Assembly: GCA_051294905.1 (NCBI GenBank)
Contig: CM119373.1
Coordinates: 3,288,001-3,352,000 of the forward strand
Origin: Botryllus schlosseri
Taxonomy: Eukaryota
Reading direction: 5' to 3'
Length of the DNA: 64,000 nt
In this document: positions 1-64,000 of the stretch, piece after piece
How the letters are laid out: each line of letters starts with the position of its first letter
How positions within the stretch are numbered: the first letter of the stretch is position 1
The notes under the pieces: generated by a model
The model's input: the letters and a program-made list of their open reading frames with translations, nothing else
Told to the model about the DNA's origin: nothing
The model's database searches: none
Position numbers and translations under genes: made by a program

Positions 1-2967
1 AGAATGCATCCATAGAGAAATCCTACATTGAAGTATTCAGATATTCGTGCGTTTGGATGTGTTGAACTATTACATCTAATTCGATGTTCATCATACTTCG
101 ATTCTATATACTCACTTACTCCAGTTCTGGGTATTTTTAGCTAATTTCGAACTTATATTGCGTCCGGGAAGTCATAGTCATATGCCAACACTGGAGCAGG
201 GATTGTGCAGATCCAAAAATTACGACACACGAAATAGAAAATAGTATTGTTAAAACTGAGATGGCGACACTGTGAACACTTTCTTTGTGAATTCGGTCTT
301 AGTCTACATCACAGATCCTCATGAGGTTGATGGATGTCCAATGTCTATCTTCCAATTCCAATGTCCTCATTAAATGAACAGGACATAGTTCGATTATAGG
401 GATAATTCGAACCTGAATTTTCAATTATCATTTGGTTGTCTGCGACGTACAGTCAAGGCCAAGTTCCAATTCGTTTATATGTAGGGCGAAGACGTGATAG
501 GGCAACTTGATATTCTTTTGGTTGAGCGTATAAGCATTCAACCTGCCTGTATTCATTCGTGAATCAGTAAAATATATCCAGACCAATTGTGTGACAGGAT
601 AGTTTGATTCGTGAAATATTATCCTTCGTTATAGTGCAGGTACTCATTATGCAGATCCACATAAAGGAGGAATTGCGGATGCATCAAAATAACTCCTTCA
701 ATAGACGAATTTGCATCGCAATTTGAGTGTGATGTGGCTATATACCGAGAAATTGGCCGTATTTTGTGAACGAGCTGTCGAGCGCTCTTCCGAGATTGGA
801 ATTACATTTGCGCTTTTGCTGCAGTGTATTCCGAGTCAATAATAAGCTATTCTTTTGGCAGTATGGCATTGCTTTTCGACGTCTTGATGGGTATGGAAAT
901 ATTGAGCTTAAATACACAATGACAGGGTCTCTCTAAACGGGGTATGTAAATTGCTACGTAGCCTACTGCAGATCTCGGATTAGCTCTAACATAAACAATG
1001 AAGGTTACGTAGGCTAATTAGTCGAGCGTAGCGTTACGTGAAGGTTATGTGATTAGTGCTATTATTATCTGACTGCAAAATGATCTGCTGACTCTAATAA
1101 TTTCTAGGACTATTCTATATAGTACGGTAAATTCGTATCCAGCAGTGTCAAAAATATGTATGGAGAGTATTTTACATTTACAGTTGTGACTTGACTTTTC
1201 AAGCATACGCAATGCGCATGATAAAGAAAATCTTCGTCCTATAGGCCAACGTTCCGTTGAATATAATTTACGCGTGTGCATTTCCAAAACACTACCCAAG
1301 AAATGATTTACTCGTGAAGTAGGTTCAGCTCATTCGTCGCGGAGAAATGAGTATATACATATTTAGTTTCGTGTTGTGTCTTTCAATTGAGTGCACGTTA
1401 TGCATTGTTATTTAGAGGGGAGAGCCATATACAGATATTTCAAAATGGTACGCAGACACACAAAAAATGAGAATGTCTGCATTAGGACAGACTCGATACT
1501 TCTCAACGATATCTCAATTGCTGTCATTCAGACGCATTTGCATTTTTCTTTCAGACATAAGAGACAACCTGTCGTTGGCCACATTCACTCCCATACTTTC
1601 ATATTGCATTGGTAGAAATATATAATTTGTAACCATGCCATTCTACGGTGGTGGAGATATGCGGATATGTCATAGATCTCTACACGGAATAATGTGGGGA
1701 AAGCTGCAAAGCTATGGAAATGAGATAGCGATTGTAAGTAGTATTGTAAGCCCTTCCGTGTCCTGCAATAAATACGCATAAATTAGAACGGAAACCCCAG
1801 AATAGCGTCAAATACAATGCACCGTGAAAATGTGATCTTTAATTTCTTGTAGATGTAGAAACTATACGAGTGCATGTATTCTATTACACTTGCTGACGAT
1901 GCGCAAAATGTAATAGATGTGTGAAAATGACCAATCATTATTGTATCGCAGGCGGACTTGGATAGCTAGATTGTTCTAATTAGACCAGGGGCGGCCAACC
2001 CGTGGCCCGCGAGGTAATTCTCGGAATTAGTCATATTATCACAGAAATAAATTACCCAGGAAAGTTATTGTGAATTTTCAAAAATTTGATCAACCTGGCC
2101 GCGAAAGCTGGAACATTTACGACTAAAATACCAGTTCCGACACATTATTGCAATCAGGGGCCAGCCACATCTTCGTAGATTTTTGTATATGACCATCAAG
2201 TAGAATATTTTGTGGCCGATTTATTTGATTTCTTTCTTTTAGTATTGGTGTCTGAAAATCAAAGATTAAAAATACGCCTAATTTGCAGAATTGAGTCTAA
2301 CTATATTCGCAATTATGAGAGAATAGAATGTGTCATGCAACATGCGACTTCGCGTGTGCACTCGCAGAAATATCGTCAGCGATGAAACCTTGGCACAAAA
2401 TGATAGACGCATGTTCGCCGAAATCTTCGATATTGATATGTCCGAGCGCCGGTTAATCCTATCCTTGCCAAATTAGCGCAGCGGTATATATAATGGCGAC
2501 CCGCAATACCTGCAAGTGACATTATTTTTGACCGAATTCATTCATTACCCTTGAAGAAATTTAGCGCTTCGCGTGGCTAGGACATGGTCGCACACAGAGT
2601 TTTCATGTCATAATTATTATCGATATTGATGCGTAGCAATAAAAATCTTGTTTTCCCCTTTACCTAATCCGATTCGCTCCTAATCTCTGGTTTCCTGAAA
2701 ATGTTGGAGAATAACTGTATTGTGCGAAATGAGACCAGCTTGATGTACAGACATTTTTCATTCTCGTGCTCTTGAGAACTAAACTCTGATCTGATGTGAA
2801 CTGAACTTGATGATTGCTATGTTTATTTCTAAGTCGAATTCAATTTCCTCGTTTTTGCGAAGTCAGTAGTTCTAATGCCAATGAAATTTGAAAATCTGTG
2901 TAGCTATATTTTTAATTCGAATCTGGGGAAAGCTGAACATTTTCTAGTTGTCCAATTCTTGTCGTAG

Positions 2968-5900
2968 GTGGACGCATCTGACGAGGGAAAGTCGATAACA
3001 TACAGGGAATTGCTGGAGAATTCCAGAAAATGCGCGGCCTATTTACAATGTCTTGGGATCAAAAAGGGAGACTACGTTTCGATTTTCTCAGCAAACAGTC
3101 TCGAGTTCGCCTATCTGACGATCGGAGTAATTGGGTCTGGAGCTGTGCTGACTCCTTGCAAAGATTTTTACCAAGAAAGTAATACGAGCGAATAGCTGTG
3201 TTGAGATAATGATTAATGTTAACATTATTTAAAGACGAAATCCTTTATGAATTCGGCATTACCAGGCCAAGAGCGGTTTTTGTGGACGAGGACCGGCTTG
3301 CCAGATTGGATGCAGTGAAGAAGAAACTCCCATTTCTCGAGGTAATAATTTCATTTTTTCGGGCAAGTAAAATAAAACATTACAAACAGCCAGGCTATAA
3401 CTAGTAAGCAACAAGGTTATAATGACTCGAGTCGTGACTCGACTTGAGTCCGATTCGAGTCGCTATTTTTGGTGACTCAACTCGACTTGAGTTTATCTGT
3501 GCACTGAATCGACTTTTACTCGAGTAACGACACTGTCGGCATTTCATCTATCAGTACTGGTACTTGAAAATGCAACCAGAAACTGTTAAAAGTGAGGAAA
3601 ATCAGTATAATATGAATGTGAAATATTCGATATCACTAAACATGACTATAACTTCGTTCCATGCATATGGGTCCAATTTTATTGCTATAGTTAACTCATT
3701 AAGGCTCAGTAACGGCCCAAAAACGCCACTGAGTCGATTTGCACCATGTGATATGGTGGAAATATAGGGAAATCTCCGAGATTTCATTTCCAGTGTGAAT
3801 TTCAATATATAATTGAATAGTTTATTCATATTGAAATGAACCCGAATATTATCGGCTGACACTCGTCAGGGGTAATCGTCAGCAACTAGTAGAGAATTGG
3901 AAAGAACATTGTAGGCCTATATCAACAATCGTATCACAAAATATGACGTCACCAGCATGAAAGAGAGGGTGTTCAATGTACTATTTTTCGGTGATACACG
4001 AACTCCTTTTGTTGACTTGTTGATTGTATACTGAAGTTCTGTACCTCCAAGAAGCTCTTCCAGTGTGAATTGTAAATCATGTTTGCAACGCTTTCCTGCA
4101 AAACATTCGACTTTCACACCCACGAGACTTGGTGCAAATGAGATAAATACGCAATAGTTACAATGCGATATGCCTGATATCATTGTGGGTTATGATAAGT
4201 GTGTCATCCGCATGAACAGAATCCAAATCACTGCATGGTTGTAGTCCCATTTCAATCGGTGTACTATATATATAACTCATTGAATCAACTGATATGGCTG
4301 AAAAGACAGAATAAGGCACTTGGTAGTAGGCCTACCACTGACTTGATCCATATGGACCTAAGCCTATTTAGTTGGCCACCTTTTTAGTTAGTGAATATCC
4401 TCCTCATCCGGATGATGCGTGGAATGTGTTATATTAATAAATCATTACATTGTTTCAGCATATTTTTGTAATTGGAAAAAGTAAAAGATACGTAACTGTC
4501 GATGAAATACTGGCAAAAGCGAAACCAGGTAAACATATTTCTTTGGGTTAAGTGGAGGTGTCAGATTCGGTTGTGTTATGGCAAGGTCTAAGGTTAAGGT
4601 TAGCGTGAGTCATTTTAAATGACTGACATATTTATACCATTCGAAGTAGTCCTGTAATGATTGTTTGACCCATTCGATTCGTTCAAGTACACCTCAAACG
4701 AGACTTTTAGTTCCGTGAAGTGATTGGGCGTGCTATATGACATGTTGAAAACGTCTGGGGCAAGTGTATGGTTTCAAACCTTTACATTCACATTTACATT
4801 CAGATTGTTGTTGTTTGCGGTATTCATGGTGTTTGTCGACTACTATGGTCATTTACACCAGGCCAATTTCTTCTTTTTTCATTCTCTAGCTGCCGACGTG
4901 TAGCACGGCCCACTCCTAGGCTTTTATAAGACACCGCTTACACCGTTAAGATGGCGTGTAGGAGCCTATATAGATAAACCTTCAACACTTAGGTAGGAAT
5001 TCTGGAGTCGACATCGGTCGGACTCCAGAATTCCTACCTAAGTGTTGAAGGTTTATCTATATAGGCTCCTACACGCCATCTTAACGGTGTAAGCGGTGTC
5101 TTGGTGTTGCAGCGGTGGGCTGTACAACTACGCTATATGTCGCCACAACATTGTCACAAAGTACAATGAAATGGATATGGTCGGTAAAACACCAAGTTAT
5201 CTCTAATTTAATGTAGAGTTGACATCATATTCTTATTGGTCCACACAAAAGGCATGCGTATTTGAGCTTCCCACATCATTAATACTGTTAATACTGTTTT
5301 AACGTCCTAATGAGTGATACTGAAATATTCTACCATACCATGCCCTGCACTCATGCGCACTCGATTTGTTCCTACCATATCTTCCAGTCTTGCAAGTAGT
5401 TACTTCTATACTTGCACTTGAGTAGAAATTTATGACTTTACCTCTATTTGCTTATCACTGATGACTACAACTGCGTCCATCCTCTGGCCGGTAGCACTCG
5501 ACTCGGAAACGAATCGGTCAAGTTTTCGATTTTACCCACTCTAACCACAAATGTCTGACAGAAACATTAAAGGAAGTCGATATTGACCCACAAAACGACC
5601 TCGTCATCGCACCGTATTCCAGCGGAACAACAGGACCCCCTAAATGCGCGTTGATTGCTCACGCAGCTCTGCTTTTAACGATCCAGTCCCAATTGTAAGT
5701 CGGAATGTTACAAAACTTTTTCGACTCGTTATTTTGCGGTTTGAATGCGTTTCGCTCGTCAGTTACACAGGCGGAGGAGGCACGTTCTACGCCGACCGGG
5801 CCATGTATCACGCGGGGGGATTTCAAAGCATTTTAGGCAATATACTCATCGGAAGAAGAATAATCATGGAGAAGGAGTTTGTGTTACAGAAATTGTTCGA

Positions 5901-8900
5901 AGACATTGAGAAATATCGAGTGAGTTACAATTTCACGGCTGCTGTCAAGTGGAATATTCCCCATATGAAGAGTACCGCTGGTCGGCTACAATACAATAGT
6001 ATGTTTTGTAATTTGCATTACTGTGGTTATATTATATTGTATATCAGCCTACTCATGGTTATAAGCACCATGAATATCAGATCGGCTAGCAATACATTTG
6101 CAGCCGACCAGTGTTCTAAGTTTTTTGACTTCGAAAGCTGTTGAGTAAAATTGGAAGCAGTCGCGGAACAACAGTCTAAGTTAGTGGTGCAAGTTTTCAT
6201 ATAGAATCACCCGTTATCTGTAAATCTGGTCAATTTGTACGCTTCCCTGTCAGATAACTGTGGCGACCTGCTTCCCGCCGACGGTAATTGAAATGATCAA
6301 TGCGAAAGACGCGGAAGATTACGATCTGTCGTCCTTGAAAATGATCATCTGCGCTGGAGCTCCAATCGCATCCGCTGCTATAGAACAAATGAGGAAGAGA
6401 TACCGTGTCACTTTTGTTGCGGGTAATAGTATTTGCGTATGATGCAATTTTCTATTTAGTAGAAGACAGGTGTCAAATAGGATACTTGACTATATAGCTG
6501 TATTAAAATGTATGAAAATTAATCACAGGAATAACTCTATCAACTAACTCGAACACAACGTAATAATACATGTATGACCTCTCTTCTAATACTTTTTTTT
6601 TATAAATGGTTCGTGGTGCAGGCTTGTACTGATACAGTTATGTTGACTTGGGCCAGGCCATCATTATCAGTGCGCGAGCCGCATGTTTTGAGAACTTTGC
6701 TGTAAAGCAGTGCTTAGCAACATTTTTCAGCTTACGACCCATCCTGTAACGCAAGTTTCATTGTGCGACCTACTATGAGATGTATGGTCGAACTAATGAG
6801 AACGTAATTCGACGCACCATGATTCGTTTGAGTAACAAGTCCAACTAGATGCCTAAAAGTGAACTTCCACGACAATTCGAGCAAACGAATGTATCGAGTT
6901 TAGACAAGACTATGCGAGATAGAAGATTGCAAACGAGAAAGCGCGCAATCAAGCAGTAATTCGTCTTTTACGTCGAACTCAAAGGGGTTCCGAGTATAGC
7001 TTGCGTCGCCGGAACTGTTAGCTGCTTATAATCGGGCATGATTGCATTTTCAAATTAACGCTCTCAAAGCCTTGTTTGTTTGTTTGTTTGTGGTATTCAT
7101 GGTGTTTGTCGACGACTATGGTCAATGGTCATTTACACCAGACCGATATTCTTCATTCTTATTCCGTAACTGCCGACTTGTAGCGCGGCACACTTTTAGG
7201 CTTTTTTAAAGACACCGATTACGCGCATGAGATGGCGAGGATAGATTCCATTTATTAAAGAAAAAATTTACGCTCCGCGCAACTAGGCCCGAAATTCACA
7301 CCGATTGTTCATCCCCTAATGTCAGCAATTTGGGCTCGTCCGAGAAACGATCGCCAAATACAAGCTATAGCAACTGGAAGCTTCCATAGTATGTGTGTGG
7401 GTGCGTCTAAGAATCGTATGTATAAAAGGGTAGTGATAAGATTGCCCATGGAAGGATGTACGGTTCTGCGAGGTGTTCCCACGTGGGAGCTTCCTAAATT
7501 CGTAAATAATTTCTAGCTACTTGGCGCTACGACCTTGCGTGTGAGCGATCTTTTGAATGGCGACAGCTTTTTCCGCCAGTCATGAAGTAACAGCAATAAA
7601 TGTTGAAGATGTATAATTAAGCGCCCCCTGAAAGTTTGATGACACCACTACTATTATCTCTACCGGTAAAACTGATAATGAAAACGTAGTTTCAATATAC
7701 AAGTGACAAAATATGATGAACCGATTTCATTAATTCACCATAAAAGATTTCGGGCTTTGCGCGAAGATGTCGACGTCCTAGTTTTCAACAAGCATAATAT
7801 TATCACATCTCTTTAATATTATTATTAATTGTGAAAATGAGACAGAGCATGTTACGCAACTAAGATGGAGGGCAGTACTCGCACGCATATTGCGCCTGCA
7901 GGGTTGTTGCATCCGAACCACTCCGAAAGGTGAGGTCGTTGGGAAAGGCCCCGGAATAAGTGGAAGCCACCTCTCTAAGCGGCTCTGTGGCCTGCGTGTA
8001 GTCGATCCATAATAATAAGGAGTTCTTGGAACCGCAACGTATTGGGATGACTGGAGAGGCCACACCGCTGCATGTCTGATTTCCGGTTGATGCGGTTCGG
8101 TGCTACAGACGAACCTGAAAGCGACAAACGCGACTGCTGTCATGATTATAAAACTTGCCACAGACCTCATGCCGAACGCCAAGTATACGCTCTCAGCTTG
8201 GCGATTTCAAACCTGACTCTATGTCAAACTATTCCGCGCTGTCGAAGAGCCAGCAGCTTTCAAGTGAGTTTGAAATCATCGTGCTGCAGATACTAATCAG
8301 GAACACAACAGTCGCTTAACGACTTTTTTTCTGACGGAATGTCTGTAAATGTCTTGCGGGCATATCGTTTAAAATACCGGACAATATTTGGGGACGATTA
8401 TACTCTCGAATATCAGTGACTGCTGCAGTCGTTATCTGCCAGAGAGATCACTAACGTCTCCACGCGTATCTGCAAACATGAACATATCGGGACGATAGAT
8501 AACCAACAGTAAATGTGAACGCCGGCGGCGAATATTCCAAAGCTTGTTTTAACTCGACGACCGTATTGTACATATATGAATCCGTTCGCACGACGCATTA
8601 TATAGTCAATTTAGGATGATAGGCCAAAACGCGTGACCGAAGACGTGGAAATAGATAAACCTCTAACACTTAGGAAGGAATTCTGGAGTCAACCTCGGTC
8701 GGACTCGAACCCGCAATCCATTGGTGTTGCAACTGTGGATTATACCACTACGCTATTAATAAGTCTCGTATTCTGATGCTGATAAGAGATGACAGACAGA
8801 CTATTCCAGCAGAAGATTTATTAGTATATAATCCCAATTACATCTGTACTAAGAAACAATGCGAGAAAGCAAGATGACTGCACTACTGTGAGCGCGAGCG

Positions 8901-11900
8901 GCAACGTACATGAGCCACGGATATCTAGAGATAGATATCCCTGATATAAGCGGTCTTCACAACTCACGTTGTGAGGCATAACTTGTGAATTCACGTAGCT
9001 TGTAGCGAGAATCAGGATATTACAAATATCTCACTACTTCTCAAAGCCTTCGGAGAAAGGAATGTATTCCGATTTTAAGGCATGCACAAAATCACACTGT
9101 CCAACTTCACGCACCAATCAAATTGATTGTCATAAAATTAATTATTATGAACACGGGAACGTGGATTACGGCACTTATGGGCGCAAAAATAATTTAGAGG
9201 AGAGCGGGTATTTAGCCGTCTAATCGTGACAAGATAAAGTGTTTAGCATATCTGGCGAATTAACTATAGATAACTGAAATTTTAGAACACTCATCGCGAC
9301 CCACATCAAATAGCTTGGCGACTCACCGGTTGGGAAGCACTGCTGTAGAGTATGGTTACCATAATTTGGAAATCTGAAAAGAGGACTCTTTTACAAAATT
9401 TTCAGACTTGCAATACCGGAGGAAAATCCTGAAACATGGGTGAATTTTTCCCACTTCGTGAGCGGTTGACTAAAAAATAGGTCAACTTACCGGTTCAAAC
9501 CCCGAATTACAGTTTTTCATTCACATTATCAGTTGGTTGACTAAAAAAAAGGTCAGCTTTCCGGCTCAGCTCCCGAAATAGCCGCCAGACCGTTGCTTCA
9601 GTGCTGATTTACTGTATCTCAGTCGAATTTTGCCGTATATTTAACCAAAGTTCTCAATAAATCGGACATTTGAGCACTTACGAAAAAGTCAAAAAAGCAT
9701 GGTTATAAATCATATGTGCCTACGTCGGCCTATGCTTTCCGGCGTCTTTGCGTGCGTAAGTTCTTTCGTACTTCATTTGTACTTATTGTAATTTGTCAAG
9801 CATCTTTTGGATTTAATGTTGCGTTTGATTTATACCGCAGTATAATTCAGAGGTTATTTTGTTTCCGTATACCTTCTTCAGAGTGTGAATACACGCACAC
9901 TCTTTGACAATGTATATTGCTAATGTCACAATGGCATGCAGTACAGAGACACGTATATAGTGCGGGCCTGATATGATGTATTCAGGTTACGCGATGACTG
10001 AGGCCGGTTTCATATCTTACGGACCGATTACAGAAGCAGATCCAATGGGAGCCGCTGGTAAAATAGAATGTGGCGTAGAAGTGAAGGTAACTTTGTTTGA
10101 ATCTGAATCGTAAGCGTTGTAGTCTAGTAATTTACGTTAATACGCAGATATCTGACGTGGAAACTGGAAAAGAATGCGAACACGGTGCTACCGGGGAGAT
10201 TCGCGTTCGCAGTCCTCAGGTAAGACCAAAATTTGAACGAAATAATAGCAGGTGAATTTGTTCAGACTGTGAAGCGTATTGGATATCATATTTGCACCCA
10301 GTGTAACTCATAGGCTTGTTTGACTGTCTTTTCTGCTAGATAGAATATATGGTATTCGCTATACGGCAGTGGTCAGGAACCTTTTTCACCCGAAGAGCCA
10401 AATTGACCCTATATTTCCCATTTCAACTCCCAAAGAGCCATACATGTCAATCAACTATTACGTCACAATCGATAAATCGTGACGTCATGGTAGCGCAAAT
10501 TCGAAATACCTACGTGAGATTCGTCATTTGCACCGTATTTTCTCTGTAAAAACTCGTACTTATCATGCTAGTTGACTTATATGAGTAATGAGTATACGAA
10601 ACTTGATTTACATGGATATTTTGCAAGTTATATATTTTAAATTACATTGCACTTGGACGGATATGATATTTTTCGAAGCTTAAGACAATTAACATTTAGA
10701 TTTCCAACAGACGTAGACACCAGTAAAAGTATTAATCTACTTTTTACACGCTTTTTACAGGCAATGCGTCTTTTGGTGGTGTTACATGGTATTCCTGATG
10801 GCTTTGTAGTCTGCTTGTTGATAATTGTTGAGGTTAAGCTTCATACAAAATTTGAGACTTCCGTCAGTGATACGAGATCGTAGGCTCGTCTTGATGCTAT
10901 TCGTAAATGCGAGGCCCCATGATGACATACGCAGGTGGATCCAAACATGCTCACCATAACAGCAGTATACATAGGCTACCCACTGTAATGCGTGATGCGT
11001 CCGTGAGGTGGGGTTAGGGGAGGCACGTAGGGCAGTGCATCCCCAGTCTACTAGATTTTGAACATTTTTACTACCAAAGTCACGCAACTTGCTAATTTAT
11101 TGTTCGAAAATAAAGCGTGAGAGGGGACGTGAGGCACGTCCGGACCATACCTTACCTGTGATAGCGCAATTAATCGTAAATATCATAGAATTTATATTAA
11201 CTGATAATAATCGAATGTAATTGTCGCACTGATTCCGATTCGACTTTACAATTCTCAAAATATTTTGCGGTAACATAACGTTGAGCCACACGCCTACATT
11301 TTAACAACGACTACAAAGCTACGTTATCAATCAAGAACGTGGATAGCTATGCCGTTGTTTGTAATTTGAATTTTTAATTGTGAACTTCCACGGCAGTTCA
11401 TATCTCGCCGAAGATCAGGAAGACAATATGTATTTGAAAACTGCGTTGTGCAATCCAAGATTTCATGGCAGGTACATCGAATTCAGGAATGGTATTGGTC
11501 GCCAGCGCGACATCAACTTGAATTTTAGAATTTTGAAAAGGGGATCTGTGCCCCTAACTCTGAATACGCCACTGAATTAACCTTTCAAATATATGTTTAA
11601 ACTGTCACAGGAATAATGATACAGGTCGTGATGAAGATTTAATAGCAAGTTGCTGCAATATTGATAAATTAGGCAAAAATAAAATAAAAAATTCGCAAAG
11701 AGCCATATCTTATGCCCAAAAGAGCCATATATGGCTCGCGAGCCATAGGTTCCCGACTACTGCTATACGGGATCATGAACGGACAGAGGCGGTCAAATTA
11801 TAGTGAGCGTTGCTACTCAAGTACAGAGGTTAAGTACCGTCGTAAATGTCTACTCAATTACAAAGTGAAATAGTCATTTCCAAGACATGCCATGACTATA

Positions 11901-14900
11901 CTTAAAGTGTAAGCATAGAAAATGACTGTCGTAAAAGTACTCAAGAAAGTAGGCCTATAGATGCGGTTGACGCGTCGCAGTCGCAGTCGCATAGCCTAGG
12001 ATATGTATGAATTACCCAAACAGGTCTTCATCAATTTCGCAAACGTTATATATTACCACACTTGGTTTACACTCTTCTCCTCACACAAGGTCACGAAAGG
12101 GTATTTGAAAAATGCCGAGGCAACTGCTACATTATATGATGAAGATGGATGGCTGAGGACTGGGGATATGGGATGGATCGACCAAAAAGGAAATCTCTGC
12201 ATTACTGCTCGAATAAAGGAAGTTATCAAGTACAAGACACTGCAGGTTAACCTCATTATACCTTCTATATACCATTGGTTACGGACAGGACCGAAACAGC
12301 ACTTCGTCAGCTCCCCTCCCAAAAAAAATTGGTCTTGGGGCCCCCATAGTGTGATAAACCAAACTTCGGGGGCTTCGCGCCCCAGACCCCCTTCAGCCTG
12401 TACGTTTTTACCGCTACTTATTAACGAGTTTTGTTGTACTGTGTAGTGGGACAGTTTATGACGCTAAACCACGGCGTGCGCGAAAAATTTCCATTATTCA
12501 TGATTGAATCGGTCAATATGATCGGGAATTGCATATATATATATATATATATTGCTATCAATTACTTATCCTCTCTCTGCACTCGTAATCAGATTTACCG
12601 GTAGAACTGAGTGAGGTGTCTTGGAAACTGTAGGGCGGGTCCGAAGGTATAATGACTTCGTTACATGGTGATTTTCGTGACCCCTGTCGGTTATGTCAAA
12701 AGATATTGAAAATCGCCCAAACGTACTAAACTAAAAGACGCACGCGATTTCAAATTGGTATTGCTCTAGCGGCAAATAATTTGTCTCTGCGGGATTGCAT
12801 TTGTCTTGTGAGGTTCAGATTGTCAGGACAGGAAAATTTGGCGCCAGACATTTAAGCGCCTACGGACAATTAAACACCAATGTGTGTATATATCGAAGTA
12901 AGCATACGGGCAGTCCTTTTCGCACAAGGTTTTCTCGCTGCTGATAGTTCTGGAACACTTCTCGGAATCGCATGTTACTGCTTCCCAATAAGAGTTAATC
13001 TATCAACGAGAATTACCGTCTCGATACTATTGTGTCACTTTGGAAGTCTTGAAACCTCGAGTGGTCGTATCGTAGCAATGGCAGCATACTAAGCATGTGG
13101 TGCAAAGCTACGCGCGTTAGTGGAAATGACATTTCTGCCCACAACATTGTCGCAAAGGCAATGCCATAGGTACGGTGTAAAATATACAGAATTACCTTGA
13201 ACGGAACTTAGAACTGGCATTTTTTTCTTTTGTGGTCGCATAGAAGGTACATATTTAAACTTCCATCACTCCTACTCTTATGCTGTCTTGATGAACGGTG
13301 GTCTATATTGCACAGCCCCAGTTATTTATTTTCCGCACTTGATATTGCAACTTCGCATTCGCAGTTAAGGAATCAATGACGAGTTCGCAATCTAACCTCT
13401 TTTCTCGTCCCGACAGATATCTCCGGCCGAGTTGGAGTCGGTAATCATTCAACATCCGGGAGTCTCAGACGTGGGTGTTGTCGGGATACCAGACGCTATG
13501 TGCGGAGAAATACCGATAGCATTCGTGGTGCCCGCCGACGGAACTCTTTCGATTCAGGACGTGCACGATATTGTCAATAGTAAGGCTTGAGATTCTCTAT
13601 GTCAGGGGTCAGGAACCTTTTCTTGTCTAAAGAGTGTGATCAGACTAGATGACCCTCACGGTCTTATCGATCATTCCTATCTAATACCGAATACTGTGCA
13701 TGCATATTTTCTGTACCACCACAACTGCCGTGTGTTATGTATTTTGGTTTGATGAAAAATAAAGACTCTCTCGCTCTCTCATAATGGCCCAATATTTTCC
13801 TTGTGAACTCCCAAAGAGCCATACATGTCAATCAACTGTTACGTCACAATTGAAATTCCGTGACGTCATCGTAGCACTAATTCGACCTCACTACATTGAA
13901 TTCGTCGCGTGTGCGCCACATTTTCTCTGTAAAAACTCGTAGGCCTACTAATCATGCTGGTTGCCTTATTTAGGCATGCGAAACTTGAGTTACGGGAACG
14001 CAGGTTTGTCCTTATGCTCCTTAAAATGGGAGAACTCATGATCACGTGCGCAGGTGGGGCTAAACATGGTCACTACAGCAGTATATATGTGTCTACCCAC
14101 CAGTGTTGGGATCAAGTCACTACCTTCGAGTCACGAGTCATTTCGAGTCATTGCCCATTTCGACTCGAGTCAAGTCAAGTCAATCGATTTTCAAAGGTGA
14201 CTCAAGTCAAGTCAAGTCACTCGATTTTCGGAGGTGACTCGAGTCAAGTCGAGTCAAGTCACAATTCAAGTCAAGTTGCCTTTTCGAAGTATGGGGCATG
14301 ATAACGTCATTGCATTTTGCTAGCTGTCTGAAATACAGATTGAGTGGTCATTGATTATGAAAATATGAACGAATATAGAAGTAAGTATACACGCAAGAAG
14401 GCGCTGTATCTCTCACGTATACGTAGAACTGCTAAACCACAGTTTATAGTTACCAGCCAAAATTGAGAATAGATACGAATTGATAGGATGCAATACATTA
14501 CCCATTTACAAATCGATATGATGCAATTCGAGCCTGCGCCAATGGTTGAGGACTATGTGAACTATACCCGAATTCAATTTAAATAAAACAAGAGGTTTGA
14601 TTAAGGTAAAAACAGAGATTAATTACTTTACTATACTAGTTTACGACGACGTAAGCTGTAAGCTTCGATCACTTCGTTTGTGGTCAGTTTATTTGTAAGG
14701 GAACAATGGGGGCTCAGTAAAACGCACGATCATTAAATGATTGGTTGCTCTCACGGTTACACCAGCGTGTCACGAACAATCCGAGCATATGCAATATTCA
14801 GTGATTTTTATCGACACCGACAACTTGATGACTTGAAATTGACTCGTGAATTTTGCTCCGAGTCACGAGTCAATCCATATTTCTGATGGGCCGAGTCAAG

Positions 14901-17900
14901 TCAAGTCATTTTAGAAAAGTGACTCGAGTCAAGTCAAGTCATTCGAAAAAGGTGACTCGAGTCGGACTCGAGTCAAGTCGTGACTCGAGTCATCCCAGCA
15001 CTGCTACACACTCTAAGCTGTGATACATCAGTGACGTCGGGTCAGGGTAGATATAAGTAAAGATGAGTGAACGAAAATTGTGAAACATTCAATTACTATT
15101 GGTATTTTCTGTCTGTGTTCATGAATGACAAGATTTCGAACATTTTTCTCCCAAAATTACTCAATTTGGACATTTATTGTTCGAAAATATAGCGCGAAAC
15201 GTGAGTTGAGGCACTGACGGGCCAAGCCTCACCATTGGTAACGCAATTCATCGTAAATAGCTTACAATGTATTATAACTGATCTTAATCGAATGTAACTG
15301 TAACGATTCCGAAAATCTAAATACTGGTCGACTTCTCAATTCTCAGACTATTCGGTGGTAACATATAACGTTGCGCTACGCGCCTACATTTTATCGCGGG
15401 TACTAACGGAGCTACTTACCAATCGCGAACGTGGATAGCTATGACGTTGTCTGTAATTTGAGTTTATAATAGTGAATGTAACGTCCACGGCAGTGTTGGG
15501 ATCAAGTCACTACCTTCGAGTCACGAGTCATCTCGAGTCATCGCACATTTTGACTCGAGTCAAGTCAAGTGAATCGATTTTCAAAGGTGACTCGAGTCAA
15601 GTCAAGTCAGTCGTTTTTTGGAGGTGACTCGAGTCAAGTCAAGTCAAGTCAAGTCACGAGTCAAGTCACAATTCAAGTCAAATTGAATTTTCGAAGTATG
15701 AGTGATCATTCAAATTCATTATATTTTACTAGCTGTGTTAAAGAGATCAATTTGTCATTGATCTTGAATCAAATAACGAATATAAAGTTAAATATTCATG
15801 CAAAAATGCGTTGTATCGCTCACGCACACGTAAAACTGCTAATAAAATAAGAAAGTAACTCTATAGCTACATCAGGGGTGTCAAACATACGATCCGCCAA
15901 ATGATTTCATTCGGTCCGCGAAAACATTCTGAGTATAGGTTGAAAAATTTTATCCAACACATTTCTCGAATTTGTAGTAAGAAATACTAATAACAAATAG
16001 TCCTTCAATATAGCAAATTTCGAGTATGTTCATTGTTCATAGACCACATTATAACAACCCGACAGCGGAGTTGTGATTGTAGTTATCGTCAGGAGAAAAT
16101 CGTTGACATTAACACCCAATTCCGAGAATGCGAAAAAGTGCATATATTGAGTTAAGAGTTGGTAATATTTTGGAATCATTTGACTGGTGCGGCCCGCGAG
16201 TGATCTGTATATTTGAATTCGACCCGCGGCGTCAGTTGAGTTTGACAACTCTGAGCTACATGCTACATTCTCTTATTATCAGCCAAAATATAGGATCGAA
16301 TACGAAGCCTCGAGAAGCTGAACGAAATTGATATCGTACAATACACTAGCCATCTATACACATCCGTGAGGATATAAATGCATAAAATATATTTGTTAGA
16401 TTTAAATCATACAAGAGGGTTGGTAAAGGTGAGCGACGTGCAATGTAAGGACAGAGCCGTCCAATAACCAGCGATACTTTGCTGTTAAATTAATCTGCTA
16501 CTACGACAACGCAAGCTGTGATCATTTCGTATGGGTCAGTGTATTTGTGATGTAACAATGTAGTATTAGTGAAACGTACAATCAGTGAATGACTGGTTGC
16601 TCTCAAAAGTTACAACGGCGTGTCGTGAATAATCCGAAAATGCACAAAATACATTGATTTAGTCGATACCGTTTACTTGATGACTCGAAATTGACTCGTA
16701 AATTTTGCTCCGAGTCACGAGTCAATCCACATTTTTGAAGCGCCGAGTCAAGTCAAGTCAAGTCATTTTTGCAAAGTGACTCGAGTCAAGTCAAGTCATT
16801 CGAAAAAGTTGACTCGAGTCTGACTCGAGTCAAGTCATGACTCGAGTCATCCCAACACTGGTCCACGGCAGTTCATTTCGCGCCGTAGACCAGGAAGACA
16901 GTGCTATTTGAAATCTGCATCGTCATATCGTGATAAGTCAACGTATCGTACAATCCAAGATTTCGAGTCGGGTACATCGAATTCGCGAGTGATATTGGTC
17001 GTCGGCGCGACAGCAACTTAAATTCGAGGATTTTGAAGAGTGGTCCGAGCCCCTAAACCTGGAGGCAGCATTGTCTTTACCTCTGTAAAGAGGATGATTA
17101 TTCTGGTTGTGATGAAAATTTACCAACAAGTTGCTGCAATATTGATCAATTCCGTACAAAGATAAATATTTGGCAAAAAGCCATGTCTTCTACCCAAAAG
17201 AGTCATATATGACTCGCGAGCTATAGGTTCCCGACCACTGCTCAATGTGCTTTGTAGTCAGAGGTGGTAGGAAGACATTACCAGAGGTGGTCAAAGTAGT
17301 CAAGAAAGCTACTCAAGTAGAAGTAGAAGTAGCGACGAAATAATCTACTCAAGTACGAGTAGAAGTACTTCTTCCATAAGCAACCTAAAACTACTTGAAG
17401 TAGAAGTAGAAATTACTAACTTTAAAAGTACTCAAGTAAGTAAGTAGTTGTGAAAACGATCCTAATTCGTTCGCATGGATTGTAAAAAGGTGCAAATTGA
17501 GCTATGCGAAAGGTGACCAGCTTGATTCATATTGATGCATACCAGCAGGTATCCAGTTTACGATAGCATAAGCATTCGTCCACATCATAGGATGAAAATG
17601 ATAGTATTGTTATGGAAATGCGATACTTATCCTCTGTTTTCTTGAACAGTACGTTTTAGAAAATAACATGGTATGGCGCCATCCCCCATATTATAAGGCC
17701 CGTAGTTTAGTCGAAGAACAATACGGAGAAGTTGTATAGGATACGGTGTGAACACTTTGCGCGATTAGTAAACATTGATAAAAATATGGGGGACCGTAAA
17801 AAAGCTGTATTGTGTAGCTTTATTTCCGGAAATTAAAGGCATTACTACACTTGCTTTTATACTTCAACATGTATTTTATCCAGACAAAAGAACTGATAAT

Positions 17901-19037
17901 TATAACTCAAAGTATATGATACTGGGAATTGAAAATAAAACAATACTACTTCTAAAAGCGAAACACGTTTTTCATGCCTTCAGTCCAGAAAGTTTCAAAG
18001 GCGGCATGCTAAAACAGCACTAAAACTAACAAAAATGTCAGAGTTCACTTTTCCAGGTTATGACGTGCCATGGACATGCTAGATTACGATATGGCAAGTA
18101 AATGATAGATTGCGAAAAATCAGTTTCAAACGATATGATGAGCCATATGTACTGTGATGAATTATTTCATATGGGCGAAGGGCGACAATGTGGTGTGAAC
18201 GCAGGGATATCTAGTTCTAGATATCCCTGTGTGAACGGAATCACGCCAACCCGCTACCTAAATTATATTCATCGATACTTTCGTGAAATCATACTGGTAA
18301 CGCCGCATCCACTGCGCGCGAAGCGCGACGAAAATTCTGGGCTTTACTTAACTTTTATGAAAATTAAATGTGGATGCTCCATGAAAACAGCCCCGAAATT
18401 CCTCAGGCTATATTCCTGATTGGAAGATTGAACTACTTCTACTTGACAAACTGAAAATAGCGAAAAGTAAGTAAGTAGATCACAAAATATTACGAAGTAG
18501 AAGTAGAAGTAGCGAAAATCAGCTCTACTTGAGTAAGTACCAGAAGTAGAGGAAAACTACTTGAGTACTTCGAAAAAGTAGAAGTACTTCGTTACTGACC
18601 ACCTCTGGACATTACTCTTAAAATTTCGTAGGGTGAACTGTCTAAATCGCCAGTTCCACCTCCGTCATCAAGGGGAATCTTGCAATTTAGGAAGCCTGGA
18701 CCGGCCTGACCCCAATATATATCTTCAAACTACAAAGGCCTACTTCAGTAGGCTATTTCCCGAAACTCGTGTTTCCGGCTTCAACTTAGAGTCGTTCTGA
18801 CATGCCATGATAATCGCTATTCCTAGATGCAGGTCTACTTGAGTCTAAATTCAGTGCTTTGACCAATTCGGTCGGTAGTTAGTATCTTCACGCTTGTAAT
18901 TTGTAATTTAAGGAAATTTGGCCGATTTCAAGCAACTGCGGGGCGGAGTGCGATTCGTGAGCTCGATCCCGAAGTCGCCGACTGGGAAAATAGAGAGAAT
19001 CAAGCTGAAGAAAATGTCGGCAGTTGTACCGCCATAG
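2968..19037 (+). CDS. Firefly-luciferase/4-coumarate-CoA-ligase-like AMP-dependent acyl-CoA synthetase (ANL superfamily), 5'-partial. Exons 2968-3178, 3235-3341, 4459-4528, 5562-5694, 5763-5919, 6254-6422, 9986-10086, 10148-10219, 12090-12245, 13417-13579, 18913-19037
   Basis: All introns are GT-AG and phases join into one 487-aa frame. Motifs in order: SITYREL, P-loop YSSGTTGPPK, DLSSL, AGAP, GYAMTE, GEIRVRSPQVTKGY, GWLRTGDMG, RIKEVIKYK, SPAELE, GEIPIAFVV, LRGGVRFV, PKSPTGKI. Stop TAG at 19035-19037; AATAAA near 19163. The first exon (about 50 aa expected) was not identified. Confidence 0.93.
3802..4057 (-). mobile_element. Hammerhead-bearing Penelope-like/retrozyme-like repeat with inverted tail (core mutated GAAA to GAUA)
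   Basis: Flanked by 14-bp direct repeat TTCCAGTGTGAATT (3788-3801, 4058-4071). Shares body with copies near 31.9, 41.4, 42.5, 50.5 and 51.7 kb. Confidence 0.7.
4805..5137 (-). mobile_element. tRNA-derived SINE with an internal inverted duplication
   Basis: A-box-like TAGCGTAGTTG head and short (AAC)n tail. Homologous to the split copy at 7074-9038. B-box replaced by a palindrome arm. Confidence 0.7.
6708..9342. mobile_element. hAT-like non-autonomous element hosting nested insertions
   Basis: Termini CAGTGCTT...AAGCACTG; TSD CTGTAAAG / CTGTAGAG (7 of 8). Confidence 0.75.
7074..9038 (-). mobile_element. tRNA-derived SINE interrupted by two insertions
   Basis: 12-bp TSD TCTCAAAGCCTT (7062-7073, 9039-9050). 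(AAAC)n tail at about 7074-7090. A-box TAGCGTAGTGG and B-box GGTTCGAGTCC at about 8700-8755. Confidence 0.78.
10367..11762. mobile_element. hAT (Charlie-like) non-autonomous element
   Basis: Termini CAGTGGTCAGGAACC...GGTTCCCGACTACTG; perfect 8-bp TSD CTATACGG. Confidence 0.88.
14101..15003. mobile_element. hAT MITE family A (GACTCGAGTC/CAAGT subterminal repeats), copy 1
   Basis: TIR CAGTGTTGGGAT...ATCCCAGCACTG; TSD CTACCCAC / CTACACAC. Confidence 0.88.
15491..16860. mobile_element. hAT MITE family A, copy 2 (contains 15873-16253)
   Basis: Same TIR; perfect TSD GTCCACGG; empty site visible in the paralog near 11387. Confidence 0.9.
15873..16253. mobile_element. Charlie-like hAT MITE
   Basis: CAGGGGTGTCAAAC...GTTTGACAACTCTG; perfect TSD AGCTACAT. 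Confidence 0.88.
17282..18607. mobile_element. hAT MITE family B (AGTAGA/TACTCAAGTA subterminal repeats)
   Basis: TIR CAGAGGTGGTCA...TGACCACCTCTG; perfect TSD GACATTAC. Related fragments near 11785, 45480-45570 and 52073. Confidence 0.9.
18202..18229. mobile_element. 28-bp micro-MITE
   Basis: CAGGGATATCTAG-TT-CTAGATATCCCTG with perfect TSD TGTGAACG; siblings at 8916-8943 and 56446-56479. Confidence 0.8.
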
Positions 19038-19469
19038 GCATACCGTGCACACTTTTACAGCGGTGTTTCTAATTCACACATATACGTTTTGCGTCTCCAC
19101 CGTCCATCATCGAAAACGAAGTCGGCCGTATCGGATTTGATGAATTCGCTCGTTGCCACGACAATAAACATGATCATTGATCGCGAGCAGAAAAGTAGTC
19201 AGCGGTTCAGAGATACAGTAGCCTAGCAGAGCCGCGAGTGCATAGCATATTTCGAGAATTCCACAGCGGTCTGATTCTGTTCAAGCGCGCTGAGCAAAGC
19301 AACTTGAGGCAGCGCTGGGAGCGATAGAGTTGAAGTCTAACATAACATAACATCGTTGGGTTATATTTTTGTCTGAACAAGTCACACACAATGTACGGTG
19401 CGATAAGACACAATGCGATATCGTGAACAGATAGGAGGATGTCGAACGACACGCATCAGTAGCGATCCT

Positions 19470-19718
19470 TTACTCTAACATCCACCTCGGCCTAGAGTGC
19501 CCGATGTCCCAGTTCTTTTCGATGTTGATCTTTTTTGAAGCCGCGGCCCCTTTCTACTAGTTCTTTCCATTCCTTGTGAGTGTTTCATTTCGCCGGGTCT
19601 TGTTCTGGGCTTTTTGTCGCCGCAAGGACGGCAACGGTGGGGGAAGAGGAGCCCAGATAAACCTCCGACGGGAATCGAACCAATCTGGCGAGCGCTTATC
19701 GTTACCACTGCGCTGTCT
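19470..19718 (-). mobile_element. Second tRNA-derived SINE-like element (3' end uncertain)
   Basis: Minus-strand A-box CAGCGCAGTGG (19705-19715) and B-box GGTTCGATTCC (19671-19681), with no full cloverleaf, followed by a GC-rich body. Confidence 0.5.
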
Positions 19719-21293
19719 TCAATATGAATATATTTTTAATTATATATTGAAGTTCTGTACCGCTGAGCAGACTTGGACAAGATATTTCTAATGTAATTTC
19801 TGGTTTTCCTGAGCATGTTACAGAAGAACTGTAGCCTATAGTGCGAAAGGAACGAAGCTCGCTGTACTTGCCGTTCTCATGCTTTTGAGAATGAGCTCAC
19901 CAGGGCTTTGGAGCCGGAGCCCCGGAGCCGTGCATTTTCAGCGGAGCTCTACATAAAATTCAGGTGGAACCGGAGCCGGTTGTTTGGACGGTAGGTCCGG
20001 CTCCGAATTATTTCATAAGATGCTTGTGCTTTTACTAATGGTTGAATTCACATAATCTTACGATAATCGTTCACAAGATTAAGACATCTTTCCTCGTTGG
20101 CACTACATTTTCCAACTAACCAGTAACCATGTTCAATGTTCTTACATAGGCACCAAACCTGGGTGCTTAATCCGCGCTTAATCCGTAATTACTTGATCAC
20201 GGGTAATACCCGCTATTTCGTTTTCAGCACAACAACGATGGCCGATTGTGTGGTTCGAAAAAGAATAAAAACCATGCATGTCGCAAAACGGGATGCCTTA
20301 TGTGAGCTGAACAATTTACCTTATTAGTAATGTAATGAGACGAATATATAAGCGACGCCAGAGAATAAAAACGTGATCTTGTCGCACAATTCGATTTGGA
20401 GGCGCTCATGCCGCACGCCAAGAAACATCGTGTCTATTCTGAATTGGATGAGCAAATGCACGACCTTGGTTGATAGTTTTTTTAATCGTAGCGTCAAAGT
20501 GGACAGTGTGTTATCGTTTATGCCTGCGAATTGAAATTCATTCCAGCGTACGATCGTTTACTCCAGTAGCGATTTTGGCACGTAAATAGGGAAATGCATC
20601 GAAGCAGCCCTGATCACTATATTGTCGCGATGCGAGCCAGTCAATGGCCACGCCCTGGTGTTGAGTATAAGAGGGCAATCAGTGATTAAATGCGCGCTTT
20701 CCAATTTGTAAACGTCAAGTTTGCGTATTTATTCTTGTCGGCTAGATATACTCGTATTCTTGAATTGTCGCGCAATGTCACTTGCGAGCATGCAGTTTAA
20801 TTGGTTACTGACTTGTACGACTTACGTACATGTACACTGTACACAGTTTTACACTATACAGTGTACGGAGTTGCAGGGTTCCAGGTTCATTGAACTTTCT
20901 AATATTGATGCAACACCAGGTTCTCAGTGGCACTAATTCTGAGTTTATTCGATTCGTTTTGAAGGGGAACCTATATTCCACTAAAGTTAATCGATGACGG
21001 ACGGACCGGTAACGAACGCACCAATATCGAATCTCAAACCATTGGGTATATTAGGTAAAAAGTAGATTTCTTCTGATAAGGTCGCGACATGCGCTCATCT
21101 CTCCAGTTACAATTGAACAAATCGCACCATTTCAAGGTTAAATTGGACATGTGTGGCTTGATATTAACGAGCGCAGTACCGGTATTAAAACGTCATGCCA
21201 CCGTTTTAACGCTAAGCAATGTGCAGGACTGCGTGCAATGGCATGGAGTATAAAATGCGTTCTCGTGCGGATATGACGTCATCGACAGACGAC

Positions 21294-22238
21294 CAGTGTT
21301 GGGATCAAGTCACTGACTTCGAGTCACGAGTCATTTCGAGTCCTTGCACATTTTGACTCGAGTCAATTCAAGTCAATCAATTTTCGAAGGTGACTCGAGT
21401 CAAGTCAAGTCACTTGATTTTTGGAGGTGACTTGAGTCAAGTCGAGTCAAGTCAAGTGAAGTCACGAGTCAAGTCACAATTCAAGTCAAGTTGCGTTTTC
21501 GAAGTATGAGGCATGGTTACGTCATTGCATTTTGAAAGCTGTCTGAAAAGATTGAGTGGTCATTGATTTTGAACCGATGAACGAATATAGAGTTAAGTGT
21601 AGACGCAGGATTGCGCTGTATCGGTCACATATACGTAGAACTGTTAAATTACGTAACTAATCGCATAGACTCAGTTTATAGTTACCCACCAAAATAGAGA
21701 ATAGAGAAACGAATTGAGAAGAAGCAATACATTAGCCATTTACAAATTGATATGATACAATTCGAGCCTGCGCCAATCATTGATAAGTATATAAACTATA
21801 ATAGAATTCAATTTCAATAAAACAGGAGGTTTGGTTAAGGAAACAACAGAGAACAGAAAGAGACATTTTGCTATTAAATTACTTTACTATACTAGTTTAC
21901 GGCAGCGTAAGCTGTAAGCTTCGATCACATCGTTTGCGGTCAATTTATTTGTGAGAGAACAATGGAGGCTCAGCAAAACGCACGAGCATTGAATGATTAG
22001 TCGCTCTCACGGGTTACACCAGCGTTTGGCGAACAATCCGAAAATATGCAAGATATACAGAGGTTTTATCTGCGCCGATTACTTGATGACTTGAAATTGA
22101 CTCGTGAATTTTGCTCCGAGTCACGAGTCAATCCACATTTCTGATACGCCGAGTCAAGTCAAGTCAAGTCATTTTAGCAAAGTGACTCGAGTCAAGTCAA
22201 GTCATACGAAAAAGGTGACTCGAGTCATCCCAACACTG
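21294..22238. mobile_element. hAT MITE family A, copy 3
   Basis: TIR CAGTGTTGGGAT...ATCCCAACACTG; perfect TSD CAGACGAC; collinear with 14101-15003. Confidence 0.9.
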
Positions 22239-22424
22239 CAGACGACACGAAGTAATTATCACGTCACAGGACTTTGCATACCCCCATAAAATGACGGTTC
22301 CTTGCGACGCCTACAACCGAACTATAGTTGCCGGAGCAATGCTTATCAATGAGCTCCGGAGCTAATTTATGATAAAAGAAAACTCCGGAGATGGAGCAGT
22401 TTAAAATTTACGACTGCTCCAAAG

Positions 22425-23053
22425 CAATGTTCCCTCTAATTTTTGAAGAGTCTGCGCACACTTACCAACTCACTGCGCAGACTCTCGGACAATAGTGCGT
22501 AAAGACTAAAAAAAAGGTCATCACTTCGGATTTTTTGTGCGCAACTAGGATTTTCTGTGCGCAGATACCAGAGATGAGCGGATTTGAAATTTCTATGTCC
22601 TAATCCAATCCAAATCCGAACCTTCAAATCCAAATCCAAAACCTAATCCATAACTTTTTCATATTCAAGTCCATGTCCAATCCTAATCCGATTCCAACTG
22701 GAAATTCAGAAAAAATACTAATTTATGTAATGGAGGGATTCGAAAATTTTCTTTCACAACCAACGATTCACTTGATTCAAGATAACTTAGTAACTATAAG
22801 TACATTAATAACTGATCTGAATAAAGTTTGTCGCCATTCGCCACACGACATTTCAATCTCCCAGAAAATAGGTAAATCCAATCCAAATCCTAATCCGTTC
22901 CGAAAAAAATGTCTAATCCAAATCCAATCCAAATCCGACAAAATTTCACAAATCCTGTTTTTTCAAAACCTAATCCTAATCCATGCTCATCTCTGGCAGA
23001 TACCATGTCATCACTGCGCATTTGCGCACGTGCGCAGCTTAGAGGGAACATTG
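22425..23053. mobile_element. hAT MITE (CAATGTTCCCTCTAA TIR, TGCGCA repeats)
   Basis: 15-bp TIR; TSD CTCCAAAG / CTCCAAAA. Confidence 0.85.
22569..22995. mobile_element. hAT MITE with AATCC subterminal repeats
   Basis: TIR CAGAGATGAGC...GCTCATCTCTG; perfect TSD GCAGATAC; inverted sibling at 23084-24286. Confidence 0.88.
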
Positions 23054-23248
23054 CTCCAAAACCCTGCTGAGACTAATCTAACCCAAAGATGAGCATGGAT
23101 TAGGATTTGGGAAAACCGGAGCTGTGAAATTTGTCGGATTATAATTGAATTAGGATTTCAGGTTTTTTTAATGGATTAGGATTGGATTTACCGATTTTCG
23201 GGGAGATTGATGTCCTGAGGCGCATGGCGACAAAGTTTTTCGTCCTAC

Positions 23249-23828
23249 CATAGATAACTAACCTACGGATAGATACGCAACAGCCGTCGTCACGCTTTAA
23301 TGCCCGGAGGAAATTACTGCTCAGCAATCAGAGTTCATCATAATTGCTAATCCCATAATAGCTGACGACCCGTGTGCTTAAATTCAATAAAGTTGATCTT
23401 ATTTGAAAGCTACTGTCGCACTGATTCCGAAAATATACATTAAGATCTAATCAGGGCAATGCAACTCCCTTGAAATACACCCAAAAGTCTGAAAATCGGC
23501 GTTGTTCTGAACAATCGCAACCACGCAAGGGCCATTGTTATGGTCATCGTGCTGCGTCGCTGCGATTGTTTAGAACAATGCCGATTTTCAGACTTTTAGG
23601 TGTATTTCAAGGGGGTTCCATTGCCCTGATTAGATCTTAATGTATATTTTCGGAATCAGTGCGACATTATTTTCCAAATGAGATCAACTTTATTGAATTT
23701 AAGCACGCCGGTCGTCAGCTATGGGATTAGCCATTATGTTGCGTTCAGATTGCTGAGCAGTAATTTCCGCTGGGCATTAAAGCGTGACGACAGGTGTTGC
23801 GTATCGATCCGTAGATTAGTTATCTATA
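23249..23828. mobile_element. Foldback element (arms about 270 bp)
   Basis: CATAGATAACTAA...TTAGTTATCTATA long imperfect palindrome flanked by direct repeat GTCCTAC. Confidence 0.8.
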
Positions 23829-23952
23829 GTCCTACCAAGGTGACTTTGCATGTACTTTGGCACTCATTATGCGTTTTAGTTCTTTTTACAGAATGATAGG
23901 CATAATATGTGGGCTTTCAAAGACGAATTCCGAGTTTATATCGAATTAGGAT

Positions 23953-24227
23953 CAGAGATGGGCGGATTCCAAAATTTCGGGATCCGAATCTATCCGGATC
24001 CGGCTGGCAATTGGAAATTCAGAGTCCGAAAAAATCCGGCTGGTGAATGTCCGGTTCGGAATCCGAAAAAATCCTGCCAGAACAATGCTAATTAATCATA
24101 TTGCAGCAAAAAAAATCCGGCTTAAATCCGACCGTCACCCCAAATTCAAAATCCGGATCCAGTCCGGCCCGGTAAAAAATCATTGAAATCCTGCTCCGGC
24201 TCCTGAACCGGACTGTGGCCATCTCTG
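23953..24227. mobile_element. hAT MITE with ATCCGG subterminal repeats
   Basis: TIR CAGAGATGG...CCATCTCTG; perfect TSD ATTAGGAT. Confidence 0.88.
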
Positions 24228-26319
24228 ATTAGGATACACAAAATTTCTGGATTAGGACATAGAAATTTCCAACTCGCTCATCTGTGACCTAGTCCCAGGA
24301 CCGTAACTGCCGTACCCTAACCCCCATGCCAAAAATCTTCATTATTGGGTACCCTTCCCCAAGAAGTACCCGAGAGCGCCCAAAAGAAGTGGAACCTCGT
24401 TCACTCAGCAAACACAATCGCCAAACGCGCAAATCGTCAATTCCATTTAATCCGTCAAAATACGATACACGAAAAAAGAATGAACATTTCTATATCATGA
24501 AAGAGTAAGTCACGACCAGCTCGAGTCACAGTCGCTATGTTGCTTGCCTCCGTAATGACCGCGTAACTAGTTAGTCATGGCAATTCGTTTCCGTTCCAAA
24601 TGAGTATGCAGGAATTCGACTGAGCAAACCTTGCCTTGTGGGTAGAGATATATGATATCTTGAACACAACAGGAGTACAGCACCCAGAAAACTACATTGC
24701 GCTGATGTTTGGTGTGCTACAAAGCGACACTTTAAGGTCACACGACTTCCTCGGGATACACAGTTCGTTTACAAATCGCATTTCATTACGAAGGCAAGCT
24801 TGTGTCTACTGCGAGACACCGCACAGTACACCGACACATTTAAAAGTACTTTTGCCCAATCGGCGGGCGAAAAGACACACACATCTTCACGACGTACTAA
24901 AATTGGCAGTTGAAGACAATCTAAAATAGATTGATGATAGATTATAATACAAATATCGTAAGAAAATCACAAGCTACACGGCTACTCAGCATTGTCTTTG
25001 GTGAAAATGCGCTAGGCTAATTGACGCAGTCTCGGTTTTCACAAACAATCGGGCATTTGTCAATGACTAGATCCATAAACCGAACTTTCTCAGCTTAAAC
25101 TAGCAATGTTGATAACTATGACACAGTTTTTTCATTGAAAAATTGGCATTACGGTGGAAAATAGTGAAATTCCTCGTGAAACTAATGAATTTATGTACCG
25201 ATTTGCCTCAAAAAGCCATTGCTTTTAGTTATTTGATCGGAACACATCTGAAATCTAACGATAGAATGAACTGTGGGATATGATTCAGCACGGGGTTGTT
25301 CAAAAATAGGTTTTTACCTCGAATTTTACAGTCTATAGATATGTGAGTTTGGTCAAAAAAAATTTGTTTAGCCCTTACAGTTTTGCTTCTAGAGTTTAGA
25401 ATTCAACCCAGTTTTTGAGTCATTATAACAATTTTATCGAACACCCATTAAATTGTTAAGAAAAAGTTACTTTAAAGAACACTATTAGACAAGTCTTAAT
25501 GTAACTTACGCCATGTCCCATTTATATCATCTGACTGTAATATCACACTTGGAAAAACACCAATTATAAATACTACACCAGATCTAGTATCATCATTCTT
25601 AATTACCAGGTTTGTAAGCAAGGTAAAAATGTGTGATATCACATTTAAACCATTGCGTTTTATCTAACACTAGATATTTGAATAACCAAGTCCAGCCCTG
25701 ACAATTAACTAAAACCAGATTAACAACTTACGCAAGCCATGAGTAAGTAGATCAGCAGGAACTTAAAGTCAGGAACCGCACATCACAAAATCGCTACTTA
25801 AATTGCCATTGGCACACGGATTTCATAATAAAACGAATGTATAACGGAAGATGTGTTTGGTATCGGGAAGTAGACAAGGAACCTTTCACGCATCAGCACT
25901 TCTAAATATCGAACAAACGACAGTGGATACTAATCTAAACACAACGTGAAAACTGCGCGACAAATATGATAGTATTCTAGCGCAAAACAATGTCTATTAT
26001 GATAATAGTATAAAACAAAGCAGCATCGAGGGTATAATAGCGAAAAAGCGATCAAATTCAAGCAATGCGTCATGCCAAGGCAAGAAATATATTAACATAC
26101 GCCTTGCGTTGTTGCCGCACAATATATTAATGTAACATGAGTCCGTGGGGTCGCTTTTGTATATGATAACCTTGGTCAAAATATAACAGGCTTACTAAAA
26201 GGCCTGCTTCATATAGATATATTTAGATCTGCGAATTTAATTTACGGTCATATTTTCAAAGTAGTTTAGTACGTTGAGTTATAATCTCTAATAATTGTCG
26301 GTAGTTATTGCTTTACTTT

Positions 26320-26668
26320 CAGGGCTGGGCAATATCGAGTATTCGAGAATCACTCGTTATGACGTCACGACAGTCAGCACGTGTTCCTTTTATGCGACCA
26401 CAAAGAATATTTCACTGGCCTCACTACGGTATCGATGATCTGTAGATAGTGTTTGGTAAACAAATCCGGAAATGTGCATTTTCCAAGTCAAACTGGACAT
26501 TATTTCCTTTCTAATTGTGCCCGAGATACAAATTTGAACCTTGTAATTCATTTTTACTGCGTAATAGGACGTGATGAATGGTACTCAATTACTCGGATTT
26601 TAATACTTGAATTTCAATACTCAATTCGGAATTAAATTGGTCGTGTACTCAATTGTCACCCAGCCCTA
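26320..26668. mobile_element. MITE with TACTC repeats downstream of the RFX stop
   Basis: AGGGCTGGG...CCCAGCCCT termini; TSD not recognised. Confidence 0.5.
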
Positions 26669-27129
26669 ACGGTAAGACTTAATAAATTAATAATGTATTC
26701 AAAGTCGTGATGTAAATTTTGGGGCGTGGCCAAAACAAAGATTCGCAACCAAAACTCTTTCGGGAAAACAATCTATATTGACCCAAACTTGGGTCAAATC
26801 TATTCAACTCCGTTTCAAAGTACCGCGCGCCCGCACCGCACTGCTCGTATAAAGCTACATTGCATGAAAAGACACGAAATTATTGTTTAAAAAGAAACGT
26901 AAGGCACAAAAAAACGCGCGGCGCCAATCGCGTCGCGATGTCACGCCAAATAATTGACGATGTATATAGTCTTCACCTTGCCAATAACCGCATGTAACTC
27001 GGTGTTAGTTGCCTGAATGCCTCGACAGGCGTTCGCAAGCGAACTTCATGGTGTTTTACTTCAAGAGGGCGCGTATGTTTGACCAATATCGGCCACAAGT
27101 CAGAAGCCGTGCCTCGTTTGATTTTGTCT

Positions 27130-30100
27130 TTAGCTGGGAGAAACTTTTGCCAAAAACGGGCCGTCTTCGCTTTTCATTTTCATATCCAGCGTGCCGCCTG
27201 TGAAAACGATGATGTTGTGAAGACTATTGTGGTGGTTTTGTTCTCAATTGCAGACCGTAAGAGGTTCAACACCAGGGTTGTAATGACTCGAGTCACTAAC
27301 ACAATGACTCGGACTCGACCCTCTATATATCAAACAGATTTCATAATATTACCTGAAGAATTTCGAGACAAGTTTGCAAAGTTGCTCATCACCGCGATGG
27401 GAGTGTCCCCCGTGGCCTGTGCCACGCGGTGCTCGACCAGGTAGAACATATACTCGTCGTAGAGCAGCCTGATGAGGTGAAAGCTCCCGAAGCTGGCCGC
27501 CGAACGCAGGGTCAGGTCCCTGATCACCATCGAGCTGAAAACGCAGACAAAGAGATTGTCGGTGGCTGAACCGGATGGTAAAGTAGCACATAATGAAGTT
27601 TATAGGTCCGGTTACTTATATTCGAATGAAATATAATTCAAGTTCATATAAGGTGACTTTCATTTGAGTGATAACTAATTAGATTAGGCTAGGACGGTGT
27701 TATTTGAGTGGATGTTATTGAAATTGGGCTGGGTCACTTTCGTTTGAGAGACATTACCAACGATGGTCATGAGTCAAAATTAGGTGGGTCAATATTGTAG
27801 AGTTAGGTCAAAAAATGTCAAAATTGTTTACAAAGTTAAAACTTTTTTGCGACCTGCATTTCGTTTGTATCGTTGATTTTGCGCTGTCGGTGAACTTATC
27901 ATTTGACATTCCACAGCTTGTAGCTTACTTTACAGGCCTACCGTTGTAGACGGGCCTTTGTCTACTCATTGTGAATCAAAAACATTCAAATGAAACAAAT
28001 AGGTTGACATGGTGTTATGCTCAACGTATTGCAATATCCTAACTGAAGCAAGACTGCGTGGGCATTGGTTCTTATATCAAGAAGCGCATCATGAAAAATT
28101 GTGACGTAGGCACCATTGCCAGAATGAAGCAACACGGTTTGTCATCAGCAGTGTACGCACAACTTCAGTGTTGTCAGCCAACAACTGCTGCCGTTGAACG
28201 TTCTTTCTCCATTCTTGGTAAGCTACTTTGTAAGGACAGACACTTTCTACCCGAGAATGTGGAAAAGTATCTTTCGTTGAACTACAACAACTTTTAATTA
28301 CTTCTACCATAACGTGTATTATAACTACTGGAATTCTTCGTAGGGCCAGATTTCGTAAAGACAAAGTTTTTTCGTGTAAAAATGTGTCAGCATTTGCGCC
28401 GAAAAAGTTTTTTCTTTGGGCCAAACTACTTCGTAAGGACAGACAGTTCCAACCAGAAATGAAGATAAGTAGTACAATTCTAACGTAACGTGGGGAAACA
28501 CCTAATTCGAATACCTTAGGTCAAATTTGGTCAAAATCAAGATTTTTAAGGTCAAAAATTGATTTTTGAGGTCAAAATCTTCCGTTTTTTTAGGTAAAAA
28601 AAATCGCCCTAGTCTGTGAATGTGATAGTTATCAGTATTAAACGCACGGCTCAAAGATCAGACAATAGTCCCGTTCTAGCCAAGAGTGACAAATAATTCA
28701 AACTACCAACCGTCAACGACCAACTACTTGATTTTTGAGCAGTCCTAGTTTTATTTCTAGTTGCGGATTCTGAAAATACAGTAGTTGGTACAAATCTGGC
28801 AAGAACGATTCTACACATAAATCAACAAAATCTCAAAACCCTCCCCACCTGTAGAAGCACCACTTCAACAGGAACTGCCTCGCGGCTTTAGTGATGTCTG
28901 TCGATATCTCGTGCGGCTTGAGTATCTCGATCACGACAGAGTCCAGCCACTCCGCCCACTGCTCCAGGCTCCTCTGCTCGGACAGGGCCTCCTTGAACTC
29001 GGCCTCCAGACGCTTCACCACGGCACCGTCGCACTGGCACACCCAAGAGGCTTGCTCCTGCGAAATCACAATTTCAATTTGGGAAAATTGTTTGAGAAGT
29101 GATTTGTGTTGTAGGCGGAGATCACCAACTCCGTAAATAAAGGATTGAAAAGTATACAATTAATTAGAAATTGATATTGAAAAAAACCTCGGTATTTTTA
29201 GCTTATACTCGTCAGGGTTGATCGTCAGGAGTAGAGAATTCGAAGTCACATTGTATTGTATTAATTGATTGATAGAACCAAAGAGTCTCTTCAAATATTG
29301 AAAGTATATTTTGGGTCGTTAAAACATCAATGATCGGCCAGAAGACGTTTACTTTTACCCAAAGACACCGTCTCTGGCCAGGGTTGTAATGACTCGAGCT
29401 CGAGTCATACCTCGAGTCGCGATTTTTTAGTGACTCGATTTGACTCAAGTCATTTTTACAAATTTGAAAATGACTCGACTAGAATCATTCATGTTATTAC
29501 TCGAGTCAAAGCGGTCTGCTCATCCTAAGACCTAACAAGCTTACCTGGACATTGGAGAAGTCCACCCTGTTCAGATCGGCCAACATCTGTGTAATCTGAT
29601 TGCCGTTCTGCAACACGGCCCTGGCAGCCTGCGCCAGATGGTTCAGAGATGTGTACCTGCGGAGGGTTTGCGAGAACGCAGACACCGCCGTGATCTGTCG
29701 ACAAAACGTGACGTTACGATGTAGCAATCACACAAAAATGACACATTTTTCACATCAATCACTCATATTTTTTTAAGGTAAATAAAGTCAAAATATTCCA
29801 ATCGTACTAGTCATAACGTAACGATGGGAATTGATACCCTGCGTCTGAATTAACCGCAGAATTGTCCACATTAACAGGAGCTTTTCTCATGCGATGTTCA
29901 CCGCCCTAGCATTTTGGCTCCATAAAACACCACAATTCCAACTTACCTTGATTTGAACCATACACTCGGGCATGGATCCTCCGTTCAACGCAGAGTTCAA
30001 AGTGTTGTCGAGACCTTTGGCAAAGTTCCTAATGGCTTGCGTCAAGGCGCCTGCGGAATGAAATAAGTTACGACACCACATTGCGCAAACGTTCGTACAG

Positions 30101-33100
30101 TAGGGCTGTTCAGAAAGAACTTTTTTTGTCATATTTCACTGGCTACATGATAAAATGGTTGCCTAAAAACGGTGCACACCAACTTTGGCTCAATTCCAAC
30201 CTATAGAAGCATCCCTAAAGAAAAGGTTTTGGACATATTTATTAAAAATTTGGCTCAATTCATACCCGTAGAAGAGACATTATTTATTGGACTACGAAAT
30301 TTTGGAATTTTTTAGGCTGCACGCTATACTCACTAGGTATCGGCCTTAAAACGTCTGGAATCAACACGTCGACGAGGCTCTGATACATGAGATGGTCGCA
30401 TTCGCCCACCCATTTCTGAACGGGCGGCCAATTGCAGAGTACGATCAGCTTGTCGTGAGGTAGCTTGCTCTCAAATTCGTCCGTTCTGAAACAAATTAAA
30501 ATTATTACGATCAAGCTAAAGGTCAGAAATCTTGGGCATTGGTTTCTAACTTTTAGGATGCTAATTTGGCAAGAAAAAGGGTTAATTTCAAGAGTCCGTC
30601 AGTGCAAAAGACCACGATACTTAGCCTAAACCAGCGGTTAATTTTGAGGGTTCAGTAGCGAGAAGGATGTCAATAACTACCCCGAACCAGCGGTTACAAT
30701 ATTTGATGGGTTGATTTGAACGGCAAAAAGGTAAATGCTCGGGTTATATTGGAAAAGGATATCAAAAGTTAGCCGAAACCATCAGTAACAACATTTGGGT
30801 GCGTTAATTTGGAGAGCAAGAAGTTGGTAATAATAGCATCGGATTCACCCAATTCCAAACAGAATAAAAAACAATCAATAAATAGGTATAGTCATAAATA
30901 AACTAGCTACTGACTTCAATCTATATTCCAGGGTTGTATTGACTCGAGTCACGGTTTTCTGGTGACTCGACTTGACCTGAGATATTTTCTCATAATACGG
31001 AAATGACTCGACTTGAACTCAAGTCATTGCGCATGACTCGAACCGAGTCATACGACACGAGACTCAGACGGCCAAATCCGACATTTCATTGTCATTTCGA
31101 ACAATAGTAAAGTCACCACACTATTGGGATTTTGTCTATTGCTACTGGTAATTGAAAATATGACCAGGAACTGTTAAAAGTGAGGAAAATTTGTTAATTA
31201 TAAATGCGAACCATTCGATATCACTAAACAGAGTTATAAAAAGTGGGTTTAACAAGACTTTAACTGGAAACTGAGCAGTCAACACAATGACTTGGACTCG
31301 GACTCGAGTCAAAACTATAAAAGTGAGATTAACTTGTGACTCGGAGCCTCATGACATGGTTACAACCCTGCTACAATCCAATACAAAATTACAATACCAA
31401 TCCCAACTTTTCTTCGCTTCAGTTTTATTGTAAATAAACGAAGTCAACACGGTATTGGATGCATTTTTTAACTTCTGCGTCATAAGTTTGAGTTACAAAT
31501 TACATTACAAGTTCTACTTGAAATATGTCACATTTTATATCGACAGAAAACATCTGACCATCCGTTCAAACTGGTAGGCCTCTCACGAAAAGTAGGCTCC
31601 ATAAACTCACAAGACTTCCGAGGGATCTAAAGGTTTACTGCTGCGCCAGAACGCGTGCCACAGCTCGTCAATCATTTGAAACTGGAGCGTAACAACGATG
31701 TCGAGCAGGCTGGAGCAATGGTCTCGGTACAGATCTTCTAGAGCGGAGATATCGTCCTGAAAATAAATGCAAAGTGTTACTAAATAGACAGGATCAAGAC
31801 TAAAAACAGAGAGAACATGAAAAATTGTGTTTAGATTTAAAATCTTTGAGATATCAGATTTGATATACCGGTACAATGGAATTTCATATTGATATCGAAA
31901 TAAACCCGAATATTTTCGGCTGACACTCGTCAGGGGTAATCGTCATCAACTAGCACAGAATTGGCAGAGCTTCTCGGAGGTACAGAACTTCAATATACTA
32001 TTGAATAGTATATTCATATTGAAATATATCGAAGTTCCGTGCCTCCAAGAAGCTCTTCAAACACTTTCCAATTTTCTGCCAGTTGCTGACGATTACCCCC
32101 GACGAGTGTCAGCCGAAAATATTCTGGTTCATCTCATTATGAATCTACGATTCAATTGTACTTATGCTTATGTCGAGTCATTGTGCATGACTCGAACCAA
32201 GTCATATGACTCGAGACTGGGACGGCCAAGACAGACATTTCATTGTAACTTCGAAGAATAGTAAAGTAACCACAAGATAGGTATTTCGTCTATCGGTCCT
32301 GATACTTGGAAAATACGGCCAGAAACTGTTAAGACTAAGGAAAATTACAACATTACGAATGCGAGCCATTCTATATCACTCGAACCGAGTTGAGAAAAGC
32401 GGGTTTAAACGGATTGAACTCAGAACTGAACCGTGAACAACATGGCTCTGTCTCGTCACGGTTGTGACCAAGTCCGAAGGTTCCGAGTCACAAGTCAATC
32501 TCACTTTTATATTTTGACTCGAGTCAAGTCGAGTCATTTTCAATTCATCACCGAGTGCAAGTCATTGAGCAGAGGTTCAAGCTCGAGTAATACGAGTAAT
32601 ATATTAAATTTACCACGCTTTTAGCAGTTTCTGGTGGCATTTTCAAGTATCAGTACCAATAGACGAAATACCAATAAGGTGGTTGCTTTATTTTTCTTCA
32701 TAATTATAATGAAATGTCGGTCATAGCCGTCTGAGTCTCGAGTCATATGACTTAGTTCGAGTCATGCGCAATGACTCGAGTCCAAGTCGAGTCAATACAC
32801 AGATTGACTCGAGTCAAGTCGAGTCATTTCCGTATTTTGAGAAAATGACTCGAGTCAAGTCGGGTCATCAGAAAATCGTGACTCGAGTCGGATTCGAGTC
32901 ATTCCAACCCTGGGACTCGGACTCGAGTCGAAACACTATGACTCGGACTCGACCCTCTACTTGCTGACTTGGACTCGGACCTCACTCGGTGGCGAATCGA
33001 AAATGACTCGACTTGACTCGAGTCAAAACTATAAAAGTGAGGTGGACTCGTGGCTTGCTTACAACCCTGGCACTGACCACGGCATAGGCCTGTCTACTTC

Positions 33101-36100
33101 ACAGAAACGTTATCGCCTACTGGCAAGTCCCAATACCTGTGTGATGCCGCTCGGCAGAGGGTGTTTCTGGAAGTTCACTTGGATGGGGTCCAAATCGGGT
33201 ATGGCTTGCGACACGTCGCCGAGGTATTTCTGATGCTGCTGGACCTGTTCTGCCGCGTTGGGCGCGGGAGAGTTGGAAGAGTCGGTGGAGTCCATTCTCT
33301 CTGCCGAGTGGCTTGTCTTTGCTCTGGACAGTGACGTTAGCTTTTAGATTACAGTAGGGGCTATTAAACTGAGGATTGGACAATCAGAAAATTTTCAGCT
33401 GTTCCATATTAGATTAGAATTAGAATTATAGCTGCAAAATATTTCACAAATTAGATTAGAATTAGAATTATAGCTACAAATTATTCCGCAAATTAGATTA
33501 GAATTAGAATGATAGGCACACAGACTTTTTTTCCAAATTAAATTAAAATTAGAATTATAGCTACAAATTATTTTACAGATTGGATTACAATTAGAATGAT
33601 TGCATTTTTTTTCCAAATTCAATTAGAATTAGAATTATAGCTACGAAACATTTCACAAATTAGATTAGAATTAGAATGATAGGCACAGTTTTTTTCCAAA
33701 TTCAATTAGAATTAGAATTATAGCTACACAGGTTTTTTTTCCAAATTAAATTAGAATTAGAATTATAACTACAAAATATTCCACAATTTGGATTATAATT
33801 ACTGAATTCGCAAAAGAAATACAACAAAAGGGGAAAGAAAACCAGGACTGGCAATATCGAGCATCAAGAATTATAGCTACACGGGTTTTTTAAAATGAGA
33901 TTTAGAATTAAAATTATACCTACATAATTTTTCTCAATTAGATTAGAATTAGCATTAGATCAACAATCATTCAACAAATTAGATTATAATTACCGACATT
34001 TCGCTATAATTAGCGTAATTGGACTAGAATTATCCGATAGTCCTATCTCAGACTGACGCTAGGTCAGCGGTTCTTGACCTTTTTTTCTCCAGCGCCCCCT
34101 TTCAAAAATTGCCCGAGTCAGGCGTCCCCCTATTTTAAGGACTGTAGGAAAAACAATGGGTGAGTGGTCTAAGTCGGGTTGGGAATTCATTATTAGACCA
34201 CTTGACTAATTAACAGTATAATTGTATGTGCTATTTTCGAGATCAAATCCAGGTTGTTATAATAACGGGCTCATATCATTTGGTTCGAGATCCATGCACA
34301 CATCCCGAATTCTCCTCTGCGATTGGCAATAGGGGGAAGTTAATTACATTACGATTTGTTTTATTGCTTTGTGTGACTACTAAATCAACGGAAAATGTGG
34401 TAGAGATTCGGTCCCATTAAATTTAGTACCGTACCAAGCTCTTAACTTTAACGTGAATGGGGGGTAACAACCCTAAGCAGTATCATCCTTTGTGATACAA
34501 TGAAGAAAGATTCTGACATTTTAATTTTGTAGCTCTCATATACAAGTATATGTAGTTAATTATTTTGGCCAAAAAGCTTCAAAACATCTTTCATGTACAA
34601 AGGGCATCACTCTCAAAAGTCGTACCGTAGCCTACAGTGCCTTTTCGATTTCGACACACAGTGCGCCACAGGATAAAATACCTAGTTCAAATAGTTTTGT
34701 GGAAAATAACACGAGCTATCAGTATAAGTGTCAGTTTATTACTATTTACATCATTTCAAAACACCACATAACTGCGATACAACGAAAAGATAGGAATATG
34801 TCGAATAGCTAGCGTGACGGGAGTGTTACAACGGGGAATTGGCAATCCAAAAGTACGCCAAATTTATTTTGGATAGTTCGCGATGAGTGCAACAAAAAAC
34901 AATGTGATTTGACAGATTTTGTGGAATGTTAGTTTGCAATGAAAGCTCAGGGATATAATAGAAGTATTGTTCTACTATATAATCATATGCGTTTAGTGGG
35001 CTACACCATCTACTGTGAGGCCATTTTTCTTCAGCGCCCCCCATTTCGTCCCCTGCAAAATCCAAATCGCCCCCTGGGAGGGCGCTGGAGACAAGGTTAA
35101 GAACCACTGCCTTAAATAATCAGGGTTGTCATCCCATAACCAATCACTATACAATACCCTTCTACTATTCTTACCTCTTTGCGTGAGTACCGGGGTGTCT
35201 CATGGCTGTGTACGACATGTCGTCTTGCATACGATTCAGCGGGGAAGTGGCTTTGATACGGATGCCGTAATAGTGGTATTTTGAATTGCCCCTAAAATGC
35301 AGAGGTGTCATATCATGATGCAGTTCCGTTAGATGCATACATCTTTGTGCAGATTTGTATAATTCTCGTCGGTGAATTACCTCTTAATGGCGAGGAGCGT
35401 ATCATTTCAGCAGGGTTGTAACCATAACCAAGTCACAAGGTTCCAAGTCCCACTTTTTCAACTCTGCTCGAGTGATATAGAATGGCTCGCATTCATAACA
35501 TATTAATTTTCCTCAGCCTTAACAATTTCTGACCCTATTTTCCAAGTATCAGGACTGATAGACGGAATACCGATCATGTGGTGACTTTACTATTCTTGGG
35601 AGTTAAAATGAAATGTCTGTCTTGACCGTCTAGTTTTCGAGTCATATGAATTGGTTAGAATCATGCACAATGACTCGATTACAAGTCGAGTCAATACACA
35701 AATTGACGCAAGACGAGTAAAATCATATCACACATTCGAAAAAATGACTCAGGTCAAGTCGAGTCACCAAAAAACCGCGACTCGAGTCACTACAACCCTA
35801 CATTTCAGTACTCGAAAAATCATTTCTTACAATGAAATTGAGAACAAAACATTCTCCAAAACCAGACCGAGATCACCCACCTGGTGCCGAGCCTTCTGGT
35901 ACGCAGTCCCGTGAAAACGGACCGCACCAGTTTGCCAAAAGACGCCGCGTTCACCGGGTCCAGGCTCTGTTCCCGGCAATGCAGCAAATAGTGGTGATAC
36001 ATCAGGGCGCGAGGTAGGGAGACCCCTTCCGAATTCTCAAAGTGTTCCACCAGCCATGATACCTGGAAAAATACCAGTATTTTGAAGTGATGCCATAGTC

Positions 36101-39100
36101 ATATCCTGAAATTTTAGACGCAATAACAGTGGCCTAACAATAAGCTACGATGTGCCTCTGAGATGTCTTGCAAATGCATCTCGTACTGAGAACACGTACA
36201 TTAGGGCTGTTAAAAAAAATTTCCTTCAGATTTCGCTGGCTACTTGATAAAATTGTTAGGTTGGTTTAAAAAACGCTGCACACCAATTTTGACTCAATTT
36301 CAATCAGTAGAAGTTAGATTCTTGCAGTAGGATGTTTTGAATTTATCATTAAAAATTTCAAAATTTCTTTGTCGACCCCATAAAACTGTTAGGCTGTCAG
36401 TAGAGATGATGCACACCAAATTTGGCTCAATTCCGACCGCTAGAAGCGAAGGTATCGCAGTAGAAAAATTTCGAATTCTATGGTTTTATAATAAATAAAT
36501 AAAGAGTCAGTCACCGTAAATACTATTACACTCAAATCCAAATTTTTCTGCTGCAATAACTTCGCTTCTAGAGGTTGGAATTGAGCCAAATTTGGTGTGC
36601 AGCATCTCTACTGACAGCCTAACAATTTTATGTGATGGACAGAAAAATTTTGAAGCATAATTTTTTTTATTTTTTAATGATAAATTCAAAACTTTCTACT
36701 GCACGAATCTCACTTCTACTGGTTTTTCACCAACCTAACAATTTCATCAAGTAGCCAGTGAAATCTGAAGGAAAAGTTTTTTTGAACAGCCGTAATGTAC
36801 AATATGTTAGGACTGTTCAAAACTAACTTTCTTATTTCAAATTTTACTAGTGTGCACCGTTTTTTTTAGGCAACCTACCAATTTTATCAAGTAGCCAGTT
36901 AAATTTCAAAAAAAGTTATTTTTAAACAGCCCAAATATACATATATTGTTTATGTATAGGCCTATCAGGATATCAAACATGTTCTCGGTATGAAACTCAT
37001 TTGCTAGACATCTCAGACATTGTAGCTTAATGCGGTATGTAATTCTTGATATTAATGATGATACTGTTATTGCAACTAAAACTTGAGTACACCACATTTG
37101 TTTTACTGTTCTACATGCAAGATTATACGGTATATAAATTGCAATAAAGATATATTCATATCGTCAAATTTATTCCACTCGAAAACTGACATTTCTTGTG
37201 TGCTTGTCATTGGTACGTCACAACAACAAAATTCCTTCTATGAATTTCTGTGCTTCTGTAAGCTTATTCCGATATATATGTATAAAAAGAACAGAAAATG
37301 TAATATCAGAAAAAAGCATGCTGATCTATAAATGGATGAAAATATCATCAAAATGGTAAAGGCCAAAATAAAAGACGCAAATTTAAAGCAGACTCAATAC
37401 AGAGCATAAAAAATCCCAGCAATGAGTCACAATGTCCTCTAATTAACGACATTTCAGTAGGTTATCACTTCTGAAATACCGTATGACGATTAAATTTTTA
37501 CGATACCGAATTGCTCAGGGTGCAGTTACCACTTCTCAAACACAATTTTACTATAGAATTCACAAATAACATTTGTGCCCTAGTGTACATTCTTATTCTT
37601 ATGCACATTGACGAGTGTTGCCCATGACTATCACTAGTCAACATTCTCTATGAACATTAGGGGCGTTCAAAAATGACTTTTTTTCTCAAACTGTGCTGGC
37701 TACTTGATAAAATTGTTAGGTTACCTGATTTAAGCCTACACACCAAATTTGGTTCAATTTCAACCAGTAGCCGCATTGCTACAGGAGAAGGAAGTTTCTA
37801 CTTATTATATAAAAATAAATTGATAAAATTTTCAAAATTTTCTGTTCGCCCCATGAAAGTGTTTGGTTGTCTATGGAAACGATGTTCACCAAATTTGGCT
37901 AAATTCCAACCAGTGGAAGCGGAGTTATTGCCCGTCGAAAAATTTGGATTATCAATAAAATAGTATTTACCGTGACCAATTCTTTAATTATTTATTATAG
38001 GTGTGCCCACCGTAAATACGATTTTATTCAAATCCAAACATTTTTGACGGCAATAACTCCGCTTCTGCTGGTTGGAATTGAGCCAAATTTGGTGAACATC
38101 GTTTCCATAGACAACCAAACACTTTCATGGGGTGAACAGAAAATTTTGAGATTTTTGGTAATTCATTTTTATGTAATAAATAGAAACTTTCTTCTCCTGT
38201 AGCAGTGCGGCTACTGGCTGGAATTGACCCAAATTTGGTGTGTAGGCTTAAATTAGGTAACCTAACAATTTTATCTAGTATCCAGTACGATTTGAGAAAA
38301 AATGTCATTTTTGAACATCCCTACTGAACATACCATAAACGTAATTGCCAATAGTGCAATCATGCCTTGCATCAAAAACGTTTGTAAAAAGAACAGCAGC
38401 AAGCAGCTCTTACTGTTTTTGGCTCCCGCCTGAAGTGACTTACAGTAGCGGGTGAAGCCCTTGTGCTGTGTTGCAGCGGCATCGCCAGCAGGCCCTCCCC
38501 GGCCCCGGGCTGGGTGCGAATGATGTACGCTCCGCCGGAGGGCGTGGCCACCAGCTGGCCCAGGTTGTGGTGTCCGCCGGCCCCTTGTATGTGGCCGTGG
38601 TGCGAAGGCAGGGTGCTCACCATCGTGGCCTGCAAAAGGGAGTGGTTCTATTAATTTATTGGTTCCAAATCATTACATGTACCGCTATTACTCAAGTACA
38701 TGGTTGTAATGACTCGAGTCGCGATTTCGGGTGACTCGACTTGACTCGAGTCATTTACCAAGAAGAGTTAATTCACCAATGACAATTACAGTTTCGATTA
38801 TAGTAAATGAACTTTGCACTGTCACAAAATCTCCTCATCATGACATCACGGAATATATGAGTGTATGACATCACACCTCAGCAATGACTCTTTGTTCAAA
38901 TATATTCTCATGGCTTGGCGCATCAATCAATTACCTCATCCTATAAGACACTAAATATGATGACGAGGTATTTTGGTATGCCCTAACAATAGGGGTTGGA
39001 ATCCCATTATAGAATAACAATAGCCTATACCCTCCCAGATAGAACAATACCCCCTATTATTTTAGAGAAAGGTATACTTACACATGGTACCTCTGGGAGT

Positions 39101-42100
39101 AAACACACCACAGCGGGAGGTTGATATTTGATACTAAGAGCAGGAACATCACAAGCAATGTTTATCGGATGGGTGCGTACTTGAAATGGATGTCTTTGAT
39201 TCAATGGTTTTGCTTGTGCTATATTTGTAAACTGCGCAGCACTGGGCAATACGAATTTGATAAATTCCAAGCTAAAACTAAATTCCATAACATTACGAGG
39301 TGGGGTGAATGCATTTCCACCAGCAAACATATTGGTACCAAGCAAACTGCGTTTAGATTAGGGTAGGTATTTCGGGATCGAGATTTTCCACGATTTTTAT
39401 TCCTAAATCCCAGGATTAGCGTAGTAGAAAAATGTGCATGCATTCATATATTGCGATACTAAACGCTAAAACCTGTGAGCACCGACAATATAACAATTTA
39501 GGCGGTTTATGATTTTGATTATCTTGATTATACTATTCCAAATGTGCACCTTTTCTACAAACCACACTGATATCTTTGTATCAATAGGCTTGCAGGCAAT
39601 TAAAATGAGCCGGCACAGCATAATTTTTAATAACGGCCGTTCGGCTGATGTTAGCAATGAAGTTTTAGCAGTATTGCAGCAAAACTTGAAAAAATAAATA
39701 AAAAAAGGCTGCACACCAATTTTGGCTTAATTCCAACCCGTAGAAATGTAGCTATTGATGTTCAAAATTTATAATTTCAAATAGCTATTTAACCATGGGT
39801 AGTTCTGTAATAAATAATGAAAGAATTAGCCACCGTAAATACTATATTTTTCAAATCCAAAACTTTGCACTGTAATAACTTCACTTATACTGGTTGGAAT
39901 TGAGCTAAATTTGTAGTGCATCGTTTGTTTAGATAATCTAACAATTACATGGGGTAGCCAGTGAAATCTGTAAAATTTTTATTTTTATCAAGTAAATCCA
40001 AAATTTTTTTCTTATATAGCAATGCTTCTACAGTAGGCCTGTTGAAAAATTTCCTTTCAAATTTCACTGTCTATGTGATAAAATTATTATGTTGGTAGAA
40101 CAACACTTCGCACCAAATTTGGCTCAATTCCAACCAGTAGAAGCGAGATTCTTGCAGTAGAAAATTTTGAATTTATCACATAAAAAATATAAATTCAAAT
40201 TTTTTTCTGCCGACCCCATAAAATTGTTAGGCTGTCAGCAGAGATGATGCACACCAAATTTGGCTCAATTCCAACGAGTAAAAGCAAAGTTATTGCAGTA
40301 GAAAAATTTGGATTTGAATAAAATAGTATTTACGGTGACTCTTTACCAATTTATTATAAAATGATGGAATTGGAAATTTTGCTACTGCAATAACTTCGCT
40401 TCTAGTGGTTGGAATTGAGCCAAGTTTGGTGAGCATCATCACCACCGACAGCCTAACAATTTTATGGGGTAGACACAAAAGATTTGAAAGTTAATTTTTA
40501 GTTTTTATAAGATGAAATCAAAATTTTCTACTGCAAGAATCTCGCATCTACTGGTTGCAATTGAGCCAAATTTGGTAAGCAGCGTTGTTTTAGCCGACAA
40601 AACAATTTTATCACGTAGCCTGTGAAATTTGAAAGAAAAAATTGTTTTTGAACAGCCCTATCTACAGGTTGAAATTTAGCCATAATTGGTGTAGCATTTT
40701 TTTAGGCTACCTAACCATTTCATCAAGTAGCCAATAAAATTGTAAAATGTACAAGTTTTGAGTGACCTTTAAAAGGGCGTACCATTCTGATGTAGTTCAT
40801 TGTCATGTCATAGTCGGTATTTTTATCACAGAAATGTGGAGTGCTCAACACAATCAGCTAATATTGTAACGTTACTTTAAGAACAAAATACGAGATATGG
40901 CACTAGTTCAGCCATGGTAGTTGATCTCTAGAATTCTTGGGATTTCAATCGGATTAATCCTGGGATCGGGACAAGAAAACATCTTAAAATCTCGCATTCC
41001 CAACGCTAGCATAGATCCAGCAAACACACCGTTTAGCATTTGCACAAATAACAATTACCTGATGACCAGCGGCTGGCGAAGTGTCAAAAAACAAGGCGTT
41101 CGCTGTGCTGTTCGGGTTCTGACTGTGGCTGTTGGTGTAAAGCTGAGACCCGTCGGTGTACTGGTAGGAAGACGCGCTGAAAACCAACAGTCGTGTACAT
41201 GCTTTATCTCACATTAAAACTGATGTGCACACAGAGATTGTGAACATATCATGTACCGGGGGGGGTTGTATGTGTCATTTTGATATGACAAGTTTGTCAG
41301 GAGTGTAATTGTTAACAAATATATCGCTTGCTGACGGTGCAAACATTACTTAACATGGCAGAACATGGCTTTACCCAAATATACAGAAGAGCTTAGACTT
41401 GGAGATACAGAACTTCAATATACAATTGATAATGCATTCATATTGAAATGGACCCGAATATTTTCGGCTGACACTCGTCAGGGGCAATTGTCAGCAACCA
41501 GTAAAGAATCGGAAAGAAGGAGTTTGTGTATCATTTAAAAACAGTACATTAACCTTAAACAATCTCTTCTTGATTATTCGAAATATCTTGCCGTCGTATT
41601 TTGTGATACGATTGTTGATATACAATGTTCTTTCCCATTCTCCACTAGCTGCTGACCATTACCCCTGACGAGTGTCAGCCGGAAATATTCGTGTTCATTC
41701 CAACATCAATACATTATTCAACTGTATAGAATCGAGAATCACAGTGTGCTGAATGATATTACGGGTGTGCAACATGCAGATGTCAACAAAATAGTCATGA
41801 TCATAGTAGCTTGTTTCTATTTCGCACATTTTGAGAAAATTAAGTAGTTTTTGCAAAATTTCCATTTTTTCGGCGCATGTTTTCGACAAACATAACCGAG
41901 ATGAGGCCAAAATGAAAATTTTACAAAAACTTGATTTTCCCAGAATTTTAAAAAAGGATCTCAAAATTCCAAAAATGATTAATTGCTACTTTGATTCCAC
42001 AGCGACTATTTATCCCGACCACGAAAAAAAAGTTTATGGTTTCACCACTGGTACTGCCATAGGTAACAATTAGCTGACACAGTCCAAATAACGCTAAATT

Positions 42101-42180
42101 GACGACACTTACCCAGAACCGTTAGCGTAGACGTGATCCCCCGACGAGTCTACATACTGAATCTGCCCGCCTTGGTACAC
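27130..42180 (-). CDS. RFX: RFX winged-helix transcription factor (RFX1/2/3 type), shared core. Exons 42113-42180, 41059-41176, 38444-38629, 35881-36062, 35175-35291, 33137-33323, 31611-31756, 30334-30485, 29947-30050, 29545-29694, 28849-29057, 27353-27534, 27130-27197
   Basis: Phase-consistent GT-AG exons give 622 aa. N-terminal QIQYVD...VYANG and TRASPAT motifs; DNA-binding domain [16 protein letters not shown]...[37 protein letters not shown]; conserved [36 protein letters not shown]; dimerization domain [37 protein letters not shown]. Stop TAA at 27130-27132. Confidence 0.96.
28058..28297 (+). pseudogene. hAT transposase C-terminal dimerization-domain remnant in an RFX intron
   Basis: [33 protein letters not shown] resembles the hAT C-terminal (TS..VERSFS...R..L) motif. 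No upstream catalytic ORF. GGTCAAAA repeats and a CGCCCTA end near 28611. Confidence 0.72.
30929..31370. mobile_element. hAT MITE family A2 (CAGGGTTGTA TIR, GACTCGA repeats)
   Basis: TSD CTATATTC / CTACAATC (6 of 8). Fragments of the family near 3412, 27273, 29379 and 38700. Confidence 0.78.
31880..32150. mobile_element. Hammerhead repeat locus with inverted and tandem monomers
   Basis: Minus-strand hammerhead at 31904-31937 and plus-strand copy at 32095-32128 (CUGA to CCGA). Tail-to-head junctions on both strands. Confidence 0.7.
31904..31937 (-). ncRNA. Minimal type I hammerhead ribozyme, intact core
   Basis: Minus strand reads ACCC-CUGACGA-GUGUCAGCC-GAAAAUAUUC-GGGU: CUGANGA and GAAA core, UUC cleavage triplet, ACCC/GGGU stem I, palindromic AAUAUU stem III. 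Confidence 0.75.
32457..32912. mobile_element. Family A2 copy inserted in reverse into another A2 copy (about 32165-33070)
   Basis: CACGGTTGTGA...TCCAACCCTG termini interrupt a collinear A2 body. Confidence 0.7.
33355..34045. repeat. MITE with amplified TTAGAATTAG arrays
   Basis: Many 35-40-bp units containing ATTAGAATTAGAATTATAGC; related arrays at about 44650-45050 and 62890-63070. Confidence 0.7.
34065..35109. mobile_element. Charlie-like hAT MITE
   Basis: CAGCGGTTCTTGACCTT...AAGGTTAAGAACCACTG with GCGCCCCC subterminal motifs; TSD degraded. Confidence 0.7.
35411..35800. mobile_element. hAT MITE family A2 in the intron splitting the RFX DNA-binding domain
   Basis: CAGGGTTGTA...TACAACCCTA; perfect TSD CATTTCAG. 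Confidence 0.88.
36202..36794. mobile_element. TAGGGCTGTT foldback MITE
   Basis: Palindromic body with CACCAAATTTGGCTCAATTCCAACC repeats. Confidence 0.8.
37658..38323. mobile_element. TAGGG foldback MITE
   Basis: Inverted arms of about 310 bp; TSD ATGAACAT / CTGAACAT. Confidence 0.85.
40034..40660. mobile_element. TAGGG foldback MITE nested in another family member
   Basis: Inverted arms; flanking direct repeat TCTACAG. Confidence 0.8.
41385..41720. mobile_element. Hammerhead repeat locus, two copies in inverted arrangement
   Basis: Minus copy intact; plus copy at 41661-41694 has GAAA changed to GGAA. Confidence 0.7.
41452..41485 (-). ncRNA. Minimal type I hammerhead ribozyme, intact core
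   Basis: Minus strand reads GCCC-CUGACGA-GUGUCAGCC-GAAAAUAUUC-GGGU. Confidence 0.72.
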
Positions 42181-42586
42181 CTGATAAATACAAAAACATA
42201 CCTCACGCACACGCATAGAAGACACCCTCAAGACAAAAATACTCAAATGCTTTGATTAGTAGGCTACCACAGCACAATGCATTACAGGCTTGCCAATATT
42301 AACAGCCCATAACGTCCGTTAAAATCACAACTATCATTGAAACTTATTCAGGGTGGCTAACATTGCTACAGATTGGTGCAAGTTCAAAACTATTTGTTTT
42401 AGCGTGGATTCAGGCGATGTCATTATGAATATCCGACAACTTTGCCTCTAGTAATCATATCTACTTCGCTGTTACGTTCAAACTGTTTCTTTGCGGCCGA
42501 AGCATTTGTATTTTGTGTACTTGAAGAGCTTCTTGGTGGTACGGAAGTTCAACATACTACTGAATAGTATATTCATATTGAAATAA

Positions 42587-42620
42587 ACCCGATTATTTTC
42601 GGCTGACACTCGTCAGGGGT
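42587..42620 (-). ncRNA. Minimal hammerhead ribozyme, core intact, stem III variant
   Basis: Minus strand reads ACCC-CUGACGA-GUGUCAGCC-GAAAAUAAUC-GGGU; the stem III palindrome is broken by one substitution. Confidence 0.55.
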
Positions 42621-43492
42621 AGGCCTAATCGCCAGTCGAAAATTGTCTGGTTTATTTCAATAGCAATATACTATTCAATAGTACATTGTGTACGATTTCA
42701 ATGTGGTAGCAATTGGATCTGAGCGCGTCGATTTGATTGAAATGCTGAGTCTGAGTCCAGTGAAATCAATTTTGCAAAGTGACTCAAAACAAGTCAAGTC
42801 ATGTGAACAAATTGACTTGAGTCATCCCAACATTAATATGACATCGTTAAGAGCATAATTGAATACTCAAATCGAAGACAAATCAGTCAGATGCTCGGTT
42901 TTGTCCCGCCTTTGCAATGATTAATGCAGAAAAATGAGGGTTTAGGACAAGAATCACGTTAGTCAGCCAAGTGCACATCTAAAGCTAATGATTGTAGGCA
43001 TTGAATATCTCGATAGTAAACATTTTATTAAGCAGGCATACCAAAAACACACAGCAAACCGAAACAATTTTGAGCGGACTGCTCTCTCTCTTTCTACATT
43101 GAGGTAAACTTTTTGATAGAATCACGACAAAAATCACAAATCCGTTCATGTCCATCTACTTTCCATGAATCGTCAAGTGACCTGGTCATTCTCTACACTC
43201 AGATGAACCTGAGACCAGCGCCGAGGACAATGATTCCAGTACTCAAATCTGAATCGAGCATTAATTCTTGATTCGAGTGCTGAAATTTCATGCTCCTTAT
43301 CAACGAGAATTACATTTTGATAACATTATATGGTATTATACCAGCGCTACTTGTAACAGAATTAGGAGAAAAAACACAAATCTATTAATTTCCATCTACT
43401 TTTCACACTGTTTTCCACACTATTTTAGAACACGGCACACTTCACACGGTGTTATCATTTCTACGGATCCCGTTTCACGAGATCTCAACAAC

Positions 43493-46143
43493 CTGGGACG
43501 CGTCAATATCATCGTTGGCGGCGGTCAACTCTAAATCGGCGATGGTTAGCACGCGGTCTCCGAGACGCACCCCGGCGGAATTGAGGGCGCGCGTTAGCTG
43601 TAGGATCGAAAATAGTGGGTGTTACAATTACACAGTAGCCTACTCAGGATTACATACATGTGGCAGTAGCGATTTCATTATGATTAACAACATTCACGCA
43701 GCTATGTAGCCTATGCAATGCAGGCTGATTTTCTCATCATCATAAAGGGTGTATACACATTAAGGGTGGTAAAAAAAATATATTGTTGTTCAAATTTCAC
43801 AGTCTAGTTGATAGAATTGCTAAGTTGGCTTAAAAAGGCTGCACGCCAAATTGAGCTCAATTCCAACCTGTAGACGAGGAGCTATTTGAGTTCAATGTTA
43901 AATTGTAGGCCTACTTATTTTTCTGTCCTGATTTGGTCTCATCATAGGTCACAATAGCTAATCTGACGATGGGCACACTGATAATAACATATCTCGACTG
44001 GCAACGGAGTTTGCAATTAGGACTGATCATTTTCAGTTGGTCAATTCCCAAAGTTCTGGTTAAGCTACTTCTGATTTAGGTTACTAACTAGGATTTTCGA
44101 TTACCTTAGTTTTGGTTGCATATCAATGGTAATCACGGGCTCATATCAACGACTAATATTAAATTCAAACATGAAACATCACTCATCTATTATCGTGCTG
44201 GTATGGTATTGATTAATATACATTCACTAGGTATTACTTGTTAGTTAAATTAAGTATAAAATCAATAAGAAAGCCCGGTCATTGAATATAGTACAGCACA
44301 GTACACATAAGATTTTATTGTGTGCACTTATGCAGTGCTACCAGTACCAGAATACTTGTAGTTTTAGGACTAAAACAAGCTACAGTGTTTTAACACAACA
44401 TGTACCATCAATGTTTAAGCACTTGTTGCAAAGATATCTTTTAGCGTTGTCGATTGCTGTTGGAATATGTGTGGTAGTGATTTTAACGGTGAATATTATG
44501 ATTACTAACTGGTTATGGTACTAGTGTAGCAGCCCACAATATTCAAATTAAAATGATACCACTACCGCAGACTTCCACTATCTCTCCATTACACGTTTGT
44601 TTATGAGACCACAAAATATGTAGCTGTGACAAGACTGCATATAAAATTGAAACGAACGCAGATTTGGACTAGATAATTCTAGTTGTTTAATAAGAGTAAG
44701 TACAACAAAACCCAAGTAATCTAATTCTAATCTAACTCGTAAAAACATGATAATTCTATATCTAGTCTAGTCTAATCCAACTCGGAGTGTAGTGATAATT
44801 TTAATTCTAGTCTAATTTGGCAACTCTAATTATAATCTAATTTGGAAAAAAATCTGTAGCGACAATTATGATCTAATTTGCAAAACCTGTGTAGTGATAA
44901 TTCTAATTCTAGTCTAAATTGGACATTCCAATTCTAATCTGTGTAACTATGATAATAATTCTAGCTTAATTTGGAAAAAAAACTGTATAGCTATCCAATT
45001 CTAAGCTAATTTAGAAAAGTTAACAATTTTCTAGCCGCCCAAGTCTGGACTACGCGTTCTGGCGTATCTGCACCAACTATTTCTTTTCTGCCAGAAGACT
45101 CCGCCATGATCTCACCTCTGCGTCTCTCTTTTCAGCCTCCTGCTTGAACTGCCAGATCTTACTAGCGACCTCAGAGTTATTGCCGAACTCTACGATCCTG
45201 AACTTCTGAGGCGGGGAAGTCACTCCTCTAATGGTTGCCTTCCTTTCATCCTGCTAGCAATACGCACGATATTATCATCCTGCACTAGATGAGCTAAGTT
45301 CAACCTTTCAGCAGACCGACAGCACTTTGTCTCAATGAGAATGATATATATATAAATATATAGCCTAATCCTTCCAGAGTCGTGATTATTTATCAAAACT
45401 TACTGCGTAAATCCGTCTTCGTTGGGTAGCACTTACATGAGTAGGCCTACTTTTCAAACGTTCATTTACTCCGTTCGATTAAAAGTACTTCTACTTGCTA
45501 TTGAGTAGAAATTTACGGTTGTACATCAATCTCTACTCAAGTACCAGCACCGACTATTTTTACCACCTCTCTATAGTGTATATACTATATATATATAGAT
45601 AGATATTATACCAGCACTATAATTTTGATCTTACCTCTGCCAATTGTCTTATGGTAGTTTTGAAAATTCGTATTTTAGGCCTATCATATTAGCCTACATA
45701 ATTACATGCAATATTTACGGAGGTACGCGCGTACAACGTTGACTTGCGTTTGCGCACAGTCTCAAAGTAAATTAGCCTTCAAATATGTACCCAATAGAAG
45801 ATATGTGTTATGTTTTGGTGTGCAGGCTTGTCATAGCAAGGCAAGATGAATTCATAGTATATTTTGACCGTAAAATTTGCATGGGTTGGCAACAAATAAA
45901 TACATAAGAAATATGATACATCAAGTTCTTTTATCCTACATGATCCCTGTGTGGTAGGGCCTGTAATATTTTCCGAAAATCCGAATCGGTAAAGCAGCTT
46001 ACAGAGACAAACTCCACGGGTTTCTGTTGCTCTCGAGACCGACGGCTCTCGACTTTCACTTTACTATTGATGGTTAGATCCATGGCCTGCTGTAGTACAG
46101 CAGTTTTCGCAGGCCTCGGTTCTTCTTCCGTTTTGCAAGGCAT
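43493..46143 (-). CDS. RFX: RFX alternative N-terminus, isoform C. Exons 46003-46143 (MPCKTEEE...EFVS), 45116-45253 (QDERK...KRDAE), 43493-43597 (LTRALN...DASQ)
   Basis: Three GC-richer open exons, all phase 0, donors GTAAGC, GTGAGA and a weak GTTGTT. In frame with exon 42113-42180. Confidence 0.62.
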
Positions 46144-46259
46144 TTAACTTTTCAATATAGCAATATAATGTACGGGCGCCTTTCGGGAGTGCTTACGAAA
46201 AGGCGGCGGGCCTAGTGGTACGTCGACATCTGCTGAATAGATTTCATTTTGTTTGCGCT

Positions 46260-48227
46260 GAGTAATTCCCTGTCAACATGCAAATATTTTTTAAATCCGT
46301 CTCCACACCCCCTCAAGATTTTTCTCTAAATCTACATACAACTAAAGTATCTAGTTCTGAGTACAACGAAATTTATTTCGGACAATTTCGTTGAACGGCT
46401 CTCGAGTTATTGCAGTTTGAAAAATGATTATTTTGTGGTTACTCAACCATGAAATTTGGTAACACAAAACCTGTGTATGATTGTAACTGATATAGCTCAG
46501 AGGTTACGTAGAGTAAAGGTTTGAATGTTATTTAGCAATAATTGCTGGAACATGTTCTTCCCTTACCACGAATATCCCCGCTCTACAGTATTGGGTCAAG
46601 GTTCAAAACGCGATTTCAAAATTGGCATATGTTAAAATCGGTGATGCATAACGATATTTTTCAACTCATCTGGTGCAATTCTATTTAAACCAAAATTCAC
46701 AAGCAAGGTGTCATTTGAAAGCTGTTTCCAACTAGAATGCACGAAACATAGTTTTATTATTGATATTTGACAGCAACATGGTTAAAAATATAATATGGTG
46801 CATAATGCAAAATAGGTCATTTTTTGATTAATTTTAATTATATTAATTCAGTGATTATCTGATTTTGCCATTATTCTACTCGTTATATGATAATGTGTTT
46901 CAGTAGATAATTATTGCCATGCTCAGAGAATACCTTTATTTATTGCCTGTGCATTATGCTTGCAAGGGTGCTTCTGGGTTTACCGACTATCAGTAATTCG
47001 AGTCAACATCCAAATAATATTTCAATTCGTCTTCACACCCTCTCAGATTTCTCTGCAATATCATGTACAACTAAAGTACTCAATTCTGAGTAGAATAGAA
47101 TATAATTAATATAACTTTATTGATCGGTTCTTGAGCAATTGCAGCAGTATGAAGAATGAGGATTTCGTGCTTACTCAACCATGAAATTTGCGTATAATTA
47201 TAACTGCTAAAATCATACTTATACAGGCTGCAGGTAGTAATGCTCCTGTTTGGAATCGGTGTCCTGTGCTCACACTATATTTATTTTTTTAATTATTTTT
47301 TATTAAATTACTTTAACTTAAAATCATCGCTGCTCCGCTGATATATCAGGCAAAAAGGCCAGCGATTCCAATCAGGGTAATGCTGGTAATCAATGATTGG
47401 TAATACATGTTCTTCACTCACTAGGAATTCCCCTCCGCATTACAGGATCAAGGTTCAAATCTTGATTTGAAAATTGACATACCAGTATGTTAAAATCAGT
47501 GATGCGTGACGATATTTCCGAACTCTCTGGCACGACTCTATCTAACTCAAAATTCATAAGTAAGGTGTCATATGAAAGCTGTTACCAATTGGAATCCATC
47601 AGACTTGGTTATAAATTGAATATAAGATTGTACCACGGTTAAAAATATACTTTGACACTTTATGCAGAGCACGTCATGCACTATTTAGAGCGCATCTTTT
47701 CAATTAAGTTTTAGACAAGTGGCAGTCAAATATCACATGCAATACCAATTCAGCAATGTTCTACTCTTTCCAAGCTTCCATTTGACACCTTCCTCGAAAA
47801 ATTATGTTTAAATAGAATTACGCTAGGCGGAGTTGCATATTTGTTACGCATGGCTGATTTTGAAAACATGATGACTTTGAATTGACATTTGACCCCTAAC
47901 CCCCATTAGTAAAGTTAAAAATTTAGGTCCATCACAATAAGCATATACCAAAATATCTTACTACAGAAATTTAAGTCTGCCCGGCAGTAATTTGATCACT
48001 ATAATGATAATTACAATTACACACAGGTTCCAAGCGGTATAGCGTCACGGCCGAGTGAGCACAAAATGTCATTTTTCAAATTGCAACAACTCTGTAACGA
48101 ATTGTCCGATTTTCTTGAAACAAAGTTTGTTATGCACCAAATTTAATGCCTGATCGATGTGAAAATTTTCAATTTGATCTGAAATGGGTGTGGAGACGGG
48201 CGTTTGCATGTTGAGAGGGAATTACTC
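46260..48227. mobile_element. About 2-kb non-autonomous DNA element with long TIRs and an internal tandem duplication
   Basis: GAGTAATTCCCTGTCAACATGCAAA...TTTGCATGTTGAGAGGGAATTACTC. The segment at about 46290-46800 recurs at about 47020-47660. Superfamily not determined. Confidence 0.65.
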
Positions 48228-50802
48228 ACCGCTGTCAATCGTGATTTTGCAATGCAACCTGATTTCAGGTTGCCAAATACTGAAAGGCTATGGGTGCCAT
48301 AGGCTATCTTTCGTAAAGCACTGCCAAACTGAGTGAGACAGTGCGAAATTATTGTTAATTATTGTTATCTGAATATCCCAGTGATAAAGAAGAATGAGTC
48401 CAGGCCATATTTGTACAAACTAGTTATTTGACGATCAATTAACTACTGTATTTTCGAGTAGTTCTAGTTCTAGTTGCATATTTTGAAAAGCGAGCAGTTC
48501 TAGTTTTATTTTTAGCTGCGCATTTAAAAAATTAAGTATCCTAACAACTAGCATCGTTTGGCGTGAATCGTGATACTGATGTTCAGTTGCGTGATGTTCT
48601 TGCAGCCATTGCTAGCTCAGAGTCATCACAACAAATATTGGCGTAGAGGGGGGTGGGTTTTAGGGGTCGAAACACACCCATTTCAAGCTTACACTCATCG
48701 TCGTACGGTAGCCGATCAAATTATTATAGAATAATATGAATGAGTGGCTTCAGAATTGCATCTAGCTAGTTGTGTTTTAGGTGTGTGTAACAAAAACTGA
48801 GCATTTCTAGTTCTAATTGCGCATTTTGTAAACCCAGCAGTCTGGCAATTCAATTATGTCTAGAATCTAGGCTAATAGAAAAGAGTGGCAGGCGGCTGGT
48901 AGGAATTGAAGTTTCTCTCAGCCTAGGGTGGTTTTGTTAAAGCAAACACAGCCATGGATGTTGCCAGGATGAGCTCAATGGGACATAGGCTACAGTAATT
49001 ATCCGAAGAATCTCCATTACGGTAGCTTACTGTCCTAGACGCACTCGTTAATCATATAAAACGTACTGAAAAAACAACTTCTCATCGCGACGATAATACA
49101 ATGCCGATAGTGCCAAAACAGTGTAAACGCGCCATACTTCAAATTACGGTGGCAAATATCTTCAAAAAGCGTCAAAACCGGAAAATTTGACACGCGAACA
49201 CGCTAATTGACGACGCTTTCAAACTGCGCTTATGACATCACCGTACACGGAAATCGGCGAAAGTGATGCGACAATCGCAAAGTCGCTATTCCGTCAAACG
49301 CTACGGCGAAGCCTACTCCGTTCAGAAACGATTAATTAAACTCAAGGCGCGGGCTTCAGCGGATAGGCGCCGTTTAAAACCCTACTTATCACGGCGAAAT
49401 AGTCAAGGACGCACGCTGCAGAGCTCTTGAAATTTTAGTATATAGCTCTAAGAGCGTCGTAAAGATAACCTTGCTACTAAGCCTGTGCGACTACGGTACC
49501 GCGTAGCGTACATACGACAGGCTTGTGCAAACTACTGGATTTTCCAAATGCGCTACTAGAACTAGAACTAGACTAGAATTACTCTCTTTTCGAAACTAGC
49601 AATTACAACTAGAAGTCTAGCTTCGTGGCCTAGTTGGTTAGGCGCTAAAGTTCCATTAGGGCTAGAACTAACGGCATTAAAATATACGCAACTAAACAGA
49701 ATTTTGTCGGAACCGGGTCGATAATTCACACGACTATTTGCGTCTATTAGTACAACAAAATCAACGGCGATTCATACAGATAGAATTACCACAATGCGGG
49801 ATAAACTATACTCCTGAGCGAGCGATGGCTGCGAGAACATTACACAACAGAACACCGGTATCGCGATTCACGTAATTCCACAACCAAGTTATTTTTAAAT
49901 GCGCAACTAGAACTGGAACTACTCGAAAAACAGTAGTTCGTCGGTAATTCAACGTAAACTAACTATACTGGTAGTCCGTACTGGCCTGTTGCCGACTGCT
50001 ACTATCTTTTCCGCTAACTTGTGAAACTCAAATAAACTATCCGGCGCGGTTACAACCAAGCCCTGATGACAGACAGATGCACCACCTTTCCGTGACACGC
50101 GGCGGCCGATTTTTAAAACGCCAATTCGTTGGTTTAAAGATCGACACAAAAGATTTCTTACGCCGGCGGGTCCCTGCTTGCTGCGGACGTTGTGGCACGG
50201 AGTTTAAACCGACATAAAGCAAACAAAAGACGATCGACTCGTCTCTCGTTATTATGTACCAGCCTCGGACACAATGAATAGGTGTCAGGTCTTTCCCGGT
50301 CGAAAGTAGCTGGTAAGTGATTTTCAGTCGCTCAAAGACTGCAAATTATTGACATTATGTTCGAGATTTGTACATATCTAATCGAAACGGCTGAAATGTT
50401 ATAAAATGCGCGATTGTCCGAGTAGAACATCCGCGAAAATGCGGTTTATACAACACGACACATTTTGAAGAGCTTTTCGGAGGTAGAGCACTTCAATATA
50501 CAATTGATTATACTATTCATATTGAAATAAACGCGAATATTTTCGGCTCACACTCGTACTCACACTCGGGTAATCGCCAGCAACTGGTAGAGAATTGGAA
50601 AGAATATTGTATATCAACAATCGTACAATAGACTACGAATCACGGCCCAACAAAAACAAAACTGCAACACGATATCGAAGTCATGATCGGGTATAGGCAC
50701 AGGCATACTTTGCGCAAAATCAACGTAAAAGTGCCACTCGACCAGTACTGTAATATCACGGTTTGAGGTGTACATTGTACAATAAAGAAATACAGAATCC
50801 CG

Positions 50803-50981
50803 GTCGCTAAGCAACGGATCATCAGTTGACATGACATTTGTTCCGTTTCCTAGCGACGCGCGCGCTGTGAAAAGCTTTATATTGACACAAAAAGCGATTC
50901 GGCCGAGATGAAATATAACCGCCGGCGCTCAAGGGAGGCAGACACGGGGTCTCCAAATATACTTTACGTTGCTATGGCGAC
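50803..50981. promoter_or_regulatory. X-box (RFX-binding site) cluster inside an RFX intron
   Basis: GTCGCTAAGCAAC 50803-50815, GTTTCCTAGCGAC 50845-50857 and GTTGCTATGGCGAC 50968-50981 approximate the GTNRCC-N0-3-RGYAAC palindrome, in a CpG-rich patch. Confidence 0.65.
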
Positions 50982-51643
50982 CGGCACCGCTTTTCAGCAC
51001 ACAGTTTTTATGAAGCACGGACCTATTTTATTGCCTCGTAATCTGTCGTCATGGAGATTCTGTGATTGCGTGGGAATCAGACTAGTACCAACTACTGGAA
51101 TCTCAAAATGTGCAACTAAAATTAGAACTGACGACCTTTAAAAAACCGCAATTAACCATCGAAAACACAACTGATTAATAACTAATACGAAGTGTGAATG
51201 AGATGAGCAGGATCGGCGTTTTAAAGGATGGGGTTTAACTATAACTAGAACTAGAATACTCATTTTTTTTACATCCGCAACTAGAACTAAAACTAAAACT
51301 ACTTACTTTTCAAAATCCCCAACTGTAACTAGAATTACTCATTTTTCAAAATCCACAGCTAGAACTATAACTAGAGCTACTCATTTTATTAAATTCGCAA
51401 CTAGAACTAGAACTATAAGAACTACTCAATTTTTTAGACTCACAACTAGAACTAGAACTACTCACTTATTAAAATTCGCAACTAGAACTAGAACTACTTC
51501 GTAAATATTGCTTGGAAAATACTGCAAGATCATCACACAACATAACGCCAGTATCATGATGCACGTCAAACAACGACACATGTTGGCCAGTTGATAGCCT
51601 ATGCCACTATTTCTTTTCGAAATTCGCAAACAGAACTAGAAGC

Positions 51644-51894
51644 GCTTCTTGGAGGTACAGAACTTCAATATTCAATTAAATAGTATATTCATATTGAAAT
51701 GAACCCGAATATTTTCGGCTGACACTCGTCAGGGGTAATCGTCAGCAACTAGTAGAGAATTGGAAAGAACATTGTATACGGTATCAACAATCGTATCACA
51801 AAATATGACGTCACCAGCATGAAATTTCGAATGAGACTCTCTGTGTCAGCCGAAAATATTCGGGTTCATTTCAATATGAATATACTATTTAATT
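51644..51894 (-). mobile_element. Hammerhead repeat insertion with inverted partial copy
   Basis: Minus copy plus an inverted fragment from 51843. Flanked by AGAACTAGAAGC at 51632-51643 and 51895-51906, though the host sequence is itself AGAACT-rich. Confidence 0.7.
51703..51736 (-). ncRNA. Minimal type I hammerhead ribozyme, intact core
   Basis: Minus strand reads ACCC-CUGACGA-GUGUCAGCC-GAAAAUAUUC-GGGU. Confidence 0.75.
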
Positions 51895-53767
51895 AGAACT
51901 AGAAGCACTCAAAACACCGTCAACTAACCAGCTTGGTACTTTGTACAAGTCTGGTGGCTATGGACCGTACGGGCGATTTAGTTTGCTTCTGTCAAGCCCT
52001 AAAATATCGGAATTTTAAAAGTTCTGTGCTTTACAACGACTACAATAATCGAATATTGCGATAACTCGCAGAAGAGGTGGTCAACTCAAGCTAGTCAGTC
52101 GGCACTAAGTAGAAGTAGAAGTGCCAAGTGAATGAAGTGATGTCATACATTTCTACTCAAGTGGCTACTTCCGAGACATGATAAAACTACTTCAAGTATC
52201 GGAAGAAAAAAAACAAGGTCCGAAAGTTAATTGGGTAACTAGTTTCAAAACTAGATATTTTAGCGGTTGGCCAGGGCTGGCTAATGAAAAAGACATTTAG
52301 GGGAGCCGCAAATTTACGAGCCCGGAAACAGTGAGCGTTCTGCAGGAAAAACTAGGCTCTTTCGCCCCTCGATTTCAGTGCATTATGACGCTGTTTCGGG
52401 GTCACGTCACACTGTACACTCTTGTCGAAAATGTGCACTTACACCCGTGTACCACCCCTGACAAACGGGTGTGAATATACATATACACTCATCGGCCATG
52501 GCACACGAAACCGTAGAACCTACCTCACACTTATACCACGGTATAAATCGAGTACAACATTTTAATCCAAATTATGCATGCACGTAGGAAAGTGGGTTTA
52601 TGACCGCGATATAACTTTGACTAAGGTGCTATGTTCGTGTACCACCCTTTAAATGTGAATACACAGTATGAGGGAGTTCGCGGTAGAAAAATTGTAAACC
52701 GTCATATTTTACTTACGGCCAAGCCTCTGCGCGAATTTTTCGATGCGAATTTCAAAAATTACGACGCCGGTACGTCTGTGACGCAATACACGCTGTCGGG
52801 CGATGCCCGACAAGCGAAATAGCTGCGGAATGCCGGAAGGCTTTGGAAAGAGTTGGGCTCAAGCCGTGAATGCTGATAGGTCAACACTCCACACTGCGGA
52901 AGGTCGGCGCTTGGAATTCATTCCTCACAACTCATCGAATTGTATGGCTGAACTTTGAACTTTCGGAAATGCGTAGCACCGCATGGTGGCAGTAGTAACA
53001 AAATAACGCGTTGACAATGTCCTCACACAATGGAGCTCGTCTGAAGTGCTTGATTACGGGCTTATAATACAATGCGGGTTCTGCATCACATCAAACATAA
53101 TTTGGTATATTTTCGATGCTCTGGGTTGATCACGACATCGCGGATATGACGTACGGTTCGAACCCACGCAATGGTCGAAAACCGCTACGAATATTCTTGG
53201 CCCAAAACTACGAAGTTGTTTAACGTGACGTGTAGCCGGCACCATTTTTCTTGTGGCCGCAAAACAAACAACGATATTTTAAATTTTCAAGTCATTACAA
53301 TTGTTATTATCTCGTAATACGCGCTGTTCGAATACTCGACTCGGCTCGGAACATCAAAGCACCCATGCATTCGATTTTGCCGATCCATGGGCCTACCAGT
53401 TATCATTTTCCGGGCAGGTTTTTGTTGTTGGGTGTATGGTGATTTGTTTGGCGATATTAACTCAATGGTTTTGTTCGCCATATTCACTACAGTCATGTCT
53501 GCATTAGTTGACCTATTGAACTTCGTGCCACTCGTGATCGCGTCTCTTTAACTGTTATATTTTCCTGCATATCGAGACAATACTATATCTACAACGCCGT
53601 ACGCTCCGGGATTTCGCCCTCGGATGACTCAAGTTTGTTTGCACGCAAATATACGTTGAGATAGTGAATCGCCGTTGAATCGGCTTTGGCGACAGATTTA
53701 TCTGCGCTACATCGGAACACGGTCGTTAAACGCGATACAATGGCGGACAAATCAATTCGATTCTTAC

Positions 53768-53817
53768 CGTGTTGTGCGTCACCAATTGTTGCTTGTCCGA
53801 TTCCGTTGTCGATAAAT
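53768..53817 (-). CDS. RFX: RFX 50-nt linker exon (DLSTTESDKQQLVTHNT), shared by isoforms A and B
   Basis: ttttgacag acceptor and ACG|GTAAGA donor. It converts phase 1 to phase 0, which is needed to join both upstream exons to exon 42113-42180. Confidence 0.75.
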
Positions 53818-55713
53818 CTGTCAAAATAGAGATTACCGGGTGAAACACTGAAACATATTCGAAAATACCGTTAAGAATCAACGCAGTTCTCACAAAAACG
53901 CATTTTTCAAGTAAAACAGATTGCAAAGTTAGCGCAATTTTGAACTTCCCGGGTGATATAAATGAGAATTATCTTATAGTCAAATCTAGGTTGCAAAGCT
54001 ATGTACGTACATCATAACACACGAATTGGTTTAGTTGCGCGATAAGCCGTTTGTAATTTTTCGGGTTAACATAGATTTAACAGTAAGCGCTCTTTTGACC
54101 TTCCCGAGTGATATAAACGAAAATTCTGATACAGTGTAACGTGATTTCCCTAAGTTATGTAAAATGCCCGCGTTACTTTAGCTTAATATTGTGCTAACTG
54201 AATTTTATAATGCAGGGTGTTGCATGTTGCAATTATACTATAAATCCGCCTCGGTCGCCAGGCCTGAGTCGCTATATTATGCGACGAAATAGGAATACCG
54301 TCTATAACCGCCCCGGGCCCGAACAATGTCGGACAGGGTCTGTCAATCTCGCAAAATAGCGGCCAGTGTCGGAGGTTTCCAAGCTTTATCCTTAGAATCT
54401 CACCAAAACTCTATTTATTAACTTAATTAGCTTTGTTCTGTGTGGTATTCGTGGAGTTTTTGACTACAGTAAAACAGGCTCTATGATTTAGCCTCAATGG
54501 CGAATTTAAACGGGAAATGAACTATTCAGGCTGCTTACGGGCAGTAGAACGCGAAGCGTGCAGGCTGCGCTGACTTCATATTCTCAAATTACCAACATGA
54601 CACAATTTAGGCTGTGACATCACAAAGGGTAATTGTAACCAAGACGTCCGCTCGCAGTAATATGACACCATCGGCGCTACATTCTCAATATTACTGTAGA
54701 AATTGATAATGTAAATAACGGTAATAACCCTACTATCATAATCTTAACGAATACAAATATCACATAGTTACCGTTAACTTGGTATTATATTATATTTTAT
54801 TATGAGCATGCTGCATCCATTTTCGGACTCAATTCTAACAGGTGCGCTGCATTTATTCATCGTCATTTATTTGTACTTTATCGTGAATTACGGGGCTATA
54901 GATAACACATAACAGCGATTGATGTGATCTGCCGATGACATGGACTGCGCTCGTATTTTTATGCGTTATACTTACGTAATTACAGACATAAAATCTCTAA
55001 TCCTGTCACTTCAGATATGTTCAGAAACGTAAACGACTAACGACTATTCGCAAAGAGAACTCGCGTCATTGCTACACGTCGAGTAACACAAACATCTTAC
55101 AGTGCAAAGCAACGTGTTTCTAAACCTACTAACTGCGAAATCAAGTCGCTCGCGATACACCGCAATGTTATAACAAGATCACACGAATCGCCGCACAAAA
55201 ACAATAGCTTAGGTACAACGAAAATTGTGGACGCGCGGAAAATTGTCGACTATAAAGTCTCAGTCGCAATTTAAAAACAAAATTTGCGGAGGCAAGATAT
55301 CTTCTGACGCTGCCGGACATTTGAGCCCACGACAAAATTAAAAACGACAGTCGAGCATGCGACAATGTAGCTTGAACTGACAAGGAGCTTGAGCACGAGA
55401 CTTGATAACTTCAAAACTAAACCTAAAACCAACCGTGCTCAATTGCTCAGACTCGCATGCTCTTGTGTCACATGCTCACATGTCTGCGGGAATGTATTCG
55501 GAACAAATATTTGGAGCGTGCGATCATTTTCAATGTCGAATAAAATCTCGCTTTCACTGTGACACACCAAAATAATGATGACGTCATAATACCAAAACTG
55601 AGAACTTATGGGGCAAAACCGACTTTCGCCCCCTCCGCAACTTAACACAAAAGCTATGCTGCTTTATTGGTAATACAAGTATACAAAAACTAGCTTGACT
55701 TTGACATACGCAC

Positions 55714-56053
55714 CTTGGTAGTACCCAGTACCCCAAGACCAGTCCGTGCTGCGCGGTATATCGCAACTGCCCCCGGGATTATACTGACTCGCAACCCCGT
55801 TGCTGCAAGCGCCAGCCGCAGCCTGGTTACCGGGCGGATAAACAAAATCAACAGCCCTGTCGCCTTGACTCCAGTCAGCCCCGTGAAAATTACCATGGTC
55901 CTGGTAACTCTGGTGATAATTCGGCGCGTCTGACTTAATACCGTGGCCGTAATACGCAGAATTCGGAGCTGTGGCCGACCAAGGGTAAGCGGCGGGAGGA
56001 ACATCACCTTGAGAACCAGGCTGACCAGACCACCATTCTGCTTTAATAGGCAT
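55714..56053 (-). CDS. RFX: RFX alternative first coding exon, isoform B (MPIKAEWWSGQPG...GTGYYQ)
   Basis: GC-rich 113-codon open stretch rich in Y/G/P/Q/W, ending at phase-1 donor AAG|GTGCGT, compatible with exon 53768-53817. Confidence 0.7.
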
Positions 56054-58082
56054 TTTTGTATGATAGCCAAAGACTGACCAATGGACAATCTCTCTCAGAG
56101 TCTAAATCGTAAATCGCTGGCCCTAGTTTTATACGCTGATTAATATACGCGTGTATAGAGCTGATTGTATTGCGACAGACGATAATTGATCGTGATGGCC
56201 GTGCGAAGAAGGGTGAGAAATGGGTTAGTTTTAAGGGGCACGCGCCAACGAAAGCGAAGGCTAAGTCTGCCGGCGGCGCGTGTCAAAATTGCTGGTAATT
56301 TACGAGAACGGCACCTGGCTGCGATTGAACTGTAGCAAAAGTGGCGAATGTAAACATAGTAGTGATGGTGGTTGCGCGTTAGTGGCATGTTTGTAAATAC
56401 GACTTCTAGAAATTTCGGTTGATCGTATGGCAGCATATGTAACATCTGGGATATCTAGAACTAGAACTAGATATCCCTCATGTAAAATGTAGTACACGGG
56501 TAGCCAACATGCGGCCGTAGAAGGGAATTTGTGCGGCCGTGACACGCAATTCAATTAGTATGTGTCGGCGGCCGTCGACAGGCAAAGTGAATTTACGAAG
56601 TGACTCCCGAATTTTTGAGAGATTTTAATTAATCTTGAAATTTTCTGCGCGCACGGCGCGATTCAATGCTACACCTCGTTTTAATATAGTAGCGTGTTTT
56701 GCAATATGATCCCCACAGTACAGATGCGAACATGAGAGGAAAATAAGCCCCCCCTCGGGGAATCGTGCGCTTGTCACGAAAGAAATTTGTTTCTGGTACG
56801 TTTGGGCGATTCCGATCTATTTCCACTACACGGACAATCCTAATTGGAGGTCAAGAAATAACAGCACGCCACAAAGTGACTACCGGTAACAACAATTGGC
56901 CCACCCGAAGATGCATTTATAACGTGCCTTAAATTTTCGGAAACACTGCTTCCGGCAACTCCACCGGTGAATCTGATCACATGGACTGAGAAGTGGGAGA
57001 TATTTGGTAGTAGTATTATGTGAACCTACTAATCACGAAATTAACATGGACAGTTTACCGTGGGTATTTGGTGTCCAGTTAGTGCATTGCGACTATGTCC
57101 TGGAATGCAACCGTAGGCTACACAAGCAATCGGAATGCGGCCGTGAATATCAAAAAGTTTGGTCACCTCTCATGCATAGTACAAAGCTACGCGCGTTAGT
57201 GGAAATGCCATTCCTGCGAATTCGTGGAAAAGATATATTGGCCAAAAAAATATCAAATCATGTTTGAAGTGGTGTAAAGCAGCAGGCAATACCGGTATTT
57301 TGTTTGCGGTCGCAAAACCGGTACATATTCGAACTCTCCGCGTCATACACGAATCCTCGACTCAATTCGAAGCTTAATATTCTATTCACAATCGTATCAC
57401 TCACGAACTCGATTTTGCTCAATCCTACACACTAACGCGCCCCACCTGCTACAAGCCAGACCCCAAAAGCGATTGTTATTGTACGAATCTCAAACACCGC
57501 AGCACATCAAGCAAATTATCACGCCCGCGCGTACGCAAAACACGACGAAACCGCGTAGCGAATCGCAACATTTACTCCACGATTGTCGCTAAAATGTCAA
57601 CAATCTACAGATGACAATACGCAAAACAGCGCGCGCGCGCTGATAAGACACTAAGCGAGATCAAAGGAGCCGCGTTCTACATCGAGTACGCCCGCTCAGG
57701 ATATGCACATCTCGTGAAAGGAATCTTTACTATTACCCGCCAGAATACCAGAACGAGTCATTTCCGACAGATGTAATGTAATGTATGCGCTCCCTGCCAC
57801 TAAGAGGTAATTTATCAACGAGAATTATAGTTTCGACACCATTTTCCACATTGGTAGGATATAAATTTCGATTGGTTTTAGTCACGACCAAATGTAAAAT
57901 TTCAATCCAAAGTCGTGGTTTATAATATCAGTGATATTTTCAGAAAAATTGATGACCAGATAGAGGTATCGATCTTACAAAACACCCCACCTCTGATCAC
58001 AAGTATGGAAACCATCTTCAAAAAAGCGATTAGACATCACTACGCCGTCACGACGGAATAAAACAGGCCACATTCGACCCAC

Positions 58083-58204
58083 CTTGTTTGGCGCCCGACA
58101 CGCTCACGTACTGCGCCACCGGAATTTGATTCGGCGGCACAGTGACGGACACCGCGCCGGCCGACGCCACTTGGATAGCGGTCGCTTGCTGCATGCTCCA
58201 ATGC
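58083..58204 (-). CDS. RFX: RFX N-terminal exon, isoform A (MQQATAIQVASAGAVSVTVPPNQIPVAQYVSVSGAKQ)
   Basis: Acceptor ttcag, ATG at 58194, donor AAG|GTGGGT (phase 1). Q/V/A-rich like RFX N-termini. Joins exon 53768-53817 in frame. Confidence 0.75.
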
Positions 58205-60459
58205 CTGAATTTGAATACATCGCAATTAAAGTAATGGCTCAAGTAAAGATATACGGAATTGCAGCAGATGGTAATAGTATGCTGGTAATTGCGAAGATTC
58301 GAGTCAAGTGGTGTATGAGTTACTAATTTAACAGCGGGGTCGAAACATTCAAAAGTATTGGAATCAACAATTAGTCAGTTGACTAATCCCCGATTACGTA
58401 AACGTACGCTGGAAAGTTTTTCTGTATATCATACAAACATTCCACTAGTTCGCTCTGTTTTGTGTATGTCGTCACTGGTCTGTCTTTATAACCTTTAGGG
58501 TTGCTATTATTGTATCGTATTCTTCAAGGTTTATACTTGCCATTGATACCATTACTACAATTAGAGTTGCATTTAAAACAAATCGCTGTTTAAGCAGTGT
58601 ATAAAACAAATGAGCTATATTTACCCTACATATTTTCAATTGACAAATCACTATGACGTCACGGTTGAACATCAGTGACGTGGAAGAACACATGCTTTAA
58701 ACAAGGGCCTTGTCTTGAACATATTTGTTTTAAATGGATTCCTGTTTTAAATGCAACCCTGGATACAATGCGCATTTCATTGACTGTAATTCCTGATCGC
58801 TACGTCATACTTTGTCACGTTTGGTTTACTTTTGAATCTGTTTGAATCCCTTTAGTGTGCCGATAACTCTTGGTGAACGTGACAGGTACCCGATAAGTCT
58901 TTGAGTTGAAATAAAAAACGGGTCCGTCGCACTGTGTAGTTTGATCGTTTAATCTACTTTTGAGGAGGTTCCAAAGCCTCCACAGTAAAAATAGTTCGAA
59001 ACTACAGCTTTCACTGATAAATTAACTATTATTGCCGGAGAGCGTATCATTTCAGCACTCGAAAAATGACCTCTAACGGCTCGATCCGAATCATTGCAAT
59101 TATTCCTAGATTCAGAATTCGATACTCATATCATTGTGCAAAGCCTTATAGTTCAAACCCCTATAATTCAAACACGTCATGGGAGACTTCACTTGTAGCT
59201 GGCCATCAACATTTATCGCGAGCAATTAAGGCAACACGGTGCGTTAATCTCAAAATACCATTGTCGCACATTATACTGTATATTTCCTATACCGGGTGAG
59301 TACGGCAAACTTGACAATGTCGATTGTTGACACGCGGCCGCCTATTCCCATGACGCGCACGAGAATATTAAATCAGTAGCCAAGGTAATTAATAGAACGA
59401 GATATCACATTCGATTTGCAAACACCAGCGCGGGTGAGCGTAATTGATTTTAAAATAGGTTATCATCCATTGTCGCGGTGTTAGCGAGAAATTCTTTTAG
59501 CGAATCTACCAATTACGGACATGATTTCACACCTGTTGTACGAATCGCGGGGTAAACTCGAACAATACGCATCCGGGTACACCCCCAAGGCTTACATTTC
59601 GATTCTTGGCGATTACGATGGTCGTTTTTATGACTTGATAACTAAGGCGATGATTCGAGTGGTAATTCTAATGATTCGAGTAGTGGGGAGATGATTATTT
59701 CGAGTAAGAGCTAATTAATCAACGAAAATTGCAGTTTCGATGTTATTCTCTGCTGTGGTATCCTTGAAGTCTGGATTCGTTGTATTCCAGCATACGGACG
59801 GAACTCGTAGTACAAAGCGATTAGTGGAAATGATGTTTCCGCAAAGTGCAAAGAAATAGGTACGGTCGAAAAATACCAACTTATCTTCAAGCAAGGTGAT
59901 GTAGAACTGGCATTATATTCTTTGTTGTCGCATAATAGGTACATATTTGCACTTTTCGCGTCATTCACAGTGTTCCCTGACGTTATCATGCATAATTTCA
60001 CCGAACCCTACTCGTAACTGAGAATGCGGACGTTACTCTATCGCCCTCTGACGTATAAAATTAAATCGTGCACGCTCGAATGAATCGGACAAGTGCTGTA
60101 TCGGCGTCGGGTTGCTGACGCTATGCAGCCCGCGAATAGCCAAGATTGTGTCTCACTGTTAAAACAACTTGGCACCGAACTGTAATACGCTGATGGTCAT
60201 TGCATACGAACCTATCGAGTTCCTACATCCTAGCTACTGATTTTAACTTATGCCTTGACGCTGTGTGCAACAGCAAAATCTGTTTCTTAGTAGCCAAAAA
60301 CCAAGTACATGCACAGATGCACACATCAGTGGTATATTGCAACTAATTTCGCTTCTTACATGAGGGAACAGCACCCGTTATTACCACGTATTATTCGTGT
60401 CTTGCTGAAAGTATGATAATTTAATGTTTTCGCTAGTGTATGCCTTTGACTGGGCAGTC

Positions 60460-61075
60460 TAGGGCTGTTCAAAAATAACTTTTTTCTTCGGATTCCAGCC
60501 ATTCACTGATTAAATTGTCAGGTTACCCTAAAAAACGCTGCACACCAAATTTGGTTCGATTCTAACAAGTATAGGACTCCGCAGATCCAATTAAAATTTT
60601 TAATTTATTATGGAAAATTAAAAAAAAAAATTCCCAATTTTACTGCCAACCCCATGAAATTGTTGAGCTGTCTTCAAAGACGTTGCAAAACAAATTTGAG
60701 TCAATTCCGACCAGTAGAAGCGGAGTTATGTGAGTTTTTCGTTGATAAAGCGCGGATTATCCACCAATCAAGGATAATCCGAGAAATATCAACTATAAAC
60801 TCCAATAACTCCGCTTCTACTGGTCGGAATTGACTCAAATTTGTTTTGCAACGTCTTTGAAGACAGCTCAACAATTTCATGGGGTTGGCAGAAAAATTTG
60901 GAAAATTTTTTTTTTTATTTTCCATAATAAATTAAAAATTTTAATTGGATCTGCAGAGGCCTTTACTGGTTGGAATCGAGTGAAATTTGGTGAGCAAGGT
61001 TTTCTACTGCAACCTGACGATTTAAGAGGTGACCGGCTTGAATCGGGAAAAAAAAGTTATTTTTGAACAGCCCTA
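60460..61075. mobile_element. TAGGGCTGTT foldback MITE
   Basis: TAGGGCTGTTCAAAAATAAC...GTTATTTTTGAACAGCCCTA with near-perfect inner arms. Confidence 0.85.
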
Positions 61076-63911
61076 CTGGGCACCCTATTTAATGAAACAC
61101 TAATTACAAGATTAAGCATGGGCATAGTGATCATGATTTAAGCTTGATATGATTATGTGTTTGCTTAAACTGATTCAAAGGAAGAGGTGAGGCGATTGGT
61201 GTTTACATCTCTGCGAGTGCAACATTGGAAGTAAGTATGCCTATGCCAAAGCCCTAGCGACCGAAAATTACGCCAGCAGCAATAGAGACTACTACAGGTT
61301 TCCATCAAATGCTTTCTCGAATGCAATGATTGAATAGGAGAATTGCTAAAAAACTGCTCCCATCAATGTTTTTGAGTTATCGAATCAAACAAGTTTTTTC
61401 CCTAGCATAGGCTACCGTACTTGATTACAATATATATTCATATACTTGTGTTTTAAAATTGCTTTTAGGACAACAGTCATCGCAGCATAAGTTATTAGCT
61501 TGAAGACTTTTCGTGTGCCCCTTAATCAAGAGTTTTTAACGTTGCATTTTTCGCCATACTTTGCCAAATTGGTTTTCATTCATCATATGATTGTTATTGT
61601 GCCGATAAATATCAATGCGGGGCACACGGTATGTGTTTGAGTTAAATGAATTATACTGCAATGAATGTAGTCAATCAATATCCAAGTTCAGTACTGACAT
61701 GACAAGTCACCTATTCCAGTGCATTTACTTTTACATGCAATACAAAATCGTAACACTTTTATGTGTGATTGTGACTGGTACTGATATCCAAGCAATATGG
61801 ATTAGTGGGCCTATATTAGTTGATTTGACATTTCCATTTTAGATACCAGGTTACCAGTGATTAAGTGTTCATCTGAAGATGAATGGTATCTTACCAAGTA
61901 GATGATGCAACTTTTGACACATGAATTTTCTAACCTGAACACAGCCAACACAGATTGATCTAATGTGGGATGACGTTTGAGGCAGACCACAATACAGGTA
62001 TACGCTTTTCAAGGGAGGTGCAAATAAACAGCATTGTTTATAGGAGTTTAATCAGATAATACGATTGTATTTGATTGGACTTTGAAGATGAGTGTTCAGT
62101 TTATAGGGATGAAAGGGAACCGGCTGCTTTCAGAGACCGAAATCTCATATTCAACCCGTGAATAGAAATTTATAAAGTCTTACAGCATATTTAGGAACAT
62201 GTAAATTATTGGAGAGTTACAGAGAGATGAACTTTAATACTATTAATAAGATTACAACATCAAAGAGCCTTGAACAACATCATCTCATCCCATGGGTGGT
62301 AAGACTCGGCAGAAATCGTGTTACGGAGGTTCAAATTTGTGAAAAATCAATAGTTACTACTAGAGCAGCGCTCTCAATGTACATTTTAAAAGCCACTCGA
62401 TCTGATATGAACTTGAAATTTGAAGTGTTCTTGGGTGCGGGTGCCGGGTATTCATATGTCAAGTTTTTTACCACGTAAATGCATGATGAATGAAAAATCG
62501 TGATATTAGGGACATCTTTCGGTTCGAACGGTCACGGCCTACTATATTTTATATAATTTACCATAAAATACTCGAGTGCATTAAATATTTGAACATCCTA
62601 CAAGATAAATGTGGCAATTAGTGCTTAAACGGTGGGGTGAGAAATTGAATGTAATGATTTCAACGCTTATTAAGGTTTTAAATTATTTACACTATAATCA
62701 GTAGGCAAATTCAATTATTTAAGGATGTTGTCAGTGGTGGGTATTGTTTCTGAATAATTTAAATTTACATCCCCAAATTCCCCATCAACGAATATCAATG
62801 ATAAAAAGGTTAAATCCGGTGTTTTAAATTATTACAATAATTGAGTTGCTGAATTCTTTCAAAGCGTTCCTCATGGACATCACCACCAGATTTGGACAAA
62901 TATATAATTCTAGTTGTCCAATTATACTAATCAGAACAAAATACCAGTTACAATCTAATTCTAATCTAATTTGGAAGAAATTGTGTAGCAATAATTCTAG
63001 TTATAATCTAATTTACAAAAGCTCAAAATTTTATAGTTGTCAAACTAATGCCCACAATGAGCCTGGATTCAAATCTACATTGGTCTGTTGATGTAGCCTA
63101 TAACAAATCTGTTTCAAAATTATTTGACACTAACAGCTGAGCTGTGAATTGCAATGTATAGAATGCATGCAAAATCATTTAAACAACTATTAAATTCATA
63201 TTATGTCACGCGACGTATCGTTACTCTTATAGATCAAACTTATCAGAGGTTTAACGTTGTGACATCGAAGGTAAAAGATGTACATCCATAAGTTTTTTGT
63301 TTACGATTGCCACTGTAATAGTAGTCAATTTTGAGGCCGGCACTATATGGTCATCAGTGCGGTATCATACAAGGCGAAAAGTTATGTTCAATTTGCGATT
63401 TCATATTGAAGAAAATCAATATCCAATATTCATCAAATCTTCCATAGTATATCAAATGAACAGAGGTAATATATTATAGTTATTGGAATTATAATGTAAT
63501 GATGTATACTTCAATTCACTGCAGTTCATCATCAAGGCCAATTGCCTATATCAATATTACTTCACACTTACAGCATACTTTTGAATTATAATTATCAAAA
63601 CGATGGCAGACTTAACGTATGATCTCCATGTTCTCTTTATTTTGCAATAAACAATCGGCCGCAAAGGCAGTTGCATTACTAAAAGCATCGTAAGATTCGT
63701 AACTAGAATTGTCGATGGTCGCATCACGATGACTAACGATTCGAGTGAGCAAATATTGCTATACACGTCACGATAATTTGAATGCAAACCCAGGTATAGG
63801 GGGCTAGGTGCGAGGGTAAAAATGATGATGGTTTATAAATCATGCATACAACAAACAACGCAATCACTACACTACCACTCTGCTACGAATAAAATAGAAA
63901 AAATTGGTTAC

Positions 63912-64000
63912 CTTGTTACTGTCTCCAAGACTACGGTGGCTATGGCGTTCTGTCTCGAGGCAACTGTTGCCCAACGAGACAGCGTATTCATCCGCCAACT
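63912..64000 (-). other. Probable upstream RFX exon (5' UTR or coding), running off the window edge
   Basis: Donor AAG|GTAACC at 63911. Its phase-2 frame (MNTLSRWATVASRQNAIATVVLETVTR) is open and continues into HWSMQQ of exon 58083-58204. Confidence 0.45.
63952..63980. promoter_or_regulatory. Paired X-box-like sites
   Basis: GTCTCGAGGCAAC 63952-63964 and GTTGCCCAACGAGAC 63966-63980, each with a perfect GTTGCC half-site. Confidence 0.4.

What the first reader, a model, noticed from the sequence alone, without database searches (positions are those of the whole stretch)
3802..51894. Dispersed non-coding repeat family built around a minimal (dimer-type) hammerhead ribozyme
Seen: about ten full or partial copies of ACCC-CUGACGA-GUGUCAGCC-GAAAAUAUUC-GGGU at seven loci (near 3840, 29200, 31904 and 32095, 41452 and 41661, 42587, 50531, 51703 and 51843), each inside a conserved 130-200-nt body with no ORF. 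The motif has the CUGANGA/GAAA/NUH core, a 4-bp stem I, almost no stem II and a palindromic AAUAUU stem III. Two loci have 12-14-bp flanking direct repeats and most have an inverted partial second copy. Established: minimal type I hammerheads with palindromic stem III, thought to cleave as dimers, mark Penelope-like element pseudo-LTRs and metazoan non-LTR retrozymes. Inference: this is a non-autonomous ribozyme retroelement mobilised by a Penelope-like reverse transcriptase encoded elsewhere.
Basis: partly seen in the sequence, partly recalled or inferred. Interest (0 to 1): 0.85.

Follow-up and report, generated by a model that had tools for sequence, protein, structure and literature searches.

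The report
Knotted hammerhead in Penelope retroelement stubs
This very common sea-squirt repeat has the back-to-back layout, optional 35-base tail and target duplications of Penelope-type jumping-gene ends, and it carries a hammerhead RNA motif whose one-base-pair second stem is likely braced by a seven-pair knot with upstream sequence; self-cutting is predicted but untested, and most copies here are damaged.

Summary
Eleven hammerhead-bearing pieces lie at seven loci, plus four downstream-only pieces and an eighth locus, mostly in introns of an ascidian RFX gene. The layout is that of endonuclease-bearing Penelope-like elements (PLEs): variably 5'-truncated copies joined head to head, a ~35-nt tail on one end only, and 8-14-bp duplications at 3 of 8 loci. 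Sequencing contigs show the same two 3' ends 35 nt apart. The pieces are best read as truncated pseudo-LTR retrocopies, not a tandem retrozyme. No RT/GIY-YIG partner was found, and no genome was held. I found no covariation, no excess core conservation, no RNA ends at the cut site, and folding programs favour inactive hairpins. All 11 pieces span the predicted cut, so uncut RNA was likely copied. The scan has already noted this knotted motif many times in this and other genomes. Verdict: known element type, probable new ribozyme variant, activity unshown.

The parts
3788..3801 (+). Left copy of 14-bp target-site duplication (right copy 4058-4071)
3800..4022 (-). Longest 5'-truncated copy, no tail; hammerhead 3840-3873 with A14 changed to U; knot strand intact
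4020..4060 (+). Inverted piece carrying only the tail
19718..19761 (+). Eighth locus: downstream stem-loop and part of the tail, no hammerhead
29153..29256 (-). Decayed tail-less copy in an RFX intron; core 29200-29215, G12 and loop II altered
31871..32161 (.). Four-piece locus: on each strand a tail piece followed by a truncated tail-less hammerhead copy (partial tandem), the two halves head to head; core 31918-31933 (-) intact, 32099-32114 (+) broken
41385..41518 (-). Truncated copy with tail; intact core 41466-41481, palindrome and 7-bp knot (A-U in place of G.U)
41517..41728 (+). Inverted long tail-less copy; GAAA box altered; 49-codon open frame up to the core's TGA
42513..42693 (.). Copy with tail (42521-42621, minus; core intact, palindrome and knot strand lost) plus inverted tail-less piece (42633-42685, plus); 8-bp duplication 42513/42686
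50465..50638 (-). Single copy with tail; core broken by a 7-nt insertion
51632..51906 (.). Best-preserved locus: 12-bp duplication (51632/51895), copy with tail 51637-51832 (minus), inverted tail-less piece 51843-51894 (plus) starting inside loop II
51740..51746 (-). 5' strand of predicted pseudoknot (GCUGACG), pairs with loop II 51718-51724
51703..51736 (-). Type I hammerhead motif: stem I 51733-36/51703-06, CUGACGA 51726-32, G10.1 51725, loop II 51718-24, C11.1 51717, GAAA 51713-16, palindrome AAUAUU 51708-13, C17 51707; predicted cut 51707/51706
51637..51671 (-). Optional tail, about 33-35 nt, a weak stem-loop with an A/C-rich loop
51637..51692 (-). ATG at 51692, 15 nt after the predicted cut; candidate start of the parent element's ORF (inferred; this copy has a stop, the 50.5k and 42.6k copies are open)

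Best explanation
These are short, 5'-truncated, mostly decayed copies with the end structure of an endonuclease-bearing Penelope-like retroelement, and their hammerhead motif likely folds with a one-pair stem II braced by a 7-bp pseudoknot and would cut only slowly, as a dimer or with protein help. Shown: the motif, the head-to-head layout with 3' ends pointing outward, a tail on one end only, TSDs, variable 5' ends, and complementarity of loop II to the upstream strand. Inferred from published PLE biochemistry (PMC11167929): the element's protein nicks both target strands and primes reverse transcription at two internal sites about 35 nt apart, giving one end with and one without the tail, and it copies back across the uncut hammerhead until it stops early. 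Inferred from the PK hammerhead structure (PMC11300833): G10.1-C11.1 plus the knot stand in for helix II, and AAUAUU from two copies completes helix III. Two small hairpins (core with loop II; GAAA with the cut site) would hold free RNA in an off state. The parent RT/GIY-YIG element was not found here.
For: Layout: inverted partner at 5 of 7 loci; tail on exactly one outer end at 4 of these 5; TSDs at 3 of 8 loci. This matches Fig. 2 text of PMC8557442 and Pen2a of PMC3846280: inverted pLTR, 31-bp tail, 9-bp TSD, tail coding the ORF's first residues. In DNA run X1 (44,577 contig pieces laid) loose ends pile up at 51644 and 51679, 258 contigs each, with unlike AT-rich flanks; X2, same sample, gives 194 and 188. 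330 contigs run on upstream of 51832 in partly shared sequence (agreement 0.57). All 11 hammerhead pieces span the predicted cut, as PMC11167929 reports for uncut templates. Knot: 7 of 7 loop bases pair (6 Watson-Crick, 1 G.U), duplex -9.6 kcal/mol; 0.44% of 20,000 random 20-nt window stretches do as well; 0 of 20 viral and 0 of 76 metagenome chance matches reach 7 bp. A 1-bp stem II with a 6-bp knot is catalytically fast in microbial hammerheads (PMC3088659; PMC11300833).
Against: No RT/GIY-YIG ORF in the window and no partner protein found. No compensatory change in 14 pairs over 8 copies. Core mismatch rate 9% equals the upstream body's 9% (downstream 14-15%). In contigs, core bases vary at 1.1-3.3%, like their neighbours. 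Predicted minimum-energy folds of monomer and dimer are non-catalytic hairpins (-12.2 kcal/mol against +5.2 for the hammerhead without knot; the program cannot score knots). The knot strand repeats the core heptamer 14 nt upstream, so a local duplication could give the complementarity without selection, and the knot was spotted after the fact. No RNA ends pile up at the cut site in two cDNA runs. Three core- and palindrome-intact copies sit sense-oriented in RFX introns, which fits low activity.
Confidence: 0.7

Rival explanations
1. A dedicated non-autonomous PLE derivative (retrozyme-like unit of about 250-300 nt) that is transcribed on its own and copied in trans.
For: Very high abundance (44,577 contig pieces in X1). 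No coding partner found. The two longest window copies stop within about 15 nt of each other, 150-165 nt upstream of the core. A preprint argues that animal retrozymes derive from PLE pLTRs (10.64898/2026.07.22.740005). A deleted subfamily exists (loose ends at 51832 and 51836).
Against: No tandem array at these loci; only one partial tandem in the window and low-depth go-back joints in contigs (short contigs could hide longer arrays). 5' ends vary widely. RNA reads are rare (4,152 of 12.9 million records in X23), equal on both strands, and 99% run on into unlike sequence. No copy starts at the cut site.
Confidence: 0.15
2. Same PLE origin, but the knot is incidental (local duplication of the core heptamer) or the motif is a catalytically dead vestige that serves as a protein-binding or start-site signal. 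This overlaps the main reading on origin.
For: No covariation; inactive hairpins are the predicted minimum-energy fold; in the Anolis PLE the hammerhead was not needed for insertion in vitro and no RNA-seq reads ended at the cut (PMC11167929); no helix IV plus A-rich linker as in the crystallised PK hammerhead.
Against: Complete 7-of-7 pairing at the place where a 1-bp stem II needs it (0.44% by chance); every core base, G10.1-C11.1, stem I and the palindrome are all present together in the majority sequence; common family-level variants (8-21%) are listed in the flanks but none above 3.3% in 51719-51735 (a weak hint, 116 rows were not shown).
Confidence: 0.25
3. A palindromic DNA element (MITE or Helitron-like) in which the hammerhead-like motif is chance.
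For: The window holds many palindromic MITE-like repeats; the inverted pieces look like terminal inverted repeats; no Rfam hammerhead family matches.
Against: The two arms differ in length and end at two different sites 35 nt apart; inner junctions differ at every locus; TSD lengths vary (8, 12, 14); some loci have one arm only; strict descriptor matches are rare in controls (mean 0.03).
Confidence: 0.03

Closest known systems
Pseudo-LTR insertions of endonuclease-bearing Penelope-like elements (PMC8557442 passages and Fig. 2 legend; Adineta vaga Pen2a, PMC3846280 passages; Anolis PAc, PMC11167929 parts 1-2 of 4)
   Same: 5' truncation, adjacent inverted copy, optional 30-40-nt tail at one end, 8-14-bp TSD, partial tandems, hammerhead just before a candidate ATG, copies spanning the uncut site.
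   Different: No RT/GIY-YIG ORF seen in the window or found in databases, so the clade is unassigned.
Minimal type I hammerheads of metazoan PLEs (Cervera and De la Pena 2014, PMC4209133; parts 1-2 of 4 and supplement file 2, part 2 and passages)
   Same: CUGANGA/GAAA/UH core, G10.1-C11.1, short stem I, palindromic 15.2-16.2 region implying dimers.
   Different: Their descriptor needs stem II of 3-7 bp and the consensus has about 6 bp plus an extra base after A9; this motif has 1 bp, no extra base and a predicted knot. 'Pseudoknot' does not occur in the supplement file searched.
Pseudoknot (PK) hammerhead (PMC11300833 passages, PDB 8YDC) and the 1-bp-stem-II knotted hammerhead of PMC3088659 (passages)
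   Same: Stem II reduced to G10.1-C11.1; loop II pairs over 6-7 bp with a strand 5' of stem I.
   Different: The crystallised form presents the knot strand in a stem-loop (helix IV) joined by an A-rich linker; here only 3 nt separate the strand from stem I. Stem III here is a 2-bp palindrome needing a partner. No Rfam match. Activity unknown.
Metazoan non-LTR retrozymes (PMC7229834 part 2 of 6; 10.64898/2026.07.22.740005 part 1 of 5 and passages)
   Same: Short non-coding-looking repeat, type I hammerhead, long TSDs, low GC.
   Different: Retrozymes are tandem 150-450-bp units with canonical hammerheads and abundant circular RNA; none of these was seen here.

Membership tests
EN+ Penelope-like element insertion | Inverted 5'-truncated copy next to the main copy | tested here: met
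   5 of 7 hammerhead loci
EN+ Penelope-like element insertion | Optional 30-40-nt tail at one end | tested here: met
   Two 3' ends 35 nt apart in window copies and in contigs
EN+ Penelope-like element insertion | Target-site duplication | tested here: met
   14, 12 and 8 bp at 3 of 8 loci; none at the other 5
EN+ Penelope-like element insertion | Contiguous RT plus GIY-YIG ORF in some copies | tested here: inconclusive
   None in 192 of 192 window frames; protein and contig searches negative (48, 49, 86-89, 95, 96); no genome held
EN+ Penelope-like element insertion | ORF start near the hammerhead, tail coding the first residues | tested here: inconclusive
   ATG 15 nt after the cut, 19 open codons in two copies; no homologous protein found
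Minimal PLE hammerhead (PMC4209133) | Core, G10.1-C11.1, palindromic stem III | tested here: met
   intact in 3 of 11 pieces
Minimal PLE hammerhead (PMC4209133) | Helix II of 3-7 bp and extra base after A9 | tested here: not met
   1 bp, no extra base; descriptor read
Minimal PLE hammerhead (PMC4209133) | Self-cleavage as a dimer | not testable with these tools
   No assay; no RNA ends at the site in cDNA runs X21 and X23, which such libraries may not show
PK hammerhead (PMC11300833) | Stem II of G10.1-C11.1 only; loop II complementary over 6 bp to a 5' strand | tested here: met
   7 of 7 pairs; 85.7% of cells paired in 8 copies
PK hammerhead (PMC11300833) | Covariation of the knot | tested here: inconclusive
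   0 double changes in one young family; no sister family obtained
PK hammerhead (PMC11300833) | Helix IV with A-rich linker to helix I | tested here: not met
   Only 3 nt between knot strand and stem I; a weak wobble-rich helix would abut stem I
Rfam hammerhead families | Covariance-model match | tested here: not met
   None at E up to 10 in the window or in 51680-51790
Non-LTR retrozyme | Head-to-tail tandem units each with a canonical hammerhead | tested here: not met
   No array at any locus; one partial tandem of truncated pieces
Non-LTR retrozyme | Abundant linear or circular unit-length RNA | tested here: inconclusive
   Reads rare and embedded in other sequence; library type may lose small circles

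The most novel reading that the evidence does not exclude
A branch of animal Penelope-like elements uses a hybrid hammerhead that joins the pseudoknot brace of fast microbial ribozymes to a dimer-only stem III, and that switches between an off fold (loop II paired to its own core) and an on fold (loop II paired to an upstream copy of the core sequence). Uncut RNA would serve for reverse transcription, and cutting 15 nt before the start codon would occur only on dimer or protein contact. Standard descriptors and Rfam miss this form, so thousands of ribozyme copies per genome would be uncounted.
Probability: 0.45. Interest if true: 0.62.

Novelty: new variant of a known kind. Interest (0 to 1): 0.4.

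Why it matters
The element type is known, so the repeat itself is ordinary. The ribozyme build is what could matter. The role of hammerheads in PLEs is an open question, and tested ones cut slowly or need protein (PMC4209133, PMC11167929). A 44-nt motif with a predicted knot, a competing off fold and a dimer palindrome gives three separately mutable parts for a cheap assay. It also shows a class that the published descriptor (stem II of 3 bp or more) and Rfam both miss. I did not find a pseudoknotted PLE hammerhead in print in the searches (listings; passages read in some). Lunse et al. 2017 on short-stem-III PLE hammerheads was not held and may bear on this.

Tried and rejected
Whole-genome search: no genome held. 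Rfam: no hammerhead hit; the miRNA-like hits are palindromes. Exact-core scans of metagenome and prokaryote collections: 0 matches; tail pattern in viral contigs: 0. Relaxed hammerhead patterns gave 20 viral and 76 metagenome loci; none had stem I of 4 bp or more together with a knot of 5 bp or more, so I used them only as a chance background. No sister family in the window under a relaxed descriptor. Partner protein: word-seeded searches with the upstream and downstream peptides found nothing at E up to 10; ESM Atlas best score 0.76, uninformative; the full HMMER search gave 2 hits that are singleton ORFs called over other copies of this repeat, with no RT or GIY-YIG domain; contig scans with one of them were negative. 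No RNA holder was listed among indexed runs. One search reported variants only for 51719-51735, so the knot's 5' strand was outside its view and covariation could not be read. Summed contig depth is about 10^5 times the flanks, but the tool states this is no copy number; I claim only thousands of distinct copies. Published PLE hammerhead tables read by eye (44 rows, File S2) show stems II of 3 bp or more; 13 text hits in the Naiad, Chlamys and Hydra supplement showed no 1-bp-stem-II knot (two search terms only). The idea that the upstream frame is the end of a GIY-YIG domain rests on a recalled resemblance and was not confirmed. Supplement file 1 of PMC4209133 was not searchable and bioRxiv supplements are closed.
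Full report
Setting. The window is animal DNA of about 40% GC. It holds an intron-rich AMP-binding-enzyme gene on the plus strand (exon frames at 2968-6439) and an RFX1/2/3 gene on the minus strand, mapped as 16 exon matches from 63991 to 27333. The best named relatives of an RFX exon are ascidian (Styela clava 67%, then Clavelina, Phallusia, Ciona at 59-60%), so the host is most likely a sea squirt; the species was not determined. No genome was held. Six of the eight repeat loci lie in RFX introns, one in an intron of the other gene, one between genes.

Observation. The 26-nt core has 7 matches with up to 3 mismatches and none in 100 shuffles. Eleven pieces at seven loci carry the cut-site region; four more pieces carry only downstream sequence, one at a new locus, 19718-19761. 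A strict type I descriptor passes 4 of the 11; 3 keep the palindrome; 2 keep core, palindrome and knot. All four are on the minus strand, sense to the RFX transcript.

Anatomy of the insertions. At 3.8k, 41.4k, 42.6k and 51.7k two truncated copies are joined head to head, 3' ends outward, one ending after a tail and the other about 35 nt earlier. At 31.9-32.1k each strand has a tail piece followed by a truncated copy, and the halves are inverted. 50.5k is a single copy with tail, 29.2k one without. TSDs of 14, 12 and 8 bp flank 3 of 8 loci (chance 0.3, 0.6, 3.3%). Contigs of DNA run X1 give an independent view: 44,577 pieces were laid on 51450-52050, and loose ends pile up at 51644 and 51679 (258 contigs each; 194 and 188 in X2, same sample) with poorly agreeing AT-rich flanks. 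This copy has private changes at 51643, 51672 and 51678, so the true ends lie some 6-8 nt further on, near 51637 and 51671. Upstream, 330 contigs continue past 51832 in partly shared sequence that resembles the longer 41.7k copy. This is the PLE signature: an inverted 5'-truncated copy and a 30-40-bp tail at one end (PMC8557442, passages); Pen2a has an inverted pLTR, 31-bp tail and 9-bp TSD, and its tail codes the first residues of the ORF (PMC3846280, passages). In the Anolis element the protein cleaves and extends both strands, and the tail is the stretch between two internal RT start sites in an AC-rich stem-loop (PMC11167929, parts 1-2). The tail here folds weakly into a stem with an A/C-rich loop (z -1.4 to -1.9, not significant). 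An ATG lies 15 nt after the predicted cut and is open for 19 codons to the tail end in two copies; I read this as the parent ORF start, by inference only.

The ribozyme motif. Stem I is 4 bp, the core is canonical, stem II is only G10.1-C11.1, and stem III is the palindrome AAUAUU. Before consulting the scan's notes on this point I noted that the 7-nt loop II pairs base for base with GCUGACG, 3 nt upstream of stem I (51740-51746 with 51718-51724; -9.6 kcal/mol as a duplex; 0.44% of random stretches). None of 96 chance descriptor matches reached 7 bp. The crystallised PK hammerhead also has only G10.1-C11.1 under a 6-bp knot (PMC11300833, passages), and a natural 1-bp-stem-II hammerhead depends on its knot for fast cleavage (PMC3088659, passages). 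The published minimal PLE descriptor needs 3-7 bp in stem II, so this motif fails it, and Rfam finds nothing.

Evidence against activity or selection. Eight window copies show no double change in 14 pairs. Mismatch rates are 9% in the core, 9% upstream, 13% in the knot strand and 14-15% downstream. In X1 contigs the 15 listed variants over 51719-51735 are all 1.1-3.3%, catalytic bases included; X14 is similar. This is the pattern of neutral decay after insertion. Frequent variants of 8-21% are listed only in the flanks, a weak hint of constraint on the source lineage, with 116 rows unseen. Nested-structure prediction prefers hairpins that pair the core with loop II and GAAA with the cut site, in monomer and dimer. 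The knot strand duplicates the core heptamer, so chance duplication is a real alternative; it also suggests an on/off switch. In RNA run X23, 4,152 of 12.9 million records were laid, equally on both strands, 99% running on into other sequence, with no pile-up of ends; X21 likewise shows none. These are fragmented cDNA libraries and cannot exclude cuts or circles. All 11 pieces span the cut site and none starts at it, so the copied RNA was likely uncut.

Partner. No RT or GIY-YIG domain in 192 of 192 frames. Database searches found only two spurious ORFs over other copies of the repeat. Whether these are truncations of a full element or a separate short element is therefore open; the varying 5' ends and upstream continuation favour truncation.

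Earlier scan notes. 138 notes in this genome fit 'hammerhead Penelope'; of the 24 rows shown, many describe the same knot, and several claim covariation across families and GIY-YIG fragments upstream of such motifs. I could not check those two claims, and they are not counted as evidence. Look-ups by sequence returned nothing, so I cannot say which notes concern this exact family.

Verdict. The feature is real. As an element it is a new member of a known kind. As a ribozyme it is probably a variant not described in the papers I could search: a knot-braced, dimer-type hammerhead in a PLE. Shown: motif, layout, complementarity. Inferred: knot formation, dimer need, insertion mechanism. Untested: cleavage. 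Interest 0.4.

Noticed in passing
window 27333-63991 (minus): RFX1/2/3 gene, 16 exon matches to the Styela protein; three core- and palindrome-intact hammerhead copies lie sense-oriented in its introns (51.7k, 41.4k, 31.9k), the last about 110 nt from an exon.
   Followed up: partly
window 2968-12443 (plus): Intron-rich AMP-binding enzyme gene (PF00501; by recall acyl-CoA synthetase/luciferase-like).
   Followed up: no
window 36196-36800, 37649-38332, 39699-40660, 60460-61075, 30094-30249, 43757-43899: Family of about 600-bp palindromic MITE-like elements.
   Followed up: no
window 4928-5102, 22823-23238, 23247-23830: Other long palindromes, 72-97% self-complementary; the first gives a spurious miRNA hit in Rfam.
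   Followed up: no
window 14099-16866, 21292-22235, 29378-29486, 32482-33055, 35449-35810, 38689-38764, 42737-42832: Dispersed family with internal 33-37-bp AGTCA-rich tandem units and short palindromes; resembles non-autonomous Helitron/Helentron or MITE types by recall only.
   Followed up: no
window 33402-33996, 44822-45034, 51237-51498, 62903-63044: Dispersed family with 36-42-bp tandem units; the 51.7k insertion's 12-bp TSD resembles this unit.
   Followed up: no
window 28043-28294 (plus): hAT transposase dimerisation-domain remnant (PF05699, E 2e-4) in an RFX intron.
   Followed up: no
window 41519-41731 (plus) and 3800-4022 (minus): One reading frame runs through the whole repeat with a single TGA, which is the core's CUGA; length differences between copies upstream appear to be in frame. 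Could be the parent ORF's end abutting its own start, or chance.
   Followed up: partly
P0047, P0048: Public protein collections hold spurious ORFs called across copies of this repeat in which the core TGA has mutated.
   Followed up: yes
window 3917-3922, 42622-42628, 51778-51782: Short palindromic micro-insertions (AGGCCT or CCGTA type) inside three copies.
   Followed up: no
PMC8557442 supplement, Naiad consensi near parts 13-15: Several Naiad 3' ends show CUGANGA and GAAAC halves joined by long paired stretches; seen by eye only, may be hammerheads that the authors listed as core or half-core.
   Followed up: no

Follow-up and report, generated by a model that had tools for sequence, protein, structure and literature searches.

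Short palindromic units in a probable ascidian genome are insertion-derived and most likely scars of a putative P-like transposon

Genes and Mobile Elements in the Window

The window, that is, the whole 64-kb stretch of DNA analyzed here (64,000 bp), carries genes with animal relatives and a large number of mobile-element remnants. Its RFX exons are closest to those of ascidians (Styela clava at 66%, followed by Phallusia and Ciona at 57–59%), and its left part is spanned by a gene for an AMP-binding enzyme, with Pfam AMP-binding frames at 2968–3192 and 6224–6439. A remnant of a hAT transposase dimerisation domain (28043–28294, E = 2e-4) is located between the RFX exons on the opposite strand. 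Neither a THAP nor a P-transposase Pfam domain was detected in the 131 window frames of at least 72 aa, and a search of the window for tRNA and known RNA (Rfam) returned no matches. On the minus strand, an open frame of 145 codons (55667–56101) with a high content of Gly, Tyr, Pro, and Ser, about 350 bp from copy 3 of the unit described below, has no Pfam match and is possibly a first exon.

The window is dense in non-autonomous elements with CAG...CTG ends and 8-bp TSDs, with ten such elements in total. Between 13603 and 17240, hAT-type MITEs are nested: one element (15873–16253) lies within another (15491–16860), and this nest, together with 14101–15003, is enclosed by matching ends at 13603 and 17240 (TSD 7/8). 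A family of long MITEs with CTAG repeats is present at 48473–48816 and 49518–51950, and its subterminal tandem motif is identical to the central 10-mer of the unit (CTAGAACTAG). There are also a 177-bp hairpin element (4927–5103, with 82-bp arms and an 11-bp loop), of which a partial second copy occurs at 8651–8756, about 160 bp to the left of copy 2 of the unit, and a 20-bp hairpin at 26778–26797, whose perfect 9-bp arms stand between 7-bp near-repeats (6/7) and which is within the chance range of simulated windows (0–3 per window).

Copy 1 of the unit lies inside an old copy of a non-autonomous hAT-type family, referred to here as the host MITE (Table 1). Contigs from four of the ten listed public runs (X1, X7, X6, and X5) were aligned to the region around this element alone (window positions 17250–18650), and the family is high-copy in all four runs. 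Loose contig ends numbered 422, 357, 72, and 521 at position 17282 and 625, 593, 121, and 900 at position 18607 in X1, X7, X6, and X5, respectively. The family has many internally deleted relatives, the joints of which skip about 1.2 kb, and the same variants of it recur in a marine metagenome and in runs whose labels name two organisms.

Three Short Units and Their Insertion Sites

The initial annotation had described three short palindromic units at unrelated sites in the window. All three are present (Table 1), and the sites are indeed unrelated, as the neighborhoods fail to align beyond the unit itself. The 13-mer end motif of the units has six matches in the window at up to two mismatches, compared with a mean of 0.82 in shuffled sequences, and none of 100 shuffles reached six. 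With a 17-base form of the motif, the same six matches were recovered at up to three mismatches (shuffle mean 0.06). All six ends pair into the three units, each shorter than 50 bp, so that solo ends amount to 0/6 in the window, and a scan for paired arms detected all three units but not a single one in ten simulated windows. A chance origin of the units is ruled out by the shuffles and the simulated windows. The density of three units per 64 kb corresponds to 10–137 per Mb (Poisson 95%).

Table 1. Positions and properties of the units, their flanks, and the host MITE (window coordinates; the last three lines are sites in metagenome contigs).
Feature	Position	Strand	Length	Description
Host MITE	17282..18607	.	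1,326 bp	12-bp perfect ends; own 8-bp TSD GACATTAC
Copy 1	18202..18229	.	28 bp	Near-palindrome; insertion demonstrated by empty site
Copy 1 TSD, left	18194..18201	+	8 bp	TGTGAACG; single at empty site
Copy 1 TSD, right	18230..18237	+	8 bp	Second TGTGAACG
Copy 2	8916..8943	.	28 bp	Decayed unit; each 13-nt arm has one mismatch, the centre two more
Copy 2 left flank	8908..8915	+	8 bp	ACATGAGC; matches right flank 6/8
Copy 2 right flank	8944..8951	+	8 bp	ATATAAGC
Copy 3	56446..56479	.	34 bp	Decayed unit; 28-bp form with one extra central 6-nt repeat
Copy 3 left duplication	56437..56445	+	9 bp	ATGTAACAT; 8/9 identical to right copy
Copy 3 right duplication	56480..56488	+	9 bp	ATGTAAAAT
L010			28 bp	One mismatch; flanks 4/8
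L002/L004/L011 (one site)			28 bp	Two mismatches; flanks 1/8; further arm ends 72 bp beyond
L006			47 bp	Flanks 4/8

Copy 1 is a genuine insertion with a TSD on both sides. Its flanks are identical at 8/8 positions (p about 2e-5, for one site), and the corresponding empty site is found in paralogues of the host MITE, in which a joint at 18192–18229 skips exactly 36 bp, equal to the 28-bp unit and one 8-bp repeat. This joint occurs in all four runs, with 13 (X1), 12 (X7), 4 (X6), and 4 (X5) contigs listed, and the consensus of the loose ends of host-MITE relatives likewise carries the TSD 8-mer only once. The empty site is read from other copies of the host MITE (paralogues). The proposed insertion with a TSD by an element of the hAT or P type is supported by the empty site together with the flanks. 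Of the 8-bp TSDs that had been claimed for the units, those of copies 1 (8/8) and 2 (6/8, p about 0.005) stand, whereas copy 3 is flanked by a 9-bp repeat, with 8/9 matches at this spacing as opposed to 2/8 when 8 bp are compared. The assessment of copies 2 and 3 as insertions is based on their flanks. Copy 2 is probably situated in an intron of the AMP-binding-enzyme gene, with the downstream exons judged by eye.

The age of copy 1 can be set against that of its host. One spanning contig differs from the host copy in the window at 16/107 and 22/165 bases (about 14%). Over the 44 bases of the unit with its TSD, no change was observed (p = 0.001–0.04 for a divergence of 14–7%). With a divergence of about 14% among host relatives and none in copy 1, the insertion is far younger than the host MITE copy, and for this reason a host-MITE subfamily as the carrier of the unit is not supported. 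The TSD of copy 1 has neither T2 nor A7, at least one of which is present in 10/10 TSDs of the hAT-type MITEs in the window, which is a weak indication, from one site, in favor of the P-like reading discussed below.

Copies outside the Window

A 19-mer scan of metagenome contigs yielded 13 loci, five of which, representing three distinct sites, carry both arms (Table 1). None of these three outside sites has a clear TSD (an agreement of at least 4/8 has p = 0.13). The flanks of the outside units are non-coding and animal-like and have nothing else notable in common with the window, and these units are therefore probably from other species. Among 81 frames of L006, L010, and L011, there were two weak Pfam matches below the cut-off, so that their hosts are described as no more than animal-like. 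Within positions 3001–3100 of L011, the next 72 bp after the 28-bp unit contain degenerate fragments of the motif as well as another right-hand arm, and neither span is bounded by a TSD; this arrangement possibly reflects repeated insertion at one spot.

The other eight metagenome loci have a single arm and were treated as chance matches. Four of them (L001, L003, L012, and L005) are located in gene-dense, bacterial-looking DNA, and the remainder are L007 and the one site shared by L008, L009, and L013. Viral contigs gave no match to the 19-mer and no unit; the 17-mer had two single-arm matches in or beside long ORFs, and a 10+10 pattern retrieved six unrelated hairpins with a flank agreement of 1–3/8. 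No whole unit was found in the prokaryote genomes, where four single-arm matches were obtained.

The occurrence of the same 28-mer in animal-like contigs without a clear TSD (L010 and L011) could be taken to mean that the unit is not transposon-derived in the usual sense, but, for example, a palindrome conserved for protein binding or an insert from recurrent templated repair. Such an origin is highly improbable in our judgment: at copy 1, exactly 28 + 8 bp were added to a junk MITE, direct-repeat flanks accompany three of the three window copies, and copies 2 and 3 decay along with their flanks.

Anatomy and Length Forms of the Unit

The unit had been described as two TIRs around a short spacer, but it is in fact lopsided, with a 17-nt tip on one side and only 13 nt on the other. 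Read on the minus strand, copy 1 consists of a 17-nt tip (18229–18213) and a 13-nt tip with two bases in common. In all six sequenced units (three in the window and three outside), one arm fits the 17-nt tip at 14–17 of 17 positions, a match that is partly circular because the tip was derived from the units themselves. The opposite arm of the 28- and 34-bp copies fits for about 13 bases, after which there is a 2-base break. The arms of the 47-bp unit L006 are identical at 15 of their first 17 positions and at 2 of the 6 that follow, and they are separated by a 13-nt insert that repeats 6 nt of the adjoining arm; this arm boundary comes from a single decayed copy, which was retrieved with a pattern in which positions 18–19 were fixed. 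A single strand of the unit is predicted to fold as a strong hairpin (z = -7.7).

When the possible joins between two identical tips were enumerated, the 28-mer arose as 17 + 13 - 2 for tails of 17–19 nt and was absent for tails of 15–16 nt. A tail length of 17 is thus not unique, as 18–19 nt are equally good and a plain 15 + 13 join yields the same letters. The predicted 22-bp join, with a 6-nt overlap, was not found in the 64-kb window, and it is a form to which the scans of metagenome contigs were blind.

Forms of 28, 29, 34, 36, and 47 bp were observed, and 28 bp is modal (4/6 sequenced units). The four longer forms can also be read as tips of 17 nt or less with short, mostly locally copied inserts. 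The 34-mer of copy 3 is the 28-mer with the final six bases of the long tip doubled. The 36-bp variant has an 8-base duplication behind position 18205 (contigs listed: 3, 4, 5, and 0 in X1, X7, X6, and X5) and retains one intact 17-nt arm beside this local duplication, and the 29-bp variant has one extra base behind position 18214 (contigs listed: 5, 6, 1, and 0 in the same order). The depth per contig in X1 is 59 for the 29-bp form and 179 for the 36-bp form, compared with 7–22 for single listed contigs, and both forms look multi-copy, which is compatible with a scar and with a self-copying unit alike. The summed depth within the unit, which is not a copy number, reaches 7,978–10,681 in X1 and is hundreds of times the single-contig depth in all four runs; this fits the presence of many genomic copies.

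Origin of the Units

In the P system, one strand is cut by the transposase at the 3' tip and the other 17 bp further in, and insertion generates 8-bp TSDs (PMC7776569). In Rad51-mutant flies, excision of the Drosophila P element results in TSD-tip-tip-TSD junctions formed from 17-nt tails (PMC2895639). Among the 66 isolates in Table 1 of that study (n = 68 in the figure legend), 14 have a junction of 30 bp, the commonest length that keeps the tips, and 5 have one of 32 bp, templated inserts lengthen junctions up to 44 bp, and about 20 of the 66 are without most or all of the tips (PMC2895639). Scars that lost most or all of their tips would be invisible to the motif search used here.

The units share both their anatomy and their size range with P excision junctions and can therefore be read as such scars. 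On the strength of this comparison, the 28–34-bp units are probably dead-end excision scars of a putative P-like cut-and-paste transposon. A parent element would have inserted with the duplication of 8 (sometimes 9) target bases. Its transposase, which we infer to be of a P-like family, would then, like that of Drosophila P, nick one strand at each end at a depth of about 17 nt, so that both tips would remain on the chromosome as single-stranded tails. End joining of these tails, mostly over a 2-base overlap (17 + 13 - 2 = 28 bp), would produce the modal form, and short inserts copied from the tails would give rise to the forms of 29, 34, 36, and 47 bp. The resulting scar would retain the TSD and be incapable of further movement. 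The initial annotation had also suggested a product of abortive gap repair after the excision of a larger element; an excision remnant is the best fit to the data, and end joining of TIR tails is a likelier route to it than abortive gap repair.

A content of two tips of about 17 nt or less and templated filler describes all six sequenced units and the two contig variants. The TSDs and the CA...TG ends of the units fit the P superfamily, in which TSDs measure 7–9 bp, but they are not diagnostic since they are common to hAT elements. TSDs of both 8 and 9 bp have been described for one P-family element (PMC3698922, in excerpt), and P-like elements have been reported in the ascidian Ciona (PMC7776569, PMC3698922, the latter in excerpt). 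No long parent with the ends of the unit was found in the window or in the metagenome, viral, and prokaryote scans, the metagenome pattern having fixed positions 18–19, in which the parent is perhaps different. The literature searched contains no description of the 13-mer end motif or the unit; a matching TIR could be listed in Repbase, Dfam, supplements, or subscription papers, all of which were outside its scope.

Several observations count against a P-like scar. Neither a parent element nor a P transposase nor an allele with a long element was found, and the window does contain a hAT dimerisation remnant; the predicted 22-bp join was not seen in the window, the three outside sites have no clear TSD, and the multi-copy look of the 29- and 36-bp forms would also follow from a self-copying unit. 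Furthermore, CAG...CTG ends are common to every hAT-type MITE in the window, and the central 10-mer of the unit is the subterminal repeat of the MITE family at 48.4–52.0 kb. The last two points would suit an internal-deletion remnant of a hAT element, in which a tip-precise excision is followed by gap repair from the sister copy that halts almost at once at both ends and by a join at CTAG; in a variant of this scheme, a whole MITE collapses between repeated CTAG motifs. The unit ends start with CAG like those of all hAT-type MITEs in the window, the central CTAGAACTAG recurs as the tandem subterminal motif of the long family, arms of 19 nt give a join with a 4-nt overlap, and the first seven bases of the unit appear to resemble the maize Ac end. 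The 8-bp TSD is the norm for hAT elements (PMC4423477, in excerpt) and fits copies 1 and 2, with 9 bp at copy 3, and microhomology-mediated miniaturisation is known for MITEs (PMC3814204, in excerpt). We nevertheless regard a hAT remnant as unlikely. As described in an excerpt of PMC4763223, the donor site keeps no TIR after cutting by a hAT transposase, its flanks ending in hairpins, so that every base of the unit would have to be re-copied, with re-synthesis stopping within 13–19 bases at both ends. A broad range of mostly longer remnants would be expected from such a process, whereas all forms fall within 28–47 bp and solo ends are 0/6; moreover, the CTAG-repeat MITE family has terminal sequences unlike those of the unit.

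Another explanation takes the unit to be a non-autonomous element of 28 bp that is itself mobile; a tip-cutting transposase would move it in trans, possibly while it is extruded as a cruciform with the two ends presented by its two hairpins. The perfect state of copy 1 in a far older host is in accordance with this explanation, as are the modal length of 28 bp, which is also seen in unrelated contigs, the strong hairpin predicted for the single strand, and the multi-copy appearance of the 29- and 36-bp variants. To our knowledge, however, 28 bp of duplex DNA is unable to loop for the pairing of its own ends, and a P-type stagger of at least 14 nt would leave the excised 28-mer unpaired, with no duplex. 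The hAT elements Tol2, Tag1, and Ac require about 100–200 bp per end (PMC10368747, in excerpt). In addition, identical junctions recur independently in P excision (14/66), so that a modal length needs no mobility (PMC2895639, in excerpt). A mobile unit, the self-moving micro-MITE of the initial annotation, seems quite unlikely to us. As a speculation that would rescue mobility, the 28-bp palindrome could itself be the transposon, at a size well under the known limits, extruding as a cruciform whose hairpins serve a resident tip-cutting transposase as the two ends and re-annealing once strand transfer is complete to leave a clean insertion with an 8-bp TSD, with a spread in several animal lineages; we consider this very doubtful.

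Taken together, the unit is real, recurrent, and insertion-derived, and it is most likely the scar of a putative P-like transposon. If the units are P-type scars, the genome alone would hold the record of a chordate P-like transposase whose cut lies about as far inside its ends as that of the fly enzyme, and the units would constitute an extensive natural collection of end-joining products from the germline as well as a tally of past excisions. Repeat annotation should then avoid the MITE label for such units. Such scars would be a useful extension of known chemistry, whereas a self-mobile unit would break the accepted minimum size of cut-and-paste elements.

Comparison with Known Systems

Among hAT-type systems, the unit resembles Ds-like non-autonomous elements and MITEs in its CAG...CTG ends and 8-bp TSD. 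It differs from them in scale, as the ten hAT MITEs of the window are 275–3,638 bp long with subterminal arrays and hAT excision leaves no donor TIR. At 28–47 bp, the whole unit falls short of the subterminal binding arrays over about 100–200 bp at each end that hAT elements require (PMC10368747, in excerpt).

Two ends joined at a short common motif are also characteristic of microhomology MITEs, such as Gnome, Elf, and Goblin from Ozma and Made1 from Hsmar1 (PMC3814204, in excerpt). These are Tc1/mariner derivatives that, unlike the unit, have TA TSDs and were later amplified (PMC3814204, in excerpt). In the repleta group, the P element BuT5 has both 8- and 9-bp TSDs, as do copies 1 and 2 versus copy 3, although BuT5 is a mobile MITE of 1 kb (PMC3698922, in excerpt). 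The unit in the window is about a third as long as Made1, which measures about 80 bp.

The closest counterparts are the excision junctions of the Drosophila P element, which have the same order of TSD-tip-tip-TSD, an 8-bp TSD, a modal length of about 30 bp reached via a 2-nt overlap, and longer forms in which the inserts are copies of tail sequence (PMC2895639, PMC7776569, in excerpt). The tip sequence of the unit is unrelated to that of Drosophila P, and its modal join is lopsided (17 + 13). Unlike the fly junctions, the scars in the window would be natural ones, fixed or segregating in a probable ascidian.
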